The notes beneath the pieces are model-generated. The model ran no database searches. It was not told the origin of the DNA and saw only the letters and a program-made list of their open reading frames with translations. 64,000 nucleotides of DNA from Escherichia phage SDYTW1-F1-2-2_3, in the sequence record OR296290.1; one strand, given 5' to 3'. Positions within the stretch are counted from its first letter, which is position 1. Each line of letters starts with the position of its first letter. A program made the translations under genes and the position numbers. Shown here one piece after another: positions 1 through 64,000 of the stretch.

Positions 1-1981
1 TAGAACCAAGCGTACAACTTTCAGCATCGCGCCACGGAATCTGCTTAAAACACTCTGAGCAGTAGCCGAGGGTTGACCACATGGCTTTGGTGAAGTCAGT
101 GCTTCGGTTTCCGTCGAAGCTGACAACAGTTTTGCGGAGAGCTGTTCGTGATTCAGGAAACACACCTGCTTTCTCAGCAGGTTCCTCCTTTTTTGGCTTA
201 GTTGAGATTGCAAAAATACTGTTGCTACGTTTCTCAACATAAGCATCAACAACATCCTCCAGAGTGATGCCTGTCTGTTTCGCTGAGGAAGGTAATACAG
301 TCATACGACCGATCATATCTTCAGTTACACGTAAAGCAAACTCAGGACGACGGGCGTTTGTTGTATCTGTTGCTTTAATCCAGACATAACCATCTTTGAT
401 CGTAGCATTAGATACCTTCTTCTTTACATCTACAGCGCAGACTTTACAGATATCTTCACCACGAAGACGACTAAGTTCTTCATCGAACTCATTCTCCGTT
501 TTAACTTCACCGCAGATTTCACAAACACCAATAGGAGTTTCCTCCTCTTCTTCATCTTTAGGTTTAGTCAAACCTTCCAGACATTCAGGGTGCCAGTAGC
601 ATTGATATGCGAAGACTGCTTTAGGTGCATCCTTCCAATCAATGTGTTTGTCACAACCACCGCAATCACCATGAGAGTGTGCTTCCCAGAATTTACGAGT
701 GATAGTAACGCCATTCTTGTTGACGAAACTATCATTCATATCAAAAGGGATATCATCATCGAAGTCAGCAGTAGTAGACTCAGGCTCCTTTTTCTCCAGA
801 GATGGGTCAACAAAACGACCTGCTGTGATTACTAAACGAACCATAGCATTAACTTCGGAGATGCAGGATACTGTCCCACGGTAAACGATTTTAGGGTCTT
901 TCAGGGCATCCTGATAAGCCTTAATGTCTACGTTATGAACATCGCCTTCAATATACTCTTGAGACTTCTCATCGTAGATATAACCAATCATCTTACCACG
1001 AGAAGGAACAGCACCAGCTGTTGCATAAGGAACAAACTCATGTGGTGTGATTTCCACAGTCATGTCGCGGCGAATGTCAATGTTTCGATCGCTTGCGATT
1101 TTGTTTTGACTTACCACTGCGTTTCTTCGACGAACGTCTGCCGCTGTCACTCCCGGCTTCGTGTCGTAAGGATTGCTTGTACTGCTTTTTGAGGAACTTT
1201 GATAATTGCTTTGGCTGTAGTTGTTCGAGTAGTAATTGCCCCAACGATTGATTACCGTAAAAACCGGAAGCTCGTGGGCGACCTCTTCAACTAGAGTCAT
1301 ACTGTTGTTTGACATATCAAAGATATATTCTGTACCAACTTTACATTCAAAGTGCTCATCAATTCGGTTTTTGTGAGACTTAGAACGCTTCAGAATCCAC
1401 ATCAACATGTCTTCTTCAGAAGCACCAAACCAATCTCTGTTACAACGTGCGAGATGGAAAGGACGCTCTTCATTACGGATGATATGAAGGCGGTTATCAG
1501 AAGCATCATGCCAGATTAAGGTGAAAGCACCATCCAGCTTTTGAATAGTCTCTGCTGCACCAATAGTGTTAATAGAGTGGCAGATGTTCTCACTGTCTAC
1601 CTCGAAGTTTTTGCTGTCAGGTAACAGATCTTGGTCCATCAAGGTTCCGTTATGAACCAGAGTGATGTTACCATGTTGGAAAGGATGGGCGTTCTTGGCG
1701 TTAACTGCACCTTTCGTTGCATGACGGCTGTGACCAACAATCCATGAAGGCGCTACAGTGTAAGCTGTTTCACCAGTGGTGTGTTTCTTGTACTCATCTT
1801 GAAGGATGAATGCGAAAGAAGGAAGTGCCTCTTTATAAGTGAAGACTTCCTTAGTGCTCTTACGCTGACCAAAGATACCAGAGGAATGTTGCCCTCGGAA
1901 TACCCCAGCATAAAAGAGTTGGTTAAATACGTCTAAATCAGTGCTTGACAGATTACCGCCAGCTAATACGATGCCACAAAT
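1..1981 (-). CDS. class-II (Ntn-type) glutamine amidotransferase domain protein, asparagine-synthetase-like; 3' end beyond window; predicted AUU start
   Basis: Minus-strand frame open from window edge to 1981; N-terminus reads (M)CGIVLAGG... with downstream GH-R..T.G and HNG motifs typical of Gn-AT class II; AGGTGG SD-like 8 nt upstream of ATT; in-frame TAG two codons upstream leaves no ATG/GTG/TTG. Confidence 0.55.
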   Translation of the reverse strand, partial: MCGIVLAGGNLSSTDLDVFNQLFYAGVFRGQHSSGIFGQRKSTKEVFTYKEALPSFAFILQDEYKKHTTGETAYTVAPSWIVGHSRHATKGAVNAKNAHPFQHGNITLVHNGTLMDQDLLPDSKNFEVDSENICHSINTIGAAETIQKLDGAFTLIWHDASDNRLHIIRNEERPFHLARCNRDWFGASEEDMLMWILKRSKSHKNRIDEHFECKVGTEYIFDMSNNSMTLVEEVAHELPVFTVINRWGNYYSNNYSQSNYQSSSKSSTSNPYDTKPGVTAADVRRRNAVVSQNKIASDRNIDIRRDMTVEITPHEFVPYATAGAVPSRGKMIGYIYDEKSQEYIEGDVHNVDIKAYQDALKDPKIVYRGTVSCISEVNAMVRLVITAGRFVDPSLEKKEPESTTADFDDDIPFDMNDSFVNKNGVTITRKFWEAHSHGDCGGCDKHIDWKDAPKAVFAYQCYWHPECLEGLTKPKDEEEEETPIGVCEICGEVKTENEFDEELSRLRGEDICKVCAVDVKKKVSNATIKDGYVWIKATDTTNARRPEFALRVTEDMIGRMTVLPSSAKQTGITLEDVVDAYVEKRSNSIFAISTKPKKEEPAEKAGVFPESRTALRKTVVSFDGNRSTDFTKAMWSTLGYCSECFKQIPWRDAESCTLGS

Positions 1982-2060
1982 TTTCTAATCCACCTGAAGG
2001 GTAAACCCTTTCATCTAATTAACCTTTAAATTGTGCCCCTTTGCCAGAGGCACCCATTGA

Positions 2061-3164
2061 TTACAGCGCTTGCTCTAACTGATTTTCCAGATGATCTGGA
2101 ATGTACCCTGTGATGTTGTTATCACTGTGTCCTGACTCACGTAGCAAGTCAAAAATAGCACGGATACGTTGCTCTGGTGCAGATCGTACAGTAGATAGAT
2201 CGGTAGTACGAAGCATAACCAGAATCTCTTGGTACAAGTTGTTAGCGTTCCCTCGGACATATCCAAGGAATCCGTAGAAGTCTGAGATATGACGTAGGTC
2301 AACAAGAACTTCTCCGTTGGAGTTGGTTCGACGTAAACGAATACGACCAGACTGTTCTACTTCATGAGAACGACAATACAAAACATCACGGGCCATACAA
2401 TACCCTGAATGCAAGTCCGACTCGTCCAGATTGTAATCCAGAGGAAGGTAAGGAAGCATTGGGGCAAATCGTACAGTATTTAAATGCTCGATAAACTGAT
2501 CATTGCTCATCTCTGCGTTATCTAAAGCCAGCTTCTTCAACATCAAGAAGCGGTTAACCAGATTGAGAAGTTGACCACGTTTCCACTTAGGCTCACTGAT
2601 ACGGAACTCAATCGAACCATATTGGGCAAGTGGCAGAAGGTTCAGAGATGTATATTTATCCCATGAACGAACCAGACGGTTGAAGAACTCTTCATCGTCG
2701 TAGTTAAATGCGTCAGAGGCATTCATTACCTGTGCTTGTACCACTGCGAAAGCAGGGCAGAAGTTGCTACGGTAACGATGGTAGCCTGAACACTTGAACA
2801 ACATCTTTTCATAGAAGGTCCAAGCGAGAATGGTTTTCTTGAGGATATTACTATCAGCATCCCTCATATCCATATGAACGTGAGTAGAGCAACGCCAAGT
2901 CCCCTCGGCGTGCGATTCAGCTACAGCTTCACTCAGGTTGTTGATAGCGTCTAACAACTCCTGTCCGTTGTAAGGTCGTGAACATACCATTTCACAACCA
3001 TTACGCAGGGAACCATCCTCTGTACAATCCCACATATCTGCTTCGATATGATCGGAACCTTCGAGTTCAAGTTCAATACCGACACCGCACTGAAGTGCAA
3101 TTGAACTATGCGCCTCAGTTAAATGACCTTCTCGATATCCAAAAGTTTGCGCTACAGTTGTCAT
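2061..3164 (-). CDS. glutamine-synthetase-like amidoligase family protein (putative)
   Basis: 367-aa track ORF; GVGIELELEG and STHVHMDM motifs resemble the E-x-E and H-V-H signatures of amidoligase/GS-like ligases; adjacent to the amidotransferase gene. Confidence 0.45.
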   Translation of the reverse strand: MTTVAQTFGYREGHLTEAHSSIALQCGVGIELELEGSDHIEADMWDCTEDGSLRNGCEMVCSRPYNGQELLDAINNLSEAVAESHAEGTWRCSTHVHMDMRDADSNILKKTILAWTFYEKMLFKCSGYHRYRSNFCPAFAVVQAQVMNASDAFNYDDEEFFNRLVRSWDKYTSLNLLPLAQYGSIEFRISEPKWKRGQLLNLVNRFLMLKKLALDNAEMSNDQFIEHLNTVRFAPMLPYLPLDYNLDESDLHSGYCMARDVLYCRSHEVEQSGRIRLRRTNSNGEVLVDLRHISDFYGFLGYVRGNANNLYQEILVMLRTTDLSTVRSAPEQRIRAIFDLLRESGHSDNNITGYIPDHLENQLEQAL

Positions 3165-3778
3165 AATGAATCCACCAACGTAATATTGTAATTGCTAAGG
3201 TTTTCAGAAATGTGATGAAAGTGTTCCAGAAGTCGCATCGGTTGCTGACCGTAAGAGTCACGAGGCGCTTCCAGATCTACTTGTCCTACCAGTGCACCTT
3301 TATAATGCACCTTACCATCAGTAGGGTTGATGTAAATATAACGAGTGACCAATCCTTCGAATTCAGGATTGAACAGACTGTAAACCATCTCCCCGGAGAT
3401 AGCACGACCAACACCCGGAGCATTTCGAATCTTGTTACCCATCAAACCCTTTGCTCTCTGACGAACAGGGTTAATATGAGTCCAGCTTACAGTGTTACCG
3501 TTATGGAACAGATAACCAACATCAGGTGATTCAAGAATCAAGGTTGGGTCGAACACTGGAATATTCATCGTAGTATTTCGAAGATTCCCTTGCTCGTTCT
3601 TGTACCACTGCTCTACAACAAAGTACAGAGCCTGTTCTGCTTCGTGAGAGAAGTCATCACTGCGGAAGTTACCGCTCTGCTCAACACCAATCACAAAACA
3701 CGGAAGGTTGATATTACCTGCTCGTTTAGCAATCCATGTACCATTATAGTAATGAGAAAAATCAGCTACTAAGCTCAC
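3161..3778 (-). CDS. hypothetical protein in amidoligase cluster
   Basis: 205-aa ORF; 4-nt overlap with downstream gene; no motif recognised. Confidence 0.5.
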   Translation of the reverse strand: MSLVADFSHYYNGTWIAKRAGNINLPCFVIGVEQSGNFRSDDFSHEAEQALYFVVEQWYKNEQGNLRNTTMNIPVFDPTLILESPDVGYLFHNGNTVSWTHINPVRQRAKGLMGNKIRNAPGVGRAISGEMVYSLFNPEFEGLVTRYIYINPTDGKVHYKGALVGQVDLEAPRDSYGQQPMRLLEHFHHISENLSNYNITLVDSL

Positions 3779-3787
3779 GATAACCTC

Positions 3788-4597
3788 TTATGCTACCTGA
3801 AGGAGTTTGATCTGCTGGTCAGCTTCTTTAACGTTGTTGCCGTTAATGATTTCATGAAGCTTCTCAATCGGAAGGCGAGAGTGCAATGCCATCAGAGTGG
3901 ACATATCACACTGCTGAACAACCTTGTCAACCTGATCGTAAACAAACTTACGATTTTCACGATCACTAATCCAGAAATTAGACAGTGAACGATATTCAAT
4001 ACCGTAGTCTTTATAACGGATTGCAGACGCTTTACCGTAGAGTTCTTTACGGCGAGTATCTTTATCCATAATAACTGCTGGAAGAGATAGGAAGTAATCA
4101 CACAACACACCCAGCATCATCTGAGTTTGCAGAGTGATATCCAAAGCACCAACTACGCCGAGATGTACGTGACCACCGGCAGTACGAAGTCCCTTATTCT
4201 GAGAAGTCGGGGATGGGTTCTTCTGACCAGTGAAAGCGTTGAAATCAGGAGTGCATCCGAAGATGAACGCTGATTCATTGAAAGTCTTCATCTCTTCTTC
4301 AGTGAAGATGTGAGAGCTAACACCCGGAGCTGTTTCCATGTCCAGTTTGTTCAGGACATTGTTGGTGAGATCGATACCACGTTGCATGTTATCGTTAAAC
4401 GCTTCAAAGCCGCTCTGTGGGTCAATATCAAACTCAGCCAGTACGTTGTCCTCTTGAAGACGAACATCCTTAGCCAGAGTGATCTTATCGTCCTTAGAAC
4501 AACCTAACAGACCAGCTACAGAGGTGATAATACCATTGCTGGTACGAACGAACATTTCCGGGTCGCTTCCTATTAAGAATTTACGTTTAGTAGTCAT
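3788..4597 (-). CDS. COOH-NH2 ligase-like (GS/GCS-like) protein (putative)
   Basis: 269-aa ORF; FLIGSDPEMF and GGHVHLGV motifs resemble carboxylate-amine ligases; same operon as amidoligase. Confidence 0.4.
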   Translation of the reverse strand: MTTKRKFLIGSDPEMFVRTSNGIITSVAGLLGCSKDDKITLAKDVRLQEDNVLAEFDIDPQSGFEAFNDNMQRGIDLTNNVLNKLDMETAPGVSSHIFTEEEMKTFNESAFIFGCTPDFNAFTGQKNPSPTSQNKGLRTAGGHVHLGVVGALDITLQTQMMLGVLCDYFLSLPAVIMDKDTRRKELYGKASAIRYKDYGIEYRSLSNFWISDRENRKFVYDQVDKVVQQCDMSTLMALHSRLPIEKLHEIINGNNVKEADQQIKLLQVA

Positions 4598-5064
4598 GCT
4601 TTAGTCCAACCTTTATGAGATAGATAGTTTTTAAATCTGCCACTGTGCACAGCGCCCATGTGGCCTTGATGTAAGTCGTTGCTTCTACAGAAGTCTCTAA
4701 GATTGTATATTGTTACAACCTCGCCATCTGGAGATCTAAACTTCCAAAATCTAGCATTCCCTTTCACAGCGTTTTCTTCACTGGTCAGAAGTTGGAAATT
4801 ACTTGGGTGGTTATTAAGTTTATCACCATCGATGTGATCAACAGTCATACCATCCGGAATAGGTCCAATAAACAATTCATACATAAGTCTATGTAATAAA
4901 AAGTTCCTTGTTATCTTTTCAGGGGCTTGCACTGTTGTAAACTTTAGATAACCATCCTTATCAGGAAACAGTTTCCTCTGTTTCCCTGTTCTTGAATGGA
5001 ATATACTACCATCTTCGAACACTAAGAAGGTAGCAACTCCGACTACTAACTCCCTAAATTCCAT
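4594..5064 (-). CDS. HNH homing endonuclease
   Basis: 156 aa; VDHIDGDKLNNHPSNFQLLTSEEN matches the HNH His-Asn-His motif; free-standing between ligase-cluster genes. Confidence 0.65.
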   Translation of the reverse strand: MEFRELVVGVATFLVFEDGSIFHSRTGKQRKLFPDKDGYLKFTTVQAPEKITRNFLLHRLMYELFIGPIPDGMTVDHIDGDKLNNHPSNFQLLTSEENAVKGNARFWKFRSPDGEVVTIYNLRDFCRSNDLHQGHMGAVHSGRFKNYLSHKGWTKA

Positions 5065-5091
5065 AGGAAGGAGCCAATAAGGAAAGCGCGC

Positions 5092-6063
5092 TTAGTCATT
5101 GTAATACTCCACTAATTCAGAAAAGAGAGATGAGATTGTGTTACCAACTTCTTCAAGAGTAAGACCGGAATCTGCTCCAGTTCTTTGAATCAGTCGGGCT
5201 GTAAAGTTTTGTACTGTAATGTTTCCCAACTTGTCGTCTATTGCTTCACGTTTGTGACCATAACAGTTGGACCAGAGTCTTAACCACTCTGACATTGTTT
5301 CATACTCGTCCGGGTCTTGATCTTTAGCACGAGCAAATCTTCGTAAGGCATCTTGGTTATGGTTACGAACATAACCATTCTCGTTGTCGCCAACACCGAA
5401 GGGGTTTTGAACCCATACTTGCTTCGTGTATTCATCAGAGTCTACAACCAAAGGAAGGAATGCTGCTGCTGACATATTGTTATTAACAACAATAGAGGTG
5501 CTCTCGCTACTCCCATTGGCTCTTCCTCGTTGAGACCACCCACCGAAGAAGTCACGACCCAACCCAGCTAACACTAGAGCGATGCCGATGCGTTTACGCT
5601 TCAGCCACTCTTCCCTGTCTTCAATTCCTTCTGCTAGGAAATCCATTCCACGATACTGCCCTTCCAGAATACTACGGAAAAGCATAAGTCCTGTGAAGAT
5701 CTGATCTGCTGGATGCTCACGGAGGTTGACAGCAACACTATTCGCTGAAGTGATTGTAAATACGTCACGATAGCAAGACATAGAGTTCATAATGTCTGCT
5801 GTTTCAACCAAGTTCTTTTCAATATCAGATGCAACATGACCGTGAAAAGAGTGAGTCCAGTAATTCAACATCTCCAATTGCAAGTTGATATCACGGTTGA
5901 AGCGTCTATAATGCCTCTCTCCCATGATAACTTCACCATTAACATCAGTTACGCACTGGCCTTGCATGTAGTTGTGGATACCGAAGCATCCACGACCTAA
6001 GAACTTCTGTTCCCCTAAATCTTGTTGAAGACTCAGAGGTACGATCGTTGTGGAGATTGACAT
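5092..6063 (-). CDS. hypothetical protein in amidoligase cluster
   Basis: 323-aa ORF co-directional with cluster; family not recognised. Confidence 0.5.
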   Translation of the reverse strand: MSISTTIVPLSLQQDLGEQKFLGRGCFGIHNYMQGQCVTDVNGEVIMGERHYRRFNRDINLQLEMLNYWTHSFHGHVASDIEKNLVETADIMNSMSCYRDVFTITSANSVAVNLREHPADQIFTGLMLFRSILEGQYRGMDFLAEGIEDREEWLKRKRIGIALVLAGLGRDFFGGWSQRGRANGSSESTSIVVNNNMSAAAFLPLVVDSDEYTKQVWVQNPFGVGDNENGYVRNHNQDALRRFARAKDQDPDEYETMSEWLRLWSNCYGHKREAIDDKLGNITVQNFTARLIQRTGADSGLTLEEVGNTISSLFSELVEYYND

Positions 6064-6073
6064 AACTAACCTT

Positions 6074-7270
6074 TTATTTTCCTAAAAATAATCCGCTCAT
6101 AACACCATCCCACTCAGAGGACGGAATCACTGAATACTCCGAACTTTGGTCCAGAGTTCCACTACTAAATCGCTGAACAATGTTATAGATGTTGAACATA
6201 TCTTTAGTCTCAGCGCGATAAGCGTAGACTAGTCTGTCAGCCGTTCTTTCATCTTTAGATACTCGACGAGCAAAGGTAACCAGAAGGTTATCACCTTTCA
6301 GTATTTCTGACTCATCTTTTACTAAATCAGGATGCATAACTGGCAAGAACATCGAGTTATTAACTCTCAATTCTGCTGTTTCGTCATTATCATAATGAAT
6401 CCACTTAAAGTCTTCATCACGGAAGTGACCGCATCCATCTCTGTATGACTGTTGACGCCAAGGTACTTGGAATGCTTCAGCATACTTATCAGCCATGCCT
6501 ACTGTAAACAGCGACGCTGGGAAGATACAAGCATCCCAATCATTACCAACCAGAGTTGCTTTCGTTTCACCCAAGAGGTTAGTGTAAGTGCTAACCATTC
6601 GGGAATAAACGTAAGCCTGAAGGATTGTCCAACCTTCAACCAACCATTTATGAAGGAAGGTTTCAACTTGACTCTCTTCATCTTCACAATAGAAGGTTCG
6701 ATCTAACATCAAATAGAACAGACAACGATCAGCAGGAACATTCTCAGTTGCTACACCCATAAAACCTTTATCGTGCCAGCGTAAACAGGAGGGACGATCT
6801 TTGTCCACAAATGCTTCCATAGCTTCCAGTACAGCACGAGGTGTGGTTTGATGTTCAGGGTTTTTACTGTTCCAACGATCAATGTTATTCTTAGGAGGTG
6901 TGTCTTCATCTTCATACGAACACCAACTTAAAGCTTCAGCTACGTGCTTTCCATCACGCCAGCGTCTAAAACCTAACATCTTCATGTGAGTTCCGGAGTT
7001 CCAGATATGCTTGATTTTACACATATCCATTTCTCGACTTAACAGGAACTCTTCCCCATCAGCACTACGAACGTTAGCTTCTTCATGCCACACTCGAACG
7101 TGCATATTCCACCCATGAGTTGCCTCATACATGTTAGGGTCGAAGTATTCATCTTCGTCATCATCTTCATCAACGCCACCATTATAGTTGCGAAGCTGAA
7201 GGAACCCATAACAAGGAGGGTGGACCGTTAAAACATTACCTTCAGTATCTTCTAATGTTACTGGAAACAT
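6074..7270 (-). CDS. hypothetical protein with acidic tract, in amidoligase cluster
   Basis: 398-aa ORF; DEDDDEDEY acidic run near N-terminus; family not recognised. Confidence 0.5.
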   Translation of the reverse strand: MFPVTLEDTEGNVLTVHPPCYGFLQLRNYNGGVDEDDDEDEYFDPNMYEATHGWNMHVRVWHEEANVRSADGEEFLLSREMDMCKIKHIWNSGTHMKMLGFRRWRDGKHVAEALSWCSYEDEDTPPKNNIDRWNSKNPEHQTTPRAVLEAMEAFVDKDRPSCLRWHDKGFMGVATENVPADRCLFYLMLDRTFYCEDEESQVETFLHKWLVEGWTILQAYVYSRMVSTYTNLLGETKATLVGNDWDACIFPASLFTVGMADKYAEAFQVPWRQQSYRDGCGHFRDEDFKWIHYDNDETAELRVNNSMFLPVMHPDLVKDESEILKGDNLLVTFARRVSKDERTADRLVYAYRAETKDMFNIYNIVQRFSSGTLDQSSEYSVIPSSEWDGVMSGLFLGK

Positions 7271-7281
7271 TATACCAACCT

Positions 7282-7644
7282 CTATTGGTTTTTAATCAAC
7301 TCAATCGACTTACGGATATAAAGAATATCTCGGAAGTTTCGATAGTTGTTCATAAATTGGTGCTTCTGGAAAGTAGCTTCTTCCAGAGCTTTCTTTGCTT
7401 CTGTGTAGTTTTTACGGGCAAGATGTACAACCCGCTCTGGTAACACATTTGCATGACGGATGACATACTTGTGAGCTTTCATGTTGCTTTGCTCACGAGT
7501 AATCTTACCTTTAGCAACTTTGATACCATTTGCAATCCAAGCAAGTTCTTGCTCAAGCTCATCGTTGGACATTCCACCGAGATTTGATGCAACCTTGTTC
7601 AGAGTTTCAATATTAACGTTGCCCTTAATGGGACGTGTATTCAT
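7282..7644 (-). CDS. hypothetical protein
   Basis: 120-aa ORF, tight spacing with neighbours. Confidence 0.45.
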   Translation of the reverse strand: MNTRPIKGNVNIETLNKVASNLGGMSNDELEQELAWIANGIKVAKGKITREQSNMKAHKYVIRHANVLPERVVHLARKNYTEAKKALEEATFQKHQFMNNYRNFRDILYIRKSIELIKNQ

Positions 7645-7646
7645 AC

Positions 7647-7799
7647 TTACTCCTGTTGTTTACACTCGTCAATAACCCACTGATAAGTGGATTGCCCAGA
7701 AAAGAAACACTGAATAAATCCAGATGTTCTCTGCGTTACCAGTGCTAGTGCACAAATCACTACCGCTGCTGCTAGCAGTTTTAAATCTAATTTAGACAT
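7647..7799 (-). CDS. small membrane protein (putative)
   Basis: Start moved to internal ATG (7797-7799) preceded by GAGAGGAAA SD; hydrophobic LLAAAVVICALALV segment. Confidence 0.35.
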   Translation of the reverse strand: MSKLDLKLLAAAVVICALALVTQRTSGFIQCFFSGQSTYQWVIDECKQQE

Positions 7800-7995
7800 A
7801 TTTCCTCTCGTTGAATTTAAAAAAGGACTCTCCGAAAAGAGCCAAGCTTTAAATCCAAAAAAGATATCACCCAATATCTGTGGATAACCTGCTCTTAAAA
7901 TATCTATCCGACGGATGTTTGAGGATTATTCCTCGCCCTAGCATCGGCCCCATACGGGAAATATATTAAGATTAGGTTAGTTGAGTTAGAATAAC

Positions 7996-8031
7996 TCACA
8001 TAGCCCTCCGAAGAAGGCTATAGGCGTTACT
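7996..8031 (-). promoter_or_regulatory. conserved stem-loop element at gene 3' end (copy 1)
   Basis: CTCACATAGCCC...GGCTATAGG...GTTACT overlapping the stop codon; second copy at 12331-12377. Confidence 0.4.
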
Positions 8032-8260
8032 CGCCTTTCTTAGCACGATCTTTGGCAGTTTTGCCAGTGCGGATACGATGGGAAACGTTAACCAGAGTGC
8101 CACCATCAACTACGGTAACGCTCTTGTTTTTAGCCAGATCAAACACAGTCTTCTCTGTGCCACCCAAGCGAATTTGCTTAGGCTCGCTGAAGGTTTGGGT
8201 TGATTTGGATTGGAACTGGAACGGTTGACGAATTGCATCGATTGCGCTTACTTTAGACAT
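8027..8260 (-). CDS. hypothetical protein
   Basis: Track ORF 8027-8338 trimmed to internal ATG at 8258-8260 (MSKVSAID...); longer form would run across a palindrome. Confidence 0.4.
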   Translation of the reverse strand: MSKVSAIDAIRQPFQFQSKSTQTFSEPKQIRLGGTEKTVFDLAKNKSVTVVDGGTLVNVSHRIRTGKTAKDRAKKGE

Positions 8261-8287
8261 AGGGAAATTCCTTAAAAAGTCATGGCT

Positions 8288-8309
8288 GCGTAGAGGGAAT
8301 TCCCTACGC
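8288..8309. promoter_or_regulatory. 22-bp near-perfect palindrome centred on GAATTC
   Basis: GCGTAGAGGGAATTCCCTACGC about 30 nt upstream of ATG 8260. Confidence 0.35.
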
Positions 8310-8331
8310 AAATTGGGCCGCCCACAGAGAG

Positions 8332-8349
8332 GCGTCATAGTACTAAAAG
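8332..8349 (-). promoter_or_regulatory. conserved 18-nt intergenic motif GCGTCATAGTACTAAAAG (copy 1)
   Basis: Identical 18-mer with palindromic core TAGTACTA, flanked by similar purine-rich sequence; just downstream of a minus-strand stop. Confidence 0.4.
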
Positions 8350-8365
8350 GAGGAGAGAAGAGGGA

Positions 8366-8482
8366 TTATTTAGCTACCTTTTTCTGTCCGTTTACGAACC
8401 AGATAATTGAACCGTCAGGCTGTCGTTGACCGAAGCCTTTCTGATTAATCATATCGTCATAAGAATACGCTTTACGTCTCAT
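8366..8482 (-). CDS. small basic protein (38 aa)
   Basis: ATG overlaps upstream TGA stop (ATGA) suggesting translational coupling; below track length cutoff. Confidence 0.3.
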   Translation of the reverse strand: MRRKAYSYDDMINQKGFGQRQPDGSIIWFVNGQKKVAK

Positions 8483-8739
8483 TTGTTTTCCTGTGGAGTT
8501 AAGATAATTTCAACCTTACTAAACTTCTCACCAACAACCATATCACCAGAGATGACACGTAGTTCTCCCGTGCCTAAATTAACAGCTCCAGCAGGTTGAC
8601 AACCTCTGCTCTTGGCTGTCATCATGTAAATCTTTTGATTCTGGCACTCTTGGAGTGTGAACACATCAGACATGTTTAGATCTTTAACACGAAGAACTGT
8701 CTTTTCTATGAAATCAACCTTGATACTGATAGTGCTCAT
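8479..8739 (-). CDS. small protein, GDVF-family paralog (putative)
   Basis: 86 aa; shares hydrophobic-x-x-(G/S)DVF ... C ... NLGTG pattern with neighbouring small proteins. Confidence 0.45.
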   Translation of the reverse strand: MSTISIKVDFIEKTVLRVKDLNMSDVFTLQECQNQKIYMMTAKSRGCQPAGAVNLGTGELRVISGDMVVGEKFSKVEIILTPQENK

Positions 8740-8744
8740 TGGTG

Positions 8745-8990
8745 TTATTCCTGAACCACTGACATACGAATCACTTCAACTGGGGCATCACTTTTCATAA
8801 CACCTAGTACACCAGTAAGAAGATTAACTGTAGTAATCCAACCTTCTTCGACAGAGATTTTGTTGGATACATTACTAACACGGATGTAGTACTGAGGAGT
8901 TGCTGTTCCTCGCTGAACTACGAAAGGGTTTCCGGGAATAATTGTAGCCAGTGAAACAGTGTTATCTTTAATCTTTGGGATGATCTTCAT
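8745..8990 (-). CDS. hypothetical small protein
   Basis: Track ORF trimmed to ATG at 8988-8990 immediately after upstream stop (8992-8994). Confidence 0.4.
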   Translation of the reverse strand: MKIIPKIKDNTVSLATIIPGNPFVVQRGTATPQYYIRVSNVSNKISVEEGWITTVNLLTGVLGVMKSDAPVEVIRMSVVQE

Positions 8991-8991
8991 A

Positions 8992-9222
8992 TTATTTACC
9001 CTGAATAATGAGTTTCGATTCGAACAGCTCAACAGTATTGGAATGAGGGACTGGAAAGAAAATATCTTTAGAATTCCGAACACCCATTGCAGAGTGGTCC
9101 CCTGTTTTTATCCAGAATTTAGGGACTACATCGTCACCAATAAAACGGAAAACATCTCCATTCTCCAAGTCAGAGAAAGTCTTGGAGGGTTCTTTACTTT
9201 TTGGTACTTGTTCAAAGTTCAT
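8992..9222 (-). CDS. small protein, GDVF-family paralog
   Basis: 76 aa; LENGDVFRF...KFWIKTGD motif. Confidence 0.5.
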   Translation of the reverse strand: MNFEQVPKSKEPSKTFSDLENGDVFRFIGDDVVPKFWIKTGDHSAMGVRNSKDIFFPVPHSNTVELFESKLIIQGK

Positions 9223-9230
9223 CTTGATTC

Positions 9231-9542
9231 CTATTTAAGTTTGAGGCTAATGTTAAGGTGCATACATGCCCTGTTCTGTACAGCAGCATAACTTCTACCG
9301 AGCATGTCAGCCATTCTCTGAATAGACATGAACCCAGCATTACGGATAAGGAACTGGTCTTCTTCTTTAGACCACTTGACTCGGATTACAGCTCTAGAAA
9401 TACCGAACTTAGTGCAAGCTGTATTAACTGCATTCTCCGTTACATTCATAATCTGAGCAACTTCTTGAACCGAGTACTCTTTGATTAGTCTCCGAAGATT
9501 TTCAATCTGCATCGGAGTCCATATAGTTCTTCGAGCTTTCAT
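9231..9542 (-). CDS. DNA-binding protein with two helix-turn-helix (Myb/SANT-like) repeats (putative)
   Basis: W..EEDQFL and VQEVAQIMNVTENAV segments; start set to ATG at 9540-9542 with GGTGG SD. Confidence 0.45.
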   Translation of the reverse strand: MKARRTIWTPMQIENLRRLIKEYSVQEVAQIMNVTENAVNTACTKFGISRAVIRVKWSKEEDQFLIRNAGFMSIQRMADMLGRSYAAVQNRACMHLNISLKLK

Positions 9543-9543
9543 T

Positions 9544-9765
9544 TTACCACCCATGTCGACTTTTAACTAACACACCATCAATTATCAGATAATGCGAATG
9601 CCTTATCATGTCTGAAGACAGATCTCCATGAGCGCTATTCCACTGAAGGAAGTTCATATCCTTCCAATCAGTGTAGTGCTTTTTGGCTTCTTCCTCTATC
9701 TGACTAAGAGTTACCCTTCTGAAAGGATACGGACTATGTTTGATAAGTGTTTCACATTTTGTCAT
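9544..9765 (-). CDS. hypothetical protein
   Basis: 73-aa track ORF. Confidence 0.4.
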   Translation of the reverse strand: MTKCETLIKHSPYPFRRVTLSQIEEEAKKHYTDWKDMNFLQWNSAHGDLSSDMIRHSHYLIIDGVLVKSRHGW

Positions 9766-10060
9766 ATACCCTCCGATTAAATGTTTATATAAGACTTGCT
9801 TAGATAAAGATTCAATAAAATAGGGGGAGGGGACGAATCCTCCCTTATCCTATTAATTACTATTGCATGTAAGATCTAACAATCGGTTGCCTTTTTAGGA
9901 GTAAGCGTTATGCTCATCCAGCACTAAACTCCCGCCCCCTTAGTGGGCTGGGTTATTAAAGGGTAACGCCCTTATGGGCTAGTTACGTGAATGTTAGTTT
10001 GATAGGAGATCTGAAGTCCTATCTCAAAGGACTCTCGTAAGAATCCTTCACGATAAGCTC

Positions 10061-10234
10061 TTAACACGATTGGTCACACGGCTGATCACCGCATGTTTTA
10101 CAGATCACTGGTGAGTAAATACAGGCAGGATATACTGACACACCGTCAAATGTCTCACACCCACAATCAGGGCATGTACCGTTGGATTCCATGTCATAAT
10201 CATCATCCACTTCACCACCACCAAAACAGCTCAT
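10061..10234 (-). CDS. Cys-rich mini-protein (57 aa, zinc-ribbon-like)
   Basis: MSCFGGGEVDDDYDMESNGTCPDCGCETFDGVSVYPACIYSPVICKTCGDQPCDQSC; abuts stop of upstream gene; below track cutoff. Confidence 0.4.
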   Translation of the reverse strand: MSCFGGGEVDDDYDMESNGTCPDCGCETFDGVSVYPACIYSPVICKTCGDQPCDQSC

Positions 10235-10243
10235 ATGAACTCC

Positions 10244-10465
10244 TCAGTAAACTAAACCTATAGCCTTTGCATCAGGCTGAGGGACTACTTTTGCACTAGG
10301 GCGATAGCCATCCACGGAGCCATTCCAAAGATTGACACAGGTGATATACCCATCGTTCAAGTAGTCTGTTTTAATCCAGAAGTGTTTATCATGACCAAAA
10401 ATACTTCCGTTTGGCAGTGTGGACAGTTCAACAGTTTTAAGGGATTGTTTAGAATCTAATTTCAT
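10244..10465 (-). CDS. small protein, GDVF-family paralog
   Basis: 73 aa; LPNGSIFGHDKHFWIKTD...CVNLWNGSV. Confidence 0.5.
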   Translation of the reverse strand: MKLDSKQSLKTVELSTLPNGSIFGHDKHFWIKTDYLNDGYITCVNLWNGSVDGYRPSAKVVPQPDAKAIGLVY

Positions 10466-10474
10466 ATAAGTTCC

Positions 10475-10672
10475 TTAACATACCAAACCGTGTAAAAGAA
10501 ACATCCTCTTTGTAAGCTCTGCTTTAGCTCTGTAATAAGCCTTAGAACCTAATAGGCGGCTCTTAACAAAGAACTTGATGTCATTGCTAACATCTTGTAT
10601 TAAACGCTCCTGTACAGCTTCTGAGGAGCTATTAATCGAATCAATTAACACCTTTGTAGACGTGTAATTCAT
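10475..10672 (-). CDS. hypothetical small protein
   Basis: Track ORF trimmed to ATG at 10670-10672 directly after upstream stop. Confidence 0.35.
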   Translation of the reverse strand: MNYTSTKVLIDSINSSSEAVQERLIQDVSNDIKFFVKSRLLGSKAYYRAKAELTKRMFLLHGLVC

Positions 10673-10673
10673 A

Positions 10674-10973
10674 TCACCATTCCTTACCGGTTGTAGTCGT
10701 AGAGCCACCACACCACAACGCTGTATCAATCACAACATTGTCTGGCGTAGACTTCTCTTCATTAATAGAAGGGTTAGCATTAGAGCAGGTTGCTCCGTTC
10801 CAGCGCATATCAATCTCACCAGAAGGAACCTTCTCACCTTTATGCCAGCGAGATACACAAATACCATCCACTGCTACTGCACACCATCCATCAGGACGGC
10901 TCTGTACGCAGCCTGTAAGGGCCACACAGACAAGGAAGATACAGATTAAGGATATTACACCACCCCAACTCAT
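10674..10973 (-). CDS. lipoprotein (putative)
   Basis: N-terminal MSWGGVISLICIFLVCVALTGC has signal-peptide h-region and LTGC lipobox; Cys-rich mature part. Confidence 0.5.
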   Translation of the reverse strand: MSWGGVISLICIFLVCVALTGCVQSRPDGWCAVAVDGICVSRWHKGEKVPSGEIDMRWNGATCSNANPSINEEKSTPDNVVIDTALWCGGSTTTTGKEW

Positions 10974-11077
10974 AACTGCCTCCTATTTGATTTGGCGCAC
11001 CGTGTAGGACTCCAACCTACAACCCATTTCTTAGAAGGAAATTGCTCTCTGCAATTGAGCTAACGGCGCAGAATTAT

Positions 11078-11242
11078 TTAGATCATATCTCGCTTGGTGA
11101 TATGACCACATGTCTTACATTGAAGTATATAACGGGTTCCAGTATCTTCTATTTTACCGAACTCATCATACACATTTAAACGAATCTCTTTGACTGTCTC
11201 CCACTCGTGAAGATGGAAGAGATATTTAAACCACTTGAACAT
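11078..11242 (-). CDS. small protein (54 aa) with CxxC..H motif
   Basis: MFKWFKYLFHLHEWETVKEIRLNVYDEFGKIEDTGTRYILQCKTCGHITKRDMI; SD AGAGGGA; packed against neighbours. Confidence 0.35.
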   Translation of the reverse strand: MFKWFKYLFHLHEWETVKEIRLNVYDEFGKIEDTGTRYILQCKTCGHITKRDMI

Positions 11243-11243
11243 A

Positions 11244-11417
11244 TCAATCCCTCTTTTTACGGAACTCTGTCAGATTGAAGATCTTAGCGTCACTTACAGA
11301 AACCCCTTGATTTCTATGGGCGCGGTCTCTGGCTCGTCGTATCTGTTGCTTGCTTAAGAAAAGAACGAGTGAGTATTCTTCTCCATCTTCGAAAAATTTA
11401 ACCTCTTTTCTTTTCAC
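11244..11417 (-). CDS. small basic protein (GTG start, putative)
   Basis: GTG at 11415-11417 preceded by GAGG SD 5 nt upstream; avoids overlap with 11425-11676. Confidence 0.3.
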   Translation of the reverse strand: MKRKEVKFFEDGEEYSLVLFLSKQQIRRARDRAHRNQGVSVSDAKIFNLTEFRKKRD

Positions 11418-11424
11418 ATTAACC

Positions 11425-11676
11425 TCAAGCACAAGCAGGGAGAGTGATGATTTTATATCGACCCTCAAACTCTCCAAATAAACCCAAGAATGTAGGACTG
11501 TAAGTACCAGTACAAACAAACTCATCAAACAGTGCGTTATAGCTAGGCTTAATCTTCCAAGCCCATACATAACCCATCTTGTCAATTGCAATGTAACGAG
11601 TGTTCAGAGGAACAGTCATCATTACACCGTCAACTTCGATCACTTTAGTGATTGGTGCAGCTTGAAAGTTTTTCAT
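11425..11676 (-). CDS. hypothetical protein
   Basis: 83-aa track ORF; ATG overlaps stop of upstream mini-gene (ATGA). Confidence 0.45.
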   Translation of the reverse strand: MKNFQAAPITKVIEVDGVMMTVPLNTRYIAIDKMGYVWAWKIKPSYNALFDEFVCTGTYSPTFLGLFGEFEGRYKIITLPACA

Positions 11677-11849
11677 ACTTTACCTTTAATAAAGATATCA
11701 TTACCACAGACACAGCATGAACGAACAACAGTAGCGCCACGCTGAACGATACGAACCTCTTCCTTAACCAGATTAACACGAGCACCACAGCAAGGAGAGT
11801 TAACATAAGAGTAACCAGCTTGTGTATTCTTGATTGTTTGCTTAGACAT
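11673..11849 (-). CDS. Cys-rich mini-protein (58 aa, zinc-ribbon-like)
   Basis: MSKQTIKNTQAGYSYVNSPCCGARVNLVKEEVRIVQRGATVVRSCCVCGNDIFIKGKV; AAGAGGAAG SD; verified codon by codon. Confidence 0.4.
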   Translation of the reverse strand: MSKQTIKNTQAGYSYVNSPCCGARVNLVKEEVRIVQRGATVVRSCCVCGNDIFIKGKV

Positions 11850-11890
11850 TTTAGCTTCCTCTTGTTAGTTTAAGTAAGAGTTGTCCCTTA

Positions 11891-11924
11891 ATTAAAACAA
11901 CAAAGGCCACCCGATTGGGCAGCC
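11891..11924 (-). terminator. rho-independent terminator (minus strand)
   Basis: On minus strand GGCUGCCC-AAUC-GGGUGGCC (two G-U pairs) then UUUGUUGUUUU. Confidence 0.5.
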
Positions 11925-11934
11925 TTTTTATCTA

Positions 11935-12075
11935 TTAACTATTATATGTCCAACTACCTTGCTTGTTACGAATAGCTGACATTGCATGAATCCAGAAGCC
12001 TTCCAGTTTCAGAGCACCGTTAGCTACTGCATCCATACGTTCAGGGCGGTTCATACGTTTGGTTGATACTTTCAT
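11935..12075 (-). CDS. small protein (46 aa)
   Basis: MKVSTKRMNRPERMDAVANGALKLEGFWIHAMSAIRNKQGSWTYNS; followed by a minus-strand terminator. Confidence 0.3.
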   Translation of the reverse strand: MKVSTKRMNRPERMDAVANGALKLEGFWIHAMSAIRNKQGSWTYNS

Positions 12076-12330
12076 ACCTATCTCTCTTTGTTAGTGGAGG
12101 CATTATTGCCAGTTAATATAAAGGGAAGCCCTACACGTTAAGGCTTCCGCTTGTACAAACTGTCGAGAACTCTCTACCCCTAGATTGTTCTCTATCCCAA
12201 ACCGATACGTACCCCTACATATCAGAAAGTCTTTCGAAAATTAACAGGTTTTAGTCTAACACCGGATGTTCGAGCAAGCTCTCCCTAGCGGTGTGGCATA
12301 TGCCTGATTAATAAGTTAATGAGGAACACC

Positions 12331-12377
12331 CTCACATAGCCCTCTGATAAACACAAGGGCTATAGGTCGGTGTTACT
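12331..12377 (-). promoter_or_regulatory. conserved stem-loop element at gene 3' end (copy 2)
   Basis: Same arms ATAGCCC/GGGCTAT with different loop; overlaps stop codon of 12373-12591. Confidence 0.4.
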
Positions 12378-12591
12378 TTTGAGATAAACACAGATCAGGA
12401 CGTGGCATAACAGTGGTTGATAGGCCGAAGACTTCAACAGAACCACTGTTCAAGTCAGCAGCTTTACACAAACCGTCAGGAGTTTTATCTTCTAGCATCA
12501 GCCAGAAACGTCTGTCGTAAGAGAAAACATCACCACCCTTAACATCTTCTGCATTTGCATATTTAGGATAATCAACTACTTTAATGTCCAT
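12373..12591 (-). CDS. small protein, GDVF-family paralog
   Basis: VKGGDVFSYDRRFWLMLED...C..DLNSGSV. Confidence 0.5.
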   Translation of the reverse strand: MDIKVVDYPKYANAEDVKGGDVFSYDRRFWLMLEDKTPDGLCKAADLNSGSVEVFGLSTTVMPRPDLCLSQK

Positions 12592-12601
12592 CTAATTGCC
12601 C

Positions 12602-12820
12602 TTATTGATAGATAGAAAGGTGGATAAGTTTATTCACATGAGCGAAGTTAGGAAGGATTTGCATCTCATTGTTGAAGATATTAAAACAACGAACCCCGCC
12701 CTCTACAGCATAAGCAGATTTCTGAAACAAACTCCCTCCCCACACAAACACATCATGTGTTTCAAGAGATCGTAACTGAACAGCCTCGTCAACAACCTTC
12801 TTTTCAATGTTCATATTCAC
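12602..12820 (-). CDS. small protein, GDVF-family paralog
   Basis: LETHDVFVWGG...GGVRCFNIFN. Confidence 0.45.
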   Translation of the reverse strand: MNMNIEKKVVDEAVQLRSLETHDVFVWGGSLFQKSAYAVEGGVRCFNIFNNEMQILPNFAHVNKLIHLSIYQ

Positions 12821-13068
12821 TTCCGATTGGTAATTACTGCATCATGGATAACTGAAACAGGTAAGTTTGAATCCAACTTCATTACTTGATTGGTGCTTAA
12901 ACTAAGCACTACACAACCATTCCGAAGATCAGTCTCTGACACATGTGGTGTATATAACTGAACGATCATGTAATAATCAATACATGTTGCCTTAACTTGG
13001 AACACATCACCAAGTTTCAAATCACCCACACGCAATTCTTTAGCTTTAAGGTTCAGATCAATCTTCAT
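12817..13068 (-). CDS. small protein, GDVF-family paralog
   Basis: LKLGDVFQVKATC...DLRNGCVV. Confidence 0.5.
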   Translation of the reverse strand: MKIDLNLKAKELRVGDLKLGDVFQVKATCIDYYMIVQLYTPHVSETDLRNGCVVLSLSTNQVMKLDSNLPVSVIHDAVITNRK

Positions 13069-13294
13069 CTTTAGCCTCTATGTTGGTTATGTGGAGATCA
13101 CTACGCACTTGGCAGACCTCATCCCGTTTAAAAGGCATGAGCTTTCCAGTTACTACATCAACACAGTTGACATAATTGTCTGCGTACAATGTGTCGGTTC
13201 TGATGTAAAGGGACTCTTTACGCTCAAACAGAACTCCCGGCTTCATATTATTTAAGCGAAGCATTGTACGATCGGATTTAATATTAACTTTCAC
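13058..13294 (-). CDS. small protein, GDVF-family-like (GTG start predicted)
   Basis: GTG at 13292-13294 with AGGAG SD 7 nt upstream; MKPGVLFERKESLYIRTD...CVDVVTG pattern; ATG at 13264 is an alternative start. Confidence 0.35.
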   Translation of the reverse strand: MKVNIKSDRTMLRLNNMKPGVLFERKESLYIRTDTLYADNYVNCVDVVTGKLMPFKRDEVCQVRSDLHITNIEAKDED

Positions 13295-13580
13295 TGTTAA
13301 TCTCCTGCTGCTTAGCAATAGCCACTCGCAAGTCTTCATTAGCACGGGCAAGGCGCAACACTTCATGATTGAGGTTCTGAAGACGTTTATTTCTGTCTTC
13401 AACTTGCATAATAAGATCGTTGAGTGTTGCTTTAACTTTCTCATTATACATCTCATCCACTCGAACTAAAGATCTATACATTCTCTCCCAGCTTGCTGCT
13501 TTGTTTCTGAGAACAATAAACCCTATAACGCTGATAGTTAAACAGAGTACAAAAAGGAATTTATATACTTCTAAAGTCAT
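13284..13580 (-). CDS. membrane-anchored coiled-coil protein
   Basis: N-terminal hydrophobic FLFVLCLTISVIGFIVL then charged helical region. Confidence 0.5.
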   Translation of the reverse strand: MTLEVYKFLFVLCLTISVIGFIVLRNKAASWERMYRSLVRVDEMYNEKVKATLNDLIMQVEDRNKRLQNLNHEVLRLARANEDLRVAIAKQQEINSES

Positions 13581-13779
13581 ATTATTTACCCTTTATCAGA
13601 GATTAAAAGTAATATTATTTAAGTAAGTTATATTTAGTAAACTTATTTTCTAAGAAATTTTCAAAGGGTCTATATACAGAGCATTATCCATAGTCCCAGA
13701 ATACTACCATCTTTTTCAATAAATTTACTAAGTGGTTGGTTTATAAAGGAATTTAGTTTGTCAAATCTGGCACTAGTGA

Positions 13780-14169
13780 TTATTCCCTAGAGCTATTATC
13801 GAACACTAAATCACCACAATACATAGGATTGGCATACCATTTTGGCACCCCTTCGCTCTTACTCTGAAAGTAAGTCCCACTATACAGCGGAACATAATTC
13901 TTCTTAAGGGCACGTTTAGCAAGTCGCTCGCTTTCTCCAATGGCTTGCTTAGTCATCGGATTTTTATCACGAATCAGCTTTACATAACGTTTATAAGGTT
14001 TCTCCTGTTTTAATAGTACCGGAATCCACTCAAACTGGTTCTTTTGTCTTATCACCTGTTCAGCGGTCAGTTTTCGTTGAGCCATTCTATTTATTACGGT
14101 ATCCGCAACTAAAGCCTTACATGCGGTTGGCTGGTTCCCTGCCTCATAATAAATAGTCAATGTCAACAT
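13780..14169 (-). CDS. cell-wall hydrolase, SleB-like (putative)
   Basis: 129 aa; YYEAGNQ...ALVADTVINR and C-terminal PKWYANP..YCGDLVF resemble SleB-type hydrolase motifs. Confidence 0.45.
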   Translation of the reverse strand: MLTLTIYYEAGNQPTACKALVADTVINRMAQRKLTAEQVIRQKNQFEWIPVLLKQEKPYKRYVKLIRDKNPMTKQAIGESERLAKRALKKNYVPLYSGTYFQSKSEGVPKWYANPMYCGDLVFDNSSRE

Positions 14170-14217
14170 TAGCTGGGCCGTTGTTATCAGAACTTGCTAC
14201 CTCCTGTTTTACGGGCA

Positions 14218-14244
14218 TAAAAAAGCCCCAGCCGTAGCCGGGGC
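14218..14244 (-). terminator. rho-independent terminator (minus strand)
   Basis: GCCCCAGCC-GTA-GCCGGGGC (one mismatch) followed on minus strand by TTTTTT. Confidence 0.5.
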
Positions 14245-14304
14245 AAACCTGAAAGCAACACATGACCGTTGCTATAAATACACTCGCAAATGTACTTACA
14301 GCAA

Positions 14305-14330
14305 CGCAAAAAGCCGCTCAAAGGCGGCTA
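14305..14330 (-). terminator. rho-independent terminator (minus strand)
   Basis: AGCCGC-TCAAAG-GCGGCT hairpin followed on minus strand by TTTTTG. Confidence 0.5.
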
Positions 14331-14374
14331 TATGGAAGCTTCAAATGGGGAGAGGGCACGACGCGACAGAAAGA

Positions 14375-14392
14375 GCGTCATAGTACTAAAAG
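14375..14392 (-). promoter_or_regulatory. conserved 18-nt intergenic motif GCGTCATAGTACTAAAAG (copy 2)
   Basis: Identical 18-mer downstream of stop of 14410-14853 and upstream of two terminator hairpins. Confidence 0.4.
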
Positions 14393-14409
14393 AGGAGGCT
14401 GTATTCCTA

Positions 14410-14853
14410 CTACTTAACCCTTGCCTCTTTGATGGGGTCAATGTATTTCTCAACGCCCCATTTATGTTTACTGTCTGCGTAGAAAACATCAGGCGCACAC
14501 TGGCTTGTCTTAGGAAAAGCCTGAGGGTCTTTCGTGCTACCTTTAAACTTCTGTTTACCACGGGTGCGACCATTACAGAAGATTTCTAACTTCTTCTCCT
14601 CTTCTGTTTTAGCTCCCCCGCTCTTTAACAAAGAACGTTTATGATCAGCTAACAATAACGCATCAGCACGATGAACGCGATGGCCTACACGCTTTGCCAC
14701 ACTAGAAGGAATATGGGATTCAGCTTCAGCCTTTGCAGCACGACGTTTTAAACTGCGCTTACTAACGTGATTAGTTGCCTTTGGCTTCTCTTTTTCTAGT
14801 TCAGAGATAGAGAAACAGCGACCGCCCTTCATGCTGATTTTAGATTTAGCCAT
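14410..14853 (-). CDS. basic protein, hypothetical
   Basis: 147 aa, Lys/Arg-rich; ATG with AAGGAA SD. Confidence 0.5.
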   Translation of the reverse strand: MAKSKISMKGGRCFSISELEKEKPKATNHVSKRSLKRRAAKAEAESHIPSSVAKRVGHRVHRADALLLADHKRSLLKSGGAKTEEEKKLEIFCNGRTRGKQKFKGSTKDPQAFPKTSQCAPDVFYADSKHKWGVEKYIDPIKEARVK

Positions 14854-14921
14854 TGTCTTATTCCTTTAGTGATAAGTTATATCGGGCAAGCCCATCAAGG
14901 TGACAGGCTTGAACAAATAAC

Positions 14922-15131
14922 TCAATCAAGTAAACCGAATGACTTCCAACTGCGTAGCAGGATCGTACCGTCATCCATAGCCACACATAATTTTAGCAGT
15001 GTTTTGTTGGTACTACTCACCGTCGTAATTCGCCCAGTTGTACATTTACCTTTGTTGCTATAAAGATATACAACACGACGGCCTAACAAACGAGATGGCG
15101 CTTTCTTAAACTCTGAAATATTAGTGATCAT
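14922..15131 (-). CDS. hypothetical protein
   Basis: 69-aa track ORF. Confidence 0.4.
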   Translation of the reverse strand: MITNISEFKKAPSRLLGRRVVYLYSNKGKCTTGRITTVSSTNKTLLKLCVAMDDGTILLRSWKSFGLLD

Positions 15132-15349
15132 TATCCGTAAAACTCCAAATGATTAGCACGTTTATCTTTAAAGTAGGAGCATTCAATACCCCTTGCTTTT
15201 ATCTCTTCTTTACGCTGGTTAGTGTGTACAGTATCCCAGTGATTATCATCACGTTGGCGCTGTAATATCTTACTACATTTGCGATGATTTCCCGTGCTGC
15301 GATGTTTCTCACAAATAGGACACTTGCCAAAGTTATTACTGAATATCAT
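15131..15349 (-). CDS. hypothetical protein with Cys/His cluster
   Basis: GKCPICEKHRSTGNHRKC suggests zinc binding. Confidence 0.4.
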   Translation of the reverse strand: MIFSNNFGKCPICEKHRSTGNHRKCSKILQRQRDDNHWDTVHTNQRKEEIKARGIECSYFKDKRANHLEFYG

Positions 15350-15573
15350 TTTCTCAATCCCAGCTTTCTTAAGATACGGCCTAACGTTGTTTCTTGCGTG
15401 ATAATATAGCTGATCGCTTCACGTTCCAACGTTTCAATTTTCATTGGTGACGGATACCATTCACCAGTAAGCACGCATTTACATTCAACGCCATACTTTT
15501 TAGATAGGCGGTAATGTTGACCGTTGACAAGATTCCGATAAATCGTGGTATGCGTAATTAACATGATCGTCAC
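15346..15573 (-). CDS. hypothetical protein
   Basis: 75-aa track ORF overlapping downstream start by 4 nt. Confidence 0.4.
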   Translation of the reverse strand: MTIMLITHTTIYRNLVNGQHYRLSKKYGVECKCVLTGEWYPSPMKIETLEREAISYIITQETTLGRILRKLGLRK

Positions 15574-15675
15574 CTTTGATTAGATTCTTTGATTAATGCA
15601 CTAAATCAATGCACTGATAAAAGAAAAGGCGCTACCCGTTAAGATAGCGCCTTATGCTTATTTGAATTATCTTAC

Positions 15676-16575
15676 TTATGCTGCCTGACGTGCCGCCATA
15701 ATCTCAGCTGCCTTGCGCAATACTTCTTCTTCTTCTGCTTTCGCAGCTTGTTCGGTACGGGTAGCAACCGTTGAAGAGATACGACCGCGCAGACTTTCTA
15801 ACTTCTCCTGCATAGCTGCAACAACCTTTTCCATTTCATCAGCGTATGAATCAAGTGATTCTAATTCCTTGCTTGATGCGTTCATCAGATAATCGTCAGA
15901 GATCGCTACCGTTGAAGCCGTGACTTTCTTGATGAGTGAATCAAAGGACTTTTTAACTTTCCCCACTTCTTCACTCAAGGCAATAGTATTATCACTGGTA
16001 GCGCCATTACGCTCATCAGCCAACAATTTGGCTTCGATACGGATTGCATTCAAGCGTTCAACTAAAGCGTAAATATCTTGGTTAAAATCTTCCTTGTTTT
16101 TCGCCGGGATTTGCAGATGGGCAGCCACGTTGTCATTGCAACCTTTGTAAAAATTAGGGTTATCGACTTCAATTTCACGGCCTAAAGCAAAGTTTTCGAA
16201 AGCATTTGACCAGCGAGCGCGGTTTTGTTCCATTTTGGCCTTAATTTGCGCTTCTTTCGCATCTTCTTTCGCTTTCGCTTCACCTTCCAGATTAATCCAC
16301 TTCTTACGACCATTCGCCGCATCAGTGTTAAACTTGATAGGAGTTAAGAAAGTGATTGCAGTGGCGATCACATCCATATCGCGGAAACGTTCGGTTAACA
16401 GGAAATCAACCGCCGACTGCAATACATCTAACTTCTTGCCGTTGCTACGGAAGTGCTGCAAGTGCCCTAACAGAAAATTAGAAACATCTTGTTTGATCGC
16501 CGCGTTATTACTACGAATGTTGTTAGCCAGTGCGTTAAAACCAGATTCTTTTACCAGATTAAAAATTTTAGCCAT
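15676..16575 (-). CDS. hypothetical coiled-coil protein
   Basis: Track ORF begins at GTG (16584); ATG at 16573-16575 with AAAGGTG SD preferred; Ala/Glu/Lys-rich C-terminus. Confidence 0.5.
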   Translation of the reverse strand: MAKIFNLVKESGFNALANNIRSNNAAIKQDVSNFLLGHLQHFRSNGKKLDVLQSAVDFLLTERFRDMDVIATAITFLTPIKFNTDAANGRKKWINLEGEAKAKEDAKEAQIKAKMEQNRARWSNAFENFALGREIEVDNPNFYKGCNDNVAAHLQIPAKNKEDFNQDIYALVERLNAIRIEAKLLADERNGATSDNTIALSEEVGKVKKSFDSLIKKVTASTVAISDDYLMNASSKELESLDSYADEMEKVVAAMQEKLESLRGRISSTVATRTEQAAKAEEEEVLRKAAEIMAARQAA

Positions 16576-17396
16576 GATATTCACCTTTCAATTGTAAGGG
16601 CACTATGCCCCGCTCTCTATGAGCTTTTTAAGTCGCCATTGACTTATCGATAATCACTCATTGTTAAGTAATTATTGATAAGCGGGGCGGTCTTGTCAGG
16701 AGTTAACCTTGCCGCCCCCTTATCCGTGATGTTTCATCTGGTATCTTTAATTAGTCGCTATAAACGAAGCCGACCTGATAGCGATGATCAATCATCACAA
16801 TAAGGCTATGCGTCCGACTCTATTTAATTACATTACTGTAACCGTCGGCAATATCGTTTACTTTGCTTTCGCTCCCGCCTATCCTTTTATATCAGCTCTC
16901 TTTCGCTAGTCATCGCCCACTATGGGATACTATTGCGAAAGAGTCACTAACCGCCTACTATTCCGGCGTTTTATATCTTTCAGCAGGTTTACTACATAAA
17001 CCGGCTATGTACTTTCATCGTAAGACGAATCTCAAGCCGTTCACATCGTAAACGTTCGCACTAAACCTTATTGTTAAATAGCAATTTGCCATTCTTTAAC
17101 CATCCCCCACCGCCCTCAATTGGGCGTTAATTCGTCGGACTCGTCTGCCCTGATAAACTTCTTCACTGTAGCACCTTGTTAGCGATGGCTGCCGCTACCC
17201 TTAACCGTGGGCGATTAGCTTAAGCCGTTGCGTGTACTCAATGTATCCGCTTATCAGTGGCGACTTTTCCAGTTAAGGGATTGTAAAGCTGTTTACCCTG
17301 ATATTTTAGGGAGCCTTACACCGTTTTATCTGGTATGTTTTCCGATGGTTATTATCATCAAACATATGCAACCGATATATGGGAACGTTTAAATTA

Positions 17397-18155
17397 TTAA
17401 AGAGCGGTAAATCTGTCAGTGTGCTTTCTCACACTACGCAACTGTAAGCCGTTGTTTCGCTTTTCACTGAAGCGGTGATTTGCCTAGTGAGTACGCTCAT
17501 TATGGACCATGATGTTTTCGCTGTCAACCGCTTTTTTAATCTTTTTCGTCGTTCCCGCTATTGGGAGGATATATCAACCAGCTTTATTTGATTGAAGATT
17601 AAGCGGTGAGGCTTAACTCATGATTCACATTGTTAAAGAGCGTTTAGCCTTTTATAGTGTCTGCTAATCACTGCATCATTAAAGGCTTACTTATTCATTA
17701 ACGGGGCGCCTAAGCCCGAACTAATCGCCGCACTGTGTGCCACCTTTCCCGCGATACGTTGATTTGGGAACTAGTTAACGTTGTTTTGTTAACTTGTGGT
17801 TAGTATGAACTACCTTAACCACGTTTGCAACCTCTTTTTTATCATCTTCTTTTATTCTTTTCCCTTATCTCGCGTGAGTCTATGCGAAAGGGCAAGATGA
17901 TAAGTTTTTAAAGAGCGGGATGCTTTAAGTCATCGCTGACTATGCTCACTATATATCAGGCTATTTTCGGTGTCAATACTCTTTTTAAGAATATTTTCAC
18001 TTTCTAGCCTGATTTTTAAAGAGCGGGGCAATTTCTTGCCTTGTATGTTTTTCATCGTACCCGATGAATTGAAGTATACGCCAACCAGTGAGTAATGCAA
18101 TAGGGTAGGGCAAATTATTTTAAACTTTTTCACTATAGGAAGATAAAAGAGCGGG
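17397..18155 (+). repeat. five dispersed direct repeats of TTAAAGAGCGG(G) in a non-coding region
   Basis: Copies at about 17397, 17633, 17905, 18013 and 18144; inverted copy CCCGCTCTC at about 16608. Confidence 0.6.
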
Positions 18156-18254
18156 CGCACGTGATACATCAAAGGAAACGGCTTGTAAAGCGATATTTAG
18201 CGGCCTAAAACGCACTGTAGCGAGCTAAAAGGGAGTAAGGTATACAATCACCTT

Positions 18255-18284
18255 AGAAAAGAAAAAAGCCTCATAGTGAGGCTT
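18255..18284 (-). terminator. rho-independent terminator (minus strand)
   Basis: AGCCTCA-TAG-TGAGGCT hairpin; on minus strand followed by TTTTTTCTTTT. Confidence 0.6.
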
Positions 18285-18360
18285 ATAGGAAGGATTTAAA
18301 GCATCAGATAGATTATGACCATAGGCATGACCACGGCACAATAAAGGAGAAAGATTAAGC

Positions 18361-18726
18361 CTATGGATTTATACACTGACCGTTACCGGATTCCATTTCA
18401 TTCATAGACTCATCAAAGAGCGTCAACGATGAGCGCATCAAGTGATCAACCGTAATTTGTTTGCCAGTGGTTTCATTTACCAGTTGAATAGTTTTATCAT
18501 ATGATTGTACATGTTCGAAATCATTTACATGTAAAATAATAACCTTCGGTGACTTTTTACCAGTATCATAGTTTTCTACAATATAGGTGCACTGTAAACC
18601 GTCAACCGTAGCAGGGGAAAACGTTGCAGCCTTAACGCTACCCATAGCCGACAGCAGGACACCTAACAGGAGAACAACCAGAAAGAAGCCTACAAATACT
18701 TTCACTACGAATTTAATAATACCCAT
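18361..18726 (-). CDS. membrane/secreted protein (signal-anchor)
   Basis: Track start is TTG; ATG at 18724-18726 with AAAGGT SD; hydrophobic FVVKVFVGFFLVVLLLGVLL N-terminus. Confidence 0.45.
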   Translation of the reverse strand: MGIIKFVVKVFVGFFLVVLLLGVLLSAMGSVKAATFSPATVDGLQCTYIVENYDTGKKSPKVIILHVNDFEHVQSYDKTIQLVNETTGKQITVDHLMRSSLTLFDESMNEMESGNGQCINP

Positions 18727-18828
18727 GATAATCAACCTTTAGTTAGAGAACGTAAGAATAAAGCATATCAGCGACGAATAACGCCACTGTAACAACGAAT
18801 AAGCACCGCCAAAAACAATCATGAATCA

Positions 18829-19095
18829 TTAGTTGCCTTTACCTTTAAATAACGCTACTCTAAGCAGTTCGATCTCTTCCAGTGAAAGAAGAATCCGACG
18901 TTGCGCCAAATACTGACCAGCTAGAAGTGAATCCATGATGAGAGCAACAGCGGGAAAACTCACCGTTTTAATATTATCGCCGACAATAAACAAGATTAAA
19001 CACTTGTCAGAGTCATCCGTATATGAGAAATCGATCTCACCGTAATTGTGGGTTGGGATAGTAAAGCTGTATTCTTTATTCATTTTTGTCACCAC
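18829..19095 (-). CDS. hypothetical protein
   Basis: 88-aa track ORF. Confidence 0.4.
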   Translation of the reverse strand: MVTKMNKEYSFTIPTHNYGEIDFSYTDDSDKCLILFIVGDNIKTVSFPAVALIMDSLLAGQYLAQRRILLSLEEIELLRVALFKGKGN

Positions 19096-19340
19096 TTAGG
19101 CAAATCACAATCAAGAAGACCAGCAAGCGACAAATCACCGTCAATGTAGATCGACTTGAAATCATCACGGGTAATTTCAAAATTAGCAAAGGCTAACCAA
19201 TCCTTAAGAGGCTGAAATTCCATCCTGCAAAAAGTGATAACAGGCAAGATTATCTGACCGTCAAGTGTATTAAACATGATAGAGCTTCCACCAACAAAAC
19301 AAGAAAAACCGTTAGATAATTTAACTTCTTTAATAGCCAT
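19089..19340 (-). CDS. hypothetical protein
   Basis: 83-aa track ORF. Confidence 0.4.
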   Translation of the reverse strand: MAIKEVKLSNGFSCFVGGSSIMFNTLDGQIILPVITFCRMEFQPLKDWLAFANFEITRDDFKSIYIDGDLSLAGLLDCDLPKW

Positions 19341-19366
19341 TTTTTACACTCCCAAAAATAGATTAT

Positions 19367-19858
19367 TTACTTACTGGCCTTGATGCAGTTGGCTAGATTA
19401 ACGTGAACTGTATAAACAGCATTATCAGTGTTATTGTAAACCGTGGTGGCAAGTATTGATTCATTCATCGGGCCATAACTGACCAGATTCGTGACAGCTT
19501 TCGCATGGCTGTAACGTTGTACAGTGCCATACGTCACCATATCCGCATCATTATCAGTGCGCTTAAGTACCAGATCATTGTTAGGCTGATTGTCCAGTGT
19601 TTTGGTACTAACGACCAGACCATTACGAGAAACGTTACTAAATTTAACTTTTAAAACTACTTGATTAGTGTCACTATCCGCACCATTGCAAATCATCCAA
19701 CCCTTACTAACAGAATTAGCGAAGACACTAGCGGCATCAGTTGCAGGGGCAGGACTAGCAACAGCCTTATCAGAAAGAGATGTGACCAGTGCACTAACAC
19801 CGATAGCTGCAACCAGTGCATAGCTTGCCAGATTTACTACCTGCATTACCTTAGCCAT
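19367..19858 (-). CDS. secreted protein with Sec-type signal peptide (first gene of leftward block)
   Basis: MAKVMQVVNLASYALVAAIGVSALVTSLSDKAVA then mature domain; GAGGGT SD. Confidence 0.5.
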   Translation of the reverse strand: MAKVMQVVNLASYALVAAIGVSALVTSLSDKAVASPAPATDAASVFANSVSKGWMICNGADSDTNQVVLKVKFSNVSRNGLVVSTKTLDNQPNNDLVLKRTDNDADMVTYGTVQRYSHAKAVTNLVSYGPMNESILATTVYNNTDNAVYTVHVNLANCIKASK

Positions 19859-20163
19859 TTGTTAACCCTCGTTAATATGTATTTAGTTTTTATGTTTCAC
19901 AAGATAGCACATATTTCTACTTCATACGTAGGGTCATTGCTCAGTTGACCACTTCACTGACTCGATAGTGTCCCAGCTTTCACCAGTCAATCGCAGAGTC
20001 CTTATCTTTAAACATTCTCCACTACTTAGGACGATTATCCTTCATGGAGCTTACTACCATCTAGCTACTTTGCATCACTGCTTCGCTTCGATGAATACAA
20101 TTTACTACTTCTTAATAAAGAAAGCAAGTCCTACGGGTAAAATATTTCTACTATCTCTATAGG

Positions 20164-20570
20164 ACGGGGAACATACAACCGCAGAACAGACCACGGGGAA
20201 ACATAGCAAGATAGTGCGGTAATAATATACCACTTAAATAATTGTATAACTCAAACATCAAAGACCATTCGCTACGCTCATGCACGCTGAAAAAGAAAGT
20301 AATAAAAGAAATAATAACATACATCAATCATTATCCACTTAATTAATACATACATCATTATTGCACTCATAATCATCACTATTGAAACTATTTACATTCA
20401 AACTATGGGGAACGTGGGCTATTACTTATGGGTATTATATCGCCTTAAACTATTGGTACAGTGAGGGACTAGCCTTTCTCTCACTCAGTAAAGGGGAACT
20501 AAATAAACGGGTAGGTAATGAATAGGATGGTATACACGGGGAAAGAATAACGGGGAGTAGGCACGGGGAA
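20164..20570 (+). repeat. ACGGGGAA-type G-rich repeats flanking an AT-rich core with a DnaA-box-like TTATCCACT
   Basis: Copies at about 20164, 20193, 20406, 20492, 20536, 20550 and 20563; TTATCCACT at about 20331. Confidence 0.55.
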
Positions 20571-20765
20571 AGGTTGGAACGTTGATAGGGATGTAAAGGC
20601 ATTGCCAATAACCATTTTTTATTTGAGGACTCCCCCTTTTTAACAATTCGCCGCGGGGTGCCTAGCCCCACTCGGTCAAATCAGAATTTTAAACAGATAT
20701 ATACATCTTTATTTTTTATAAATCTGTATTTTAAACTCTTATATATAAGGTTAAGAGAGAACTTA

Positions 20766-20927
20766 ATGAATCTAATTAAAGTATTTAGACGGATGAAGTG
20801 TAAGCACAATTACTATCTTCTTCGTAAAGCTTACGGGGATGAAAGAATACATGGTCTCTACCTATCAACATGGAAGTGTAAGGAATGTGGTAAGTTGAGA
20901 TTCAGTACATGGGTGGATAGGCCTTAA
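20766..20927 (+). CDS. small zinc-ribbon-like protein
   Basis: Track ORF trimmed to ATG 20766; MKCKH...WKCKECGK Cys pairs. Confidence 0.35.
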   Translation: MNLIKVFRRMKCKHNYYLLRKAYGDERIHGLYLSTWKCKECGKLRFSTWVDRP

Positions 20928-20936
20928 CGTGACATG

Positions 20937-21020
20937 GCCTTTATGACATGAGGGTGCCTTTATGAAGTCCCCTTTACATCAGAGATTATGGGTAGGCCTT
21001 TAGATGATAGTGCCTTTATG
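20937..21020 (+). repeat. four direct repeats of GCCTTTATG upstream of the structural genes
   Basis: Copies at about 20937, 20956, 20996 (variant GCCTTTAGATG) and 21012. Confidence 0.5.
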
Positions 21021-21055
21021 GGTAAAACCCCTCCCTTTTCAGAGGAGATATAAAA

Positions 21056-21328
21056 ATGATTCTAGACTTTTTATCAGAGTTGATTCCTTACTTCCGCACT
21101 GAAAAATGTGCATTTAAAGTTGAAGAAGTTGGGGGCACTGAAGTAATAACTTGTTTGGGTAGATTAGTAGACCTAGACGATGATGAAGATTTTGATGTTA
21201 CAATAGACCTGAGTTCATTGGGCTGGTTGTACATGAGATGCTTTGTAACCTACAAGGCTGAGACTTATAAAGACTATCGTTATAGTGATAACACTGACAC
21301 TGACACTGAAGGAGAGAATGATGAATAA
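21056..21328 (+). CDS. acidic hypothetical protein
   Basis: 90 aa, Asp/Glu-rich C-terminus; ATG with GGAG SD. Confidence 0.45.
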   Translation: MILDFLSELIPYFRTEKCAFKVEEVGGTEVITCLGRLVDLDDDEDFDVTIDLSSLGWLYMRCFVTYKAETYKDYRYSDNTDTDTEGENDE

Positions 21329-21977
21329 CAATATGACAGGAACTAATACACTGAATGCAATCTATGAGAACATGGGATGTAAAGGCGAGGTTGTTTTCAA
21401 TGGTGGTCCTCTCCGTCCTTTATCAGAGGACATTCTCTATCTGAACCGTGTTCATGAAACTACTGGAGGTAAGTCCCAAGTTGAGATGGTAAAACAACTG
21501 GCTCATGGTTCTGTGTATGGTTATGCTCCTCCAACCCGTGAAATATGGGAAGGTTTGATTCCTCGTACAGAAGCTAAAGATGTGAAAGACTATTTCACTG
21601 TAGCAAAGGAAGTTAAACGTAAGTGTCCTTCCAATCTAGAAGTTGTTCCGTATGTATCTACTAAACATGATCATCTCCCTGACTATGCTCGTGCAATGAT
21701 TGAGATGATTGAAGAAGCTGAATATGAAATGCTCCATGATTACATTACCTCCAAAGACGAATGGCATCGTGATGTTCGAATCGAAGAGGATGGTACGGAA
21801 ACAATTACGTGGATTCACAAGAGTGAGTTAGTAGACGACGCACTGCGAGACTACGAAAAATTTTTGGTCGACGGCTCTATTCTTTTAGAGGAAGAGAAGG
21901 GTGTAGAACTTCCGTGGGAGGGTGAGATAGTTACTTTAGGTAAGATGTTTAACCTGTCCGTTGGTGATTGTAAGTAA
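21318..21977 (+). CDS. hypothetical protein
   Basis: Start at tandem ATGs 21318/21321 overlapping upstream stop. Confidence 0.45.
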   Translation: MMNNNMTGTNTLNAIYENMGCKGEVVFNGGPLRPLSEDILYLNRVHETTGGKSQVEMVKQLAHGSVYGYAPPTREIWEGLIPRTEAKDVKDYFTVAKEVKRKCPSNLEVVPYVSTKHDHLPDYARAMIEMIEEAEYEMLHDYITSKDEWHRDVRIEEDGTETITWIHKSELVDDALRDYEKFLVDGSILLEEEKGVELPWEGEIVTLGKMFNLSVGDCK

Positions 21978-22033
21978 TGTTTGCCTCCCTTGGGAGGCTT
22001 TTTGTGTTGTTGATAATGTAGAAGGAGTATAAA

Positions 22034-22507
22034 ATGTTTGGAGAAAACGGAGAACTCACACCTGCACAGGTAGCTGAGATTACAGGAAGATTACCCGGAG
22101 TAACGGAAGAACTTGAAGGCCGTGGTATGAACCCAAGCAATGGGAAGTTTCAAAAGGGAAATAAATTCGGACGACCCAGAGGTAGTAGAGGTAAACTGAC
22201 ACAATTAATGTTGGACCGTGTTGCTGCAAGTCATTTGTCTCCTGATGAAGTGTTAATTCAAATTTACGAAGATCCTAATATTCCACCTGATCTTAGATTC
22301 AAGGCTGCATCAAAAGTTGCAGATCTGGTATATCCTAAGGCGGCCTCTGTTGAAGTTAAGATTGAGGAAGAGAATGTAATTAACGAAGAATCATTGAATG
22401 CACAAATCAAGGACTTCTTGACTGGAGCACTTGGTATCGATGTTATGCCTCCAGAAGAAGACAACTCTGAGGACGCTGAAAAGGGGGAGGAAGCGGACGA
22501 GAGTTAA
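22034..22507 (+). CDS. terminase small subunit (putative)
   Basis: 157 aa directly upstream of large terminase; basic GNKFGRPRGSRG DNA-binding-like segment; acidic C-terminus. Confidence 0.4.
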   Translation: MFGENGELTPAQVAEITGRLPGVTEELEGRGMNPSNGKFQKGNKFGRPRGSRGKLTQLMLDRVAASHLSPDEVLIQIYEDPNIPPDLRFKAASKVADLVYPKAASVEVKIEEENVINEESLNAQIKDFLTGALGIDVMPPEEDNSEDAEKGEEADES

Positions 22508-22629
22508 TTAAAGGAAACAGGGAGCTGTCGAAGATCATCTGATTAACAATCTAAGGGTTGTTATAGTTTTATTGCCACGATGTTCTTTTACAGTGTACCC
22601 TTGTAGTGGAGAGGGGAGGTTCTTTGACG

Positions 22630-22654
22630 AAGGGACTTTCCCTTTTCTATTTTT
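22630..22654 (+). terminator. hairpin plus U-tract upstream of large terminase (possible attenuator)
   Basis: AAGGGA-CTT-TCCCTT followed by TTCTATTTTT, 15 nt before TerL ATG. Confidence 0.3.
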
Positions 22655-22668
22655 AAACTGGAGGAAGT

Positions 22669-24210
22669 ATGTCATTAGATAAACAAATTTATGAAGCTCT
22701 AACTGGTAACAATCTTAGTGTAGAGGAAAAGAAAGCACTATTGAATATGTTGAAAGAGCGTGACCAATGGAGGAAGTATAATAGGATTTTGTCTTTCAAG
22801 GCGTATGACTTCCAAAAGAAATTTTATGCAGCAGGATTGAAGCATCGCTTTAGATTCTTGTGTGCAGCGAACCGTGTTGGTAAATCTTATAGCGAGGCAT
22901 ACGAGTTTGCTTGTCATGTCACAGGTCGCTACCCAACTTGGTGGACAGGATATAAATTTAAAAGACCTATCTTAGCATGGGCAGTTGGTATTACAGGGGA
23001 TTCCACAAGGAAAGTATTGCAAAAGGAATTGTTTGGTACACCTATCGGAAAGGATACAAACTTATTAGGGACAGGTGTCATTCCTCGTGATGCTATCGTC
23101 ATTGATACGATAGAACGAGATGGTAACAAACTTCAAATCGTACAAATCAAACATCAAAATGAGAGAGGAGAGTTTGACGGTTTAAGTACATTAGAATTCC
23201 GTTCAACCCAACAGGGTGAACACACATTGATGGGTGCAACAGTTGACTACATTTGGTTAGACGAAGAAGACCCATACGAGTCTATGGCTATATTCGCACA
23301 GTGCGTCACACGTACACTCACAACTAAAGGTCTAGTTACAATTACAGCTACACCAGAGAACGGTTTAACTGAACTGGTAGATAAATTTATGAAAGGTGAA
23401 GGGGATGAGAACACAGGTTCTCTATATTTCCAGAATGCTTCTTGGTGGGATGCTCATGCAGACCTAGGTGGACACATCACTGACCAAGATATAAAAGATA
23501 TGACTGAAGGTATTCCAGCGTGGCAGTTAGAGATGCGTTCAAAAGGTATGCCATTGTTAGGAAGTGGTTTGATTTATGATGTATCGGATGACACAATTAA
23601 ATGTGAACCATTCGAAATTCCTGATACGTGGAAACGTGTCTGTGCAATTGATATTGGTATTGATCACCCAACTGCTGCTGTTTGGACAGCTTACGACGCA
23701 AACACGGATACTATCTATGTTTACGACTCATATAAAGAAGGTGGCTTTACTCCAGTGTATCATGCTCCAGCTATTAATGGTCGTGGTCAGTGGATTCCTG
23801 TCATCCTACCGCATGATGCGGACAATACTGAGAAAGGTAGTGGCTCATCTGTTGCTCAATTCTATAAGAATGCAGGAGTTAACGTACAGAGTGAGACCTT
23901 CTACAACAAAATTGGAATGGATGGTAAAAAGAACTTCTTTGTAGAACCGGGAATCACAGATATCCGAGAAAGAATGATGAGTGGACGCTTTAAAGTCTTT
24001 AACACAGCCGCTAACGCTAAGCTATTCGAAGAGAAAGCTAGATATCACCGTAAGGTTGGTAAGATTATTAAAGAACATGATGACTTAATGGATGCAATGC
24101 GCTATTCAGCTTGCTCTGTTACACATCGTGGTCGCTCTAAGCATGATGTTAGCTACGGAAGCGCTTCTTTGTATGAGGCAAACGTAAGCAGATGGAATCA
24201 GAGCTACTAA
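22669..24210 (+). CDS. terminase large subunit
   Basis: 513 aa; Walker-A-like AANRVGKSY; size and position before portal; strong GGAGGAAG SD. Confidence 0.8.
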   Translation: MSLDKQIYEALTGNNLSVEEKKALLNMLKERDQWRKYNRILSFKAYDFQKKFYAAGLKHRFRFLCAANRVGKSYSEAYEFACHVTGRYPTWWTGYKFKRPILAWAVGITGDSTRKVLQKELFGTPIGKDTNLLGTGVIPRDAIVIDTIERDGNKLQIVQIKHQNERGEFDGLSTLEFRSTQQGEHTLMGATVDYIWLDEEDPYESMAIFAQCVTRTLTTKGLVTITATPENGLTELVDKFMKGEGDENTGSLYFQNASWWDAHADLGGHITDQDIKDMTEGIPAWQLEMRSKGMPLLGSGLIYDVSDDTIKCEPFEIPDTWKRVCAIDIGIDHPTAAVWTAYDANTDTIYVYDSYKEGGFTPVYHAPAINGRGQWIPVILPHDADNTEKGSGSSVAQFYKNAGVNVQSETFYNKIGMDGKKNFFVEPGITDIRERMMSGRFKVFNTAANAKLFEEKARYHRKVGKIIKEHDDLMDAMRYSACSVTHRGRSKHDVSYGSASLYEANVSRWNQSY

Positions 24211-24270
24211 AGTAAGGGGAGGTTTGTCCTCCCTTCTTTTATTTAAGCTATCAACCGAGGGAGAGAATAG

Positions 24271-26514
24271 ATGGCTAAGCAAAAATATAGTGAAGAGGTG
24301 TTGGACGAGTTACGTGTTGACCTTCAACGTCGTTTTAATTACGCTCAAGGCTACGTAGACACAGCTGTTAAGGGCTATGCTCGTGAAGCTTGGGAATATT
24401 TCTATGGTAACTTACCTGCACCAGTAACTGCTGGCAGCTCTAGTTGGGTAGATCGTACTGTTTGGGAATCTGTTAATGGTACACTGCAAGATATTATTAA
24501 CGTATTCTGTTCTGGTGATGAAGCAGTTACTTTCGTAGCTGATAACCAACAGGATTCTGATGCTGCTGATGTAGCAACTAAGTTAGTTAACCAAATTCTT
24601 CTGCGTGATAATCCGGGATATAACATTATCTCTTCTGCTGCACAAGAATGTCTGGTTACTCGTAACTCTTTTATCAAATATTATTGGGATGAGCACACTT
24701 CTACTCAAACTGAAGAAGCTGAAGGTGTACCACCGGAAGCATTGGCTGCATATGTTCAGGGATTAGAAGCTGGTGGACTTAAGAATCTGGAAATCTTCAC
24801 TGAAGAAAATGAAGATGGTACAGTAGATGTTAAAGTTACTTACGAACAAACTGTTAAACGTGTGAAAGTTGAATATGTTCCTTCAGAGCAAATCTTTGTT
24901 GATGAACATGCTACCTCTTTTGCAGATGCACAATACTTTTGTCATCGTGTACGTCGCTCTAAAGAAGATCTGGTTGCTATGGGCTTCCCTAAAGATGAGA
25001 TTGAAGCATTCAACGACTGGACAGACACGATGGACACCACTCAATCTACAGTTGCTTGGTCTCGTACTGACTGGCGTCAGGACATTGATGCTGACATTGG
25101 TACAGATACTGAAGATATCGCTACTATGGTTTGGGTTTATGAGCACTATATTCGTACTGGTGTTCTAGATAAGAATAAAGAGTCTAAACTCTATCAGGTT
25201 ATTCAAGCTGGTGAGCATATCCTTCACACTGAAGAAGTAACTCACATTCCATTTGTAACCTTCTGTCCGTATCCGATTCCGGGTTCCTTCTATGGTCAAT
25301 CAGTCTATGACATTACGAAAGATATTCAGGATTTACGTACCGCGCTAGTTCGTGGTTATATTGATAACGTCAACAATGCTAACTATGGTCGATACAAAGC
25401 TCTTGTTGGTGCATACGATCGTCGCTCTCTGCTTGATAACCGTCCCGGTGGAGTGGTTGAAATGGAACGTCAGGACGCTATTGACCTGTTCCCATACCAT
25501 AACCTACCTCAAGGTATTGACGGCCTCCTAGGTATGTCTGAGGAGCTTAAAGAGACACGTACCGGTGTAACTAAACTTGGTATGGGTATCAACCCTGATG
25601 TGTTTAAGAATGATAACGCTTATGCAACCGTAGGCTTGATGATGAATGCTGCACAGAACCGTCTCCGTATGGTATGTCGTAACATTGCTCACAACGGTAT
25701 GGTTGAATTGATGCGTGGTATTTACAGCCTTATCAGAGAAAACGGTGAAGTTCCTATTGAGGTACAAACCCCTCGTGGTATGGTTCAGGTTAATCCGAAA
25801 CAATTACCAGCTCGTCATAATCTTCAAGTTGTTGTAGCTATCTCTCCTAATGAGAAAGCAGAACGTGCACAGAAACTGATTAGCTTGAAACAGCTGATTG
25901 CAGCAGATGCACAATTAGCACCTCTCTTTGGTTTGGAGCAAGACCGCTACATGACTGCACAGATCTTTGAGTTGATGGGTATTAAGGACACTCATAAATA
26001 CTTACTGCCTCTGGAACAGTATCAGCCTCCTGAGCCGTCTCCGATGGAAATCCTCCAGCTCGAGATGACTAAAGCACAGGTTGAGAACGTACAGGCTTCT
26101 TCTCAGAAGATGATTGCTGATGCATTCGACCAGCGTGAACGTACTACATTCGAACAGCAGAAAGCTGCGGATGAATTAAGTCTGCGTCAGGAAGAGTTGC
26201 AGTTCAAGCAAGAAAATGCAGCAGATGCTATGACTCTGGAAAACCGTAAAGAAGATAACAATGCAACTCTGGAACAAGCTAAGCACAAGTTAGCTCTTAT
26301 GCAACAGCAGGTCCGTCAGTATGAGTCTGTACTGAAAGAATTGCAGATGGTTATGGAACATCAGGTTGACCAAGAGAAGATTGTTCAGCAAACTCGTGTT
26401 CAGGATAAAACTTTGGAACTCCAGAAGAAAGAAGCAAATGTAACTAAGAAAGAGCAACAAGCTTCTCTCAAAGATTCACGGATTCCAGGCAAACGTCTTG
26501 GAAGTAAAAAGTAA
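24271..26514 (+). CDS. portal protein
   Basis: 747 aa immediately after terminase; long C-terminal coiled-coil. Confidence 0.75.
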   Translation: MAKQKYSEEVLDELRVDLQRRFNYAQGYVDTAVKGYAREAWEYFYGNLPAPVTAGSSSWVDRTVWESVNGTLQDIINVFCSGDEAVTFVADNQQDSDAADVATKLVNQILLRDNPGYNIISSAAQECLVTRNSFIKYYWDEHTSTQTEEAEGVPPEALAAYVQGLEAGGLKNLEIFTEENEDGTVDVKVTYEQTVKRVKVEYVPSEQIFVDEHATSFADAQYFCHRVRRSKEDLVAMGFPKDEIEAFNDWTDTMDTTQSTVAWSRTDWRQDIDADIGTDTEDIATMVWVYEHYIRTGVLDKNKESKLYQVIQAGEHILHTEEVTHIPFVTFCPYPIPGSFYGQSVYDITKDIQDLRTALVRGYIDNVNNANYGRYKALVGAYDRRSLLDNRPGGVVEMERQDAIDLFPYHNLPQGIDGLLGMSEELKETRTGVTKLGMGINPDVFKNDNAYATVGLMMNAAQNRLRMVCRNIAHNGMVELMRGIYSLIRENGEVPIEVQTPRGMVQVNPKQLPARHNLQVVVAISPNEKAERAQKLISLKQLIAADAQLAPLFGLEQDRYMTAQIFELMGIKDTHKYLLPLEQYQPPEPSPMEILQLEMTKAQVENVQASSQKMIADAFDQRERTTFEQQKAADELSLRQEELQFKQENAADAMTLENRKEDNNATLEQAKHKLALMQQQVRQYESVLKELQMVMEHQVDQEKIVQQTRVQDKTLELQKKEANVTKKEQQASLKDSRIPGKRLGSKK

Positions 26515-26523
26515 GGACGTCGA

Positions 26524-26760
26524 ATGAACATTAGGCATCAATTCAATAAAGAGCACGCCGCCGCTTTGGCGGCTCTCAATCTTAACGGCAGTCTTGACGC
26601 AGCATTAGAGGCATTGAAAGAAAGACTCATGACAGAGATAGTTCAAACTGAACCTCATGAGAATAAGAAACGCGAAGATTGTTATCAAAAGTATAAAATG
26701 GTGGGTAGCTTAAAAGAGGTCATAAAAGCTGCTATCAATAGTGCAGGAGATGTTTCATAA
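26524..26760 (+). CDS. hypothetical protein
   Basis: 78-aa ORF between portal and scaffold. Confidence 0.4.
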   Translation: MNIRHQFNKEHAAALAALNLNGSLDAALEALKERLMTEIVQTEPHENKKREDCYQKYKMVGSLKEVIKAAINSAGDVS

Positions 26761-27845
26761 TGCCACAAGATAATTATATTGACCCGAACGATTTTAAATC
26801 TTTCCTCCAACTGGATGACCTGAAAGGTTCTTTTAAAGAAGAGCTTGGTCGATTAGAATCTGAACAAGAACCAGAAGTGGACATTGACGACGAGTTCCCG
26901 GAAGATACCGGTGACAACTTCGACTTTGATACCGACCTTCTCGGTGAAAGCGATGAGCTTAAGTTCGAAGATGAAGATGGTTGGGAAGATCATGATGAGG
27001 AAGGCGAAGTCGAAGAAGATGAGGATGACTCTGATGAAGGTGATGAAAACACTGAAGTAGAAGAGGAAGACTCAAGCGATGCAGGATATGAAGATGATTC
27101 CGCTGACGGTGATGGTGAGGTCTTTGATGTAGACTACGAAACCGTTATCACCCTTCCTGATGGACGTGAGATGACTATTGAAGAACTCTCCAATGGCTAT
27201 CTTACTGGTGCTGACATGACTGAACGAGAGTCAACTCTTCAGCGTCACATGGAAGCATTTGAGGAACGTGTAGTAGGTTTGAAGGATGTATTAGAATTAG
27301 CGTCTTTAGAAGCAGACCGAGTAATTGAAGATTACAATGGTTTTGATTGGGACAAGCTTGCAGTAGAAGATCCTCAAGCATATGTTGAAAACAAACGTTT
27401 CCTAGAGAAGTACACAGCTCGTCGTAACCAGCTTGAGCAGGCTCAGATGCGTGTTAAGCAGGAAGCAGCAGCTAAAGAACAGGAAGCTTTCCAAGCCAAG
27501 AGTGTTGAGTGCGTTAATATTCTGAAACGTGAGATTCCAAATTGGGATGAAAACTTATATCAAAACTTAATGCAATATGCAATTGACTTAGGTGCTACTG
27601 AAGAAGAAGTATTGAAGGAAAACCGTCCGTCTATTTTCCTAGCTCTCCATAAAGCATACCAATTTGATAAAGGTAAGCAGCAGGTGATGGCTAAGATTAA
27701 ACGTCCCGGTGCTCCACGCAAGGTTGTGAAGTCTGATGCTGCAAAGTCTCGTACTTCCAATAAGCCAGACAACGCTAAGGTTGCCAAGGCATTCGCAGAG
27801 GGTCGCGTTAGTCACGAAGACGCATTCAAATTCCTCGTAGATTAA
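26760..27845 (+). CDS. scaffolding protein (putative)
   Basis: 361 aa, extremely acidic N-half, helical C-half; immediately upstream of capsid gene. Confidence 0.55.
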   Translation: MPQDNYIDPNDFKSFLQLDDLKGSFKEELGRLESEQEPEVDIDDEFPEDTGDNFDFDTDLLGESDELKFEDEDGWEDHDEEGEVEEDEDDSDEGDENTEVEEEDSSDAGYEDDSADGDGEVFDVDYETVITLPDGREMTIEELSNGYLTGADMTERESTLQRHMEAFEERVVGLKDVLELASLEADRVIEDYNGFDWDKLAVEDPQAYVENKRFLEKYTARRNQLEQAQMRVKQEAAAKEQEAFQAKSVECVNILKREIPNWDENLYQNLMQYAIDLGATEEEVLKENRPSIFLALHKAYQFDKGKQQVMAKIKRPGAPRKVVKSDAAKSRTSNKPDNAKVAKAFAEGRVSHEDAFKFLVD

Positions 27846-27886
27846 TCGACAAATTAATTATTTAATAGTATAGGAGCTAACATAAC

Positions 27887-28948
27887 ATGGCTAATCCAAC
27901 TTTATTTGTATCGTATGACCAGAATGGTAAAAAACTTTCTTTTGCTAACTGGATTTCTGTTCTGTCCCCTCAGGATACTCCGTTCGTATCTATGACCGGT
28001 AAAGAGTCTATCAACCAGACTATCTTTAGCTGGCAGACCGATGCACTGGCAAGCGTTGATGGTAATAACGCACACGTCGAAGGCTCTCGTGCTGAAGACG
28101 GCGAAATGAAACCGACTGTTATCAAGTCTAACGTTACTCAGATTCTGCGTAAGGTTGTTCGTGTTTCTGACACTGCTAACACCACCGCTAACTACGGTCG
28201 TGGTCGTGAACTGATGTATCAGCTGGAGAAGAAAGGTAAAGAGATCAAGCGTGACCTCGAGAAAATCCTTCTGTCCGGTCAGGCTCGTACCGACGTTTTG
28301 GCTGACCAGTATCTGACTAACTCCGCAGCCGATCCGACTCAGATTGGTAAGAACGACACCCATGCAGCTCGTAAGACTGGTGCATTCCAGTTCCTGTGTG
28401 CTCACGGCGGTCTGACTGGTGGCGTTGTTGACAAAACCAAGAATGGTCCTGCTGACCCAGATACCGGTGCTGTAACTGTTAAAGTTGCACAGAACGCTTC
28501 TAACCCGGCTACTAACATCGGCTTCGATGAAGCAGATATCTTTGATATGACTCTGCAACTGTACACCGCTGGTTCTGAAGCAGATATCATCATGATTAAC
28601 CCGGCTCATGCTAAGATCTTCGCTGGCCTGCAAGAAAATACTCAGGGTTCACGTAAGCGTATCTTTGAGAACACCAAGCAGTTCATCTACGAAGTTAACA
28701 GCATCACTGACCCGCTGGGCCAGAGCTACAAAATCATCGTTAACCGTTGGATGCCTACTGATGCAGTTTACTTCTTCCGTAGCGCTGACTGGACCCAGAT
28801 GGTTCTGCGTGCTCCGAAACGTACTGAACTGGCAAAAGATGGTTCTTACGAGAAGTGGATGATTGAGATGGAAGTTGGTCTGCGTCACCGCAACCCGTAT
28901 GCTTCCGGTGTTCTGTTCACTGCTGCGGGAAAGGCAGTAGCGGCGTAA
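27887..28948 (+). CDS. major capsid protein
   Basis: 353 aa after scaffold; followed by strong terminator; carries frameshift site at its 3' end. Confidence 0.7.
   Translation: MANPTLFVSYDQNGKKLSFANWISVLSPQDTPFVSMTGKESINQTIFSWQTDALASVDGNNAHVEGSRAEDGEMKPTVIKSNVTQILRKVVRVSDTANTTANYGRGRELMYQLEKKGKEIKRDLEKILLSGQARTDVLADQYLTNSAADPTQIGKNDTHAARKTGAFQFLCAHGGLTGGVVDKTKNGPADPDTGAVTVKVAQNASNPATNIGFDEADIFDMTLQLYTAGSEADIIMINPAHAKIFAGLQENTQGSRKRIFENTKQFIYEVNSITDPLGQSYKIIVNRWMPTDAVYFFRSADWTQMVLRAPKRTELAKDGSYEKWMIEMEVGLRHRNPYASGVLFTAAGKAVAA
28927..28933 (+). other. programmed -1 ribosomal frameshift slippery heptamer G_GGA_AAG
   Basis: Canonical X_XXY_YYZ heptamer in zero frame four codons before capsid stop; -1 frame open from 28867 to 29475. 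Confidence 0.55.
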
Positions 28949-29475
28949 CAGTAGATACCATAACTGTTAGTCCTTCGTCGGTTGCAAGCCTTCCGACGGG
29001 GGCTACTCAGCAGTTTACAGCTACAGCACAAATGAGTGATAGCTCCACATCAACAACTGGATTTGTTTGGTCCGTTGAGGGTGGTGGGGCTATTTCTGTT
29101 TCTGGACTGTACACTGCACCGAGTGCGTCGCAAGAAACCCCGATTACAGTGAAAGCTACTAAAGGTGGTAAATCCGGTACATCTACGATCTCAGCTATTG
29201 CTGACCCTGAACCTACCCTTGTTAGCCGAGGTCCGATTTCAGGGAAGGTGGGTGGATCAACAACCGCATTCTCTACTATGTTTACAGCAACAAACTCTAC
29301 CGGAAGTGACTATACTTTTGAGGTAACTCCTCCGGAAGCGGGAACTGTTAGTGCAGCTGGTCTTTTGACTCTTGCTGATACTGCTATGGGTGCAGTCTCT
29401 GTTGCAGCTACACACGAGACTAAACCTCTTGTAACAGCCACTTGTGAATTCACAGGTGTAACACCTGCTGCTTAA
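28927..29475 (+). CDS. Ig-like (Big_2-type) C-terminal extension of major capsid protein made by -1 frameshift
   Basis: -1 frame reads GKGSSGVTVDTITVSPSSVASLPTGATQQFTATAQ..., a Big_2-like beta-strand pattern that starts upstream of the only in-frame ATG (29032), which lacks an SD. Confidence 0.55.
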   Translation, partial: GKGSSGVTVDTITVSPSSVASLPTGATQQFTATAQMSDSSTSTTGFVWSVEGGGAISVSGLYTAPSASQETPITVKATKGGKSGTSTISAIADPEPTLVSRGPISGKVGGSTTAFSTMFTATNSTGSDYTFEVTPPEAGTVSAAGLLTLADTAMGAVSVAATHETKPLVTATCEFTGVTPAA

Positions 29476-29482
29476 AATTAGA

Positions 29483-29507
29483 CCCTGCCTTCGGGCGGGG
29501 TTTTTTT
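29483..29507 (+). terminator. rho-independent terminator after capsid/Ig-extension gene
   Basis: CCCTGCC-TTCG-GGCGGGG stem with UUCG tetraloop followed by seven T. Confidence 0.7.
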
Positions 29508-29535
29508 CGTTTTAAGACCTATACAAGCTAGTGTG

Positions 29536-29544
29536 TAATGTATA
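29536..29544 (+). promoter_or_regulatory. TAATGTATA promoter-like motif (candidate phage-sigma-dependent late promoter)
   Basis: Exact TAATGTATA 33 nt upstream of ATG 29578, just after capsid terminator. Confidence 0.4.
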
Positions 29545-29577
29545 TTCTTTGTCTACATATAACAAGGAGGACAACCT

Positions 29578-30330
29578 ATGGCGATGCCTGAAGTGCAAAA
29601 CCCGACTAACACGTATGGCTGGCTTAAGAAAGCTGTTGCCTTGTGGGCCGATCGAGACGATGATGAATTTGTTAATCAAATTCCAAACTTTATTAACTTT
29701 GCAGAGAAAGAGATTTATCGTAACTTACGTATCCCTCCTCTGGAAAAAGAAGTGTATTTAGATATTAAAGATGGAGTAGCTTATATTCCTCCTGATTACT
29801 TAGAAGCTCAATGGATGATGAGAGCCAAAGACGGAACAATCTTCCAAGTAACATCTCCTGAGGAGATTAGCTATCGTAGACAGCATGGAACAATTAACCC
29901 ATCTCACTGGAACAACCAACCTGTTAACTTTGCTCGTTTCGGTAGTCGTTTCATTTTCTACCCTAGAATCGAAGCAGACACTCCTGTTTACCCTGATGAT
30001 GGAAGTCCTTTGATTCCAGCAGAAAACTCAGTAATTCTTAGCTATTATGCAGATCCACCGGAATTTCATGAAGATGAAGATACTAGTGCAATCCTCACTA
30101 TCGCACCAGAGCTTCTTCTGTATTTTACTCTACGTCATGCTTGCTTGTTTGTTCAAGATGATAACGGAGTTCAGAAATGGTCAGCATTAGGAAAAGCTAT
30201 CCTTGATGAAATGGTAGAGCAGAATAAGAAGCAAGAGTACTCAGGTTCACCTATCGCAATTCCGAATAACATGACTCGACTTCAGAGCAGCTTGCCTGAT
30301 ATTTATGGTATTCGTACTTCTCGTGTATAA
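29578..30330 (+). CDS. virion structural protein (possible head-tail adaptor)
   Basis: 250 aa; first gene after capsid terminator; AAGGAGG SD. Confidence 0.35.
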   Translation: MAMPEVQNPTNTYGWLKKAVALWADRDDDEFVNQIPNFINFAEKEIYRNLRIPPLEKEVYLDIKDGVAYIPPDYLEAQWMMRAKDGTIFQVTSPEEISYRRQHGTINPSHWNNQPVNFARFGSRFIFYPRIEADTPVYPDDGSPLIPAENSVILSYYADPPEFHEDEDTSAILTIAPELLLYFTLRHACLFVQDDNGVQKWSALGKAILDEMVEQNKKQEYSGSPIAIPNNMTRLQSSLPDIYGIRTSRV

Positions 30331-30339
30331 GGAGATAAT

Positions 30340-33300
30340 ATGATCGTTTATAATAACCAAGCACCTGATGCAGTGAATAACGTTGGGCAGTTTGGTGCTA
30401 CAGAAGGCTCTATCGGAGCTTACAAGCAAGCAGCAGAATATGCAGCTGATTCTAAGTATTGGGCATTACTGGCTGAGTCTAAGTTTGGCACAATCGATGA
30501 TCTGATTGCTGAAGTAGAACGTCTATATCAACAGGGTGTTCTGATGCAGCAAGACATTGAGGCTTTGAAGCAGGATTTTAGAGACCAAGATGCTCATTTA
30601 ATGCAACTTATCGCTCAGACTAACGCAGCTGTTTCTGATGCACAGAACGCTCTGGCTCTTATGGACCAGAAGCTGATTGAAGTTCAGGAACGACTGGATA
30701 TTCTGTTAGGTATGTCTGTTGACGTCACTACACTTCCTCCGGGAAATGAAGCTTCTGGGCATTTTGACCCTAACACTGGTGTTATCTCTTTGGGTATCCC
30801 TCAAGGTGTTCCGGGTAAAGATGGTACAGTAACAGATTTGAATAACGCACCAACCGGTGTTCCTGTTCTTGGTGATGTAGGTTTCTATGTTGATAAAGAT
30901 GACAACACTGTTCACAAAACGTCTTTAGAGAATATTGCAAACCTTATCCCATCTGTTCGTTCTATCTCTGTAAACGGCGGTCCTGCTGAGAGTGGTGAAG
31001 TTGCTCTAACTCTTGACAAAAGTACTGTTGGGTTAAGTAATGTAGAGAACGTGGCTTCTTATAGTAAAGAGGTTGTTGATAACAAAGTTGATGGTTTTAT
31101 TAAAACATACAGCTCTAAAGCTGAAGCGGATGCAGATGCTGTTAATCGTGAGGCTGGAGAAACTGTTTTAGTGTGGGAAAACACTCAGTATGTTTTCTAC
31201 AAAGTGGCTGCTGATAAGATTCTAGATTTAAGTAAAACAGAACCTCGGGTTATTACTGTCAACTCTCGTATTCCTGACTCTAGCGGTAACATTGATATTA
31301 CAATCCCTACAGGGAACCCATCCTTGTATCTAGGTGAATTATTGATGTTCCCTTATGACCCATCTCGCCCTATTTCTTATCCTGGGATTTTACCTGCTGA
31401 CGGTCGTTTGGTGTCCAAGGATTTGGCTAGCGATTTAGGTGCTTCTTTAGTTAGTGGTCAGCTTCCGGTTGTGTCTGAGACAGAATGGCAAGCAGGTGCT
31501 AAGCAGTATTATTCTTGGGGTAAACTGGCTGATGGGCTGACTGATGCAGACTCTACCAACTACATCAACATCCGTCTTCCTGATTGGACTGGTGGTGAAG
31601 CTATTAGATCTCCTAACCTAACTGGCGATGCTTCTTATGACGGTAAGCCATTAGATCAGAAACCTTACATCGTTACTGTTAACGGAATTGCTCCTAACGA
31701 TATCACAGGAAACGTCAACATAACAGCTGCAAATATAGGCGCTTTGGCTAAGTCTGGTGGTATCATGGACGGAAACTTAGTCCTTAACAAAGCTGTATCT
31801 TTACGCAGAATAAAGGATAATGACACTCAAGTTAACATGGTATCGAGAAGTGACTCTGATGCTTCTGTACTTGGTGACCACTTAGCTAAGACTGTAATAG
31901 CTTCTTCCGAGACACCAATCTTCTCTAAACCGGAAGGGGATTATAAGTTTTATACAGAGGATAACAAACCTACGAACGTTGATGTTGGTGCTGCTGGTAT
32001 TGATGTTAATGGTGTAAACTCTGACATAAAAACTTTCACTCAAAAGGTTACGTTCCAGCAACCTGTTACTGTGGCAGATGCTGTTGGAGACTATGATGCT
32101 GTTACCTTACGTCAACTAAGAAACCAAGGTGGTGGAGGTGGCGGTTCTACGATGAATGGTATCTCCAACTTCAATATTGGTGATTTCCGACTAGTAGATA
32201 GTCGAGCTTTTATCCAAGCAAATGATGTTGTGTCTGATGGTCAACTTTTGAACAGGGCCGAGTATCCTGAGCTTTGGGCGTATGCTCAGATGCTCACCCC
32301 TATAGAGGATTCTGAGTGGATTTCAACCCCTTCCAAGAGATCTCAATATTCACTAGGAGATGGCTCTACTACATTCCGTGTCCCTGATAGGAATGGTGTT
32401 CAGAGTGGCTCTGTTAAGGCTTTATATGGAAGAGGTGACGGTGGAGGTTCTTACGGAGGTATTTATGATAGTGGGATTCCTGACATAACTGGTCAGTTCA
32501 GAGCTTATGGATACAATGCAGGTGAACCTACAGGTGCATTTGGTTCCTATAATAGTGGTAGCGCTGAGTTTGAATTAAAATCTACATCTGCTAATTTTAC
32601 TAGGTACAACACATTCACCATAAGTGCCGGAAGGGTTAACTCTGTTTATGGAAGAGCAGACGAGGTCAGGCCTAGATCTTTCGTCGGTGTATGGGTGATT
32701 CGTGCTAAAGGGGCTTTCATCGCTGCCAATACAACATGGTCAGTAATTAATAGTGACACCTCTCGTCCTTCTGACGGAACCACTGTGACTGGTGGTAATG
32801 TAATATCTGAATATAAAGTAGGGGCAGAATCTGAAGGTTCAGCCGAGTTCCGAATGGTTGGAACGATTGGAAGCTCTTATTCTGCTAGAATTGGTGTTTA
32901 CAACAAAACATCAAGTAAAGGAACTACTTTTGATTTTACTGAGGCCGGTAATATAGAGACTCCCAAAGGTCGTGTTTTGGTGAAAGGGGATTACGGTGTT
33001 GGTGCTCAGGGAAGTGTTGTATTACCTGAAACTAACTATAACCAGCTCATAACAGATTCAGATGGTGCCTCATCGTGGGCAGCTGCTAATGGAGGGGGTA
33101 TACAAACTTCCTATGCCGTAAATAGAATCTGTCAATTTTGGGTAAGTCTGAGTGGTTCGGCTTATATCAGATCTAATACACTGAACAACAACCCAAAAGA
33201 ACTCAAATCCAATCTTCCGTGGACAACTCTCCAGAATGCTGGAACCTCTGACGCAAATGTCAAGGATATTGGAGATGATTTAGATTTAAATGTCGCTCTA

Positions 33301-33540
33301 AGTAATATTAAATCTCTTGAATTTAAAAACTTTACTTACAAGAACGATGAGAAGAAATCACCACGTAGAGGGGTAATTGCGCAACAAGCAGAACAGGTGG
33401 ACCCTCAGTATGTCCATAGTGCAGAAAAAAGTGGAGTCATGACTCTTGACACTAACCCGCTTTTATTAGATGCCCTTGCTGCTATCAAGCTTTTGTCTGC
33501 TAAAGTAGAAGAGTTGGAAAAGCAGTTAGCTGCTAAATGA
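30340..33540 (+). CDS. tail fibre/tail spike protein with C-terminal intramolecular-chaperone-like domain
   Basis: 1066 aa; Gly-rich linker, collar-like module (LLNRAEYPELWAYAQ...FRVPDRNG) and C-terminal ...GVIAQQAEQVDPQYV... segment typical of auto-cleaving fibre chaperone domains. Confidence 0.65.
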   Translation: MIVYNNQAPDAVNNVGQFGATEGSIGAYKQAAEYAADSKYWALLAESKFGTIDDLIAEVERLYQQGVLMQQDIEALKQDFRDQDAHLMQLIAQTNAAVSDAQNALALMDQKLIEVQERLDILLGMSVDVTTLPPGNEASGHFDPNTGVISLGIPQGVPGKDGTVTDLNNAPTGVPVLGDVGFYVDKDDNTVHKTSLENIANLIPSVRSISVNGGPAESGEVALTLDKSTVGLSNVENVASYSKEVVDNKVDGFIKTYSSKAEADADAVNREAGETVLVWENTQYVFYKVAADKILDLSKTEPRVITVNSRIPDSSGNIDITIPTGNPSLYLGELLMFPYDPSRPISYPGILPADGRLVSKDLASDLGASLVSGQLPVVSETEWQAGAKQYYSWGKLADGLTDADSTNYINIRLPDWTGGEAIRSPNLTGDASYDGKPLDQKPYIVTVNGIAPNDITGNVNITAANIGALAKSGGIMDGNLVLNKAVSLRRIKDNDTQVNMVSRSDSDASVLGDHLAKTVIASSETPIFSKPEGDYKFYTEDNKPTNVDVGAAGIDVNGVNSDIKTFTQKVTFQQPVTVADAVGDYDAVTLRQLRNQGGGGGGSTMNGISNFNIGDFRLVDSRAFIQANDVVSDGQLLNRAEYPELWAYAQMLTPIEDSEWISTPSKRSQYSLGDGSTTFRVPDRNGVQSGSVKALYGRGDGGGSYGGIYDSGIPDITGQFRAYGYNAGEPTGAFGSYNSGSAEFELKSTSANFTRYNTFTISAGRVNSVYGRADEVRPRSFVGVWVIRAKGAFIAANTTWSVINSDTSRPSDGTTVTGGNVISEYKVGAESEGSAEFRMVGTIGSSYSARIGVYNKTSSKGTTFDFTEAGNIETPKGRVLVKGDYGVGAQGSVVLPETNYNQLITDSDGASSWAAANGGGIQTSYAVNRICQFWVSLSGSAYIRSNTLNNNPKELKSNLPWTTLQNAGTSDANVKDIGDDLDLNVALSNIKSLEFKNFTYKNDEKKSPRRGVIAQQAEQVDPQYVHSAEKSGVMTLDTNPLLLDALAAIKLLSAKVEELEKQLAAK

Positions 33541-33548
33541 TTAACAAC

Positions 33549-33568
33549 GCTCCCTTCGGGGAGCTTTT
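33549..33568 (+). terminator. terminator/attenuator hairpin between tail fibre genes
   Basis: GCTCCC-TTCG-GGGAGC plus TTTT; sits just before SD of next gene. Confidence 0.45.
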
Positions 33569-33579
33569 AGGAGGATTTA

Positions 33580-35733
33580 ATGTCTAGAGAATTAATGCCC
33601 AAATCCGGTATAATGATGCCTCATGTAGTAATCAACAGAGATGCTGCGGTAGTTGGTGTCTCTACTGTAGATGGAGTTGCTGGTGCAGTTGATCTTACTG
33701 GTAAGTACCTACAGAAAACAGATGCGGCAGATACCTATCAAACAAAAACTGAAGGTGCTTCTAAGACTTATGTTTTAGATTCTATTCAACCTATCATGGA
33801 AGGTGCTTTGTTTAAAGCTGACCCTTTCGTAGATAACAATATCCCTTTCCGTTCTGCTGGTGCTAATGGTGTAGAATCCATAGATATGATTAAGGTCACT
33901 CCAGAGAACTCTATTAAACTTGGAAGTTACGAGTCTTCTGTTCAAGGAGTAGAGATTCACTCTGCTGGTCGTGTTGTGGTTGTTGATAAGAACGACTCTG
34001 GTGTGGAAACCAAGTATCCTGTTTACTCCAAACGCTTCCGTCCTGAGATTGAAGATTTACCATTTGCAGCCATAGGCTCTTATGTTAAAGACTCCAAAGG
34101 CCGCACGATCGGTGTGAACCGTACAGGTATTAACTCTGATATTAAACAGTTTACTCAGAAAGTCACCTTCCAGCAGCCTGTAACAATCGCAGATGGTGTG
34201 GGTGATTATGATGCTGTAACAATGAGGCAGTTACGTAACAGTGGTGGTGGTTCTGGTGGTCCTACAATGAGCGGTATCTCTAACTTCGGTATTGGTGATT
34301 TCCACTTACGAGATAGTCGCGCTTTTATTCCAGCTTTTGAGGTTACATCAGATGGGCAGCTTCTTAATCGTGCTGACTATCCTGATTTATGGGCTTATGC
34401 TCAATTATTGACTCCTATTCCTGACTCTCAATGGCTAGGAGATGTTAGGGAACGTGGTAAATATTCAGTGGGTGATGGTTCTACTACTTTCCGAGTTCCT
34501 GACCGAAATGGTGTCCAAGCTGACTCTATTAAAGCATTATTTGCTAGAGGTGATGCTGGTGTTTCATCTATAAATGGAACAATACAACAAGCTCACGTAC
34601 CTAATATTTCTGCCAAAATGGACCTCCATGCAGGTGGTTCAGCCAACATAATAAGTGGGGCCATTGGAGCTTTTGTAGGCGGTGGTGGCTCAACAACGAC
34701 TTATAGAACCCCTGGTACGTTAACAGTAAACTCCGGTGCAAGCTCTTTTGGCACAATGACTTTAGATGCTAGTAAATCTAGCTCTGTGTATGGTTCTATT
34801 CCTTCCAACACGGATGAAGTCTTACCTCGTAACTTTACAGGTGTCTGGACTATTCGTGCCCATGGTGGGTTTGTAGCTGCTAATACCTCTTGGGCTGTTA
34901 TTAATAGTGATGCGTCTGCCACACCCGGCGCTTATGTATCTGGCGGGCAGGTTATATCTAAATATCAGGTTAACGGTGTAGACCGCGCCATTGCCCGCAT
35001 GAGCGCTGATTGGCGGGTTGGGGATGCCTACCAATCAACAATCCATTTTTATAATAACTCAACCAATAGCGGCGGAACTGCGATCACTGATTCTCACTAC
35101 TATTTGAGTGGACCATCTGGACAGATTCTAACTGATTCAAAAACAGGGATAGGTGATGCGGGGGGCATGTTTGCGACACCGAATGCAAACGACTTTACTA
35201 CTAACGGTATTTATGCAGGTGCTGGGGCTAATGGGGTTAACTGGGGGGACGCGTATTCGGCACTGCTGCACATGTCTCGCTATAATGCCTCCTCGCAGCG
35301 CGCTCAGCTTCAGATCAGTCCCACAGGTTTGTTGAAGGTTCGTGGTGCCTCCCCTACAACTTGGTCCGACTGGTTCACAATGCAGGCGCAGGGAACTTCT
35401 GGACGTGACTTTAAGCGCGACATAACCCCAGCAGACCCGAAAGAAGCATTTGACCGGATTGCTTCACAAGATCTTGTCACGTTTATCTATAAGGATGACG
35501 AACAGGAGCGCGTTCGTTTCGGTATTATCGCGGAGGATGCGGAGAAGATTGCGCCGCAATACATCAAGCACGGCGAGGAGACGGTAGAGGTTGATGGTGA
35601 GGTGATCACTCGTGATCATCCGAGAGTCGACGTTAACCCTATTGTCATGGATTTAATTGGCGCTGTTCACTATCTCCGTGATGAAGTTGATCAGCTAAAA
35701 GCAGAACTGGCTGAGTTGAAAGATAGTAAATAA
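33580..35733 (+). CDS. second tail fibre protein with C-terminal intramolecular-chaperone-like domain
   Basis: 717 aa; shares ~150-aa collar-like module and C-terminal chaperone-like domain with 30340-33540. Confidence 0.65.
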   Translation: MSRELMPKSGIMMPHVVINRDAAVVGVSTVDGVAGAVDLTGKYLQKTDAADTYQTKTEGASKTYVLDSIQPIMEGALFKADPFVDNNIPFRSAGANGVESIDMIKVTPENSIKLGSYESSVQGVEIHSAGRVVVVDKNDSGVETKYPVYSKRFRPEIEDLPFAAIGSYVKDSKGRTIGVNRTGINSDIKQFTQKVTFQQPVTIADGVGDYDAVTMRQLRNSGGGSGGPTMSGISNFGIGDFHLRDSRAFIPAFEVTSDGQLLNRADYPDLWAYAQLLTPIPDSQWLGDVRERGKYSVGDGSTTFRVPDRNGVQADSIKALFARGDAGVSSINGTIQQAHVPNISAKMDLHAGGSANIISGAIGAFVGGGGSTTTYRTPGTLTVNSGASSFGTMTLDASKSSSVYGSIPSNTDEVLPRNFTGVWTIRAHGGFVAANTSWAVINSDASATPGAYVSGGQVISKYQVNGVDRAIARMSADWRVGDAYQSTIHFYNNSTNSGGTAITDSHYYLSGPSGQILTDSKTGIGDAGGMFATPNANDFTTNGIYAGAGANGVNWGDAYSALLHMSRYNASSQRAQLQISPTGLLKVRGASPTTWSDWFTMQAQGTSGRDFKRDITPADPKEAFDRIASQDLVTFIYKDDEQERVRFGIIAEDAEKIAPQYIKHGEETVEVDGEVITRDHPRVDVNPIVMDLIGAVHYLRDEVDQLKAELAELKDSK

Positions 35734-35739
35734 TCTATT

Positions 35740-35757
35740 GCCCCTTCGGGGGCTTTA
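35740..35757 (+). terminator. terminator-like hairpin after second tail fibre gene
   Basis: GCCCC-TTCG-GGGGC followed by TTTAG; weak U-tract. Confidence 0.4.
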
Positions 35758-35826
35758 GTAGTAACTAGAGCTAGTAGGTAATGAAACTAATATATCCCAA
35801 GAGGTTAATACATAGGAGATACGTAA

Positions 35827-36045
35827 ATGAAAATGATGAAACAAGCTGTTTACGGTTTAGTCTGTTTAGGTGCAGGGGTTGTGGTTTCTACAGCAGTTCC
35901 TGTTAACGCAGTACATCCATTAGTCACAGCACCAGCTCCTGTTGAGAAACTTAGTTCTCAATGCAAGCAGCGAACTATTCAAAATAACTTGGTTGTTATT
36001 TGTCCTGATGCTGAATCTAACGCCCTGAGAAAGATACTACCTTAA
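35827..36045 (+). CDS. small secreted/membrane protein upstream of endolysin (possible holin-like role)
   Basis: 72 aa; N-terminal MKMMKQAVYGLVCLGAGVVVSTAVPVNA looks like a signal peptide or single TM. Confidence 0.35.
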   Translation: MKMMKQAVYGLVCLGAGVVVSTAVPVNAVHPLVTAPAPVEKLSSQCKQRTIQNNLVVICPDAESNALRKILP

Positions 36046-36074
36046 TTTAAAGGGATCACAAAAGGAGGTTAGAA

Positions 36075-36566
36075 ATGGATAACGTCGCATTGCCACCTGT
36101 ACAGTTAAACTTAAGCCCAGCTGGAATGGAATTCATCATGAAGCATGAGGGTATGAGAACCAAGGCTTATAAAGATTCCGCAGGTATCTGGACAATATGT
36201 GTAGGGGCTACGCGCGATATGAATGGTTATCCGGTTAGGCAAGGATTAACATATTCTATAGAGGATTGTCTAGCTCTGCTAGATAGAGACACACAAGACT
36301 CTGTTCGTGCTACTCAGAAAAACATAAAGGTTCCTTTGCTCGTTCATGAGTTCGATGCACTCACCTCTTTCAACTTCAACGTTGGTAGTGGGGCACTGAG
36401 CACATCTAAGTTAAGGAAGGTTATCAATGGAGATGTCAAAGGTGATGTATACTCAGAGTTTCTTCGTTGGGATAAAATTACGGTGAAGGGAGAGAAGCAG
36501 AGGAGTCAGGGTCTTCATAACAGAAGGGTTGCAGAAGCTGATCTTTATACCGAAGGTAAATATTAA
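36075..36566 (+). CDS. endolysin, lysozyme-type (phage lysozyme family)
   Basis: 163 aa; HEGMRTKAYKDSAGIWTICVGAT matches the catalytic Glu/Asp-Thr region of T4/lambda-type lysozymes. Confidence 0.65.
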   Translation: MDNVALPPVQLNLSPAGMEFIMKHEGMRTKAYKDSAGIWTICVGATRDMNGYPVRQGLTYSIEDCLALLDRDTQDSVRATQKNIKVPLLVHEFDALTSFNFNVGSGALSTSKLRKVINGDVKGDVYSEFLRWDKITVKGEKQRSQGLHNRRVAEADLYTEGKY

Positions 36567-36578
36567 TGGAGGTGCCTT

Positions 36579-37382
36579 TTGGCTATCGAAAATAATGCGG
36601 TAGTAGTTACCGACTTGAATCCACTCTATCCTCGTGATAGGGATTATATCTACGAAGGGGCGGCTCAAATCCGCCTCATCAAACAAACACTACAAAACAC
36701 ATTCCCCAATATCACTGAACCAGTTAATGTTGATTCTGATACTTTTAAGATTATATCAGAGAAGCTCAAGTTTACTGGTGATTCAATGGATGTTGGTGGG
36801 CTTATGATTAAGAACGCTACTCCGGGAACTGGTGATAAAGATGTTGTCACTAAGGGTCAGATGGAAGCATTCATGAAGAATTGGATGGAGAATAAACTTT
36901 ATCGTATTGGTTCTTATTACATCACTGAGGAAGATATTAATCCGGGTGATTCTATCTCTCTTGGGTTTGGTTCTTGGGCTAAGGTTACTGGTGTTATCAT
37001 GGGTACTGGTGTAGTTAACCCTGATGGTTCGGTTCCTAATGCTCAGCGTGTTGAATTCCAAGCAGGTGGTACAGGTGGTCGTGTATTTAATACCATTCGC
37101 ACTGAGAACGTACCTCTTATGACGATTGACGGTTCTAGTTTTAAAGTTTCAAGTAACACCCACTCACATAACATGGTCTTTGGTCGTGGAGATGCAAGTG
37201 GACACAACAGCTCTCCAAACTGGTATAACCCAGGAACTGGATACAGTAAGAGAACTGAAGCAGACACTCACACTCACACCATTTCTGGTTCTGTTAGTTT
37301 TGGTCGTGATGACATCTCACGTCAACCTATTAACACTTTGCCACCATTCAGAGCGGCTCACATTTGGAGACGTATTAGCTAA
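36579..37382 (+). CDS. tail fibre-like/receptor-binding protein (putative); TTG start
   Basis: 267 aa; first in-frame start after upstream stop is TTG with GGAGGTG SD; Gly/Thr/Ser-rich beta-type sequence. Confidence 0.4.
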   Translation: MAIENNAVVVTDLNPLYPRDRDYIYEGAAQIRLIKQTLQNTFPNITEPVNVDSDTFKIISEKLKFTGDSMDVGGLMIKNATPGTGDKDVVTKGQMEAFMKNWMENKLYRIGSYYITEEDINPGDSISLGFGSWAKVTGVIMGTGVVNPDGSVPNAQRVEFQAGGTGGRVFNTIRTENVPLMTIDGSSFKVSSNTHSHNMVFGRGDASGHNSSPNWYNPGTGYSKRTEADTHTHTISGSVSFGRDDISRQPINTLPPFRAAHIWRRIS

Positions 37383-37391
37383 GGAGGAATT

Positions 37392-40391
37392 ATGGCGCTG
37401 TATCCAATCAAGTCTTTAGGTGCTATAGGCGTAATTGCTGATCAGGCTCCAACGGACTTAGCTCCTAATGCTTTCACTAATGCTATAAACGCTCGCTTTG
37501 TTGAGCAGAGGGTTTTTAAGACGGGGGGCAATGCCCCTCTTTCTTACGTAGATGAAGATAAAGATTTAACACCTCTGTCTTTTGTATCTATGCCTTTTGA
37601 CTACTATAGCGCAGGCAATAGCTTTCTTGTTGTGGGAACCGATAAGAAGTTATATAAGCTGACAGATGAAAGCTTGACTGATATAAGCCGTAAGGTTGCT
37701 ACAGTCACTAAGAGGGCTTCTGCCTCTATTAAGATTTATCCAGTTGTTTCTAGAATTATTCCTAAAGAGACTGCAATCTCTATGAACTTTAACCAGACTA
37801 AAGCTCTCGAAGTTTCTGTTCTTCCAGAGGATGCTAACAATGCTGAACTGGTCTGGAGTTTAAGTAATTCTTCTTATGGTCAGATAACAGTAGACCCGAC
37901 AGATTCTAAGAAAGCTTCTCTAAAATCTCTGAGTAAGGAAGGTAATCTAGTTGTTACCGTGAAGACTAAAGATGAGACAGTATCTGCTCAGATTGCTGTT
38001 AATATCATTGATGGTGATTCAGGTATCTTCTTAAGCCAAGACACGGTGACTGTCCGTAAAGGAAGCAATACTACGATTACAGCTGTTACTGGAAAAACTC
38101 CTGTGAGCTGGTCTACTAACAACGGAGCTATTGTATCAGTTGTTCCTAACACAAATACCCTAACTGCTGTTATCACAGCTAACGGCACAGGAACTGCAAC
38201 CATTACAGCAGACAATGGAACGAAGACTGCTACTTGTACTGTTAACGCAATACCTCAGATTGATAGTGTTTCTTTAAGTCAGACTGATGTTACTGTTAAC
38301 AGAGGTACTCAGTATATTCTCACAGCTACAGTATCTCCAGCTAATGCTCCTAATAAGAACATTACTTGGACCTCCTCTAATCCAAACATTGCTACAGTAT
38401 CTGGCACAGGAACAGAAGCTACCATCACTGCAATTACAGCTGGGTTTACAGAGATTACTGCTACTACTCAAGAAGGTAATAGAACTGCTGTTTGTACTGT
38501 CCGTGTTGAGCTTGCTGGTAGAATGTTAAGATCTTCCTTTATGGCAACAGCAGAACCAGAACCAGTTTCTGAAGAAGTTGTAGTTCCTGAATCAGAGGAT
38601 GTTGTTTATTTTGCAGCACCTACATCTGGAATAGACACAACAGGGATGGCTGAAGGTAATAGCTTCTACGACTACTCTAACGTAAACGATATGGAAGGTT
38701 TTGCAAGAGCTTCTCTCTTTGCCACTCCTCTTGATTCTGTAACATTAGATGTTGTCAGTGCTTCTCTTGATGTTGGAGAAGAGATTGTTATTACAGCTAC
38801 TGCTTCCCCTGAAGGAGAGTATTCATACCTTTGGTCTGTAGATAAAACTGGTTATGTTTCTACAACATCTGTAACAGGGAAAACACTTAAACTTACCGCT
38901 CTTCGTAAAGGTGAGATTAATGTAACTTGTACAGTAAGCCAGATGACTCAGAGAGACTATGATGCATTTGATGATTATCCTTGGTATCATGCAGTAATCT
39001 CCAACTGTGCAGTAGCAACCACTCATTATGAAACACCTCAGGTTAAAGAGTTTGAATCTGAATATTTTGTAGATCTTCCGGGATGGGGTGAACAGACAGT
39101 AGTGGATAATGATGGGAACCCTTCGGTTAAGAAATTCAACTGGAAGTGTGAGAGAGTAAGATCTTTCAACAACAGATTGTTTGCTCTGAATATGAGGGAG
39201 TCTAATGCATCTGGTGTTACCACTAACTACCCGCTTCGTCTTCGTTGGTCTAACTTTGCCAATGAGAACAAAGCTCCTACGTTATGGGATGACTTCGCTT
39301 ATGATCGAGTTGTGTCTTCGGACCTAGCTTCTAATATCGTAGGTCAGACTCAGGCGCTAGAGAATGGCTACGCTGGTTACATAGACTTGGCTGACTCTAA
39401 CGGTAGCTTGATTGATATTCTTCCTCTTAAAGATTACTTGTTCGTTTATACAGAGTTTGAAACGTACATTGGTTCTCCAACTAATAACACGTACCAGCCT
39501 CTTATGTTCAAGAAACTCTTTAACGATTCCGGTATCCTTGCCCCTGAGTGTGTAGTAGAAGTTGAAGGTAGTCATTTCGTAGTCACTCAGAACGACGTGA
39601 TCTTACACAATGGTGCAACTAAGAAGTCAATCGCTTCTAACCGTGTTAAGAATATGCTGATTAATGAGATATGTCTGGTTAACCCTTTAGCAACTCGGGT
39701 GCATTTGCATCAGGACAAGAAAGAAGTTTGGGTTCTCTATGTAGGTCCGGGAGAGCCGAAAGAAAGCTTCGCTTGTACTAAAGCTGCTGTATGGAACTAC
39801 GAGTTTGATACTTGGTCTTTCCGTACTATCCCATATGCTCAATGTATTGGTCTGGTTGATCCTCCTGTTCTTGAGAGAGGTCCAATCTGGGCTGACTTCC
39901 AAGAGATCACCTGGGATGACCCTTCAATCAAAGAGCTTGTTTGGAGAAAAGATGCAACTAACTTCCGTCAGAGGGTTACTATAGTAGGTTCGTTCTTACG
40001 AGGTTTCTATCAAGTGGATGTTGGTGCTTTGGATTACTTCTATGATAGGCTTAATGATAAGGTTATAGAAAAACCACTGGAGATGAGGTTAGAGAGAACT
40101 GGTATGGATTTTGATAACATCACTAACGAATGGAATCAGAAACATATCAACAGGTTCAGACCTCAGACGACAGGTTCCGGTACGTATACTTTTGAAGCAG
40201 GTGGTAGTCAATTCTCTAACGAGTATGGTCATCCACACACATCTAAGACGTATACGATTGGTGTTGATAGGCATGTCTCGGTGAGACTGAACCATCCATA
40301 CCTTTTCTATAATGTTATAGATAATGATGTTAACAGTAATGCTGCTATCAATGGGTTAACGATAGAGTTTGCTGTTGGCGGGCGGAGATAA
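37392..40391 (+). CDS. large virion protein with multiple Ig-like (Big_2-type) domains
   Basis: 999 aa; at least three segments with ...VTV..G....ITA.V.P..A.N..V.W.S.N..IATV... pattern. Confidence 0.55.
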   Translation: MALYPIKSLGAIGVIADQAPTDLAPNAFTNAINARFVEQRVFKTGGNAPLSYVDEDKDLTPLSFVSMPFDYYSAGNSFLVVGTDKKLYKLTDESLTDISRKVATVTKRASASIKIYPVVSRIIPKETAISMNFNQTKALEVSVLPEDANNAELVWSLSNSSYGQITVDPTDSKKASLKSLSKEGNLVVTVKTKDETVSAQIAVNIIDGDSGIFLSQDTVTVRKGSNTTITAVTGKTPVSWSTNNGAIVSVVPNTNTLTAVITANGTGTATITADNGTKTATCTVNAIPQIDSVSLSQTDVTVNRGTQYILTATVSPANAPNKNITWTSSNPNIATVSGTGTEATITAITAGFTEITATTQEGNRTAVCTVRVELAGRMLRSSFMATAEPEPVSEEVVVPESEDVVYFAAPTSGIDTTGMAEGNSFYDYSNVNDMEGFARASLFATPLDSVTLDVVSASLDVGEEIVITATASPEGEYSYLWSVDKTGYVSTTSVTGKTLKLTALRKGEINVTCTVSQMTQRDYDAFDDYPWYHAVISNCAVATTHYETPQVKEFESEYFVDLPGWGEQTVVDNDGNPSVKKFNWKCERVRSFNNRLFALNMRESNASGVTTNYPLRLRWSNFANENKAPTLWDDFAYDRVVSSDLASNIVGQTQALENGYAGYIDLADSNGSLIDILPLKDYLFVYTEFETYIGSPTNNTYQPLMFKKLFNDSGILAPECVVEVEGSHFVVTQNDVILHNGATKKSIASNRVKNMLINEICLVNPLATRVHLHQDKKEVWVLYVGPGEPKESFACTKAAVWNYEFDTWSFRTIPYAQCIGLVDPPVLERGPIWADFQEITWDDPSIKELVWRKDATNFRQRVTIVGSFLRGFYQVDVGALDYFYDRLNDKVIEKPLEMRLERTGMDFDNITNEWNQKHINRFRPQTTGSGTYTFEAGGSQFSNEYGHPHTSKTYTIGVDRHVSVRLNHPYLFYNVIDNDVNSNAAINGLTIEFAVGGRR

Positions 40392-40397
40392 CAACAA

Positions 40398-40424
40398 GGG
40401 GCTTCGTGCCCCTTTTATTGTTTT
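40398..40424 (+). terminator. rho-independent terminator after 999-aa gene
   Basis: GGGGC-TTCGT-GCCCC followed by TTTTATTGTTTT. Confidence 0.55.
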
Positions 40425-40434
40425 GGAGGAACTT

Positions 40435-41448
40435 ATGGGTGCAGGTGGTTTTCGTAAGAACACTGGTCGCAATAACACCACACTCCCGTACAACGTTGGG
40501 TTTCTCAATAATGTACAGGACACAGAAACTTATAACGTAGCCGTGTATGATGAACTACAGAAAGTCAGCACAGCTACTAACCAAATGTTCCAAGCTATTG
40601 ATGAGATTCACGATGAGATTGATGTTCGTATCAAAGCTCTTAATGCGATGAACTTACAATTTGATGAGCTTGAGAACAGGATTACTACAGAGATTGAAAC
40701 AGCTATTGCAGACATCATCACACAGATGGGCAACTTATCCACTGATGACATTTGGGATAACTCAGTACAGCCTCCGGTTAAACTGGAAAGCTCTATCTCT
40801 GGTATTAAAACAAGTATCGAAGGCAATGATTTAAAGATTCAAACTGTGCAAGGGATTGTTAATGACCAAGGTGAAGAGATTGCTTTGGTTCAAACAGAAT
40901 TAACCTCTCAAGGTCAACAAATCTCTGACGTAGACGGCAGAGTTACCACTGTTCAAAACTCTCTATCCCAGTACATGAAGCTTACCTCATACGAAGCAAC
41001 TTGGGGTGTTAACTCTTCTGTTAACGGTCAGTACGCTGGAGTTAAGCTAACTAACAATGGAACAAACAGTCAATTCCAAGTAACAGCTAACAAGTTCATC
41101 GTTGGTAATGGCACGACAGGGAATACTCCTTTTGTGTTTGAGAACGGAAGAGCTAGGATGGAGTTCGCTGATATAAAGAACGTCAACATTACAACTGCTA
41201 TGATTGCTAATGCTAGGATTCAGTGGGCACAGATTGATAATGTTAGTATAACAAATGCACAAATAACGAGTTTATCTGCTAATAAAATAACAGCGGGAGC
41301 TATGAGTGGTTCAAACTGGAGACTCACTGTTGGTGGTGATTTTCAATTAGGTGCTGGTTCTGGTAGTAACCGGTTGTGGATGAATGGTAGCCGTATCGAC
41401 TTCTATGATGCAAGCGGTACGCTCCGTATTAGAATAGGGACTTGGTAA
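40435..41448 (+). CDS. tail-associated structural protein (putative)
   Basis: Track ORF trimmed to ATG 40435 with GGAGGAA SD; helical N-half, beta-rich C-half. Confidence 0.45.
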   Translation: MGAGGFRKNTGRNNTTLPYNVGFLNNVQDTETYNVAVYDELQKVSTATNQMFQAIDEIHDEIDVRIKALNAMNLQFDELENRITTEIETAIADIITQMGNLSTDDIWDNSVQPPVKLESSISGIKTSIEGNDLKIQTVQGIVNDQGEEIALVQTELTSQGQQISDVDGRVTTVQNSLSQYMKLTSYEATWGVNSSVNGQYAGVKLTNNGTNSQFQVTANKFIVGNGTTGNTPFVFENGRARMEFADIKNVNITTAMIANARIQWAQIDNVSITNAQITSLSANKITAGAMSGSNWRLTVGGDFQLGAGSGSNRLWMNGSRIDFYDASGTLRIRIGTW

Positions 41449-41449
41449 T

Positions 41450-42484
41450 ATGGCATATGGAATATGGACAACACCAGCCGGGCCGGGACCAGCTTCTCCG
41501 GCTGAGCTTTTTATCGACAGTGGTACTACTTTCCCTCAATTAAGAAACAGGGTCAGTGGTAATTTCACCTTTAATGGCAAAACATGTGATCTACCTATCA
41601 GTGGGTGGGATGGTAGTGGTCAGATAGTTATAGTACCTACAGGTTCTGTGGTTTGGGAACGATACATACCTCCTAACGTAACATCAGACGTCTACTGGCT
41701 AACTAATATATCTGTTATTAACAGGTCTACTTTCAGAGTTACTATGGATTACAATGTTAATGGTTGGATATTTGATATGGCTTTTAATGTTTATCAAATC
41801 TGGCCTAGGGCGAATAGAAACTACGGCATAACCTTTTCCAACTCAGCAGATTACTTCTCTATCTCTGATGCAGGTGTTGTTGGTCAGTGTATCTGGGCTT
41901 GGGAGGGAAATATAAATAGTTCTATGCAAATCCCAGCTATTAGCGGTTTTGATATGAATAGAGCGTCTGTTTTTGCTAACTGGAACAACGGGAGTGCTGG
42001 ACTGCTGTATAACCCTTCTAACAGGACTGTGTATGTTTATCAAAACAGATCTCATAATAACGGGAACACAAACCAAACAGGCTCTATTAGCGGCGTTAGA
42101 ATCGCAGTATTCTGTGATGGTGCGGGAGTTCCTACTCACAACGGTGGACTAAACATATATTCCCCTAATGGTTCTCAATGTGTATTTTCCACATACAGAA
42201 CACCTTTCATGGTTGATAGGTTTATGCCTATGAGTGGGGGCAATACCACATTGTCATACCCTATGATTCCTCTTTCTTATGGAGCTGGAGCCATAAGAGG
42301 AAGCGCTAGTGGATGGTATTTCCAACATGCAAGATCTCACACAATGAGTGGTTCTTCCTTTGGTACAGGTTATGGTAGGATGATCTATTCTTGGTCCAAC
42401 CAATATGACTTAGGTGGAGGTGGGGCTATTGGTTTAAACATCCCAGTCCTAGATGCTAGGAAGATTTTTAGAAGCATACAATAA
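41450..42484 (+). CDS. virion structural protein
   Basis: 344 aa; start overlaps upstream stop (TAATATG). Confidence 0.45.
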   Translation: MAYGIWTTPAGPGPASPAELFIDSGTTFPQLRNRVSGNFTFNGKTCDLPISGWDGSGQIVIVPTGSVVWERYIPPNVTSDVYWLTNISVINRSTFRVTMDYNVNGWIFDMAFNVYQIWPRANRNYGITFSNSADYFSISDAGVVGQCIWAWEGNINSSMQIPAISGFDMNRASVFANWNNGSAGLLYNPSNRTVYVYQNRSHNNGNTNQTGSISGVRIAVFCDGAGVPTHNGGLNIYSPNGSQCVFSTYRTPFMVDRFMPMSGGNTTLSYPMIPLSYGAGAIRGSASGWYFQHARSHTMSGSSFGTGYGRMIYSWSNQYDLGGGGAIGLNIPVLDARKIFRSIQ

Positions 42485-42493
42485 GGAGAGCTT

Positions 42494-43276
42494 ATGGCAA
42501 TTAGAATGGGTATAGAAGAACTAGACCCGATGGTTCAACAGGCTTCAAAGAAGTATGGAATACCAGCTGCTTTGATTCATGCTGTAATTCAAAGGGAGTC
42601 TAGTGGTCGTCCTAAAGTGGCTTCCGGAACTGGTCCTGTTGGTTTAATGCAGATCAGTAAAGGGTTAGCCAAAGACTATGGTTACAAACTAGAAGACAGA
42701 CTTGACCCAGCAAAGAATATCGATATGGGTGCTCGTTATATAAGAGATAACCTGAAAGCTTTCAACGGTGATGTTAAGAAAGCAATGGTTGGTTACTCAG
42801 AAGGAACTGGTGGTGCTAAGCAGATGTTCGCTGGTAAGAAAGGATTTACTCCTCAAGCTCTTGACTCAATGAACAACAAACACTTCCTCCCGTTTTATGG
42901 TGATGCAGCTTCTCAGATTGCTAACCCAATTGGAGCTTTGCAAGCTGTTCAACCAGTCAATCAGTTTAATCCTGACTTGTTAGACAGAGAGAAGGCTGCA
43001 CAAGCTCCCACTCAGGCAGAGATTGCTGCTTCTAAGACAGGTGCTTTAGGTGGTAATCCGGTAGAGTTTTACTCTGATGAAGTCCAAGAAGGAGAAGACC
43101 AGAAGCCTCAACAGAACTTTGGTAATGCAGTATTAGGAGTAGCTGCTATGCTTGCTGGTAAACCTCCTACATCTCAAACAGTTCAGAGAGCGAGTGCACC
43201 ACATGCGGCAGGTTCTCAGTACAGCCCACAAACACAAGCAGTGCTTAGACGTTTGGCTAGCATTGGTGTTAAGTAA
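42494..43276 (+). CDS. virion-associated lytic transglycosylase (SLT domain)
   Basis: 260 aa; QRESSGRP...GPVGLMQI matches the SLT catalytic-Glu motif. Confidence 0.65.
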   Translation: MAIRMGIEELDPMVQQASKKYGIPAALIHAVIQRESSGRPKVASGTGPVGLMQISKGLAKDYGYKLEDRLDPAKNIDMGARYIRDNLKAFNGDVKKAMVGYSEGTGGAKQMFAGKKGFTPQALDSMNNKHFLPFYGDAASQIANPIGALQAVQPVNQFNPDLLDREKAAQAPTQAEIAASKTGALGGNPVEFYSDEVQEGEDQKPQQNFGNAVLGVAAMLAGKPPTSQTVQRASAPHAAGSQYSPQTQAVLRRLASIGVK

Positions 43277-43295
43277 TAATCGTTAAGGAGGACTT

Positions 43296-44348
43296 ATGTC
43301 TTTATTTGGAAAATCAGCTTCTAGCAAAACCACAGTGGCTCCTTCCTCTCAGGTTGATGCCCTGCTGAAGCAGATTGTTGCTAATGCTCAGAATATGCAG
43401 AACAACGATCAGGGATTTATTTCCCAACAGCTGGCTGGGTTTAATGGCAACCAACAAGGTGCTCTGAATAACTTAGCAGCTTCTACAACTCAAAAGCAAT
43501 TGGCTGATATGTACACACCTCGTACACAGCAAGGTTTGGACCAACTGAACTCTCTTGCCAAACAGTATCAGAATATTGTTAATGGTGGCGGTTTAACTGC
43601 TGATGGTGTTAACAACTTTAGTAAAGGATTAAATAGCTCAGCTCTTGCTCAGGCTACTAGCAAAGCAGCTTCTAATGTTTCTCTTGGCAATGGCTCTGAT
43701 TCAGGCTCTCTCCGTAGGGCTGCGGCTCAAGGGGCGGCTTTGAATGGTGCTAATACAAATCTATCTCGTACCATCAATGGTAAGAACATGGGAATCAGTG
43801 CTCTTCAACAAGACCAGAACTTCCAGAGAGGTTTGCTTGGTGCTCAGTCTGGTTTAGCTGGACAGAATCTCAATCTTGGTGCTCAAGGTGTTCAGTCAAC
43901 TCAGCAAGCTATCCAGAATCAACTTATGGCTGGTAATCTACAACAGCAACAAGCTCAAGCTCAAGCAGATATCAATTGGCAAAACGCTATTGGTTCTCAG
44001 CAGTATGGATGGAATCAGCTTAACAACCAGCTTAATGTATTAAACAGTGTAAGCCCAATGGCTGGATACACAATTAAGAATGCTGCTCCGGGGGTTAATA
44101 CTGGACAACAGCTCCTAGGTGCTGGTATCACTGGTTTAGGTATTGCAGGTCGTATGGGAGCTTTCTCTCCTAACCAACAGACTCAGAATGCTTGGAGTTC
44201 CTATAACAACTCAGGTGGGCAGTCTGGTATGGCTGGTCCTATGATTGGAGGTTCTAATCTTTCTCAACAGAAAGGTCAGTCTAACTGGTTATCCACAACG
44301 GGTAATAATATCTTAGGCGGTGTCTTAGGGGCATTCGGAGCAAACTAA
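43296..44348 (+). CDS. Q/N/G-rich internal virion protein
   Basis: 350 aa, low-complexity Gln/Asn/Gly/Ala; paralogous to next gene. Confidence 0.5.
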   Translation: MSLFGKSASSKTTVAPSSQVDALLKQIVANAQNMQNNDQGFISQQLAGFNGNQQGALNNLAASTTQKQLADMYTPRTQQGLDQLNSLAKQYQNIVNGGGLTADGVNNFSKGLNSSALAQATSKAASNVSLGNGSDSGSLRRAAAQGAALNGANTNLSRTINGKNMGISALQQDQNFQRGLLGAQSGLAGQNLNLGAQGVQSTQQAIQNQLMAGNLQQQQAQAQADINWQNAIGSQQYGWNQLNNQLNVLNSVSPMAGYTIKNAAPGVNTGQQLLGAGITGLGIAGRMGAFSPNQQTQNAWSSYNNSGGQSGMAGPMIGGSNLSQQKGQSNWLSTTGNNILGGVLGAFGAN

Positions 44349-44360
44349 AGGAGATTTGAT

Positions 44361-45329
44361 ATGGCTTTATTTGGAGGAGGGAATAGTAAAACTACTTCCC
44401 AAATGATTCGCCCTGAATACATTCAACAGTATATTGACCAGCTTAACCAACAGATTGGTAATACTAGTTCAGGGGATTATGTTTATCGTGACAATGTAGG
44501 ATTTAATAACAACCAGACAGAAGCTCTTAACAACTTGGCACAATCTGGCGCTCTAGGGACTCTCTCGCAGCAATATATGGATGCAGCAGGTCAAGGGTTA
44601 GGTTATCTGGATAATGCCTATAAAGGCTACCAGAGCCTCTCTGGACAAGGTGGGATTACTGGAGAACAGATTGGTGCTCTTGCTGGTCAACTGTATGATG
44701 ACGATGCTGTGCAAGCAGCTATTACAGCTAATAATGAACAAGTTCAACAGAACCTAGCACGTAATGCTCTTCCTCAGCTAGCTCAACAGTATGCTGGTCA
44801 GCAGGGTTCAGGTGCTCGTATGGCTAAGTCTTTTGCTCAAGGTGATGCTCTGAATCAGATGCAAAGCCAAGCAACAGATATTACTAACAGTGCTTATAAC
44901 TCGGCTATCAACCAAGCTGAAAGCATTCTCTCTGGTAATAGACAGAATCAGGCAGCTGCTCTCTCAGGTCTTTCTACTATTGGTTCTAACCTTTCCAATT
45001 TAGGTCAACAAGGTGCTGATCTATCTCAACAACAAATATTAAACCAATGGAAGGCTGGGTTGCAGCAACAACAGCAACAACAGAATGAATATGATAATGC
45101 CTACCAGAATGCTCAGAACGCAGCTAATTGGGGATGGCAAGATATCAACAACCAACTCGGTGCAGCAGGTGTACTTAACGGCGCTCTCGGACAAACTACA
45201 ACTACTAAAACATCTGGTGGGGGTGGTGGCTTCTTAGGTGGAGCTATGAGTGGTGCAGCAGCTGGCTCTTCTTTTGGTCCTTGGGGTGCCTTGGCTGGAG
45301 GGGTGATTGGCGGGATGGCTAGTTCTTAA
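44361..45329 (+). CDS. Q/N/G-rich internal virion protein (paralog)
   Basis: 322 aa; shares FN.NQ..ALNNLA... segment with 43296-44348. Confidence 0.5.
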   Translation: MALFGGGNSKTTSQMIRPEYIQQYIDQLNQQIGNTSSGDYVYRDNVGFNNNQTEALNNLAQSGALGTLSQQYMDAAGQGLGYLDNAYKGYQSLSGQGGITGEQIGALAGQLYDDDAVQAAITANNEQVQQNLARNALPQLAQQYAGQQGSGARMAKSFAQGDALNQMQSQATDITNSAYNSAINQAESILSGNRQNQAAALSGLSTIGSNLSNLGQQGADLSQQQILNQWKAGLQQQQQQQNEYDNAYQNAQNAANWGWQDINNQLGAAGVLNGALGQTTTTKTSGGGGGFLGGAMSGAAAGSSFGPWGALAGGVIGGMASS

Positions 45330-45342
45330 TTAGGAGATAAAT

Positions 45343-47022
45343 ATGCAACAGACAACTTACGCTCAGGTCAGAAGTCGTGACCCGAGAAATACTTTCTATG
45401 GTGTTAATCCGGGAGCGGCTTCGGCCTCTCCTTATATGGCTAGACCTACTCAGACAGCGGATGTTTCTATGTACCAGCGTCCTGCTGTACCTTCATCTCT
45501 CGCAGGTCTTGTCTCTCAGGCAGAAGAAGATCAGAATGCTATGGTGAATCCGGGATTCCAGCAACGTCTTATGGAACAACAGAATCAAGGAACCCCAACA
45601 AGTCTTCAGGGTATTGACATTGGAGCACCAGCCCCTGTAGCAGCTAATCCTAATTTATCTACTGATCAAGGTTTGCAGGATGCTGGACTTATGCCTAGTG
45701 ACCCTCTTCCGGTGACACCTCCTGCCAAGCCACTAGAAACTGGTCCTATGGAGTTTACTCCTTCTCAGGTTGAACAAGCACAAGGTGTTGTTAATACTCT
45801 TGCTCAAGGACAAGACACCGGTGACGGAATGGCTGCTGCTACTCGTACTAAAGATCAAGAGCGTGTTAACAATGATATCTTGCAAGTTGCAAAAGCTAAA
45901 GATCCTTCAGAAGCTTGGAAGAAGTTACAGAAAGAACCTTTCTATCAGAACTCTAGTTTCTATACAGGTTTAATGGGTGTAGGTCTTTCTATCATGTCAG
46001 GTAAATCTCCTATCGAAGCATTCCAGATTGGTCAGGGGATGGCTAATCAAGATGAGACTAAAAAGCAACTGGAAGCTAACCGTGATGCTCTGATTGAACA
46101 AGGTTTCTCTCAAGACTCAATTGCAGCTGCTATAGCTCAGGGTGATCCTTCTCTTCTGAAGATGAAAGCTAAAGACCCTCTTCAACAGGAAGCTCTGTAT
46201 GCTGCTCGTGAAGAACGTCAGAATGCTGAGTGGGATAGACGTCAAGCTATCAATGAAGAATCTGCTGAGAGAAACCGTAAGGCTACTTTGGAAAATCAGT
46301 TAGCTCTGGCGGAAGCGCGTGGTGAGATTACTCGCGACAACCTTTTGTTCAAGAAGGATCACAATGTTCGTAGAACATCTCCCAAGTGGGAAAAAACAGA
46401 GGAGCTTGGTGGTATTACTCCTAACTTGCGAGATAAATTACAGCAATCTTATCGTCCTGTTATTAATGTCCTAGCTTCTCGAAACAAGTGGATGGCTCCT
46501 ACAGAGGCTGCTATTTCTAAACTAGGAACTGGTGCAAATTCTCAAGAGAACTCAGCTCAGCAACGTGCTGCTATTGAGAACTTGACTAAACTTATTCAGG
46601 GTGGTTTAGCTTCTATTAACGGAGAAGTTATGAATGAGCTTACAGGTGATCCAGATTGGGTTAACAACAAGTTGAATAAGATTCAGATGATGGCAGGTCA
46701 AGGTCCGACCGAAGCAAATATCAAGTGGCTTAAAGCACTCGGTACAGAGATTCAAGAGATTGATAAAGAGGCAACTAAGTACCAAGTAGCCCCTCTAGTG
46801 GAATCTTTGATTCTTGATAGTGGTTTGGCTCCTGAAAATGCTATCAGAGCTGCTAACTCTATTTTTGCTCCTGGCTCTGTTCGACTCACTACTGAGGAGT
46901 TTAAAGAATGGTCTCGTGGACATAGTAAAGTTCACGATAAAACATTCCCTGATGACAAGCCTTCTAAATTGAAGGGTGGTGCTTTATCTGGTTCTTCAGA
47001 TACTAGCTGGTTCACTCAATAA
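45343..47022 (+). CDS. virion structural/internal protein
   Basis: 559-aa ORF in structural block. Confidence 0.45.
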   Translation: MQQTTYAQVRSRDPRNTFYGVNPGAASASPYMARPTQTADVSMYQRPAVPSSLAGLVSQAEEDQNAMVNPGFQQRLMEQQNQGTPTSLQGIDIGAPAPVAANPNLSTDQGLQDAGLMPSDPLPVTPPAKPLETGPMEFTPSQVEQAQGVVNTLAQGQDTGDGMAAATRTKDQERVNNDILQVAKAKDPSEAWKKLQKEPFYQNSSFYTGLMGVGLSIMSGKSPIEAFQIGQGMANQDETKKQLEANRDALIEQGFSQDSIAAAIAQGDPSLLKMKAKDPLQQEALYAAREERQNAEWDRRQAINEESAERNRKATLENQLALAEARGEITRDNLLFKKDHNVRRTSPKWEKTEELGGITPNLRDKLQQSYRPVINVLASRNKWMAPTEAAISKLGTGANSQENSAQQRAAIENLTKLIQGGLASINGEVMNELTGDPDWVNNKLNKIQMMAGQGPTEANIKWLKALGTEIQEIDKEATKYQVAPLVESLILDSGLAPENAIRAANSIFAPGSVRLTTEEFKEWSRGHSKVHDKTFPDDKPSKLKGGALSGSSDTSWFTQ

Positions 47023-47042
47023 GACCTAAGTCCTGCCTTCTA

Positions 47043-47051
47043 TAATGTATA
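47043..47051 (+). promoter_or_regulatory. TAATGTATA promoter-like motif
   Basis: Exact TAATGTATATA 38 nt upstream of ATG 47090. Confidence 0.4.
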
Positions 47052-47089
47052 TAGGGGGTAGGACATTTTTATTTATAAAAGGAGACGTT

Positions 47090-50000
47090 ATGGCTAACAT
47101 TAAACCGTGGGAAGAAGCTTCCAAAGCTCCTGCGTATCTGAATGCCTCTCCGGAGCGTCAAGCTCAAATGAGAGAACAATATAAGGCAGCAGGTGGCTCT
47201 ATTCCTGAGGAACGACCAGTGGCACAACCACAACAAGAAGAACGTGGTGTTATTGGTGAGTTTGCTCAAGGTGTGTCAAATGCTCTTCAATCTGGTGGTG
47301 CAAACATCGCAGCTAGTACTGCTAGAGGTGTTGGTGGTTTGGTTGAGCTTGGTGAAAACCTAGCTGGAGCACAAACTAGTTATGGTAAGCGTATCCAAGA
47401 GAATGCTCAAAACCTCTTGAAAGAACGTATGGATAAGATTGAGGATGGGATTGGTAAAACTGCCGGTCAGTACGCTGGAGTGGCTGCCGATATCGGTTTG
47501 ACAGTTGCTAGCCCATTAACTGCCGCTGCTGTCATCGCAGGTCGTGAGACAGGTCGTGCATATGCAGACCAAACCCCTGAAGAGGGAGAAGATAAGTCTG
47601 TTCTGGATGCAGCTCTAGTCGGTGGTGCTAACTATGCAGCTATGAGAATCCTTCCGGGTGCTGTTGGTACAGCTGAGTCCACACTTGGACGTATTGGTCA
47701 GAACGTTGCTTCTAACGCAGTGGCTGGTGCTAAAGGTGGTGCTCTTATTGGTGCTGCTGAAGCTCAGAACAAATATGGTGATGACAATGATCTAGCTAAG
47801 ACACTAGAAGGTGTTATCACAGAAGGGGCTATGGGTGCTGCATTTGGTGGTGCAGTTGGTGGGGTTCATGGTTTGATTAGTCGTCCGGATTCTGCTGTCT
47901 TTAGGAACACTCCAGAGTATGCGAAGACTGATATTGCTGCTGATGATGAGTTGATTCGTAGTGCTAAGAATATTGATGAACTGAAAGAAGCCTACTCTAA
48001 AGCTGAAACTGCTAATGCTGCTTCTGCCCTTAATCTTCTGGATGAGAATGGATTCCGTATCACAGATGCTGTTGCTGTAGATTCTCCTGCTGCTCAGCGT
48101 ATTCTTAATACAGACCAAGCTCGTGCTGAGAAAGCTGCTTCTGCTCAGAAAGACCACTCTAACATCCCGGGCCTTAATCCTTTGGCTGCCCCTGCTAAGA
48201 CTCGTGGTAAAGCTTTCGCTGATAATGAGCACAACCAGAAACAGGCTGTTGCTATGAAAGATGCAATGGCTGATTACACCAAGGATAACACTAAAACTCT
48301 TACAGATGTTCTAGATAATCTAGATCGTGAATTAACCTCTCTCCGAGCTTCTGGTGACTTTACTGGCAGCCCGATTGATATTAAGAATCGCACACAAGCT
48401 GACCGTGATTTCATTGATGCTTACAAGACTTTCTATAATGAAGCAAACCGATTCAAAGCTCGTGATGGTGAAGACTTTAACAACTTTGTAGAGAAAGCTA
48501 CTGAGCTACAGAAGATGGCTGATAACGTTTCTCCAGAGATGAAGAAAGCTATTGGTGGGTTGAAAAAACTGAAGGGTATGCCTGAAGGTTTTAATCCTAT
48601 CCAAGACGCTTACACTCTGAACAACACAGCTAAGTTTATGAGCAACCAAGATCGTGGTTGGACTTCCCTAACTGACGACGGCTTCCGTGAGGCTTCTTCT
48701 CCTAGTCTGGTTATGAACACCCTTGGTGCTGCTAAGTATGCTCTGAATCGCTTCTCTTCTCAGCGTGCTCGCTCTCAACGTGTTAAACAACAAGAATCTA
48801 ACAGTGAAGCTATCCGCTCTCTGGCTCGTGGTGATTTGGAAGTTGCTCGTGCTAAATCTACTGCTGATGAAGCTCGTGCTAAAATGGAAGAAGAACCAGT
48901 TGTTGATGACATTAATTTTAAGACGCAAAATGACGTAGAAACCGAACCGGTTCGGGAGCCTTCTTCTAGTACTGTGACGGAAGAAAATCTTCCTTCTTCT
49001 GCTCTTCAAGATTCCCCTCTTACAGCTCGTGATTTAGTTGCGCAAAGACGTGCTATCCGTCAGGCTGAACAGCGTCGTGCTGAAGAAGAGGCGGCGGCAG
49101 CTCGAGAAGCTCCGGTTGAACAGGCTCCACAGGCTGAACCTCTCCCTGCTCGTAATCCTTTAGAGGAGCGTCGTGCAATAGAGCAGCAACGTGCTCAAGA
49201 AGAGGGCCAAAAGGCTTCATCAGAGGATGCATCTTCTGTTACTAAAGAATCCCTCTCTCACTATGCTGAAGATGGGATACTTTCTCAAGACTTAAATGGC
49301 AACATTGCTCTTCGCCTAAACCAGTTCACCCCAGCTGAGCAACAGTTTTTGCGTAACCATAATTTGGTTGACTCAAACGATATGGTCAAAGCTAGTTCTC
49401 TAAGACAAGCTGATCCATTACCTGCTCGTGCTCCTAAAGCTCCTAAGGAAGCTGTACAGGACGTTAAACCGGCAAGTGGTGTAGAACGCTTAGCTGCTAT
49501 GTCTAGTGCTGCTCGTCAGGCTACTAAAGATCGTGCAGAACGTTTTGCTCGTTCTCTGTATTCTAAGGCTGCTAAGGCTAAAGCTACTGCTGAAAACTTC
49601 TTGGCTTACAAGGGTGATCCTAAGGAATTGATGCGTCGTATTCGTCAGGAAGATAATGCTATCAACACTGAACGTCATGAAGAGATGGCTCGTAATCAGC
49701 TAGCTTCTCAGCAAGGTATTGCTACTGCTAAGAACAACACTGTACGAACTAACTTTGCTGAATGGGTTAAGGAACGTGGTCTGCCAGAAGACATTGCTAC
49801 TAAGGCATTACGTGCTGAAGAGAAAGGTTTAGGTGGGAACGTAACTAACTTGGATAGTCTTAAACGTCGTGCTGAAAGGTTGTATCAGAAGCAGCGTGAG
49901 GATGAGTTTGATAGACTGTATCAACAAGCTCTAGAAGAGAATAAAGCTTTCGACAAGAAAGATGCTCCTAAACTGGTTGACCAGAAGAAAGAGCTTCAAT

Positions 50001-51670
50001 CTGAGATTGATACTTTGGTTGATTCAGAACCTTTACGTCCTGCTCAGAAAGATGCTATGCGTAAGCTGATGAATGATTATGTAGATGGGAAGTTTAAATC
50101 TTCAGAGAAAGCTGGTAGGGAAGAGGCTTTGGAAGTTGGTCAGATGAAGGATGTTTGGGATGGGTTTATTAACACCTATAACAGAGAAGTGAATGCCTTC
50201 AACAAAGCTAACAAGAACTCTCAATATGAAGCTGCTGCTAAACACTTGCAGGCTCGTGAAGAACGTCTTGCTACTCTGAAAAATAAGGCACAGGCTCGTT
50301 CAGATGCTAAAGCTGCTGTTGAGAATGAACGTAAGACTCTAGAGGCTATTGCAGCTCAGAAGAGTGAGATTGAGAAGATGATGGAAGGTTTACCTAAGCC
50401 TGTTCGTGAAGCTCAGGAATCTCGTACATTGAAACAGTTGGCTGCTCACCATGATAAGAACTCTCCAGTTCCTCCAGAGAAGTTCCGTAGTTACATTGAA
50501 CGTATCCATAACGCCGAGTCAGATTACCTTGACCGTCAGCGTCGTTTAACTGATGCAGAGGAAGATGCTCGTCAGGATAAGTGGAACAAGATGTATGAGC
50601 AAGCGGAAGAGATGGACCGTAAGTTTGATATAGACAAAAGAGTTAAGCGCAGTGAAGAGCTTAAAGCTGCTCAGAAGCGTGAGAATGACCTTATGGCAGT
50701 ACAACGTCAACGTGATGACATTCATCGCCGCCTGATGCATACTATGGAAGATAAGGGCATATCTAGAGAGGATGCTGAAGCATTTGCTGGTTCCTACATG
50801 GATAACCGTTATGCACTTCTTGAGAAGCCTATGACTCCTACTGAACATCAGAATGCTCGTTCTCGTATCGAGGCTGATGTTGAGAAGTTTGCTAAGAAGT
50901 ACGAATCAATGACCCCTATCGAGAAAGAGATTGTTAAGATTACTGGAGATACTGAAGGTAAGCTTGATAACTTGGATGCGGATACTAGGAAGGCTGTTGA
51001 GGAGGCTCAGAAGGTTGACTCTGATATTAAGAAACTGCAAGAGGAAGAGTTGGAGATGGAGAAGATTCGTTCTGCTCTGCCTGACGATGAAAAATCTCAA
51101 GCAAATTCTGATATCTTGGAAAGTATTAAGCAGCAGGAAGAAGTCTTTGCTGATAAAGTAGAGAAAGCTTTCTTGAGTGGGAAGAGCTTGGATGAGTTAG
51201 CTAGTGTGGCTGAAGTTTTAGACAGGGTTCATGGTGCAGACAAGGCTGGTAACAACCGTCGCTTTGTACGTGCATTGCAGACTGCTGCTGAAAACAAGAA
51301 GAAGTATGGTGATAATCCGGTAGCTTGGTTTAGTGCTGATGATTATTCTGCTATTGCTAAACTTGGTGCTTCTTCCGCAGGTGGTAACAAATCTAGAGCA
51401 CTGGAGAAGATCTTTGGTTCTACAGCTGAACAAGCTAAGAGTAAGTTGCTTGGCAGGGATGATGTAGCTAAGATGAGACGTGTGATTGAAGAGAACCCTG
51501 ATGTTAAGATTCCTTCTTACAAGACAACGAATCGTACTGAGTACTTGCAGTTCTTGGAGAAGTTTAATGACGAAGGGAAGCCGAAGATTAAACGTGGCTC
51601 ATTGTCAGAGAAGCTTGAACGCAGTAAGCGTCAATCGAGACTCCGTGTAAGAGTTCGACCTAAGGAGTGA
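47090..51670 (+). CDS. giant internal virion (ejection/core) protein
   Basis: Track ORF trimmed to ATG 47090 with AAAGGAGA SD; ~1526 aa; Gly/Ala-rich N-part then very long charged coiled-coil-like region. Confidence 0.55.
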   Translation: MANIKPWEEASKAPAYLNASPERQAQMREQYKAAGGSIPEERPVAQPQQEERGVIGEFAQGVSNALQSGGANIAASTARGVGGLVELGENLAGAQTSYGKRIQENAQNLLKERMDKIEDGIGKTAGQYAGVAADIGLTVASPLTAAAVIAGRETGRAYADQTPEEGEDKSVLDAALVGGANYAAMRILPGAVGTAESTLGRIGQNVASNAVAGAKGGALIGAAEAQNKYGDDNDLAKTLEGVITEGAMGAAFGGAVGGVHGLISRPDSAVFRNTPEYAKTDIAADDELIRSAKNIDELKEAYSKAETANAASALNLLDENGFRITDAVAVDSPAAQRILNTDQARAEKAASAQKDHSNIPGLNPLAAPAKTRGKAFADNEHNQKQAVAMKDAMADYTKDNTKTLTDVLDNLDRELTSLRASGDFTGSPIDIKNRTQADRDFIDAYKTFYNEANRFKARDGEDFNNFVEKATELQKMADNVSPEMKKAIGGLKKLKGMPEGFNPIQDAYTLNNTAKFMSNQDRGWTSLTDDGFREASSPSLVMNTLGAAKYALNRFSSQRARSQRVKQQESNSEAIRSLARGDLEVARAKSTADEARAKMEEEPVVDDINFKTQNDVETEPVREPSSSTVTEENLPSSALQDSPLTARDLVAQRRAIRQAEQRRAEEEAAAAREAPVEQAPQAEPLPARNPLEERRAIEQQRAQEEGQKASSEDASSVTKESLSHYAEDGILSQDLNGNIALRLNQFTPAEQQFLRNHNLVDSNDMVKASSLRQADPLPARAPKAPKEAVQDVKPASGVERLAAMSSAARQATKDRAERFARSLYSKAAKAKATAENFLAYKGDPKELMRRIRQEDNAINTERHEEMARNQLASQQGIATAKNNTVRTNFAEWVKERGLPEDIATKALRAEEKGLGGNVTNLDSLKRRAERLYQKQREDEFDRLYQQALEENKAFDKKDAPKLVDQKKELQSEIDTLVDSEPLRPAQKDAMRKLMNDYVDGKFKSSEKAGREEALEVGQMKDVWDGFINTYNREVNAFNKANKNSQYEAAAKHLQAREERLATLKNKAQARSDAKAAVENERKTLEAIAAQKSEIEKMMEGLPKPVREAQESRTLKQLAAHHDKNSPVPPEKFRSYIERIHNAESDYLDRQRRLTDAEEDARQDKWNKMYEQAEEMDRKFDIDKRVKRSEELKAAQKRENDLMAVQRQRDDIHRRLMHTMEDKGISREDAEAFAGSYMDNRYALLEKPMTPTEHQNARSRIEADVEKFAKKYESMTPIEKEIVKITGDTEGKLDNLDADTRKAVEEAQKVDSDIKKLQEEELEMEKIRSALPDDEKSQANSDILESIKQQEEVFADKVEKAFLSGKSLDELASVAEVLDRVHGADKAGNNRRFVRALQTAAENKKKYGDNPVAWFSADDYSAIAKLGASSAGGNKSRALEKIFGSTAEQAKSKLLGRDDVAKMRRVIEENPDVKIPSYKTTNRTEYLQFLEKFNDEGKPKIKRGSLSEKLERSKRQSRLRVRVRPKE

Positions 51671-51679
51671 TAAAAGAAA

Positions 51680-51717
51680 AGCCCTCAAGGAGAAATCCAA
51701 GAGGGCTTTATTTGTTT
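51680..51717. terminator. bidirectional terminator at convergence of late and replication blocks
   Basis: AGCCCTC...GAGGGCT stem with inner GGA-GAAA-TCC tetraloop hairpin; A-run 5' and T-run 3'. Confidence 0.6.
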
Positions 51718-51956
51718 CTAGATTTTCTTGTAAGTGATAGTTCCTTCTTTAACAGCTTTATCATAAGCCGCTTTGAACTTTTTCATCATATTAATTTTGC
51801 TCTGTTTTATCTTTTCAAAATCCATCAAATTCATCCTCATACATCCCAATTCTCTTCAGAAATCTGGATGTTCATCTTCAAAGCATCCTGAGATGCCTCC
51901 GTAGAACCAATCTGATTTACTGCCAAGAATAACAACCTCTTCATTCATATACCCTC

Positions 51957-52118
51957 CTAGATTGTGTTTATAAAATCAGCAAGTTTCTCTTCACTCTCAT
52001 CAAAAGCTTTTCCAGCTGCTTCCATCTCCCAAGTCTCGGCATTGTCAATAAAGCTCTGAGCTTCTAGTAGATCGTGGATTAAGTCGAAGAGTTTATTTTT
52101 ATCTGCTTGTGTGATCAT
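51957..52118 (-). CDS. small acidic protein (53 aa)
   Basis: AGGAA SD; open 53 codons verified; begins right after stop of 52127-52384. Confidence 0.3.
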   Translation of the reverse strand: MITQADKNKLFDLIHDLLEAQSFIDNAETWEMEAAGKAFDESEEKLADFINTI

Positions 52119-52126
52119 GTCAGTTC

Positions 52127-52384
52127 CTAGATTAAATCGTAATACTGAATAATGTCAGAGAGTTTGAACTCTCGAATCTCATCTTTCTCTACATCTATCG
52201 CTGTCATAATCCAACAAGGTTTGCCACCGTTATGAAAACGGGAGCTAGCAACGGAGGTTCGGAGTGGAATAACGGACCGGTCAGCAACCTCGCCTCTCCA
52301 ATTGCGATAGCGAAAGCGAAGAACTTGTTGCGTAGATTTTTGATCATCACTCGTTTCCTTTTTTGAATTGTTTTCTTGCATCAT
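52127..52384 (-). CDS. hypothetical protein
   Basis: 85-aa track ORF. Confidence 0.45.
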   Translation of the reverse strand: MMQENNSKKETSDDQKSTQQVLRFRYRNWRGEVADRSVIPLRTSVASSRFHNGGKPCWIMTAIDVEKDEIREFKLSDIIQYYDLI

Positions 52385-52748
52385 TTTCCATCTTAGTTTT
52401 TAGTTTATGACAAGGGTCTTTACACAGAACCTGAAAACCTTCTTTCTCGCACAGAGCACGAGAGATGATTTCATCCCAAGTTGCTTCGTGGTCAAGAGGA
52501 ACTATAGGCTCTATGTGGTCAATAGCCATATCCTTTACAGGGTGGTCAGAACCACACATGGCACACTTAAAGTGCATTGCCAGTCTTCCTGTCTTTGGAT
52601 TAATTTTCTGCTCTGTCTTGGCGTCTGCTAGTGCATCGAACATAGGCTTCCACTTTCTAGTCAGAGAACGAATCCCTGACTTGATGAAAGAATTGTAACG
52701 AGCTTCAGTCCACATTCCAGAGCATCTGGTCTTCTCAGCCTTCGCCAT
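52347..52748 (-). CDS. HNH endonuclease
   Basis: 133 aa; CAMCG...HIDHIEP...CHKLK Cys/His arrangement typical of HNH nucleases. Confidence 0.5.
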   Translation of the reverse strand: MAKAEKTRCSGMWTEARYNSFIKSGIRSLTRKWKPMFDALADAKTEQKINPKTGRLAMHFKCAMCGSDHPVKDMAIDHIEPIVPLDHEATWDEIISRALCEKEGFQVLCKDPCHKLKTKMENDARKQFKKGNE

Positions 52749-52926
52749 AACCTACACTCATATCATCTTCTTCCCATACACGTTTATCCACTCGATGTGA
52801 TACTTTTTCACGCTTTTCTTTAATATAGCGATTGCCTAATTCATGACTATATTTAATACGCTGCTCTTTTCGAGATTCGCGATTGGAGGAGTTTTCATCA
52901 TATGAACGATAGTCAAATTTACCCAT
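52735..52926 (-). CDS. hypothetical small basic protein
   Basis: Track ORF trimmed to internal ATG downstream of exonuclease stop. Confidence 0.35.
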   Translation of the reverse strand: MGKFDYRSYDENSSNRESRKEQRIKYSHELGNRYIKEKREKVSHRVDKRVWEEDDMSVGYGEG

Positions 52927-52936
52927 TATAATATCC

Positions 52937-53744
52937 TTATTCCCAAGTTTTTTCGAGCCACGACCAATCAAATAGGTCTTCCGGAGTCTGACCAACAAAG
53001 AGCAGCTGAGCATTCTCAAGCATCTTCTCTTCATCTTCAGTATCGAACTTCTTATAATATTCCATTCGTACTATATGATACATGGTCCACTTGTCTGTAA
53101 CACCAGCCAATAACTTAGCTGCTGCTTTCTTCCCTATTCCTTGACGTCGAAGCTGAAGCTTACCGCCCCACATAACTTCTTTACGTTCTCCACATCCGGG
53201 GATATTATCTGTACCATCTCCAACCAACATCTGATAGAAGAAGTTTTGCCATGAAACTAAATCAGATACATAGTGAGGAGGAACCTCTTTCTGTCTTTCT
53301 CCACAAGCCCAACGGTAGTGCCATCCGGGAGTTATCAACAAATCTTTGTCTCTAGTACAAATGATAGTGTTCTTGTCCCTACGCTGCCTTTCAGCTAGTG
53401 CATCATCAGCCTCTCTCCCAAATACATCTATGTATTCATATTTACCTTTAATATAATCACCAACATTTTGCCAGTGAAAAGGTCTCTCTCCGGGAGGTCT
53501 ATTTGCTTTGTAGTCTTGCTGCTTAGCAACATCAAAGCGGAAGTTACCACCTTCGCTGAAGTAGAACACAACCTTACTACAACCAGAGCGAGCTATGATT
53601 GTATCAATCTTATACTGAAGTCGTTCAATCATGAAATTGTAATCAACTGGAACACGTCCTGTGTCAAGAAAGGGATGCTCCTGAGTAAGAGCACCCACTT
53701 CATATCGAAGAACGTCAGCATCCACTATAGCCACTTCAGGGAGC

Positions 53745-53767
<23 letters not shown>
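52937..53767 (-). CDS. 5'-3' exonuclease / flap endonuclease
   Basis: 276 aa; FGREADDALA matches the G-x-EADD motif of the 5'-nuclease family. Confidence 0.6.
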
Positions 53768-55281
<1,514 letters not shown>

Positions 55282-55583
55282 AATGCATCTCTTTATAAAT
55301 AGTTTCCGTGTTCTTCTTCCAGTTAGATAAACTGGTAAGAACTCTCTGAGCAACTTCATCAGCTGCCTTACTTCTTTCAATCTCTAACTCTTGTTGATGC
55401 TTTTCTTTATCCAGATTGTTACTATCTGTTCTGTACTCATTAAACTTCATACCACCAAAGAACACAAGAGCTGAGAAAACGATAAACCCTAAGTTATCAC
55501 TTAACGTGTTTTGCATAATGACTCTCCTATTAAAGTATGTAAGAAGAGTTCATTATATAACCTACTTTGTGACTGTCTCCAAT

Positions 55584-55605
55584 GAAAAAAGCCACCCGAA
55601 GGTGG
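55584..55605 (-). terminator. rho-independent terminator after SSB-like gene (minus strand)
   Basis: On minus strand GCCACC-UUCG-GGUGGC then UUUUUU. Confidence 0.65.
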
Positions 55606-55628
55606 CTAAGCTATAACAAGGAGAGTTA

Positions 55629-56375
55629 TTAGAATGGGCTATCGTTGTCGTCTTCGTAAGTAGAAGCAGGCTCTTTATCAATCGTAGGGATTGAAGGAGT
55701 AGCTTCTTTCTGTTCTGTTTCAGAAGCACGAGTAATTTCACGACCAGCCAGAGGCATGTTCTTAGCGTCATTAGCTTGGGTAAGCAGATTGCGCTGGAAC
55801 GGGAACATCAGTTGATAGGATGCTACGTTCTCGTCGGTTTCCGCATACGGTTCGAAGAATACCAGAGGACTACGAGCTTCACCAACTGCTGCACGATATT
55901 TGGTTGGGATTGGAGAAATTGTCTTGATGGAGTTTTTAACTTCACCAGCTTTGTTAGTGTAAGAGTTAACCAGAATGTTAACAGGCTGACCTAACAGTAC
56001 ACCCTTAAACCAAGACAGATCACCTTTCAGTGCTTGAATGCTTGGGTCAATCATCTTGCAGAGATCAAGAATACCAGAGTTCTTAGCTCGTGGGTTTACA
56101 TCATAGCTCTTGAACTGGCAAGCCGGACGTGGTTCTAATGCCTTACCATCGGAATCTTTACCAGTAGCATCAACACCAATCAGCTCAAAAGCCAAATCCA
56201 TACGGAAAGCTGGATTCTTAGGAGTTACTGCTTTGGTCTTCGGGTCAACCCAAGGGTCACGATTGTGAACACCCAAACCTACTACACGAACAATACGTGC
56301 TTCATACTCACCATCAGGGATTACGTCGTAGTTGGATTTACGGGAAGAAGTTGCGATAGTTGGAATCATGCTCAT
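55629..56375 (-). CDS. single-stranded DNA-binding protein (putative)
   Basis: 248 aa; acidic C-terminal tail ...YEDDNDSPF resembles the SSB acidic tip ending in Phe. Confidence 0.45.
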   Translation of the reverse strand: MSMIPTIATSSRKSNYDVIPDGEYEARIVRVVGLGVHNRDPWVDPKTKAVTPKNPAFRMDLAFELIGVDATGKDSDGKALEPRPACQFKSYDVNPRAKNSGILDLCKMIDPSIQALKGDLSWFKGVLLGQPVNILVNSYTNKAGEVKNSIKTISPIPTKYRAAVGEARSPLVFFEPYAETDENVASYQLMFPFQRNLLTQANDAKNMPLAGREITRASETEQKEATPSIPTIDKEPASTYEDDNDSPF

Positions 56376-56433
56376 TATTAATTTCCTTATTTAATTTGAA
56401 AGATTGTTGCTCTCTTTGAGCGGTTATGTATAG

Positions 56434-56442
56434 TATACATTA
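56434..56442 (-). promoter_or_regulatory. TAATGTATA promoter-like motif (minus strand) upstream of SSB-like gene
   Basis: Plus strand TATACATTA = minus-strand TAATGTATA about 58 nt upstream of ATG 56375. Confidence 0.35.
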
Positions 56443-56625
56443 CAGATGTATTGTAGGAACTACCGAAGGGTGGTAGGTTTTGTCCAAACAAAAGTCTCTT
56501 TAGAGTTGTTTGTTGGGGATTGTCTCTTATAAACCCGAGACTGCCTAGCAGTTACATAAGCTCTAGCTTTTTCTGTAGCTGCATACTTATGATTAAATTT
56601 CATGGTAGTATATCTCTAAGGGCTA

Positions 56626-56634
56626 TAATGTATA
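56626..56634 (+). promoter_or_regulatory. orphan TAATGTATA promoter-like motif facing a gene-free plus-strand region
   Basis: Exact TAATGTATATA on plus strand; no plus-strand ORF in the next ~300 nt. Confidence 0.3.
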
Positions 56635-56936
56635 TAAGTTATAGCTGATAAAGTTATTGCACGGGACTGACGACGATAAGGCGCAGACGACAATCTCTCA
56701 TAAGTTTGTAAGAAATTGAGAGACTACCGGAAGGGCAGGAGCCACCTGCGAGATAAAAATAGAGAATTAAGGAATCCTTGATTTAGGTTGTAGGGACTCC
56801 TAGGGACTTTGATTCTCTATTTAAAAGAATATTAATTACTTACTACCTAAATAATTAACTAACTTACTTAAACCAAATTCAAGAATAATAGATAAAAAGA
56901 TTATTCCTAAGAAAGCTAAGAAGTAAAGGATATAAG

Positions 56937-57101
56937 TTACCATTCAAGTAAACTTTTAAAGTTAGTTTGTTCTACTATTCGCTGATAAAGAAGATTAGAA
57001 TCAGCTTGTTTCTTTAACATCTCATTATATTTATCTCTGATAGAGTCTTTATAAACTACAGGTTCTTTAAATAACGAGATCTTGTTCTTTTCTTCTTTCA
57101 T
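56937..57101 (-). CDS. hypothetical small protein
   Basis: Track ORF trimmed to ATG 57099-57101 with AGGAAGG SD. Confidence 0.3.
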   Translation of the reverse strand: MKEEKNKISLFKEPVVYKDSIRDKYNEMLKKQADSNLLYQRIVEQTNFKSLLEW

Positions 57102-57570
57102 CGAAAACCTTCCTAATCTCTTGCAGAGAAACAGCTTTATAATCAATTTGCTCCATTGATGTACAGAAGTATCTCCAATCATCAATCACATGGTTATGAG
57201 TATGAGCATAAATATTAAACTTCCCTCTCATTTCATCAGTGTGAATAGGAATATGAGTTACCCAAAACTCTTTATATTTAAAATCACCAGAGATTCTACG
57301 AAAGATTTTCATCATATCAGGGAGAAGTTCTAACCTATCATGATTCCCCAAGACCAGATGCTTCTCTCCTTTTACTTCAGCGATAATATCAAGGGCATAC
57401 TTTTCAAATACCCAATCACCGGTAAAGAAGACTTTATCACGTTTGGTTACATGATCAAAAGCAGCCAGAATTGCTTTGTCATGTTCTTCGATGTTTTTAA
57501 ATTGCTTACGAAAACTACAGATGTTGCGATGGCCTAAGTGACCATCTCCTGCAAAATAAACTTCAGCCAT
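57067..57570 (-). CDS. metallophosphoesterase (calcineurin-like)
   Basis: 167 aa; AGDGHLGH, FTGDWV and LVLGNHD motifs. Confidence 0.6.
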   Translation of the reverse strand: MAEVYFAGDGHLGHRNICSFRKQFKNIEEHDKAILAAFDHVTKRDKVFFTGDWVFEKYALDIIAEVKGEKHLVLGNHDRLELLPDMMKIFRRISGDFKYKEFWVTHIPIHTDEMRGKFNIYAHTHNHVIDDWRYFCTSMEQIDYKAVSLQEIRKVFDERRKEQDLVI

Positions 57571-57579
57571 AAAGACCTC

Positions 57580-57795
57580 TTAAATCAGACATCCATCACA
57601 GGTTAAGTCACCTAGAAGGGACAGGGAAAGTAGTCTGGATTGTTCGTCACTGTATAATTGATCAATCTCTTCTTTAAGCTTTGCCAATTCCATAAAGTTA
57701 ATAAGCTGTCCATGTTCTAGACAGTCAGTTTTTAGTATGAACAAAACTTCAGCGTCGGTTGAGTCTTCACTTGAATATTTATCAATGTATTCCAT
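57580..57795 (-). CDS. hypothetical acidic protein
   Basis: 71-aa track ORF. Confidence 0.4.
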   Translation of the reverse strand: MEYIDKYSSEDSTDAEVLFILKTDCLEHGQLINFMELAKLKEEIDQLYSDEQSRLLSLSLLGDLTCDGCLI

Positions 57796-57810
57796 TTTTA
57801 CCCCTATTAA

Positions 57811-57954
57811 TTATGACCAAGATTTAGCTTTTACTTCAACATATGTTTTAACTTCACCTTTCAAGACTTCCTGAGAAGCAATTACACTTTCCTCAGAGTG
57901 GTGTACAACGGTGATCTCTTTCTTTCCAATTCTGTAAGTGTGAATCCAAATCAT
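57811..57954 (-). CDS. small protein (47 aa)
   Basis: ATG overlaps upstream TGA (ATGA); open frame verified. Confidence 0.3.
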   Translation of the reverse strand: MIWIHTYRIGKKEITVVHHSEESVIASQEVLKGEVKTYVEVKAKSWS

Positions 57955-58118
57955 ACTTCTTCCTTATATTCCCAATTTCTTTCATAATATCCAGAGTTGT
58001 AGTTTAGGGCGCATTTCTCAGCCTCTTCTACGTCATCAGTGTTTAGGATATTAACCCATCCACCAACTTCATCAAAACCCTCTTCCTCTTCGTTAAACCA
58101 TACGCTATATTTTTTCAT
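57951..58118 (-). CDS. small acidic protein (55 aa)
   Basis: ATG overlaps stop of 58115-58513 (ATGA); open frame verified. Confidence 0.3.
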   Translation of the reverse strand: MKKYSVWFNEEEEGFDEVGGWVNILNTDDVEEAEKCALNYNSGYYERNWEYKEEV

Positions 58119-58507
58119 CGAATCACCAGAGGCTCTTCAGAGTACACAGGAGCGGCTATTTCTACAGGAGGTGCTGCCCTAAGGTCATTAAGTCTTACAC
58201 CCTTCAGCATCCCATCTAGGTGGTCTTTCTTAGGGATTCCAACAGGGAAGTCGTCAATCCAGATATCTACAAAGAAACCTAACTGGCGACATACGTCATC
58301 TTTCTGAACACCATTGCAAAAGATGATAGGAATCTGCAAACACTCTGCATCAATCTTAATGTCGTGATTATCATATCCATTAGGCTCTGCAAAGCGGTAA
58401 GTTACAAAACGTACGTCATAACCTTCGGCTTGCATTAATGCCACCACAGAGCGCCACAGCTTCTTATTTGAGGTGTAAGTATCATCGTAATCTAAACCAA
58501 TATTCAT
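58115..58507 (-). CDS. HAD-superfamily phosphatase (putative nucleotidase)
   Basis: Track start is TTG; ATG at 58505-58507 preferred; N-terminal IGLDYDDTYT matches HAD motif I. Confidence 0.5.
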   Translation of the reverse strand: MNIGLDYDDTYTSNKKLWRSVVALMQAEGYDVRFVTYRFAEPNGYDNHDIKIDAECLQIPIIFCNGVQKDDVCRQLGFFVDIWIDDFPVGIPKKDHLDGMLKGVRLNDLRAAPPVEIAAPVYSEEPLVIR

Positions 58508-58524
58508 ATCCAAATCCTTTAGAC

Positions 58525-58547
58525 AAGAAAAGCCGCCCTAAGGCAGC
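58525..58547 (-). terminator. terminator/attenuator hairpin (minus strand)
   Basis: On minus strand GCUGCC-UUAG-GGCGGC then UUUUCUU. Confidence 0.45.
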
Positions 58548-58554
58548 TCTTTAT

Positions 58555-58731
58555 TTAGTCGGTCACTTTAGCTTCAAGTGCTTCATTTTCGATACTCAAG
58601 TCAATCACTACACCAGTAAGCTCAACAACTGCTTGGCGAAGGGCATCTTTACCCATAGAGTGTACTTGAGTTAGGAAGAAAGCTTTACCTTCTTCGGTGG
58701 ACAGGGTTTCTTTTAATTCAGAAGCAGTCAT
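58555..58731 (-). CDS. small protein (58 aa)
   Basis: AAGGAA SD; followed by a terminator hairpin. Confidence 0.3.
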   Translation of the reverse strand: MTASELKETLSTEEGKAFFLTQVHSMGKDALRQAVVELTGVVIDLSIENEALEAKVTD

Positions 58732-58740
58732 TGATATTCC

Positions 58741-58908
58741 TTATGTTATGTTATAAATTCGCATGATTGTACCGCCATTGGCTTCAATAGCAGCAACCAT
58801 TTGGTTTCGTTCTTCATCCGTGTAAACTAACACACTTCTAAACTCACCAGTTGCATCAGTGTAAAGGATGTTATACTTCGGAGGTGGCTTACGGTAGATA
58901 CCTTCCAT
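58741..58908 (-). CDS. small protein
   Basis: Track ORF starts at GTG; ATG at 58908 with GAGGAG SD preferred. Confidence 0.35.
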   Translation of the reverse strand: MEGIYRKPPPKYNILYTDATGEFRSVLVYTDEERNQMVAAIEANGGTIMRIYNIT

Positions 58909-59105
58909 CACTCTTTCTCCTCTCGTTCTTTCCACAGTTCAGCAAGTTCTAAATAAAACTCAGCTTCATCAGGACGTCCTTGTTCATTGCAGATGGCGCT
59001 CTGACGATAACACCAATCCGATGGCATCTCTTCCACTTCAATCTCCTTATTATGAACTAATCAATAAGACTAGTTCATTTGTATTTCAATCTTTCAGTTC
59101 TGGAT

Positions 59106-60950
59106 TTAGTGGGTTTGCATCCAATTCAATCCGATTTTGCAATCAGAGGCTAGCTCGCAGTGCATATTTAGGTATTCTCCAGCCTTCTTAACACATTCCT
59201 CAGCGATGGTCTTCATTTTATGAACATCATTACGGTTAACAGACCACTGAGCTTCATCATGGTAGTCAATTACTTTGTTACCTCTGATATTCTGTTGATC
59301 TACCCACTTGTTTGTGAAGAGGATAGAATACTTCATGACAATAGCACCCGCACTCTGAAGTAAAGTATTTAGTGCTTTATGAACCATAACTTTACCAGTG
59401 GCATCCCGTCTCATGGTCAACTTACGACCGTCCACACCTTCAAGAGTGCCTGTTTCTGCACGGGCTTGTACTCTCTCCAAGACAATTGGGATACAAGGGC
59501 ATTCTGCTAAGAAACGTTCTCTGAGAATTTCACCCTCTTGAGCGCCTCCTCCAACAATCTCTCCAATCTTAGCTGCGCCTGCCCCATATAGAAATCCATA
59601 GATAAAAGTTTTTGCATTATCTCTAGTTGGTAGGCCAGCTAGTTTCTGGTTGTGGGAATGGATATCACCTGAGAGAAGAATCTCTCGATAAGTATAAGCA
59701 GCCTCTAAGCCTTTCTCAGCCCTCAGATACTTAATTTTATCATTCTCTGCTTTGGCTTCTTCCATCATGTCAAGGCACTCTTTCACAAGATAGTGCACTA
59801 ACATACGCAACTCTAATCCAGAACCATCATACCCTAAGAATACTTCTTTACCAGCGGGTATGTAATATTTGTAAGCACCTACAGGTTTATCTTTCTTCCC
59901 CGGCTTACCTTTCTCATAAATTACGTTAGTACCTTTTCGTATATAACAACCATCAGGAACAACGTTAGTAATAACGAAAGGACGAGAGTGATCATCATCT
60001 GAGTTATAGTCAGACTCAAACAAACTGCGACACTCGTGACCAAACAAACCACGGGAGGGAATATTAACCACGATACGATGTTTGAATCGAAAAGTCGGCG
60101 TAGCGCAGCTGTTAGCTTCTGCCGAAAGTTTACCATCTTCGCGTTCCTTTGCTATGAGTCCACTGATAAGACCTAGCCTGTGAGCCGCTACAACGCGTCT
60201 CTTAAGCAAACTCCCGACACTCCCTAGCTCACCCCCTAACCCTTCTTCAAGAGTCTCCTCGAGGTTTGTAGGAGCTGTAGGCCACTTGTTTGAGGTAGCT
60301 AGTGCTATCTTAATCTCATCAAAAGTGATAGGTCTACGTCGGTTAGGGTTTAAACCTAAACCAAATACATAAGCCTTCATATAGTTCTTAGTCTTAAACC
60401 TAAAATGCTTCTCTAAGAACTTCCTAATATCAGCGTCAACCATCTCGGCTGTCTGCTTCTGTTTAGCATTACCTCGCATCCAAGCTGAATACCATGCTTG
60501 GTATGTTCCATACTTTCGCATATCTTTCTTGATTTCAAAAGTATTCCAAGGCTTCTTAGATACGTTAAACTCTGGAGGAAGAAAGCCCTCATCCATAAGG
60601 GCTTCTTTAACTCGTGCATCTTTCGATGGGTCAAAGTCCACGTATTCAACACAGGTGAATGCTCCACCAATGTCTTCTCTCTTAAGACCAACTCTATCAC
60701 AATAGGCTTGAGGCCACTTCTGTAAAGCTCCAGACTTCTTAAATGGCTTCATATAAGTAGAGCCATCTAATCTCATCTTAGGTAAGAGAGGAATCAATTC
60801 TTTGTCAATATTAACAATAATCTCTTTAAGGAGGTGAACATACCACCGAGCATTTCTTCGGTTGAAACTCACTCCGTGCTTCGCTTGCTTAGAGATTATA
60901 TCAGCGACAGTCATCTCTGTCAAAAATGGGAGAGCGTCCGGGTTGCTCAC
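59106..60950 (-). CDS. DNA polymerase, family A (polymerase domain only); GTG start
   Basis: 614 aa; motif A (DGSGLELRM), motif B (RDNAKTFIYGFLYGAG) and motif C (VIDYHDEAQ); GTG start with AAAGGAG SD; no 3'-5' exonuclease motifs seen. Confidence 0.75.
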   Translation of the reverse strand: MSNPDALPFLTEMTVADIISKQAKHGVSFNRRNARWYVHLLKEIIVNIDKELIPLLPKMRLDGSTYMKPFKKSGALQKWPQAYCDRVGLKREDIGGAFTCVEYVDFDPSKDARVKEALMDEGFLPPEFNVSKKPWNTFEIKKDMRKYGTYQAWYSAWMRGNAKQKQTAEMVDADIRKFLEKHFRFKTKNYMKAYVFGLGLNPNRRRPITFDEIKIALATSNKWPTAPTNLEETLEEGLGGELGSVGSLLKRRVVAAHRLGLISGLIAKEREDGKLSAEANSCATPTFRFKHRIVVNIPSRGLFGHECRSLFESDYNSDDDHSRPFVITNVVPDGCYIRKGTNVIYEKGKPGKKDKPVGAYKYYIPAGKEVFLGYDGSGLELRMLVHYLVKECLDMMEEAKAENDKIKYLRAEKGLEAAYTYREILLSGDIHSHNQKLAGLPTRDNAKTFIYGFLYGAGAAKIGEIVGGGAQEGEILRERFLAECPCIPIVLERVQARAETGTLEGVDGRKLTMRRDATGKVMVHKALNTLLQSAGAIVMKYSILFTNKWVDQQNIRGNKVIDYHDEAQWSVNRNDVHKMKTIAEECVKKAGEYLNMHCELASDCKIGLNWMQTH

Positions 60951-60966
60951 TTTATACTCCTTTGAA

Positions 60967-61389
60967 TTATTGGTAAATCAAATCCGTAAATGCTTGATTG
61001 TCTTCTATCACATCTAACACGGTAGCTTCATAACTGTAAGCCCTAACCGCCCCGTTAACAACTATCCGAGGAGTAGGTGGAGGTGGTTCATGGTTAGCCC
61101 TAGCTTCACGAGGTTGCTCTCGTACTAGATGAGCCACAACCCTTTGGTTGGCGACCTCTTCTCTTTCTCGGATAGCTCTCTGGATGTAAGCCAACTTCAT
61201 GCCCCAAGCTTCTTCGAACTCTTGAGGGTGCTTATCGCTGATAACTACATACTGACGATCAGGGATACCAGAGCGAATCTCTGATAATAGCTCATGGAAC
61301 AAATCCAGTTCATGTTCAGTGAGATTCATTTCGATATCATCCCACTTGAGAACTAGGAATCTGTTTTGGTGTCTAGTTGGTAGTGGCAT
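60967..61389 (-). CDS. hypothetical protein
   Basis: 140-aa track ORF upstream of polymerase. Confidence 0.45.
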   Translation of the reverse strand: MPLPTRHQNRFLVLKWDDIEMNLTEHELDLFHELLSEIRSGIPDRQYVVISDKHPQEFEEAWGMKLAYIQRAIREREEVANQRVVAHLVREQPREARANHEPPPPTPRIVVNGAVRAYSYEATVLDVIEDNQAFTDLIYQ

Positions 61390-61392
61390 AGC

Positions 61393-61668
61393 TTAACCTT
61401 TTGGGAATGGTGTTAAAGATTCCATAGCAGCTTTGATTTCACTATTGATTCGAGCATCACGATAAGAGATAAACTTACCTTTGCTGTCACGTAACATCAC
61501 ATGGGTTCTGGCTGTTTTGTGAGGGAGCAATGTGATACTGGTTGGGATAGTGTCAACCCCTGCAAGATATGTGTCAATAGTCTTGCTTTCAGTCAACAGA
61601 TAAGACCAAGTCTTATCTGGATGGTTAGGATATGTGTCTCGAATCTGAACCATAGCTAACTTATTCAT
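61393..61668 (-). CDS. small protein, paralog pair member A
   Basis: Shares KTART.V.LR...GKFISY......E...A.E.L.PFPKG with 61670-61921. Confidence 0.45.
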   Translation of the reverse strand: MNKLAMVQIRDTYPNHPDKTWSYLLTESKTIDTYLAGVDTIPTSITLLPHKTARTHVMLRDSKGKFISYRDARINSEIKAAMESLTPFPKG

Positions 61669-61669
61669 A

Positions 61670-61921
61670 TTAAACTCCTTTAGGGAATGGGATAAGGTTT
61701 TCTACTGCAACACGGAATTCTTTCTCTACATCTTTATTCTTATAAGAAATGAACTTCCCGTCAGCTCCACGTAGGATTACATTAGTACGAGCTGTTTTTG
61801 GGTTATGACTAATCTGGTTTGCAATAATATTAGCAATGCCGTGGTTATTGGTAAATTTCCATTTAACCATACGATTGTTAGACATTACATCAATGATATT
61901 TACAGATTTTACAATAGACAT
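61670..61921 (-). CDS. small protein, paralog pair member B
   Basis: Tandem paralog of 61393-61668. Confidence 0.45.
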   Translation of the reverse strand: MSIVKSVNIIDVMSNNRMVKWKFTNNHGIANIIANQISHNPKTARTNVILRGADGKFISYKNKDVEKEFRVAVENLIPFPKGV

Positions 61922-61989
61922 ATTTATTACCTAAGAAGTTTAATTTGGTTTATATAAAAGAAAAGGCCACCCATTTGGGTAGCCTCATG

Positions 61990-62313
61990 TTACGTTGAGC
62001 TTAAAGCTCCTTTTCGCTTAGCAGCACCAGCTGCCTTCCCAGCTCGATCTCCACTTTTGCCGCCAGCTGAACGATTTCCGCTGACTGTTTCAACACGTAA
62101 GTTGCTTGACGCATTAGAGCCTCCTGACTTGATGGCTCGCTTGTGTCCAACGTCTTTACCTCTGACAGCAGCTTTTCCATCGCGCTTTTCAACGATGCGA
62201 CGTGCACGGTGGCGCTGAGCATCTCCGCTCTTGCTCCCAATGCCTGTCTCACCACGGGCAATTGCGGTACGTCTTTCTTGTGCATAATCTCTCTTTCCTA
62301 CATGGTCTGCCAT
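61990..62313 (-). CDS. basic Gly/Lys/Arg-rich protein
   Basis: 107 aa; strong AAGGAG SD; preferred over overlapping alternative-frame ORF. Confidence 0.45.
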   Translation of the reverse strand: MADHVGKRDYAQERRTAIARGETGIGSKSGDAQRHRARRIVEKRDGKAAVRGKDVGHKRAIKSGGSNASSNLRVETVSGNRSAGGKSGDRAGKAAGAAKRKGALSST

Positions 62314-62369
62314 TTAGAGCTCCTTAACATATCAGTGTACACTAAGGAGTATACATTATAAGTTACTGT

Positions 62370-63107
62370 TTAAGCTTTCTTTTCCATTGCTTTAACAATC
62401 GCCTTACAGAAACCAGAACGAACAATGTCATCTGATTCACCATCTACAATCTCAGCGAACTCATACAGATCATGTTCATCAATAAAGTTAGTAGCCCAAG
62501 TAAGACCACTCTCACGACCACGCATATCATGCTGGTTAGTATCACCCATGCAGAACAGCTGAGAGGTTTCTCCTAATCGAGTCATGATTGAGAAGGCTTC
62601 ATCTTTAGTTGTGTTCTGGAACTCATCAACAATAACAATAGCATCATTGAAAGAACGACCACGGAGATATTCCAGAGGTACAAACTCAATGTTACTATTA
62701 CCGAGTTGGCATTCATAGAACCCTTTACCATATCGCTGAGTAATAACATCAATGATAGGCATCAAATATGGTTCAAACTTCTCACGCATCCCTCCCGGAA
62801 GTAACCCAAGTGAGTTACCCATTCCAACAGAAGGACGACTCAGAATGATCTTCTGAATCTTACCACTCTTCAGTGCATCAATAACTGTGGAAGTGATTAC
62901 AAAGGTCTTACCACAGCCCGCAGGAGCGTCTGTGAACACAACTTGCTTAGTCTTGATAGCATTGAGTAGCTCAGACTGAAACTGGTTCTGAGGGACTACA
63001 GGCTTTGCTAAAACCACCTCTTCAAACTCGCGCTTACCTTTACGAGTGACAAGTGCTTCCCGACGAAGGTCTTTCCGTGACTCTTTCCGTGATTGACGAC
63101 GACTCAT
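62370..63107 (-). CDS. PhoH-like ATPase
   Basis: 245 aa; Walker-A DAPAGCGKT and overall PhoH-like pattern. Confidence 0.6.
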   Translation of the reverse strand: MSRRQSRKESRKDLRREALVTRKGKREFEEVVLAKPVVPQNQFQSELLNAIKTKQVVFTDAPAGCGKTFVITSTVIDALKSGKIQKIILSRPSVGMGNSLGLLPGGMREKFEPYLMPIIDVITQRYGKGFYECQLGNSNIEFVPLEYLRGRSFNDAIVIVDEFQNTTKDEAFSIMTRLGETSQLFCMGDTNQHDMRGRESGLTWATNFIDEHDLYEFAEIVDGESDDIVRSGFCKAIVKAMEKKA

Positions 63108-63301
63108 TTACGCTCTCCAATTTCTTCGTAATGACACTCAGTAGTTAAACAATCTTTACAGATTGCTGTGTAAACCCTGACGTTAGTAAATCGTTTGTTC
63201 TTCCCTTTGGTTGGAGAGCCTTTGGCAAGCTCTCTGATAACCTTGTTACTTAAATGAAGGTTTGTTCCTTCACATCTAGAGCACTTCACCACAATGTCCA
63301 T
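63104..63301 (-). CDS. small zinc-ribbon-like protein
   Basis: CSRCEG...CKDC...C Cys pairs; 65 aa. Confidence 0.4.
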   Translation of the reverse strand: MDIVVKCSRCEGTNLHLSNKVIRELAKGSPTKGKNKRFTNVRVYTAICKDCLTTECHYEEIGERK

Positions 63302-63486
63302 TCAGTAAGAGACCACAGAGAGTCACCTATGTTGGCATTGTCATTCCTGATGAGGTCTTTGATTTTATCAACATCAGTTAAGTGAGTCACATTCAAAATA
63401 TCCTCAACATCCGGGGTATATTTAAATATGGCAACAATACTGTTGTGATCTTCAGCATATCTTTCTAGAACATAAACTACGCTCAT
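63286..63486 (-). CDS. hypothetical protein
   Basis: 66-aa track ORF. Confidence 0.4.
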   Translation of the reverse strand: MSVVYVLERYAEDHNSIVAIFKYTPDVEDILNVTHLTDVDKIKDLIRNDNANIGDSLWSLTEWTLW

Positions 63487-63806
63487 GCGACGTTAACCTC
63501 TTTATGAAGTCTGTAAACGGCTGTCGCCATACAAGCAACAGCCTCATTGTATGGGAGATGCATACCTGTAGAACCATCCCAATCTTTAAACTCGTTGTCA
63601 AAGACTCCAGTAGGCTCTGGATACAAGGCTTGCAACTCAACCAAATCGTTAGCAACTTGTTGCCATTTATCATCAGACCAGATAGGGTCATCCAACCAGT
63701 AATACAAATAGGAATGGATGATCAATTGCCTTCTGTGCCGATTAATTACTTCAGCGGGACTTATCTCACTTCCATTTGAAGTCCTAAATGTATTACTGTC
63801 AATCAT
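63483..63806 (-). CDS. hypothetical protein resembling the N-terminal Ia domain of NAD-dependent DNA ligase
   Basis: RHRRQLIIHSYLYYWLDDPIWSDDKWQQVANDLVELQALYPEP resembles the LigA domain Ia signature; no adenylation KxDG motif. Confidence 0.35.
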   Translation of the reverse strand: MIDSNTFRTSNGSEISPAEVINRHRRQLIIHSYLYYWLDDPIWSDDKWQQVANDLVELQALYPEPTGVFDNEFKDWDGSTGMHLPYNEAVACMATAVYRLHKEVNVA

Positions 63807-64000
63807 TATGAAAACTTCCGTTCTGTTAAAAAGTATTGAACTTCTTTATCTGGAGACCAAACCTTTTCTCCATCTACCAACTTCTTAGCATCTTCGTATG
63901 AAGCACAATCCAAAGCAGGGTTATCAGGCGTTGGTTTCCCTAGAAAGTATTTCCAAGTCCAACGCTCTCCGTCATCATCTTGACAGTCAAGAGTCCATAA
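63807..64000 (-). CDS. hypothetical protein, 5' end beyond window
   Basis: Open minus-strand frame running off the window end, stop at 63807-63809 just before next ATG. Confidence 0.35.

Follow-up and report, generated by a model that had tools for sequence, protein, structure and literature searches.

A putative genome-end junction in a phiEco32-like phage, with a candidate terminase recognition array and a structured leader RNA

The window analysed here is a stretch of 64,000 nucleotides from Escherichia phage SDYTW1-F1-2-2_3 (OR296290.1), which by its sequence is a phiEco32-like phage (Kuravirus) with 85-91% identity to kuraviruses. A 907-bp non-coding stretch (19859-20765) separates two divergent gene blocks. 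To its left, the first (rightmost) gene of the leftward early block (19367..19858, minus strand) encodes a 163-aa protein homologous to the C-terminal 162 aa of the phiEco32 gp128 family; it matched phrog_21410 over its full length and phrog_36409 at positions 129-290 of 290. To its right, the rightward block opens with small genes and the terminase, beginning with a 53-aa homologue of gene 1 (20766..20927, plus strand; phrog_7696). The large terminase, TerL (22669-24210, plus strand), is 99% identical to phiEco32 TerL. An ORF at 22034..22507 (plus strand) is 100% identical to YF01 gp3, which the authors of the YF01 study assigned as the small terminase (TerS) because its profile resembles that of PaP3 TerS. 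For this ORF, sequence searches of Pfam and PDB gave no significant match (best in Pfam, DUF5681, E = 0.061), and on the strength of the published profile match it is regarded here as a candidate TerS.

The sequence-only reading of this DNA had described a gap of about 900 bp between the leftward early genes and the rightward block, and comparison with related phages bore this out. Each of the five mechanical ORFs in 20105-20671 is interrupted in relatives and no ORF across the region stays open in them, which rules out coding as the cause of the conservation described below. No tRNA was found in the region.

Alignment showed that 20471-20663 is a full-length homologue of the 193-bp direct terminal repeats (DTRs) of phiEco32, SU10 and YF01. 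Bases 1-193 and 77362-77554 of the phiEco32 record both align to this segment, with the start of that record (AGCCTTTCTC...) matching 20471 and its end matching 20663. The homologous stretch is exactly 193 bp long in 14 kuraviruses (the window phage and 13 others), and the inferred DTR length is 205 bp in EP335 and Bas89. The DTR is annotated in the YF01 record, and the IME267 record begins on the same base as 20471. The DTR was mapped in phiEco32 by restriction analysis, primer walking and sub-cloning, in SU10 by read drop-off, and in YF01 from whole-genome nanopore reads. The segment in the window has the length of the 192-193 bp class and is placed with the rightmost early gene on one side and gene 1, followed by the terminase genes, on the other. 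It shares with the DTRs of phiEco32, SU10, YF01 and Paul this placement relative to the last early gene and gene 1, homology from end to end, the length of 193 bp, the same boundaries, and the inner repeat CCxTTTTTTA-N10-CCCCCTTTTTA. It differs from them in being one collapsed copy (20471..20663, plus strand) in a permuted assembly: a second copy was searched for in the window and none was found, so the ends of this phage are placed by homology. Because 20471-20663 aligns end to end with a mapped 193-bp DTR, the 907-bp stretch is read as the genome-end (concatemer) junction, in which both chromosome ends meet in an assembly drawn as circularly permuted. The earlier suggestion that this could be a packaging or terminal-repeat region is in keeping with the homology to an experimentally mapped DTR.

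Both boundaries of the DTR fall in the hexamer CTAGCC. By alignment, the left boundary (20469..20474, plus strand) would be cut between 20470 and 20471 and the right boundary (20662-20667, plus strand) between 20663 and 20664, placing both cuts in T/AGCC (the slash marks the cut), exactly 193 bp apart. Either T/AGCC or T/AGGC was found at both boundaries in nearly all of the 16 phages compared, the exceptions being CTGGCC at the left boundary in MN03 and EP335 and CCCAGCC at the right boundary in 172-1.

With the ends placed in this way, the virion DNA would have a unique non-coding right end (20133-20470, by homology to mapped genomes) and a unique left-end leader into gene 1 (20664..20765, plus strand, by alignment). 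The left-end leader contains a conserved AGCCCCACTCGGTCAAATCAGA block, a 42-bp insertion (20687-20728) that is missing in phiEco32, and TTTTAAACTCTTATATATAAGG before gene 1; the SU10 supplement places a potential sigma-70 promoter in this stretch. The most conserved part of the DTR is CCATTTTTTA-N10-CCCCCTTTTTA (20612..20642, plus strand), which was described in SU10 as an inner repeat with a T tract of varying length; the YF01 paper refers to it as a conserved region, 130-170. In PJNS034 and pSal-SNUABM-01, CCCCCTTTT likewise follows short repeat arrays. The secondary structure of the DTR strand was indistinguishable from that of shuffled sequences (z = +0.55).

The stretch also contains a set of G-rich direct repeats. 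The sequence ACGGGGAA occurs exactly four times in the 64-kb window, at 20164, 20193, 20536 and 20563, all within this stretch, against 0.82 occurrences expected. The broader pattern ACGGG(G/T)A has 12 sites in the window on both strands; seven of the 12 lie within 20133-20569 (437 nt), all on the plus strand (Poisson P(≥7) = 8e-17), and the largest cluster within 450 nt in 200 first-order Markov simulations was three. At least seven G-rich repeats in two groups had been noticed from the sequence alone. The counts agree with that description and add a copy at 20133 that had been overlooked, and the further variants tGGGGAA at 20405 and aGGGGAA at 20491 fill out the two groups.

All of the copies are on the plus strand. 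The right-end flank contains R1 (ACGGGTA, 20133), R2 (ACGGGGAA, 20164) and R3 (ACGGGGAA, 20193), spaced 31 bp and 29 bp apart, and R4 (aTGGGGAA, 20405), which lies 65 bp outside the left cut. Degenerate copies, GTGGGCTA at 20413 and ATGGGTAT at 20428, fall in the segment of about 60 bp that adjoins the DTR (within 20405..20470) and differs among phages. Inside the DTR are R5 (aAGGGGAA, 20491), R6 (ACGGGTA, 20507), R7 (ACGGGGAA, 20536), R8 (ACGGGGAg, 20550) and R9 (ACGGGGAA, 20563), all 20-100 bp inside the left cut, with degenerate copies at 20524 and about 20576. The array has five clear copies spaced 12-17 bp apart in the DTR and a further four in the right-end flank, in one strand orientation. 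The repeats had been described as two groups flanking an AT-rich core; repeats and core are both present, but the second group belongs to the DTR itself. The distance from R1-R3 to the closest cut site, about 270-340 bp, is large for a pac element. The left-end flank (20664-20765) contains no repeat units, and the nearest one, an extra ACGGGGA, is inside gene 1 at 20833. A conserved inverted repeat, CCGCAG-N6-CCACGG, is located at 20179-20196. Another inverted repeat, of 7 bp, between R8 and a C5 tract was rejected, as it is lost in Bas92, Bas94, EP335 and Bas89. Tandem Repeats Finder reported A-rich micro-repeats only, the G-rich units being dispersed rather than tandem, and a G-quadruplex was judged unlikely from the spacing of the G runs on inspection of the sequence.

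Conservation of the repeats in related phages, whose absence the sequence-only reading had named as counting against it, was found. Conservation of the R1-R3 cores across 15 relatives was 0.85-0.91 and that of the repeat cores in the DTR was 0.84-0.96; for repeat cores as a class the value was 0.90, versus 0.75 for the remaining non-coding DNA. The block common to all kuraviruses starts at R1. The units are kept while the spacers have diverged in three genera, Kuravirus, Nieuwekanaalvirus (EP335 and Bas89) and Suseptimavirus (IME267), across which TerL identity is 93-99%; EP335 and Bas89 retain CACGGGG units despite different spacers and a 12-bp insertion. Conservation does not single out the repeats, since 20215-20243, 20331-20412 and 20625-20645 are at least equally conserved. 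The distant relatives PJNS034, pSal-SNUABM-01 and LAh_9 do not share ACGGGG. Relatives with about 60% TerL identity, whose genome ends are unmapped, contain other direct-repeat units in three to four copies upstream of CCCCCTTTT, namely CACACGG in PJNS034 and ACGTGTGR in pSal-SNUABM-01; that these arrays are analogous to the ACGGGG array is only suggestive, and no recognisable array was found in LAh_9. The degenerate copies at 20413, 20428, 20524 and 20576, and the variation of copy number between genera, would be expected if the repeats had no function and were relics of local duplication or of compositional bias in a terminal repeat. This explanation is very improbable in view of the extreme clustering, the single strand orientation, and the conservation of cores above spacers in three genera.

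Between R3 and R4 the DNA is very AT-rich: 20220-20400 has 26.5% GC compared with a window mean of 42.1%, which places it in the lowest 0.45% of all 181-nt windows. Parts of this core are strongly conserved (20215-20243, 20283-20297 and 20331-20412). The core had been noted earlier together with a site matching eight of the nine positions of the DnaA box, and both are present in the sequence. The DnaA-box-like site, TTATCCACT (20331..20339, plus strand), lies within a conserved CCACTTAATTAAT element, a second copy of which is at 20229-20243 (direct repeat family D4). The window contains 31 sites that match the DnaA consensus TTATNCACA with no more than one mismatch, this one among them, and two perfect DnaA boxes are located elsewhere in it. 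In TTATCCACT the mismatch falls at a specified position of the consensus, the TTAT part is not conserved, and most relatives read TCATCCACT or CTTTCCACT at this site. As the site is one of 31 and is not conserved, it gives no support to an origin.

A replication origin is nevertheless an explanation to be weighed. The G-rich repeats would act as iterons or as R-loop-promoting clusters, the AT-rich core would unwind, and DnaA or a phage initiator would bind; in a variant, a T7-style origin primed by transcription would consist of a promoter followed by AT-rich DNA. A core of 26.5% GC flanked by direct repeats fits this layout, as do the promoter-like sites within the core, and direct repeats adjoin an AT-rich segment in oriC, plasmid and lambda-type origins. 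Secondary origins of T7 adjoin its terminal repeats. The cumulative GC skew is lowest near 20 kb, but this turn coincides with the switch in coding strand and so is not independent evidence for an origin. The repeats have cores of 7-8 bp at irregular spacings of 12-17 and 29-31 bp, compared with the phased 17-22-bp iterons of origins, and half of them, the five of R5-R9, fall inside the mapped terminal repeat, which sets the array apart from those of the known origins. An AT-rich element is present, though it is not specific to origins. A conserved DnaA box, phased iterons of about 17-22 bp and an adjoining initiator gene are all absent, no initiator-like family having been found among the neighbouring genes checked. 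Taken together, these results make an origin unlikely, and the earlier origin and DnaA reading is set aside: its site is unconserved and its repeats lack the helical phasing of iterons. The best reading of the AT-rich core is a set of conserved leftward promoter-like elements rather than an unwinding element with a DnaA box.

Three leftward promoter-like sequences were identified. The early promoter is a predicted sigma-70 promoter, TTGCTT-17-TAAATT (20127-20099, minus strand; PWM score 9.8), with a start near 20092; the AT-rich core lies upstream of this rightmost early promoter. It is kept as TTGTCT-17-TAAATT in phage 172-1, where the downstream DNA differs, and its register to the leader RNA described below is the same as that of the consensus promoter TTGACA-16-TATAGT in the 7-11-like phage pSal-SNUABM-01. 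Early promoters for the leftward block had been expected in this region, and the conservation of 20127-20099 in relatives with different downstream cargo agrees with that expectation. The site with the best score in the region (PWM 11.9) is within the core at 20224..20254 (minus strand) and has an extended -10, TGgTATATT at 20232-20224, with a weak -35, TTGAGT, and a 19-nt spacer; TGGTATATT is kept in 14 of the 16 aligned phages and the other two read TGGAATATT. A second extended -10-like site, TGcAATAAT, is at 20357-20365 (minus strand). Transcription from these two sites would be predicted to start at about 20217 and about 20350. For the motif of the phiEco32 sigma factor (gp36), TAATGTATA, a single site was found in the region when one mismatch was allowed, TAATGAATA at 20516, and the count over the whole window equals the expectation.

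The proximity of R1-R3 to these promoters raises the possibility that the repeats control early transcription, as operator-like sites for a phage or host factor at the right-end promoters or, in a variant, as C-rich RNA signals (UUCCCCGU on the leftward transcript), for example for Rho loading or avoidance. Measured from the predicted start at 20092, R1-R3 are centred at about -44, -75 and -104, with roughly three helical turns between neighbouring copies. A transcript from the extended -10 site at 20224-20254 would include R1-R3, and the hairpin CCGUGG-N6-CUGCGG pairs better on the minus-strand RNA, via G-U pairs. Against this, the R1-R3 block of phiEco32 is about 125 bp further from a different promoter, and because distance and promoter both differ there is no fixed R1-R3 geometry. 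R5-R9 are at most 175 bp from the chromosome end and upstream of all leftward promoter candidates, and so would be absent from the early transcripts of infecting linear DNA. The block also moves with the DTR and not with the exchangeable promoter and gene modules. Early control is an unlikely role for the array.

Position, orientation and conservation suggest instead that the ACGGG(G/T)A array is probably a terminase recognition array: short repeats in one orientation lie at or near the presumed cut sites. TerS, the candidate product of the ORF at 22034-22507 and the proposed reader of the array, would assemble on it in the replicated concatemer and position TerL for a cut or nick at the two T/AGCC sites; the DTR would be duplicated, and packaging would proceed rightward from the left end. 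Packaging in that direction would make the right end, with the early genes, the last to be packaged and the first to be ejected. On the transcript from the promoter at 20127-20099, the first early gene would be preceded in this phage by the leader RNA of about 200 nt. The whole explanation, in which the junction, the array as a guide for the terminase and the promoter reading of the core are taken together, is given a probability of roughly 0.55.

Sites of this general kind are familiar from other phages. In the P1 pac hexamers, SPP1 pacL/pacR and the lambda cosB R sites, several short direct repeats for TerS lie on one side of the cut or on both, and the intervening DNA is often bent or AT-rich. 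Those phages differ in being headful or cohesive-end packagers, while here two cuts 193 bp apart would yield a direct repeat. TerS is typically an oligomer with several HTH motifs, and SPP1 TerS contacts several points flanking the cut. Phage tf and the LUZ24 group have a related large terminase, the LUZ24-group TerL being about 39% identical to that of the window, and a DTR of similar length, about 185 bp. In tf, the two DTR boundaries share the core GATATCcc, which was put forward as the terminase site, as T/AGCC is here. The core sequences are different, and so are the ends: those of tf are one blunt and one with a 4-nt 3' overhang, whereas the SU10 reads point to blunt ends. No ACGGGG-type array has been reported in tf.

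The T7 junction resembles the region in having a short exact DTR that is processed from concatemers, a TerS site with a TerL cut, and a pause element. PacB in the T7 concatemer is the site recognised by TerS (gp18), and PacC is where TerL cuts. The two junctions share no sequence similarity, the early genes here are at the right end, and a host RNA polymerase with a phage sigma factor is used. The short-repeat arrays SRL and SRR of T7 reportedly adjoin its terminal repeat, with the early promoters next to them; the array here differs in lying inside the DTR and in the right-end flank only, not on both outer sides.

The T7 comparison suggests a different use of the repeats, in which junction processing is coupled to transcription. 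Rightward RNA polymerase would pause or form R-loops at the non-template G clusters and the T6 and C5T5 tracts, marking the junction for cutting and duplication of the repeat. A class II pause/terminator is known from the T7 concatemer junction, the G runs here all lie on the plus strand and precede CCATTTTTTA and CCCCCTTTTTA, and the SU10 reads are heterogeneous in length at exactly these T tracts. However, no convincing rightward promoter was found upstream, with the best plus-strand scores in 19859-20470 being about 9 or less. The DTR strand has no significant structure (z = +0.55, as above), its G-run spacing is unlike that of a canonical G-quadruplex, and kuraviruses rely on host RNA polymerase and a phage sigma factor rather than a T7-type polymerase. 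We consider this coupling improbable.

The right-end repeats might also act in the virion or during ejection, by binding portal, ejection or end-protecting proteins or by pacing the entry of the first few hundred bp before transcription. The right end most likely enters the cell first because the early genes and their promoters are located there, and the non-coding right end plus the DTR amount to about 570 bp, a position like that of the short-repeat region at the leading end of T7. The DTR is also present at the left end, so its repeat copies are not end-specific, and to our knowledge there is no precedent for sequence-specific end binding in this group. A role at the virion end has a similarly low probability, and a terminase recognition array is the preferred reading.

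The leftward transcript from the early promoter would begin with a structured leader RNA of about 200 nt (19892..20095, minus strand), identified from covariation and homologues in the rightmost early transcript. It lies directly downstream of the early sigma-70 promoter, in an operon that ends in an intrinsic terminator at 18284-18266. Its parts are a GNRA-capped hairpin, a long-range GUAGC/GCUAU closing helix and at least three internal helices. Homologues were found in kuraviruses, 7-11-like phage(s), Autographiviridae and the microvirus NC29, always in non-coding DNA and in sense with the flanking genes. Compensatory changes were present in 12 of 24 pairs and then in 16 of 26 pairs, and 95.5% of cells were consistent with pairing, compared with 32-43% when the partners were slid. 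Rfam 15 gave no match at E ≤1 in 19300-21300 or in four divergent homologous loci. A host origin was also looked for, and no match was found in 5,426 E. coli genomes or, with a gapped pattern, in a scan of GTDB genomes. In the Autographiviridae the leader is followed by a perfect rrn-type boxA, CACTGCTCTTTAACAA; the kuravirus copies have no boxA.

From its place in the operon, the leader RNA may act on transcription elongation or termination. Like HK022 put and the boxA of rrn leaders, it is a cis-encoded RNA just after an early promoter, put being directly behind PL. It is unlike put, which is about 70 nt with two stem-loops, in its length of about 200 nt and its at least five helices, and the two are not similar in sequence. 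According to the authors of the 7-11 study, the antitermination mechanism remains to be defined; if the leader acts in this way, it would supply the mechanism missing in that study. Combining both parts of the analysis gives a joint reading that we offer tentatively and with rather less than an even chance of being right. The leader would be an undescribed, horizontally mobile phage RNA family heading early or major transcripts, possibly a cis-acting put-like or Nus/boxA-linked processive antiterminator, and the ACGGGG array with its paired T/AGCC sites would be the first defined recognition-and-cut code for the phiEco32/LUZ24-clade terminase.

Of the features discussed, the DTR itself is already known, the repeat array is a modest addition and the leader RNA is the most novel item. 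Published accounts of kuravirus DTRs describe the length, the T-tract repeat and the conserved 130-170 region. The ACGGGG array and the shared T/AGCC are not in the published DTR accounts examined, and the primary phiEco32 papers (Savalia 2008, Pavlova 2012) may describe repeats or right-end promoters. Placement of the DTR fixes the true ends and the gene order of the window phage, to the extent that the homology holds, and would account for permuted assemblies in the phiEco32-like group. It also removes a tempting but unsupported origin and DnaA annotation. The ACGGGG array with two T/AGCC cuts 193 bp apart is a testable candidate for a packaging signal. No pac-type site for the phiEco32/LUZ24 terminase clade is defined in the published accounts examined, and having one would help in engineering transducing particles or contained therapeutic phages. 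The leader RNA is a by-product of this analysis that may matter more: it is of riboswitch size, supported by covariation, found across unrelated phage families and absent from Rfam. With early promoters immediately before it, and in some phages an rrn-type boxA beside it, it is a candidate answer to how terminators are read through in long early operons.

The non-coding region at 19859-20765 and its flanks were 85-91% identical to those of the phiEco32 group of E. coli podophages (Kuravirus, Gordonclarkvirinae), with pEC-N1203-2Af.1, MN03, XT18, XT32, and XT73 as the closest relatives. Genes were directed leftward to the left of 19859 and rightward to the right of 20766, and the large terminase, TerL (22669-24210), was 99% identical to that of phiEco32. 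In phiEco32, SU10, and YF01, early and middle genes make up the right arm and are transcribed toward the left, starting at the right end, and the packaging and structural genes are on the left arm, so the sequence-only reading was correct in labeling these a leftward early block and a rightward structural block. The first early gene (19367-19858, minus strand) encoded a shortened gp128-family protein, equivalent to only the C-terminal 162 aa of this 290-aa phiEco32 family. The leftward block also contained a tRNA-Arg (TCT) at 10993-11069 (minus strand).

The region is very probably (roughly 90%) the junction of the chromosome ends, with a direct terminal repeat (DTR) at 20471-20663. The linear phiEco32 record begins with AGCCTTTCTCTCACTC and finishes with ...GCGGCGAGCGGCT, and in the multiple alignment its two ends fell at 20471 and 20663, an interval of exactly 193 bp. 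SU10 shows a sharp read drop-off at the same boundaries, and whole-genome nanopore reads of YF01 have the repeat at both ends, as its record annotates. The linear record of IME267, from a different genus, begins at the same base. The homologous interval was exactly 193 bp in 14 kuraviruses, many substitutions notwithstanding. There was a single copy in the window, which therefore derives from a circularly permuted assembly in which the repeat has been collapsed. The suggestion of a packaging or terminal-repeat region thus agreed with the phiEco32 record ends and the repeat mapped in SU10 and YF01.

Window-wide counts, GC content, and ORF comparison bore out the G-rich repeats, the AT-rich core, the DnaA-like sequence, and the non-coding status described from the sequence alone. 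All four copies of ACGGGGAA in the 64 kb were within the region (0.82 expected). Seven of the 12 ACGGG[GT]A sites on both strands of the window were at 20133-20569, all on the plus strand; first-order Markov simulations gave at most 3 copies per 450 nt, and the Poisson probability of at least seven was 8e-17. The variants aTGGGGAA (20405) and aAGGGGAA (20491) and a few degenerate copies completed the series. The segment 20220-20400 was 26.5% GC, among the lowest 0.45% of 181-nt windows. No mechanical ORF across the region remained open in 15 relatives, and the DNA is therefore non-coding. A further ACGGGGA at 20833-20839 (plus strand), in gene 1 and 170 bp to the right of the DTR, was kept in phiEco32 and could be a coding coincidence or an extra array member.

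The picture of two repeat groups around an AT-rich core required revision: the second group is inside the DTR, and the first group and the core form the unique non-coding right end. Three repeats (R1-R3; 20133-20200, plus strand), spaced 31 and 29 bp apart, were accompanied by a small conserved inverted repeat. R1 was the exact left edge of the block common to all kuraviruses, and to its left promoter-plus-gene modules were swapped between phages. Three very conserved AT-rich blocks (20215-20412) included two left-facing extended -10-like sites, TGgTATATT and TGcAATAAT, and two conserved copies of CCACTTAAwTAAT 105 bp apart in the AT-rich core (20229-20243 and 20334-20346). PJNS034 (L018 2929 and 3362) and pSal-SNUABM-01 (L020 about 150, 375, and 675) also had units like yCACTTA in their non-coding ends. 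After R4 (20405, plus strand) came about 60 bp, variable among phages, up to 20470. Within the DTR, R5-R9 were spaced 12-17 bp apart and followed by CCATTTTTTA-N10-CCCCCTTTTTA and then a GC-rich 20 bp. A conserved left-end leader (20664-20765) preceded the start of gene 1 (20766, plus strand) and carried a 42-bp insertion relative to phiEco32. The insertion (20687-20728), absent from phiEco32, MN03, YF01, and others and common to 172-1, NJ01, O18-011, and EC.W2-6, duplicated ATTTTAAAC and had an inverted repeat, ACAGATATATA/TATAAATCTGT. Between gene 1 and the ORF at 21056 were 4-5 copies of a GCCTTTATG-type unit (20928-21050), including GGCCTTTATGA, GTGCCTTTATGA, GGCCTTTAGA, and GTGCCTTTATGG; the same series was present in phiEco32 (L003 about 420-470 and 630-680), and PJNS034 had TGGCATGA five times at the equivalent position (L018 4190-4324). 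These units may serve the packaging-gene cluster as operators or promoters.

The repeat cores had a mean identity to the window of 0.90 in 15 relatives, compared to 0.75 at other non-coding positions, and the CACGGGG units were kept in EP335 and Bas89 (Nieuwekanaalvirus), where the spacers differed and 12 bp were inserted. Other blocks of the region were conserved at least as well, so the repeats were not singled out by conservation alone. PJNS034 and the 7-11-like pSal-SNUABM-01, with TerL proteins about 60% identical, each had a short array built from another unit (CACACGG and ACGTGTGR, respectively) upstream of a CCCCCTTTT element. Because these arrays have 3-4 copies and the genome ends are unmapped, a common layout with lineage-specific sites is no more than suggested.

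Both DTR boundaries carried T|AGCC, as CTAGCC at 20469 and 20662, 193 bp apart, and this was the case in nearly all of 16 phages. Phage tf belongs to the LUZ24 group, in which TerL is about 39% identical to that of the window; a core sequence shared by its two DTR boundaries has been proposed as the terminase site. The T7 small terminase (TerS) recognizes PacB in the concatemer, and cutting by the large subunit takes place at PacC; SPP1 TerS binds at several points that flank the cut, and TerS of the PaP3 type forms a nonamer of HTH motifs. On the basis of the paired T|AGCC sites and these precedents, the oriented ACGGGG array is read as a putative assembly site for TerS, for which the candidate gene is the ORF at 22034-22507, identical to YF01 gp3. 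The array would direct TerL to both T|AGCC sites. Judged from position, orientation, and conservation, this mechanism is put forward tentatively, at somewhat under even odds; the combined statement of DTR junction and terminase array is slightly favored. That the 12-17-bp spacing within the DTR is close to the per-subunit DNA arc wrapped on a nonamer is only a thought.

The sequence-only reading had also considered a replication origin with a DnaA-like box, and this was not supported. The proposed box, TTATCCACT at 20331, was one of 31 sites in the window with no more than one mismatch, two perfect boxes were elsewhere, and its mismatch was at a specified consensus position; most relatives had TCATCCACT or CTTTCCACT. 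The repeats were not phased as in an iteron origin, no initiator gene was nearby, and the GC-skew minimum coincided with the coding-strand switch. An origin has nothing specific in its favor and is judged unlikely, a transcription-primed one less clearly so. The 31 TTATCCACA-like sites exceeded expectation (17.7 +/- 4.3; 0 of 100 shuffles reached 31) and were spread over the genome, so the excess probably reflects composition or codon usage, not DnaA biology.

The expectation of early promoters for the leftward block was supported by a predicted one, TTGCTT-17-TAAATT (20127-20099, minus strand), with a sigma-70 weight matrix score of 9.8; it was kept as TTGTCT-17-TAAATT in 172-1, with unrelated DNA downstream. 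It lies 7 nt upstream of AUCGAAGCGAAGCAGUGAUGCAAAGUAGCU...; in Salmonella phage pSal-SNUABM-01 that sequence comes after a consensus TTGACA-16-TATAGT, and in Bas89 after a promoter of the phiEco32 type. Elsewhere on the minus strand, an intrinsic terminator (18266-18284; AAGCCTCACTATGAGGCTT and a T run) directly preceded near-consensus sigma-70 promoters TTGACA-17-TATAGT (17948-17976) and TTGACA-17-CATAAT (17499-17527), matching the early promoter cluster and terminator of SU10. The top matrix score in the window, 19.8, belonged to a perfect consensus sigma-70 promoter, TTGACA-17-TATAAT with TGA before the -10 (60895-60923, minus strand).

A structured leader RNA (19892-20095, minus strand) sits where phiEco32 encodes the N-terminal half of gp128. 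Searches by blastn and pattern scans found this element of ~200 nt, in each case without annotation and in the same sense as the flanking genes, in kuraviruses, one 7-11-like phage, several metagenomic contigs, Autographiviridae of Erwinia, Klebsiella, Ralstonia, and Pseudomonas, and the C-D intergenic region of microvirus NC29. Homologues were located in the compared sequences L021 (1490-1716), L022 (1301-1527), L023 (1499-1725), L024 (1493-1719), and L020 (1-93), and also in L014, L034-L039, L045, L046, and L049. No match was found in Rfam 15, in 5,426 E. coli genomes, or in a GTDB pattern scan. RNAalifold predicted at least five helices, with compensatory changes in 12 of 24 pairs (16 of 26 when more divergent members were added), including a GNRA-capped hairpin and a long-range GUAGC/GCUAC closing helix. 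Pairing was possible in 95.5% of alignment cells, compared to 32-43% with partners slid, and none of 500 shuffles reached the observed covariation score. In Autographiviridae an rrn-type boxA followed within about 10-20 nt, perfect (CACTGCTCTTTAACAA) in four IMG/VR contigs; boxA was missing from the kuravirus copies. The operon headed by the leader RNA ends at the intrinsic terminator 18284-18266, followed by consensus early promoters, and the antitermination strategy of 7-11, according to the authors of that study, "remains to be defined". It is thus a reasonable hypothesis that the RNA may act in cis on elongation or antitermination. In neither size nor architecture does it fit the put family of HK022 antiterminator RNAs.

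The DTR is already known for the group, and the window supplies one more member. Neither the array of ACGGGG units nor the pairing of T|AGCC at the boundaries was found described in the papers covered, the two primary phiEco32 papers not among them; the array adds modestly to a familiar class, that of repeated sites located at a packaging junction. The most novel element within 19859-20765 is the leader RNA, which has strong covariation support, occurs in unrelated phage families, and is outside the Rfam families.

Follow-up and report, generated by a model that had tools for sequence, protein, structure and literature searches.

What reads a cluster of short direct repeats lying near the terminase genes of a coliphage, and to what end? 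The question was raised by an earlier note on the window, that is, the whole stretch of 64,000 nt from Escherichia phage SDYTW1-F1-2-2_3 (record OR296290.1) that was analysed here. Four close copies of a 9-mer, one of them with a 2-nt insertion, had been reported about 1 kb 5' of the terminase genes, and both points were confirmed. The exact sequence GCCTTTATG occurs on the + strand at 20937-20945, 20956-20964 and 21012-21020 and has no other exact copy in the 64-kb window, the copy with the 2-nt insertion (GCCTTTAGATG) occupies 20996-21006, and a homologue of the small terminase (TerS) and the large terminase (TerL) begin at 22034 and 22669, respectively. Two additional core copies were found, CCCTTTA at 20970 and, overlapping the stop codon of the gene at 20766-20927, GCCTTAACGTG at 20921. 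A stretch of 120 nt holds five GCCTTWA cores, while the largest cluster in 300 Markov-1 random 64-kb sequences contained two.

The 9-mer had been taken for the repeat unit, but an alignment of 55 core copies from nine Kuravirus-like phages (the window and eight relatives) gave a different unit, a 15-nt bipartite site of the form RTGR-N4-SCCTTWA. Within the core, [G/C]CCTT[T/A]A, the CC, the TT and the last A were invariant in the 55 copies. Upstream of it, RTG (A/G-T-G) at unit positions -8 to -6 and a purine at position -5 were each present in 52 of the 55, positions -4 to -1 were variable, and 11 of the 15 unit positions were conserved over the 55 copies; the spacers varied. The centres of the two conserved halves are about 10 nt apart, i.e., one helical turn. 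Six units run head to tail on the + strand at 20913-21018. Unit 1 (GTGGATAGGCCTTAA, 20913-20927) overlaps the end of gene 1, including its last codons and TAA stop, and unit 2 (GTGACATGGCCTTTA, 20929-20943) follows it at a 16-nt step. Unit 3 (ATGAGGGTGCCTTTA, 20948-20962) and unit 5 (ATGGGTAGGCCTTTA, 20988-21002) were found by the 55-copy alignment and the motif scan, unit 4 (ATGAAGTCCCCTTTA, 20962-20976) has a C-type core and is better conserved among relatives than any other unit, and unit 6 (ATGATAGTGCCTTTA, 21004-21018) has a GTG-start version inside a coding region in the relative L017. On the same strand, a TCAGAG box (20979-20984; TCAGCG or TCAGAG in relatives) ends the first half of the array, and an TCAGAGGAG box (21039-21047) serves at the same time as Shine-Dalgarno sequence for the gene that starts at 21056.

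The starts of the six units are stepped by 14-26 nt, with tiled joints at 14 or 16 nt. At a 14-nt step the last A of one unit is also the A of the next ATG, giving GCCTTTATG; the 9-mer is therefore the joint of two units. With 16 nt between unit starts, GCCTTAACGTG or GCCTTTAGATG is formed instead. The RTG half is part of the unit rather than a by-product of tiling, because about 24 of the 26 units in the 55-copy list without an abutting upstream unit keep RTG at the right distance. The scan motif RTGNNNNNSCCTTWA had seven matches in the window against 1.17 expected, a number reached in none of 100 shuffles. Six of these matches are the + strand units (20913, 20929, 20948, 20962, 20988 and 21004), and the seventh is isolated, at 32706 on the - strand.

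A unit of this form can also be read as a tiny gene, RTG NNN NNS CCT TWA (M-x-x-P-stop or M-x-x-P-L-stop), and with TTATGA overlaps the array could act as a relay of mini-ORFs through reinitiation or Pro-stop stalling. The frame is regular by construction, the chain begins at the stop of gene 1, and ATGA overlaps are frequent. However, only 19 of the 55 units yielded ORFs of 4-5 codons, whereas four had no start codon, four stopped after two codons and all remaining ones ran on for 10-58 codons. The CCT and TTA never varied synonymously, indicating that the constraint is on nucleotides. Moreover, the units had no Shine-Dalgarno sequence, the last ORF of the window overran the start of the next gene, and the variant units of other clades did not encode Pro-stop. 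We consider such a relay highly improbable.

The position of the array was then considered within the genome. The window is a circularly permuted genome of a Kuravirus coliphage (phiEco32-like, Gordonclarkvirinae), and its closest DNA match was pEC-N1203-2Af.1 (93%). The linear records of many relatives start within this region. Direct terminal repeats are annotated at 1-206 in 4E8 (206 bp) and at 1-193 in Paul (193 bp), and a repeat of 193 bp is given for phiEco32, SU10 and YF01 (PMC4281155, PMC9965538). Homology to the termini of phiEco32, Paul and 4E8 placed one collapsed 193-bp copy of the direct terminal repeat (DTR) at 20471-20663, with the boundaries GGGACT/AGCCTTTCTC and GGTGCCT/AGCCCCAC (slashes mark the cuts), and the DNA to the left of 20471 is accordingly the right end of the virion genome. 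From this placement it follows that the array starts 250 nt from the DTR, and it would lie 250-355 bp inward of the left DTR, in a small left-end operon.

The left end has a conserved promoter-like stretch followed by gene 1 (20766-20927), which encodes a 53-aa Cys/His zinc-ribbon-like protein with a weak zinc-finger match, and then the array. Directly 3' of the array is the gene of a 90-aa phi32_4 homologue (21056-21328), followed by that of a 218-aa phi32_5 homologue (21321-21977), whose database label "ABC transporter" has no Pfam support. An intrinsic terminator (21983-21998) and a gp36-type promoter (TAATGTAGA, 22014-22022) come next, the promoter starting the late operon, with terS (22034-22507) and terL (22669-24210; Terminase_6N and Terminase_6C domains) behind them. 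The genes, the terminator and the gp36-type promoter are all on the + strand. The TerS homologue is 100% identical to the "putative terminase small subunit" of YF01 (PMC9965538). In SU10, hypothetical sigma-70 promoters led the first left-end genes to be predicted as early, CDS 1-3 are listed as early, and the late genes begin at the terS homologue (PMC4281155). Because the late operon starts at terS and the left-end genes are predicted to be early, the description of the array as standing at the head of the structural module is at best approximate: it belongs to the left-end operon, and the terminator and gp36-type promoter (21983-22022) intervene before terS. The array also lies in a presumably early-transcribed region directly 5' of ribosome-binding sites, a location that would also fit a regulatory role.

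The conservation of the array was investigated among Kuravirus-like relatives. Each of the nine phages carried 4-7 units, and the arrangement differed in every one; the exact arrangement of the window was shared by no phage in the database. The first unit stood about 150-350 nt after a conserved repeat block in 13 of the 15 Kuravirus-like genomes compared. No unit was present at that distance in the other two, L019 and L023, and a search of L019 for an array revealed none. Units 1 and 2 were identical to those of phiEco32 and SU7 at 32-33 of 33 positions, whereas the body of gene 1 was only about 70% identical. Small ORFs were found between or before the array halves, namely phi32_2 and phi32_3 in phiEco32, a small membrane-peptide ORF at the array in 4E8, ECBP2, KBNP1711, L018 and L021, and an extra ORF in NJ01 and N1203 that is flanked by a duplicated ribosome-binding-site cassette. 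In four metagenomic relatives reached via TerS homologues (L017, L018, L021 and L022; 69-77% identity), the units lay in coding sequence, in the 5' part of the first gene, which is homologous to that of the 218-aa protein. The same four also had another array 60-110 nt before terS, with 2-3 units and a TCAGCGG box behind them. Each array ended with a TCAGNG box and a ribosome-binding site right before a gene. A peptide repeat was rejected, since the motif occurs in differing frames in the 4E8 g002 ORF and in L017. In the latter, five cores are placed in two frames of a 269-aa ORF, encoding A-F or P-F in one and P-L in the other, and this two-frame placement again points to constraint on nucleotides.

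More distant phages with a homologous TerS (about 45-57% identical) were also inspected: Salmonella 7-11, Cronobacter GAP52, Proteus P59 (Grimontviridae) and Aeromonas APT65. All four had a long non-coding stretch 5' of terS that contains a CCCC(C)TTTT block like the Kuravirus repeat block and, about 100-300 nt past it, between three and five direct RTGA-N3-4-core units. These four and L023 all kept the order repeat block, array, terS. The left half, RTGA, was constant across clades, while the right half was clade-specific (SCCATC, GGCATC, CGCATC, CGCATG or CCCTTCA). The variant core was SCCATC in 7-11, GGCATC and CCCATC in P59, CGCATC or CCCATC in GAP52, CGCATG in APT65 and CCCCTTCA in L023. 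An array was found 60-290 nt upstream of terS in L017, L018, L021, L022, L023, 7-11, GAP52, P59 and APT65. Across these genomes the array co-travels with the terminal-repeat block and terS/terL, but gene 1 and the 218-aa gene do not. The homologues of the gene 1 product (gp1) occurred in unrelated Klebsiella and Acinetobacter phages, and none was found in 7-11, GAP52 or L017-L022.

Such variability in copy number and arrangement, with small ORFs inserted between the halves and no database phage sharing the exact arrangement of the window, would be expected if the units were scars of recombination, or junction cassettes left by duplication and insertion in a hyperplastic region, and did not themselves serve for binding. 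The PeSL cassettes of T4-type phages offer a precedent, being likewise short repeated non-coding modules around small variable early ORFs in a hyperplastic region. T4 PeSLs consist of a promoter and a stem-loop and are scattered over the genome; unlike them, the units have neither promoter nor hairpin and sit at one locus only. Neutral scars would also decay, yet 11 of the 15 positions were kept over the 55 copies, RTG remained at the right distance in nearly all of the untiled units, and the bipartite pattern with its RTGA half persists into other virus families. We therefore regard pure scars as very unlikely.

How far the units are confined to this locus was examined in complete genomes and databases. 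In phiEco32 (77.5 kb), six of the seven forward units lay at 403-672, and each copy of the terminal repeat held one inverted unit (124-138). The three forward variant units of GAP52 (76.6 kb) all lay at 1495-1575, with one isolated reverse match elsewhere; both forward TCAGTGTA boxes were likewise at the array locus, and one reverse copy was elsewhere. Two tiled units searched against IMG/VR gave 30 loci, with arrays in only three Kuravirus-like contigs, the rest being single chance matches, and a search for related loci with the 90-aa protein returned only two loci. The E. coli host gave no match in 5,426 complete genomes. A full-text literature search for the 9-mer retrieved unrelated primer sequences only, and the papers on SU10, SU7, YF01 and Privateer make no mention of the repeats (the primary phiEco32 papers, Savalia 2008 and Pavlova 2012, fall outside this set). 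The array is a single-locus feature with a defined unit, conserved in relatives and associated with the terminal repeat and terS across clades.

Several conventional signals were searched for in the array and rejected. An RNA element was rejected, since the fold of 20915-21060 had a z score of -0.05 against shuffles and no credible Rfam match was found. No TTGACA-N16-18-TATAAT-like pair indicative of a sigma-70 promoter occurs in the array. The gp36 element is AATGTA or tAATGTAtA, about 7 nt upstream of the start (PMC4281155, PMC12276001), with AATGTA centred at -11.5 (PMC12276001), and no match within one mismatch was found at 20900-21060; the nearest is at 22014, and TAATGTATA-like gp36 sites lie in the window at 22014, 29536, 47043 and elsewhere. 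No units were found at other promoters of the genome. A late-gene activator or sigma-factor site, which the earlier note had put forward, thus does not hold as a general promoter element, AATGTA being absent and the units not recurring at other promoters. The same applies to Grimontviridae, where a general promoter element was rejected on finding the forward units and TCAGTGTA of GAP52 confined to the array locus. Neither the units nor TCAGTGTA constitute a general class of promoters, being confined to a single locus in the complete genomes of phiEco32 and GAP52.

A local operator is a different matter, and it is the main competing explanation. A phage or host protein would bind the DNA or the early mRNA and control the next gene (the 90-aa and 218-aa genes here, terS in relatives). 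In every case a TCAGNG box and a ribosome-binding site close the array directly before a gene, and in relatives the array lies 60-290 nt 5' of terS, where Kuravirus has its late promoter. In Grimontviridae-type phages, TTCAGTGTA(A) follows a unit after 13-15 nt, and the resulting arrangement, unit-N14-TTCAGTGTAA, looks like a two-part promoter. Gene 1 adjoins the array and has a weak zinc-finger match, which makes the zinc-ribbon gp1 one possible binder. Against an operator, the units and TCAGTGTA occur at one locus only, the array has neither the AATGTA element of gp36 nor a sigma-70 consensus, and no RNA-structure signal was detected. Furthermore, gp1 homologues are missing from 7-11, GAP52 and L017-L022, and unit-like sites, including an inverted one, are also present in the DTR, upstream of the promoter-like region. 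Weighing these points, we consider an operator rather unlikely.

These unit-like sites in and around the terminal repeat deserve closer attention. The most conserved DTR block, TTGAGGACTCCCCCTTTTTA (20623-20642, + strand), looks like a unit and is separated from the right boundary by 21 nt; the conserved region of the terminal repeat has been placed at its nt 130-170 (PMC9965538). In phiEco32 the block reads ATGAGGACTCCCCCTTTTTA and resembles unit 4, ATGAAGTCCCCTTTA, although the alignment needs gaps and the resemblance could be coincidence. An inverted unit-like site (reverse complement TTGGCAATGCCTTTA) lies inside the DTR at 20594-20608 (- strand) and is a perfect unit in phiEco32 and SU7. 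The DTR itself starts with GCCTTTC or GCCTCTC. Just left of its left boundary, at the virion right end, a GCCTTAA core followed by an ACAGTG box occupies 20442-20463 (+ strand). A GCCTTWA or CCCTTTA core precedes the left cut by about 27 nt in the window and in NJ01, N1203, ECBP2, KBNP1711 and 4E8, but the junctions of phiEco32 and SU7 lack one. A core before the left cut was therefore rejected as a universal feature, and the link between unit and left cut is only partial. A (T/A)CAG(T/G)G box 2-7 nt before the left cut was present in eight of eight junctions and echoes the TCAGNG box that closes the array.

Tandem direct repeats near a genome end are also typical of replication and entry elements, and the units could be iteron-like origin sites or mark a pause in ejection, a mechanism suggested for the injection stop signal of T5 and for the left end of T7. 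DnaA boxes were found only in GAP52, three perfect ones (ACTTATCCACAGG) that share the non-coding terminal region with its array at a distance of 900 nt, and the T7 arrays are not known to have an established function. However, the units are not DnaA boxes and have no linked initiator gene; the window array has no adjoining initiator gene, AT-rich unwinding element or DnaA boxes. According to their annotation, these phages encode T7-like replication proteins, which need no iterons, and nothing links the units to ejection. A role of this kind seems improbable to us.

Which protein might bind the array? The gene at 22034-22507 probably encodes a small terminase remotely homologous to PaP3-type TerS. 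When a profile built from 40 homologues was searched against PDB, the top two matches were small terminases (7joq, E = 0.0026; PaP3, 6w7t, E = 0.045), and the gene sits immediately before TerL. The profile match covers the oligomerisation core only, leaving the N-terminal DNA-binding part unaligned to PaP3. A single-sequence phmmer search against PDB found no match, and the Pfam match to DUF5681 was below threshold. The AF2 model was mediocre (pLDDT 68.5), and with it Foldseek ranked 6w7t second and third at E of about 1, which is not significant. PaP3 TerS binds GCCGGCCCCTTTCCGCGTTA, a 20-mer that includes CCCCTTTCC (PMC7672466). This 20-mer holds CCCCTTTC, comparable to the unit core CCCCTTTA and the DTR start GCCTTTC, but the resemblance is short and needs gaps, and for PaP3 a single 20-mer was assayed, as against an array in Kuravirus.

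Taken together, the array probably represents cis-acting protein-binding sites that belong to the genome-end apparatus. We infer protein binding, with TerS as the binder and packaging as the purpose. The idea of a multimeric protein-binding site, perhaps for the small terminase, remains the best-supported reading, since the array is at a single locus, keeps a roughly fixed distance to the DTR, co-travels with the DTR and terS, and resembles the DTR block. The term "pac-like" does not suit it, because these phages have T7-like direct terminal repeats and are not headful pac packagers. More specifically, the array may be a pacB/cosB-like platform for the terminase (TerS) that serves packaging, a reading to which we give slightly less than an even chance. 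An oligomeric, sequence-specific protein would load on the array, the ring-forming TerS (22034-22507) being the prime candidate. The bound protein would flag the concatemer junction on its terS-proximal side and help the large terminase to find and nick the repeat boundaries (CT/AGSC), and this nicking would then start packaging.

Two features of the map count against a packaging role. In Kuravirus proper, 1 kb separates the array from terS, with two genes and a terminator between them, and the promoter-like region and gene 1 stand between the array and the nearest cut, 250 nt away.

Arrays of this kind are already known, both as repeats beside DTRs and as terminase regions with several sites, and the present one seems to be a new, well-defined case with a distinctive bipartite unit. 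The closest parallel is T7, also a podophage with a short DTR (160 bp vs 193 bp here) that packages from concatemers, and with short direct repeats of 13-16 nt period just inside the left repeat. The T7 arrays of short repeats beside the terminal repetition were reportedly named SRL and SRR by Dunn and Studier in 1983, and we know of no established function for these subterminal arrays. We located 12 copies of CCTAAAG/CATAAAG in T7 at 175-361, three inside the 160-bp repeat and three left of the right repeat. The same repeat is thus found on both sides of the T7 DTR and inside it, whereas here one core lies to the left and one inverted and one degenerate site lie inside. The T7 unit is a 7-mer that abuts the repeat; the present unit is a 15-nt bipartite site 250 nt off, with a gene and a promoter-like region in between. 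The two sequences show no relation, save that the reverse complement CATAAAGGC approximates CATAAAG in the opposite orientation, and on the far side of the repeat ACGGGG/AYGGGK motifs occur here, unlike in T7. T7 TerS recognises pacB at the concatemer junction (PMC9860248).

Lambda cosB (R3, R2 and R1 for gpNu1) and SPP1 pacL/pacR provide a second parallel, as several TerS sites lie between the cut and terS. The order of repeat block, array and terS in 7-11, GAP52, P59 and APT65 is that of lambda cosN-cosB-Nu1. On the other hand, lambda has cohesive ends and SPP1 packages by headful, and their sites have no sequence similarity to the putative sites here. The lambda and SPP1 sites lie about 50-170 bp from the cut, and the start of the window array, 250 nt from the inferred right DTR boundary, is farther away.

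A bolder hypothesis can be proposed from the constant left half and clade-specific right half. A TerS ring would read a modular 15-bp code, in which RTGA is constant and the clade-specific half co-evolves with TerS. The code would occur at the boundaries, inside the repeat and, in two reading frames, through coding sequence, and would act as the terminase specificity element of short-DTR podophages. We advance this only tentatively and think it doubtful.

To our knowledge, terminase recognition of the concatemer junction is poorly understood in short-DTR phages, even in T7. Kuravirus phages are therapy candidates and a model for sigma-factor takeover. For them, the array provides a defined, conserved and mutable candidate site with natural clade variants, which makes TerS-DNA recognition testable; possible uses include transducing particles and packaging-deficient, biocontained phages. 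If the array is instead an operator, these genomes would have a control point at their left end that has so far gone unrecognised. If a code read by TerS is true, these phages, about 100 of them sequenced and from several virus families, would be a tractable system in which to study the way TerS locates DNA and the way DTR ends are measured.

At 20738-20749 of the window, and also in the relatives' loci L001 (4E8; position 282), L002 (283), L006 (226), L017 (3016), L018 (3071), L019 (2850), and L022 (3213), there is the perfect palindrome CTTATATATAAG, which often takes the form CCTTATATATAAGG and has TTTAAAAC in front of it. It lies 55-100 nt beyond the most conserved block of the terminal repeat and is kept even among distant metagenomic relatives. 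The "promoter" annotated in 4E8 is this same region, and no fit was obtained when the region was compared with the sigma-70 consensus. A promoter-like AAATCAGAATTTTAAAC...TATATA segment forms a 26-nt direct duplication with 81% identity (20678-20703 and 20720-20745); the segment is doubled in the window, 4E8, and NJ01, and single in phiEco32, Paul, and SU7.

Elsewhere, within 29514-29544 and 47021-47051, two of the perfect -10 elements of the phage sigma factor gp36 (TAATGTATA) both have the octamer AAGACCTA exactly 14 nt upstream. This octamer is a candidate -35 element that may be touched by the C-terminal domain of gp36. It also loosely resembles ATGACCT, the left half of the array units in 7-11, GAP52, and P59.

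The window carries a second repeat family, ACGGGG/AYGGGK, with all copies on the + strand (20130-20200, 20405-20435, and 20507-20568). The 64 kb contain nine forward ACGGGG copies, and five of these fall within 20164-20568. The terminal repeat holds three of the five, the other two lie some 300 nt to the left of it, and phiEco32 has the same layout at both genome ends (66, 80, and 93; 77042 and 77071). In relatives, ATGGGT/ACGGGT is interspersed among the array units (GCCTTTACGGGT). The 12-mer GGATGTAAAGGC, which consists of an inverted unit core plus CATCC, occurs identically once in the terminal repeat (20589-20600) and once within the 218-aa gene (21376-21387); a core scan of phiEco32 returned nothing matching the latter copy.

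In relatives of other families, 0.85-1.7 kb without genes precedes the small terminase gene terS. These stretches in 7-11 (L009, 1-1750), P59 (L056, 800-2520), and APT65 (L057, 1-848) are dense in several further families of short direct repeats, such as GATGTTATAACGTAACA in four copies (7-11) and ACTATG(R) in many (P59). The 1.7-kb noncoding stretch before terS in GAP52 (L010) holds three copies of ACTTATCCACAGG (462-474, 554-566, and 621-633), each including the consensus DnaA box TTATCCACA, and these sites, close to the genome end, may represent an origin or a site for a host factor.

Small ORFs also accompany the arrays. An extra 36-codon ORF has one copy of the ribosome-binding cassette TTATTCAGAGGA(G/T)AAGAAT(T)ATG on each side, in NJ01 (L008, 1647-1672 and 1783-1806) and in L003 (2076-2103 and 2213-2238), and this duplication suggests that the ORF was inserted via recombination at the cassette. 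Another short ORF, whose product is a hydrophobic, membrane-like peptide of roughly 25 aa (e.g., MEWIFWLVIIFSLFICFSIARCIKYD), lies directly 5' of an array in several phages: 4E8 (471-550), L004 (717-800), L005 (687-765), L018 (3815-3892), and L021 (3814-3893). This holds both for arrays close to gene 1 and for those that precede terS. The ORF and the array seem to travel jointly as one module.

Follow-up and report, generated by a model that had tools for sequence, protein, structure and literature searches.

A predicted −1 ribosomal frameshift adding Ig-like domains to the major capsid protein of a Kuravirus-type Escherichia coli podophage

Capsid frameshifting in the Kuravirus group and comparable systems

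Frameshifting of a capsid gene into an Ig-like extension is already known and annotated in the Kuravirus group, and detection of the long product has been reported in the literature on close relatives of the phage studied here. For phiEco32, citing sources credit this detection to the 2008 phiEco32 paper (PMID 18294652), and for SU10 a mass-spectrometry table lists capsid forms of 38.5 and 55.4 kDa (PMC4281155). In the GenBank record of phage Paul, the CDS is joined and annotated 'Frameshift at GGGAAAG', citing phiEco32 and PMID 18294652, and in 2023 the frameshift was presented as a property shared across Kuravirus-like phages (PMC9965538, section 3.3.2). An equivalent product occurs in Privateer, where two bands were seen by SDS-PAGE and the minor form was found by MS (PMC7881722).

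Outside this group, a −1 shift near the 3′ end of the capsid gene gives a minor longer isoform in the shell of T7 (gene 10A/10B) and T3, and the T3 extension is Ig-like, as at the locus described here (PMC5009743, PMC9965538); this likeness to T7 and T3 is one of mechanism only. The T7 capsid frameshift rate is given as ~10% (PMC9965538). The lambda G/GT slip site GGGAAAG is the identical heptamer, G_GGA_AAG, also decoded in E. coli (PMC3296357), with a quoted efficiency of ~3.5% (PMC9965538), and G_GGA_AAG ranks as highly shift-prone in E. coli (PMC5009743). Unlike the capsid product considered here, lambda G/GT is a tail assembly chaperone which is not in the virion and has no Ig-like domain.

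C-terminal extensions can also reach capsid proteins without frameshifting. Grimontviridae (Salmonella phage 7-11, Cronobacter phages GAP52 and A24) have homologous capsids in plain and C-terminally extended forms, but these come from two separate genes with the extension in frame on the second paralog, and no slip site ends the first. The 448-aa protein of PDB 6qvk, which we take to be phi29 gp8, comes from a prolate podophage and is a capsid protein of HK97 fold with a C-terminal Big_2-like domain, an arrangement similar to that proposed here; it differs in having one domain that is fused in frame without a frameshift and is therefore present on every subunit.

In this study, we analyzed the capsid locus in a stretch of 64,000 nucleotides (the window) from Escherichia phage SDYTW1-F1-2-2_3 (OR296290.1), following up an earlier note made from the sequence alone. 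As in phiEco32, SU10, Paul and YF01 (gp11-gp12 fusion at GGGAAAG), the heptamer lies at the same codon, capsid and first Ig-like domain are homologous to theirs, and there is a terminator downstream of the extension. The two forms, with predicted masses of 38.8 and 56.0 kDa, agree with those reported in SU10 (38.5 and 55.4 kDa).

The capsid gene, its slip site and the proposed mechanism

The window comes from a Kuravirus-type (Gordonclarkvirinae) podophage of E. coli resembling phiEco32 and SU10, and its top DNA matches were Kuravirus throughout. The short capsid form belongs to Pfam family SU10_MCP (E 6.9e-77), and the capsid protein matched the SU10 major head protein (PDB 7z45, E 1e-232) and was 97% identical to that of phiEco32 and 100% identical to that of NJ01. 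A further gene matched Pfam SU10_adaptor (E 7.3e-29), and the order portal, scaffold, capsid, adaptor is that of phiEco32, NJ01, XT18 and Paul; family membership and conserved gene order both identify a Kuravirus / Gordonclarkvirinae capsid locus. Since the late region is ~90-92% identical to the nearest records, the window represents a distinct isolate of a known kind. The features of the locus are listed in Table 1.

Table 1. Positions of the features of the capsid locus within the window
Feature	Position	Strand	Remarks
Shine-Dalgarno AGGAG, major capsid gene	27872..27876	+	Read directly; anti-SD duplex −6.5 kcal/mol
Major capsid protein, short 0-frame form	27887..28948	+	353 aa, 38.8 kDa (computed)
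Slippery heptamer G_GGA_AAG, predicted −1 shift	28927..28933	+	X_XXY_YYZ register, with 28927 at codon position 3
−1 frame extension of the predicted long capsid isoform	28933..29475	+	180 aa and stop; translation and mass computed
Gly/Ser linker GSSG, −1 frame	28933..28944	+	Overlaps the last four 0-frame codons (AVAA)
Ig-like domain 1 (Big_2)	28945..29202	+	About extension residues 5-90; AF2 strands E7-13 to E80-86
Hairpin 1	28948..28967	+	5-bp stem ACAGU/ACUGU, 10-nt loop; 14 nt after heptamer
Hairpin 2	28968..29005	+	12 bp; 34 nt after heptamer; conserved, two covarying pairs
First in-frame ATG of the −1 ORF	29032..29034	+	Extension residue 34, inside domain 1
Ig-like domain 2	29206..29466	+	About extension residues 92-178; AF2 strands E95-98 to E168-177
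Intrinsic terminator	29480..29513	+	10-bp stem and T run; closes the capsid transcription unit 3′ of the extension

After the heptamer, the 0-frame continues for four sense codons (GCA GTA GCG GCG) before the TAA stop at 28946-28948. In the −1 frame, stops occur at 28864 and 29473 with none in between, so that this frame is open from 28867 to 29475. Direct reading thus bore out the earlier note on the position and register of the heptamer four codons before the capsid stop and on the extent of the open frame, and the strong terminator it had placed at 29483-29507 was seen as a 10-bp stem (29480-29503) that contains 6 GC pairs and precedes a T run. From the capsid stop to the start of the Ig-coding region, no terminator was found. 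The 64 putative genes of the window hold 41 in-frame X_XXY_YYZ heptamers, and a −1 extension of more than 30 aa follows only the one at 28927 (180 aa); the combination of heptamer and long −1 frame exceeds chance expectation. Two marks of an X_XXY_YYZ-class frameshift, a heptamer in register and a −1 frame open into a coding region lacking a start, are present.

We therefore consider it very likely that a −1 programmed ribosomal frameshift would add an Ig-like extension to this major capsid protein, as known for the Kuravirus group. The same fusion had been proposed in the earlier note, and the heptamer register, the start codons, the Shine-Dalgarno (SD) analysis, the conservation of the heptamer and the linker all favour it.

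Ribosomes would enter solely at the AGGAG motif for either isoform, and translation of both would begin at the capsid ATG (27887). The majority of ribosomes would stay in frame at G_GGA_AAG and terminate at the TAA codon, giving the 353-aa shell protein, while a minority would slip back by one base, so that the P-site tRNA-Gly pairs anew with GGG instead of GGA and the A-site tRNA-Lys with AAA instead of AAG. These slipped ribosomes would translate the GSSG linker and two Ig-like domains up to the stop at 29473-29475, resulting in a 529-aa, 56-kDa capsid isoform. As residues 1-349 are common to both isoforms, the long form should co-assemble in the prolate HK97-fold shell, and would then show the Ig-like tandem on the shell exterior. 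The extension presumably has an adhesive or decorative role on the capsid surface. The slip rate would set the ratio of long to short isoform, and judging from lambda G/GT, with its identical heptamer, a slip frequency of a few percent may be expected.

The predicted extension and alternative readings of the two frames

The full long product, join(27887..28933, 28933..29475), has a computed size of 529 aa and 56.0 kDa. A fusion of the capsid protein to ~180 aa of Ig-like sequence with the junction ...AAGK had been anticipated, and translation gave 180 aa with ...TAAGK followed by GSSGVTVDTITVSP as the predicted junction peptide (also written ...TAAGK-GSSGVTVDTITVSPSSVASLPTGATQQFTATAQ and ...FTAAGK/GSSGVTVDTITVSPSSVASLPTGATQQFTATAQMSDSSTSTTGFVWSVEGGGAISVSGLYTAPSASQETPITVK); the anticipated mass increase of ~19 kDa was too high, the computed difference being 17.2 kDa (56.0 vs 38.8 kDa). 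A Gly/Ser linker opening the shifted frame is expected of a fusion, a view supported by the relatives, in which this position reads GSGG, GGG, GGS or VGSA. The linker of NJ01 and XT18 is GSGG instead of GSSG owing to a single A/G difference at 28939.

For the extension, AF2 predicted two all-beta domains with a mean pLDDT of 95.7 (>94 in each 10-residue block from extension residue 11 onward). The protein search found only 26 homologs, mainly truncated ORF calls, which sufficed for this confident model. The best fold match of the two-domain model was the tandem Big_2 of LigA from Leptospira (PDB 8gyr, E 2.5e-11), and a match to the Phi29 prohead capsid chains showed 31% identity over ~100 columns. 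Domain 1 matched Pfam Big_2 (PF02368) at residues 29-101 of the open frame (E 4.6e-7; 30.1 bits against a cut-off of 22.8), and this score above the gathering threshold together with the Ig-like beta-sandwich of the AF2 fold assigns it to the Big_2 class. Extension residues 7-77 also matched residues 349-418 of the 'Major capsid protein' chain of PDB 6qvk (E 1.1e-3). A Pfam search with domain 2 gave no match, its Ig-like assignment being by fold only. The PHROG match was to family 13745 (E 1.8e-75), named 'Ig domain containing protein'. Codons of the capsid gene are optimal for E. coli (CTG for 17 of 22 Leu, CGT for 15 of 16 Arg), in contrast to the extension with its non-optimal codons (ACA for 14 of 34 Thr; GC3 0.29 vs 0.48 in the capsid gene), a usage which fits a low-level product.

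Relatives retaining the ORF but lacking the heptamer, named in the earlier note as evidence against frameshifting, were not seen: all 17 distinct Gordonclarkvirinae junctions have, at the same codon, an unchanged heptamer, followed by 3-5 variable codons that give G/S linkers in the −1 frame. The junction of the window is 99.5% identical to those of NJ01 and XT18, and a slip site at the same codon with a homologous extension places it in the Kuravirus group. Extensions in relatives measure 172-545 aa; compared with the two domains and 180 aa of the window, those of Paul, SR02, EP335, SGF2 and Bas88 reach 346-545 aa. G_GGA_AAG is also present in Privateervirus Csa009. Lahexavirus LAh_6 and four IMG/VR contigs have G_GUA_AAG in place of G_GGA_AAG, and frameshifting in Lahexavirus probably occurs there.

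The Ig-like ORF could also be a gene of its own, starting at ATG 29032 and encoding a free 147-aa (~15-kDa) protein with the N-terminus MSDSST, possibly a decoration protein bound to the capsid. Most GenBank records of relatives start a 147-aa protein at this ATG (XT18, NJ01, phiEco32, EP335 and SGF2 annotate a separate 'Ig domain containing protein'), the PHROG 13745 profile begins precisely at its Met, and in the SU10 structure paper gp10 is considered possibly a minor capsid protein in its own right (PMC9509320). These annotations and the PHROG family, however, stem from ORF callers, which are unable to join frames. No ATG, GTG or TTG occurs in the −1 frame between 28867 and 29031, and ATG 29032 is the first of three in-frame ATGs (the others lie at extension residue 116 and at ~29386), not the sole one as had been stated. 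The absence of an SD sequence, also stated before, was evident from an anti-SD duplex of 0.0 kcal/mol, compared with a mean of −8.2 kcal/mol for 20 plus-strand genes of the late region. Among the window and 16 relatives, no start codon of the Ig ORF was conserved and none had a good SD sequence; the first in-frame start is, depending on the lineage, ATG +34, GTG +9, GTG +16 or GTG +47, and in the phiEco32, ECBP2, Bas88 and Bas92 lineages Lys or Leu stands in place of the Met. The Pfam match implies that domain 1 begins ~27 residues upstream of this ATG, in agreement with the earlier note, and initiation there would delete three beta strands of the domain (AF2 strands 7-13, 25-27 and 29-34), which lie upstream of the ATG or span it. 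The 33 codons 5′ of the ATG, which include the sequence VTVDTITVSPSSVASLPTGATQQFTATAQ upstream of M34, are conserved as protein and preceded by the G/S linker. ATG 29032 is thus probably not a real start, and we regard a separate gene as highly improbable.

Alternatively, slip site and ORF could be relics, with negligible shifting or a long form absent from virions, leaving a capsid effectively of the 353-aa protein only. In SU10, cryo-EM showed a uniform capsid with no extra or Ig-like density (PMC9509320), and a band of the long form was absent on SDS-PAGE (PMC9509320, PMC9965538); these 2022 cryo-EM and gel results conflict with the mass-spectrometry table of 2014. However, the SU10 genome record carries a 1-nt insertion (also noted in PMC9965538), specific to this record, which explains the missing long form; because it truncates the −1 frame, the SU10 cryo-EM data have no direct bearing on the window. 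In the window and in 15 of 16 other distinct junctions, the extension ORF is intact. Together with the very confident AF2 model and a heptamer that is unchanged while its neighbouring codons drift, these intact ORFs suggest that the trans-frame product is under purifying selection. The lack of a canonical stimulatory structure would also suit a relic, but lambda G/GT with the same heptamer reportedly works without a structure, as Levin et al. are said to have found in 1993. Altogether, a relic appears very unlikely. Finally, the homopolymer runs of the G3A3 sequence could in principle cause transcriptional slippage of RNA polymerase or a sequencing or assembly indel, although no site-specific evidence for either was found. 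Transcriptional slippage is supported by runs of ~7-9 identical bases, far above the three G and three A present here. The two-frame layout, in which the 0-frame ends 3-5 codons after the heptamer, is shared by 17 distinct junctions from separate isolate and metagenome records, which rules out a sequencing error. The chance that either event accounts for the locus is accordingly minute, and ribosomal frameshifting is the reading we retain.

RNA structure around the slip site and implications for the group

Bacterial frameshift sites commonly, though not necessarily, have a stimulator, either a downstream hairpin or pseudoknot or else an SD-like sequence upstream. Folding of 28934-29033 and 28900-28990 and RNAalifold analysis of 11 and 16 relatives revealed no stimulatory structure at the canonical distance of 5-9 nt, and reading of 28900-28926 revealed no SD-like motif upstream of the heptamer. 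Without a stimulator at 5-9 nt, frameshift efficiency may be low. Two candidates were set aside: a long-range stem directly after the heptamer in the minimum-energy fold of the window is apparently unmatched, by eye, in phiEco32-type sequences, and the GGG of the heptamer forms part of a consensus outer stem (columns 3-10 with 87-95), which is almost invariant and therefore uninformative. No Rfam family reached its gathering score anywhere in the window. For SU10, a stem-loop with the heptamer itself as loop was proposed (PMC4281155). It also appears in the fold of the window, but by reasoning would be unable to persist under a ribosome at the site.

Further downstream, hairpins 1 and 2 jointly gave a z-score of −2.75. 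Hairpin 1 has an invariant stem and a variable loop in relatives, and its spacing from the heptamer shortens from 14 to 11 nt in short-linker lineages. In hairpin 2, 99.5% of cells are paired across 16 sequences from about four lineages. Pair 61/75 is GC in 8, UA in 6 and AU in 2 sequences, and pair 62/74 is GC in 12 and UG in 3. Pairing is kept through GC, UA and AU changes, which force a non-synonymous P/Q/L/E change on one arm. A metagenome scan added only 18 loci, mostly duplicates of known lineages, so that the covariation test rests on about four lineages. It is rather unlikely, in our estimate, that both hairpins form an unusually distant RNA element tuning the shift rate or otherwise the ratio of long to short capsid. 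Such an element is unreported for the Kuravirus group, the stem-loop with the heptamer as loop being the sole published suggestion.

For annotation, the frameshift reading means that the locus should be described as a single capsid gene that gives two products, the longer being join(27887..28933, 28933..29475), instead of the capsid gene and separate 147-aa 'Ig domain protein' given in most GenBank records of relatives and in PHROG 13745. It would be a further case of a well-documented theme, the addition of Ig-like domains to structural proteins of phages through frameshifts. The routes compared here, a frameshift at G_GGA_AAG in Gordonclarkvirinae and Privateervirus, probably one at G_GUA_AAG in Lahexavirus, and a duplicated capsid gene in Grimontviridae, illustrate this known theme and constitute no discovery. 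How the phage adsorbs to surfaces or mucus may be influenced by the extension, a point relevant to the therapeutic use of Kuravirus phages.

Capsid gene region and its -1 reading frame

The late (structural) module found in the window is that of an E. coli podophage resembling phiEco32 and SU10. Its capsid protein matched Pfam SU10_MCP (E 6.9e-77) and also the SU10 major head protein of known structure (PDB 7z45; E 1e-232), while the next large gene matched Pfam SU10_adaptor (E 7.3e-29). On the DNA level, the capsid region shares 97.6% identity with Escherichia phage vB-EcoP-XT18 and 95.7% with NJ01, and the 25-kb late region is ~90–92% identical to several Kuraviruses; therefore, the group is well known and the sequence represents a distinct isolate within it. 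In XT18, the closest match in this region, an HNH endonuclease gene lies between the terminator behind the Ig-like ORF and the adaptor gene (compared region: locus L004, 3191-3703), whereas the window has a spacer alone. Further downstream in the late module, a 1541-aa ORF showed almost no Shine-Dalgarno (SD) pairing (-1.2 kcal/mol; most neighbours -7 to -12); its translation may be coupled to that of the gene before it, or its true start may lie elsewhere. A tRNA-Arg was called by ARAGORN; scanning the whole window against Rfam at the gathering threshold gave no match whatever, tRNA family included.

Features of the window around the capsid gene and further features mentioned in the text
Feature	Position	Description	Source
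tRNA-Arg	10993-11069 (-)	anticodon TCT	ARAGORN
Portal	24271-26514	then small ORF	ORF listing
Scaffold	26760-27845		ORF listing
Major capsid protein	27887-28948	353 aa	ORF listing
Slippery heptamer	28927-28933	G_GGA_AAG	
-1 extension	28933-29472	180 aa, Ig-like	
Hairpin 1	28948-28967	inside Ig-coding sequence	RNA folding
Hairpin 2	28968-29005	12 bp, inside Ig-coding sequence	RNA folding
Terminator	29480-29503	10-bp stem, then T run	
Spacer	29476-29577	102 nt	
Adaptor	29578-30330	next large gene after capsid	ORF listing
1541-aa ORF	47045-51670 (+)	late module	

As described in an earlier note on this DNA, the heptamer GGGAAAG, split G_GGA_AAG by the capsid frame, lies four codons before the capsid stop. 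In the 0 frame, the sense codons GCA GTA GCG GCG and then TAA come after it. The -1 frame claimed to be open is bounded by stops at 28864 and 29473, with no stop in the interval. The predicted -1 product, MCP(1-349)-GSSGVTVDTITVSP..., comprises 529 aa and 56.0 kDa compared to 38.8 kDa for the short form; the computed increment is 17.2 kDa, not ~19 kDa as previously estimated. Among 64 putative genes of the window, 41 in-frame X_XXY_YYZ heptamers were found, 40 of which have -1 extensions of 0–30 aa; chance would therefore not be expected to place a 180-aa extension four codons from a stop. The terminator predicted behind the Ig-like ORF was recovered, and none was found between the capsid stop and the Ig-coding region. 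Within this same transcription unit, codon usage contrasts sharply: nearly all codons of the capsid gene (27887-28945) are optimal ones for E. coli, whereas ACA, GGA/GGG, AGT, and CTT abound in the extension (GC3 0.29 vs. 0.48 in the capsid gene). This fits a minor product or low translation, a separate evolutionary origin, or both.

Fusion or separate Ig-like gene

Alternatively, the Ig-like ORF could be an independent gene starting at ATG 29032 (extension residue M34). In this form, as a separate 147-aa 'Ig domain containing protein', it is annotated in most relatives' GenBank records (XT18, NJ01, EP335, SGF2, and others), and the PHROG 13745 profile starts exactly at M34. The evidence speaks against it. 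Between 28867 and 29031, the -1 frame contains no ATG, GTG, or TTG. Three ATGs are in frame, so that ATG 29032 is the first and not the only one as had been stated, and it indeed lacks an SD site, with an anti-SD pairing of 0.0 kcal/mol compared to a late-region mean of -8.2 (20 genes) and -11.4 for the adaptor gene just 3′ of the ORF. Also, the Ig-like sequence begins upstream of this ATG, as Pfam Big_2 (30.1 bits; cut-off 22.8) matches from open-frame residue 29, 27 residues earlier. Across lineages, the first possible -1-frame start varies (ATG +34, GTG +9, GTG +16, GTG +47), in no case with a strong SD.

An AlphaFold2 model of the extension, built from a 21-sequence alignment, has two all-beta domains (mean pLDDT 95.7; ≥90 for 172 of 180 residues). 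According to this model, a start at residue 34 would lose or cut strands 7-13, 25-27, and 29-34 of domain 1. The top Foldseek match was to the tandem Big_2 domains of Leptospira LigA (8gyr; E 2.5e-11), with further matches to Ig-like nozzle domains of SU10 and to phi29 prohead capsid chains (31% identity, ~100 columns); a sequence search matched residues 349-418 of the 448-aa major capsid protein chain 6qvk. From the PHROG 13745 start and the 147-aa annotations, it follows that a truncated gene call has spread into family databases.

Capsid gene ends in related phages

Junctions were gathered from GenBank phages, IMG/VR, and metagenomes. All 17 distinct Gordonclarkvirinae sequences have the heptamer, unchanged, at the same codon; its loss in relatives keeping the ORF, named in the earlier note as an observation against a fusion, did not occur among them. 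The residues from the heptamer to the 0-frame stop vary (AVAA, VAAA, VVAA, VAA, AGA, AAA, LDPQQ), and the same bases encode GSSG, GSGG, GGG, GGS, or VGSA in the -1 frame, a flexible linker. The cargo is modular, since extension lengths are 172–180 aa for the NJ01, phiEco32, ECBP2, and Bas92 types but 346–545 aa for SGF2, EP335, SR02, Bas88, and Paul. A Kuravirus capsid/Ig junction (81.6% over the full 201-nt query) was also found in MZ417522.1 (24,953 bp), labelled as Mycolicibacterium smegmatis phage 'Mycolicibacterium phage J1'; given that the gene is one of E. coli phages, the match suggests that the record is contaminated or wrongly labelled.

SU10 is an exception supporting the pattern. 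Its record KM044272 (locus L038, ~2095-2110) has a 1-nt insertion compared to all other Kuraviruses (GACACTGTCTACTGTTAG vs. GACAGTGTGACTGTTAG), noted before (PMC9965538), which closes the -1 frame 11 codons past the heptamer and thereby explains the SU10 cryo-EM map without Ig-like density (PMC9509320). Mirzaei et al. 2014 (PMC4281155) predicted a frameshift for SU10 and, despite this insertion, listed 38.5- and 55.4-kDa forms in their MS table, the latter labelled '9+10', in agreement with the 38.8 and 56.0 kDa predicted here. The long form was not seen in the 2022 cryo-EM and SDS-PAGE work, and this conflict could be due to a sequencing error, a stock change, or an MS database artefact.

In Privateervirus vB_CsaP_009, G_GGA_AAG is directly followed by TAA, and the 168-aa extension has a different sequence without a Big_2-type motif. 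Lahexavirus LAh_6 from Aeromonas (L042, ~2555-2570) and four IMG/VR contigs (L010-L013, ~4407-4424) have G_GUA_AAG at the Kuravirus slip position and open Ig-like -1 frames of 88–169 aa behind it. This heptamer is non-canonical at the P site. Its identity in all five, despite their different cargo, suggests that the -1 site is functional. No slip site was found at the capsid gene end of the Grimontviridae phages 7-11 (Salmonella; L044), GAP52 (L043), A24 (L041), and PKM.Hi.22.6 (L045); a second capsid paralog with in-frame C-terminal extension directly follows the first. In three of the four, its 0 frame runs 81–301 aa beyond the YEKWM motif (first gene 27–29 aa), and in PKM.Hi.22.6 it is annotated as 778 aa. 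Duplication here takes the place of the Kuravirus frameshift, and across the relatives a plain plus an extended capsid protein appears to be reached by three routes. A 124,877-bp IMG/VR contig (UViG_3300033688_000038; L015, 1-4433) carries at least four tandem capsid paralogs of >244 (truncated by the end of the locus), 447, 361, and 307 aa. Long in-frame C-terminal extensions are present in the first two, and the last has A_AAA_AAG one codon before its stop and a 42-aa -1 tail.

Known frameshifting and conserved downstream hairpins

The capsid frameshift is an event on record, its mechanism being already known for phiEco32/SU10-like phages. The GenBank entry of Paul has a joined CDS with the note 'Frameshift at GGGAAAG', which, as worded in that entry, also assigns a frameshift to the PhiEco32 major capsid protein product (PMID 18294652). 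For Privateer, two SDS-PAGE bands were reported and the minor form was found by MS (PMC7881722), the YF01 paper describes frameshifting as a general feature of Kuravirus-like phages (PMC9965538), and frameshift-attached Ig-like domains, including that of the T3 capsid, were reviewed as a class (PMC5009743). G_GGA_AAG is among the highly shift-prone sites in E. coli (PMC5009743) and identical to the lambda G/GT slip site (PMC3296357), with a quoted efficiency of ~3.5% (PMC9965538).

RNA folding of the junction in the window and in the relatives revealed no stimulator at canonical spacing from the heptamer. Two adjacent hairpins are kept across Kuravirus lineages (joint fold z-score -2.75). Hairpin 1 varies in its loop but not in its stem; for hairpin 2, pairing amounts to 99.5% across 16 sequences, with pair 61/75 being GC in 8, UA in 6, and AU in 2 of them, and pair 62/74 GC in 12 and UG in 3. 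This covariation couples a synonymous position in a Ser codon to base two of a codon that varies between P, Q, L, and E. Since the hairpins begin 14 and 34 nt past the heptamer and about four lineages underlie the covariation, we regard a role in frameshifting as no more than a possibility. The stem-loop proposed for SU10, with the heptamer as its loop (PMC4281155), also appears when the window's junction is folded; by our reasoning, it is incompatible with a ribosome occupying the heptamer.

Heptamer register, open frame, start codons, and relatives confirm the observation and support the -1 frameshift fusion, which we regard as very probable. The conserved hairpin pair is possibly the sole new point of the locus, and the practical value lies in a corrected annotation of an extension treated as a separate gene in most relatives' records and in PHROG 13745.

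Follow-up and report, generated by a model that had tools for sequence, protein, structure and literature searches.

The closest described system is that of phage phiEco32, whose promoter element for the gp36 holoenzyme, tAATGTAtA, was defined experimentally. According to PMC8948821 and PMC4331800, which cite Pavlova 2012, transcription by this holoenzyme starts 6–8 nt past the element. Six gp36 promoters (P6, P13, P26, P40, P58, and P68) are listed there and in PMC4281155. In the open complex determined by cryoEM in 2025 on the P68 promoter, gp36 reads the bases −14A, −13A, −12T, and −11G of the motif. It also reads −37G by R187 and −34A via Y186, and mutating these two contacts affects the promoter (PMC12276001). 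Transcription in vitro that depends on gp36 and is stimulated by gp79 has been reported for P26 and P68, with a 4-fold stimulation at P26 (PMC12276001). The phiEco32-like phage group has been used in therapy studies.

The DNA analyzed here is a stretch of 64,000 nucleotides from Escherichia phage SDYTW1-F1-2-2_3 (OR296290.1), referred to as the window. It belongs to a phiEco32-like (Kuravirus) coliphage; phiEco32 is 92–96% identical to it. The window spans phiEco32 coordinates 54543–77533 and 1290–44242, and P68 and the activator gene gp79 (phiEco32 52601–52849) are beyond its edges. The mean AT content is 58%, and the GC skew tracks gene orientation and is hence uninformative. The elements of the promoter system in the window are as follows.

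21984–21997 plus a T-run: terminator hairpin just before the P6-type promoter (sequence inspection)
22014–22022, plus strand: P6-type late promoter with the variant core TAATGTAGA, a one-mismatch match; predicted +1 at 22029
29536–29544, plus strand: P13-type late promoter, exact motif, orthologue of phiEco32 9101; predicted +1 at 29551
47043–47051, plus strand: P26-type late promoter, exact motif, orthologue of phiEco32 26014; predicted +1 at 47058
54377–55021, minus strand: phage sigma gene, gp36 orthologue (98.6% identity by tblastn)
56434–56442, minus strand: P40-type middle promoter, exact motif, orthologue of phiEco32 36632; predicted +1 at 56427
56604–56613, plus strand: −35 element GGTAGTATAT of the putative orphan promoter, supplying −37G and −34A
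56626–56636, plus strand: −10 element TAATGTATATA of the putative orphan promoter, exact motif, phiEco32 orthologue at 36704, diverging from P40
62350–62358, minus strand: P58-type middle promoter, fifth exact copy, orthologue of phiEco32 42937; predicted +1 at 62343

The first-pass annotation of this DNA had placed a sigma-70-family gene at 54377–55021, and this gene is real. Its product matches PDB 9m7y chain F with a phmmer E value of 4e-144, is assigned to PHROG 1740 (sigma factor), and has the DNA-contact residues E79, H80, Y83, R84, W90, S91, S94, N95, Y186, and R187 unchanged from gp36. The matches to Pfam Sigma70_r2 (19 bits, cutoff 24) and NCBIfam sigma70-ECF (23 bits, cutoff 42.9) are below their cutoffs, so membership in the sigma-70 family (ECF-like) rests not on sequence but on structure: gp36, which is nearly identical, shows sigma2-like and sigma4-like folds (PMC12276001).

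The exact 9-mer TAATGTATA occurs five times on the two strands of the window, against 0.71 copies expected, and none of 100 dinucleotide-preserving shuffles contained at least five. Judged by the annotation of the phiEco32 orthologues, all five lie between genes, and even with a permissive ORF model only about 10% of the window counts as non-coding. Taken together, variants with one mismatch (22 against 21.2 expected) show no enrichment, nor does the 6-mer core AATGTA (48 against 44.4 expected); the signal thus resides in the full 9-mer. The earlier claim of a recurrent exact motif upstream of key genes is borne out, as are the four exact copies it counted, but the fifth, at 62350–62358 on the minus strand, had been overlooked. 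A motif search over the window, one of the checks suggested at that time, returns these five and the functional one-mismatch variant at 22014–22022.

Apart from the copy at 56626, each site has a positional orthologue among the phiEco32 promoters (22014 is P6, 29536 is P13, 47043 is P26, 56434 is P40, and 62350 is P58). The copy at 22014 equals phiEco32 P6, at 1677, in sequence and position; P6 is entered as TAATGTAgA in Supplementary Table S3 of PMC8948821, and P58 is entered in Table S3 as well. The distances from motif to start codon are 33 nt for the gene at 29578–30330 (adaptor/virion structural, with a Pfam SU10_adaptor match), 38 nt for a 1526-residue gene starting at 47090, 58 nt for the OB-fold SSB-like gene (55629–56375), and 36 nt for a 107-residue gene (61990–62313). 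The first three agree with the 33–58 nt given previously. The gene at 29578 does follow a terminator on the capsid side, as had been noted: CCCTGCCTTCGGGCGGGG and then T7 are present upstream of 29536 on inspection of the sequence. The P40-type promoter overlaps an inverted repeat (56424–56442) and is kept in 18/18 relatives examined. An NCBIfam NGO0469 match, considered as a neighboring replication initiator, was rejected: the name is untested and the protein is the OB-fold SSB-like one.

Every copy has A at position −34, both the six of the window and the seven of phiEco32. Position −37 is a purine throughout, namely G in P6, the P40 of the window, the orphan copy, and P68, and A in the remaining copies. 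The predicted +1 positions in the window were taken solely from the register published with the cryoEM structure.

TAATGTATA is therefore the published promoter signal of the phiEco32-like sigma factor, and the main finding is an ordinary one that was already known. The proposal that the motif is a promoter element for the phage sigma is upheld by the phiEco32 experiments, the 98.6% identity of the sigma factors, their identical contact residues, and the positional orthology. By this account, E. coli RNA polymerase carrying the phage sigma would use the TAATGTATA copies as −10-type elements. The N-terminal domain of sigma would read A−14, A−13, T−12, and G−11, with the DNA opened from −11 to +2, which would place the transcription start about 7 nt beyond the motif; the C-terminal domain would contact −37 and −34. 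In phiEco32, a second phage protein, gp79, shuts off sigma-70 and stabilizes the gp36 complex. The late structural operons would be driven from 22014 (the variant), 29536, and 47043 (P6, P13, and P26), and the middle genes from 56434 and 62350 (P40 and P58). As to the motif itself, there is nothing new: the phage follows the published gp36/gp79 transcription programme of phiEco32, and its late and middle operon starts can be annotated confidently.

The remaining exact copy, at 56626–56634 on the plus strand, had been reported to face a region with no ORF. This holds, in that no plus-strand ORF conserved in phiEco32 was found after 56634. phiEco32 too carries a plus-strand copy in the spacer between genes 40 and 41, at 36704, outside its six mapped promoters. 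The copy is absent from the six-promoter lists as they appear in later papers citing Pavlova 2012.

Conservation at this site was assessed in a set of 18 phages, several of them unclassified, that covers at least three named genera. The −10 block TAATGTATATA is invariant, while the 12-bp spacer is variable at 12/12 columns (Fisher p = 3.7e-8 for invariant blocks against varying spacer). The −35 sequence GGTAGTAnAT is also invariant, one G/T position excepted, and lies at a constant distance from the motif. The upstream element TTGGTAGTAGATAT recurs with the same sequence and spacing in the validated P68 of phiEco32, to which the orphan copy corresponds at both −37G and −34A; the two sites have 14 upstream bases in common. 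The features downstream of the site are the following.

56641–56657, plus strand: predicted +1 (A at 56641) and 5′-terminal hairpin ATAGCU-GAUAA-AGUUAU (cryoEM register; single-sequence folds)
56725–56829, no strand assigned: near-invariant 105-bp non-coding module, matched in 98/98 related GenBank phages
56734–56748: small hairpin GCAGG-N5-CCTGC within the module (folds of both strands)
56756–56822: long A/U-rich stem within the module (folds of both strands)
56806–57017, no strand assigned: highest AT content in the window for spans of 150 and 200 bp, 77–79% AT against the 58% mean (sliding-window ranking)

The helix of the hairpin at 56641 is paired in 100% of cells. Two of its pairs show compensatory changes, drawn from few independent lineages. 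One pair alternates between G-C and G-U, which on the opposite strand would be C.A; the G-U pairs fit only a plus-strand RNA. Neither strand of 56300–57100 matched any Rfam covariance model at E ≤ 1.

On this evidence, the orphan copy probably marks a seventh, genuine gp36 promoter, from which a non-coding RNA antisense to the middle operon would be made. Of the two fates suggested in the first-pass annotation, a promoter for a non-coding or antisense RNA is the one favored by the conservation and the covarying 5′ hairpin; a decoy site is less likely. Transcription would begin near 56641 and give a plus-strand non-coding RNA with a 5′ hairpin. The RNA would cross the conserved module at 56725–56829, antisense to the 3′ end of the neighboring middle operon. 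The full proposal is one we put forward with moderate confidence: a seventh gp36 promoter (56604–56636, +1 near 56641), serving no gene, for a conserved non-coding RNA with a 5′ hairpin that continues past the back of the middle-operon terminator into the DNA of highest AT content and that either regulates the middle genes in cis as an antisense RNA or activates or primes an origin. Taken jointly, the best explanation of the data, and a very probable one, is that the TAATGTATA copies are −10-type elements of the phage sigma and that the orphan copy is most likely a seventh promoter for a non-coding RNA. The part that concerns the other copies follows from the phiEco32 experiments together with the orthology found here; the part on the orphan copy is inferred from conservation. 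If the orphan is transcribed, no earlier non-coding or antisense RNA will have been assigned to this sigma, and its promoter, if real, could point to a replication origin or to a mechanism for shutting off middle genes.

The 105-bp module has 11 distinct versions that are few bases apart. It contains a direct repeat, AGGGACT-CCT-AGGGACT; by eye, both copies are apparently AGGACT in a subset of the phages. On the minus strand the long stem is followed by UUUUUAUCUC, whereas on the plus strand it has no U-tract. To judge from its sequence, the stem probably serves on the minus strand as intrinsic terminator of the gene 41 operon. Such a terminator explains the conservation of the module as well as a 3′ portion of the orphan RNA would. 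For the plus strand, a search of the 1.6 kb past the orphan promoter gave no terminator, and those farther away are weak consensus matches inside genes, so that no fixed length of the RNA is predicted.

The orphan promoter may be real and yet serve mainly in DNA replication, its transcription opening or priming an origin within the AT-rich stretch that follows. Such origins are known. In T7, the primary origin pairs two promoters, phi1.1A and phi1.1B, with an AT-rich region; in T4, ori(uvsY) and ori(34) each combine a middle promoter with an unwinding element that has a persistent R-loop. The likeness of the orphan locus to these transcription-dependent origins would be a non-coding, phage-specific promoter followed by unusually AT-rich DNA, and the window phage encodes a T7-like polymerase and primase–helicase set. 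No ORF depends on the putative promoter, which is within the replication-gene region, beside the SSB-like gene. The most AT-rich 150–200 bp of the window begin about 165 nt past its +1, across 105 bp that are almost invariant and carry the direct repeat, and an AT content of 74–82% over 100 nt is kept in 18/18 relatives despite differing gene content. Against this, and in difference from the T7 and T4 origins, the AT-rich block is not adjacent to the start and is largely coding, with a 35-residue gene 41 homologue on the minus strand at 56836–56943. Neither an initiator nor an array of iterons turned up, the one lead to an initiator next door being the rejected NGO0469 match, and a literature search found no mapped origin for any phiEco32-like phage. 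We consider an origin as the main role unlikely.

It is less probable still that no productive transcription starts from the orphan copy, which would instead be a decoy or roadblock for the gp36 holoenzyme, a relic of a P68 duplication, or a minus-strand element for control of P40 or of the 47-residue ORF. The site does point at oppositely oriented genes and has no ORF ahead of it, and it is overlapped on the minus strand by a weak match of sigma-70 type (56634–56607). The published six-promoter lists that omit it include one from a genome-wide motif search; however, these lists were built from coding-strand regions upstream of genes, so that an antisense site would be skipped. The 14 upstream bases common to P68 are compatible with duplication, but a relic would not retain in 18 phages an invariant −35 and −10 with constant spacing across a spacer that has changed completely. 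The hairpin placed right at +1 shows covariation and has G-U pairs specific to one strand. Also against this reading, most relatives that retain the site lack the 47-residue ORF.

That the motif is no sigma promoter, and only a chance AT-rich repeat in a 58% AT genome or the site of another DNA-binding protein, is very improbable: the AATGTA core and one-mismatch variants do lack enrichment, but the 9-mer exceeds expectation as given above, its copies are all intergenic and correctly oriented, and the orthologous sites have mapped starts, gp36-dependent transcription in vitro, and base-specific structural contacts.

With the orphan copy read as a promoter for a non-coding RNA, it can be compared with OOP of phage lambda, a short, terminated RNA of 77 nt, and similar cis-antisense RNAs of phages. 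Common to them are a promoter without an ORF (for the orphan, a putative one), directed against a main operon in the replication-gene region, and an RNA that overlaps a convergent 3′ end (for the orphan, a predicted one). The orphan locus differs in that no plus-strand terminator was found for it, and in that the first ~110 nt of its RNA would miss minus-strand RNAs ending at the putative terminator. Judged by the OOP pattern of a dedicated promoter plus an intrinsic terminator, the orphan has the promoter features and a terminator was not found.

The gp79/gp36 pair has been compared with the sigma appropriation by AsiA and MotA of T4 (PMC12276001). Common to both is an early-to-middle switch in which one protein disables region 4 of sigma-70 and another gives a new specificity. 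T4 remodels the host sigma, whereas here it is replaced by a separate phage sigma, which recognizes a −10-type element that is in part single-stranded when read. Phage 7-11 also has a sigma-70-family factor that redirects the host polymerase to a few conserved, equivalently placed promoters (PMC8948821). Its gp47-dependent late promoters have the bipartite consensus GTAAtg-N16-aCTA, the TAATGTATA motif was not found in it, its sigma is about 15% identical, and it has neither a gp79 homologue nor a middle class (PMC8948821). The locus described here is closest to phiEco32 itself, from which it differs by an insertion of about 150 bp with the 47-residue ORF between P40 and the orphan copy. The two phages share the 9-bp element, five of the six genomic positions, −34A, a purine at −37, and the order of terminator and then promoter ahead of the late operons.

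The window contains five exact copies of the 9-mer TAATGTATA, a -10-type element, against 0.71 expected by chance, and none of 100 dinucleotide-preserving shuffles gave five. Neither the one-mismatch variants taken together (22 in the window versus 21.2 expected) nor the 6-mer core AATGTA (48 versus 44.4) is enriched, so the full 9-mer carries the signal. The observation holds and gains a further exact copy and a variant copy: all four exact copies listed in the first-pass annotation are present, and a fifth, at 62350 on the minus strand, had been missed. The distances of 33, 38, and 58 nt that it gave from motif to start codon for three gene-facing copies hold on the window sequence; that of the 62350 copy is 36 nt. 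By the orthologous phiEco32 annotation every copy is intergenic, and the non-coding share of the window is only ~10%, even with a permissive ORF model.

Motif copies in the window and their positional orthologues among phiEco32 promoters
22014, plus strand: variant core TAATGTAGA; P6
29536, plus strand: exact copy; P13
47043, plus strand: exact copy; P26
56434, minus strand: exact copy; P40
56626, plus strand: exact copy with no conserved plus-strand ORF downstream (the orphan copy)
62350, minus strand: exact copy; P58

The window belongs to a phiEco32-like coliphage (Kuravirus, Gordonclarkvirinae), and SR02, ES17, SU10, and others are 92-95% identical to it over 15 kb. Apart from a permutation, it is collinear with phiEco32 (phiEco32 54543-77533 equals window 1-20642; phiEco32 1290-44242 equals window 21627-63288). 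The sigma ORF (54377-55021, minus strand) shows 98.6% identity with gp36, the phiEco32 sigma factor, and matches chain F of PDB 9m7y with E = 4e-144 and two substitutions in 213 aligned residues. All DNA-contacting gp36 residues named in PMC12276001 are unchanged.

According to passages in PMC8948821, PMC4331800, and PMC4281155, citing Pavlova et al. 2012, E. coli RNA polymerase with gp36 uses six phiEco32 promoters that share one common element, tAATGTAtA, and start 6-8 nt past it. The same passages place them before genes 6, 13, and 26 (late) and 40, 58, and 68 (middle). The cores in Supplementary Table S3 of PMC8948821 are TAATGTAgA for P6, TAATGTATA for P13, P26, P40, and P58, and aAATGTATA for P68; gp36-type cores are given there at equivalent places in NJ01, ECBP2, KBNP1711, SU10, and 172-1. 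A cryoEM structure from 2025 (PMC12276001) shows gp79, gp36, and RNAP in an open complex on P68: the bubble extends from -11 to +2, and the N-terminal domain of gp36 recognises -14A, -13A, -12T, and -11G. The C-terminal domain touches -37G and -34A; transcription is lost when these bases are mutated. The phage protein gp79 blocks sigma-70 and stimulates P26 and P68 3- to 4-fold (PMC12276001).

Numbering the motif from -15 at its first T recovers the published -37G and -34A on P68, so this register is correct. Position -34 is always A and -37 always a purine, in the six copies of the window as in the seven of phiEco32. The window does not reach P68 or the gp79 gene, which lie elsewhere in the genome. 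Because the copies map onto phiEco32 promoters, the sigma contact residues are intact, and -34A and the -37 purine are kept, the first-pass interpretation of the motif as a promoter element for the phage sigma is correct. It is supported but not new, as this promoter class is already published and structurally characterised.

Several features were seen around these promoters. At P6 (22014-22040, plus strand) the predicted start, 22029, falls 3' of an AGGAG Shine-Dalgarno sequence (22022-22026), leaving a 5-nt leader to the annotated ATG at 22034, and the PHROG match of the protein begins at residue 16; the annotated start or mode of translation may thus need re-examination. P13 and P26 share TAAGACCTA (29513-29521 and 47020-47028, plus strand) exactly 14 nt 5' of the motif, as in phiEco32. 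Its significance as a late-specific upstream element is uncertain, since copies of this 9-mer also turn up at unrelated places in both genomes. P40 is overlapped by an inverted repeat (56424-56442, TTATGTATA-G-TATACATTA) whose arms, GTATA-N(1-3)-TATAC, are retained in 18 of 18 relatives; it could be an operator over -10 to +5, or just the motif nearly repeated on the opposite strand. An insertion of ~150 bp (56459-56603, minus strand) separates P40 from the orphan promoter and gives P40 a new GGTA at -37 to -34. It contains a GC-rich hairpin (56459-56476) and a 47-aa ORF (56460-56603) with no family match. Only about 9 of 98 GenBank phages (ES17, myPSH2311, EcK/EcP/EcM type) and one IMG/VR contig match across it. 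In more distant relatives (L009-L011, contigs of 82-90 kb, gp40 67-70% identical), (T/A)AATGGATA stands in place of TAATGTATA ~120 nt before the gene 40 homologue. GGTA or GGAA again occupies -37 to -34, and the divergent partner is absent. The sigma of these phages may have a shifted -10 preference.

Two further elements lie elsewhere. A perfect sigma-70 consensus promoter (60895-60923, minus strand; TTGACA, 17 nt, TATAAT, TG extended -10; 12/12) sits within the first ~20 codons of the ORF for DNA polymerase (59106-60950, minus strand). phiEco32 has an identical copy at 41350, and neither genome has another perfect consensus. A tRNA-Arg (anticodon TCT; 10993-11069, minus strand) in the early region is the counterpart of the annotated phiEco32 tRNA-Arg.

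Downstream of the orphan copy, a hairpin, ATAGCU-GAUAA-AGUUAU, starts exactly at the predicted +1, an A at 56641. Across 15 distinct sequences all cells pair, with compensatory double changes at two positions (UA to GC; CG to UA or AU), and one position is G-C in some sequences and G-U in others; on the opposite strand the G-U form would be a C.A mismatch. This covariation favours a plus-strand RNA, with few independent lineages behind it. The stretch that follows exists in two alternative versions. Beyond it, a 105-bp module (56725-56829) is present and almost invariant in 98 of 98 related GenBank phages. Read on the minus strand, its long A/U stem has UUUUUAUCUC after it, which makes it the probable intrinsic terminator of the gene-41 operon. 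Read on the plus strand, this stem is lengthened by G-U pairs and has no U-tract. Covariation could not assign a strand to the module because its sequence is nearly invariant, and Alifold energies are alike (-26.9 plus, -23.4 minus). The module also carries a direct repeat, AGGGACT-CCT-AGGGACT (56797-56813, plus strand); by eye, both copies seem cut to AGGACT together in Paul, Bas87, Bas88, TH42, XT32, and ECBP2.

No convincing plus-strand terminator was found downstream of the orphan, and Rfam gave no match in 56300-57100. No plus-strand ORF there is conserved in phiEco32, including the small ORFs of 20-21 aa with TTG starts. A trans-acting sRNA role is unsupported: for the unique 5' part of the predicted orphan RNA the best complementarity elsewhere is 11-12 nt (E at least 0.28), and no top-scoring translation-initiation target is common to the window and phiEco32. 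The 150-200 bp of the window richest in AT (56818-57017, 77-79% AT) begin ~165 nt downstream of the orphan +1; similar AT-richness is retained in 18 of 18 relatives, also where local genes differ. Our literature search on Kuravirus transcriptomes, origins, or antisense RNAs found nothing relevant; RNA-seq of E. coli NC101 infected with the Kuravirus phages RSB02 and RSB04 (PX402466 and PX402468), sampled at 10 min, is on record (PRJNA1225266; PMC12803456).

The orphan site was compared in 18 phages from at least three named genera, several of them unclassified: the window, phiEco32, SU7, ES17, SR02, SGF2, EP335, Paul, Bas87, Bas88, Bas94, TH42, XT32, MN05, NJ01, ECBP2, KBNP1711, and one IMG/VR contig. 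TAATGTATATA of the -10 block is identical in all 18, and GGTAGTAnAT (-37 to -28) is invariant bar one G/T position. In every phage the blocks stand equally far apart, and all 12 spacer columns vary. Of the 21 columns in the two elements 20 are invariant, against none of the 12 spacer columns (p = 3.7e-8), which is the mark of selection on a bipartite promoter.

The phiEco32 counterpart lies at 36704 (plus strand) in the gene 40/41 spacer, divergent from P40. It is not among the six promoters listed in PMC8948821, PMC4331800, and the SU10 paper, Pavlova 2012 being represented by papers that cite it. What is new is confined to this site, the motif itself being known. The orphan upstream block supplies both -37G and -34A, and in phiEco32 it shares 14 identical nucleotides (TTGGTAGTAGATAT) and identical spacing with P68. 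The orphan is a probable new member of the known promoter class, with a possibly interesting role.
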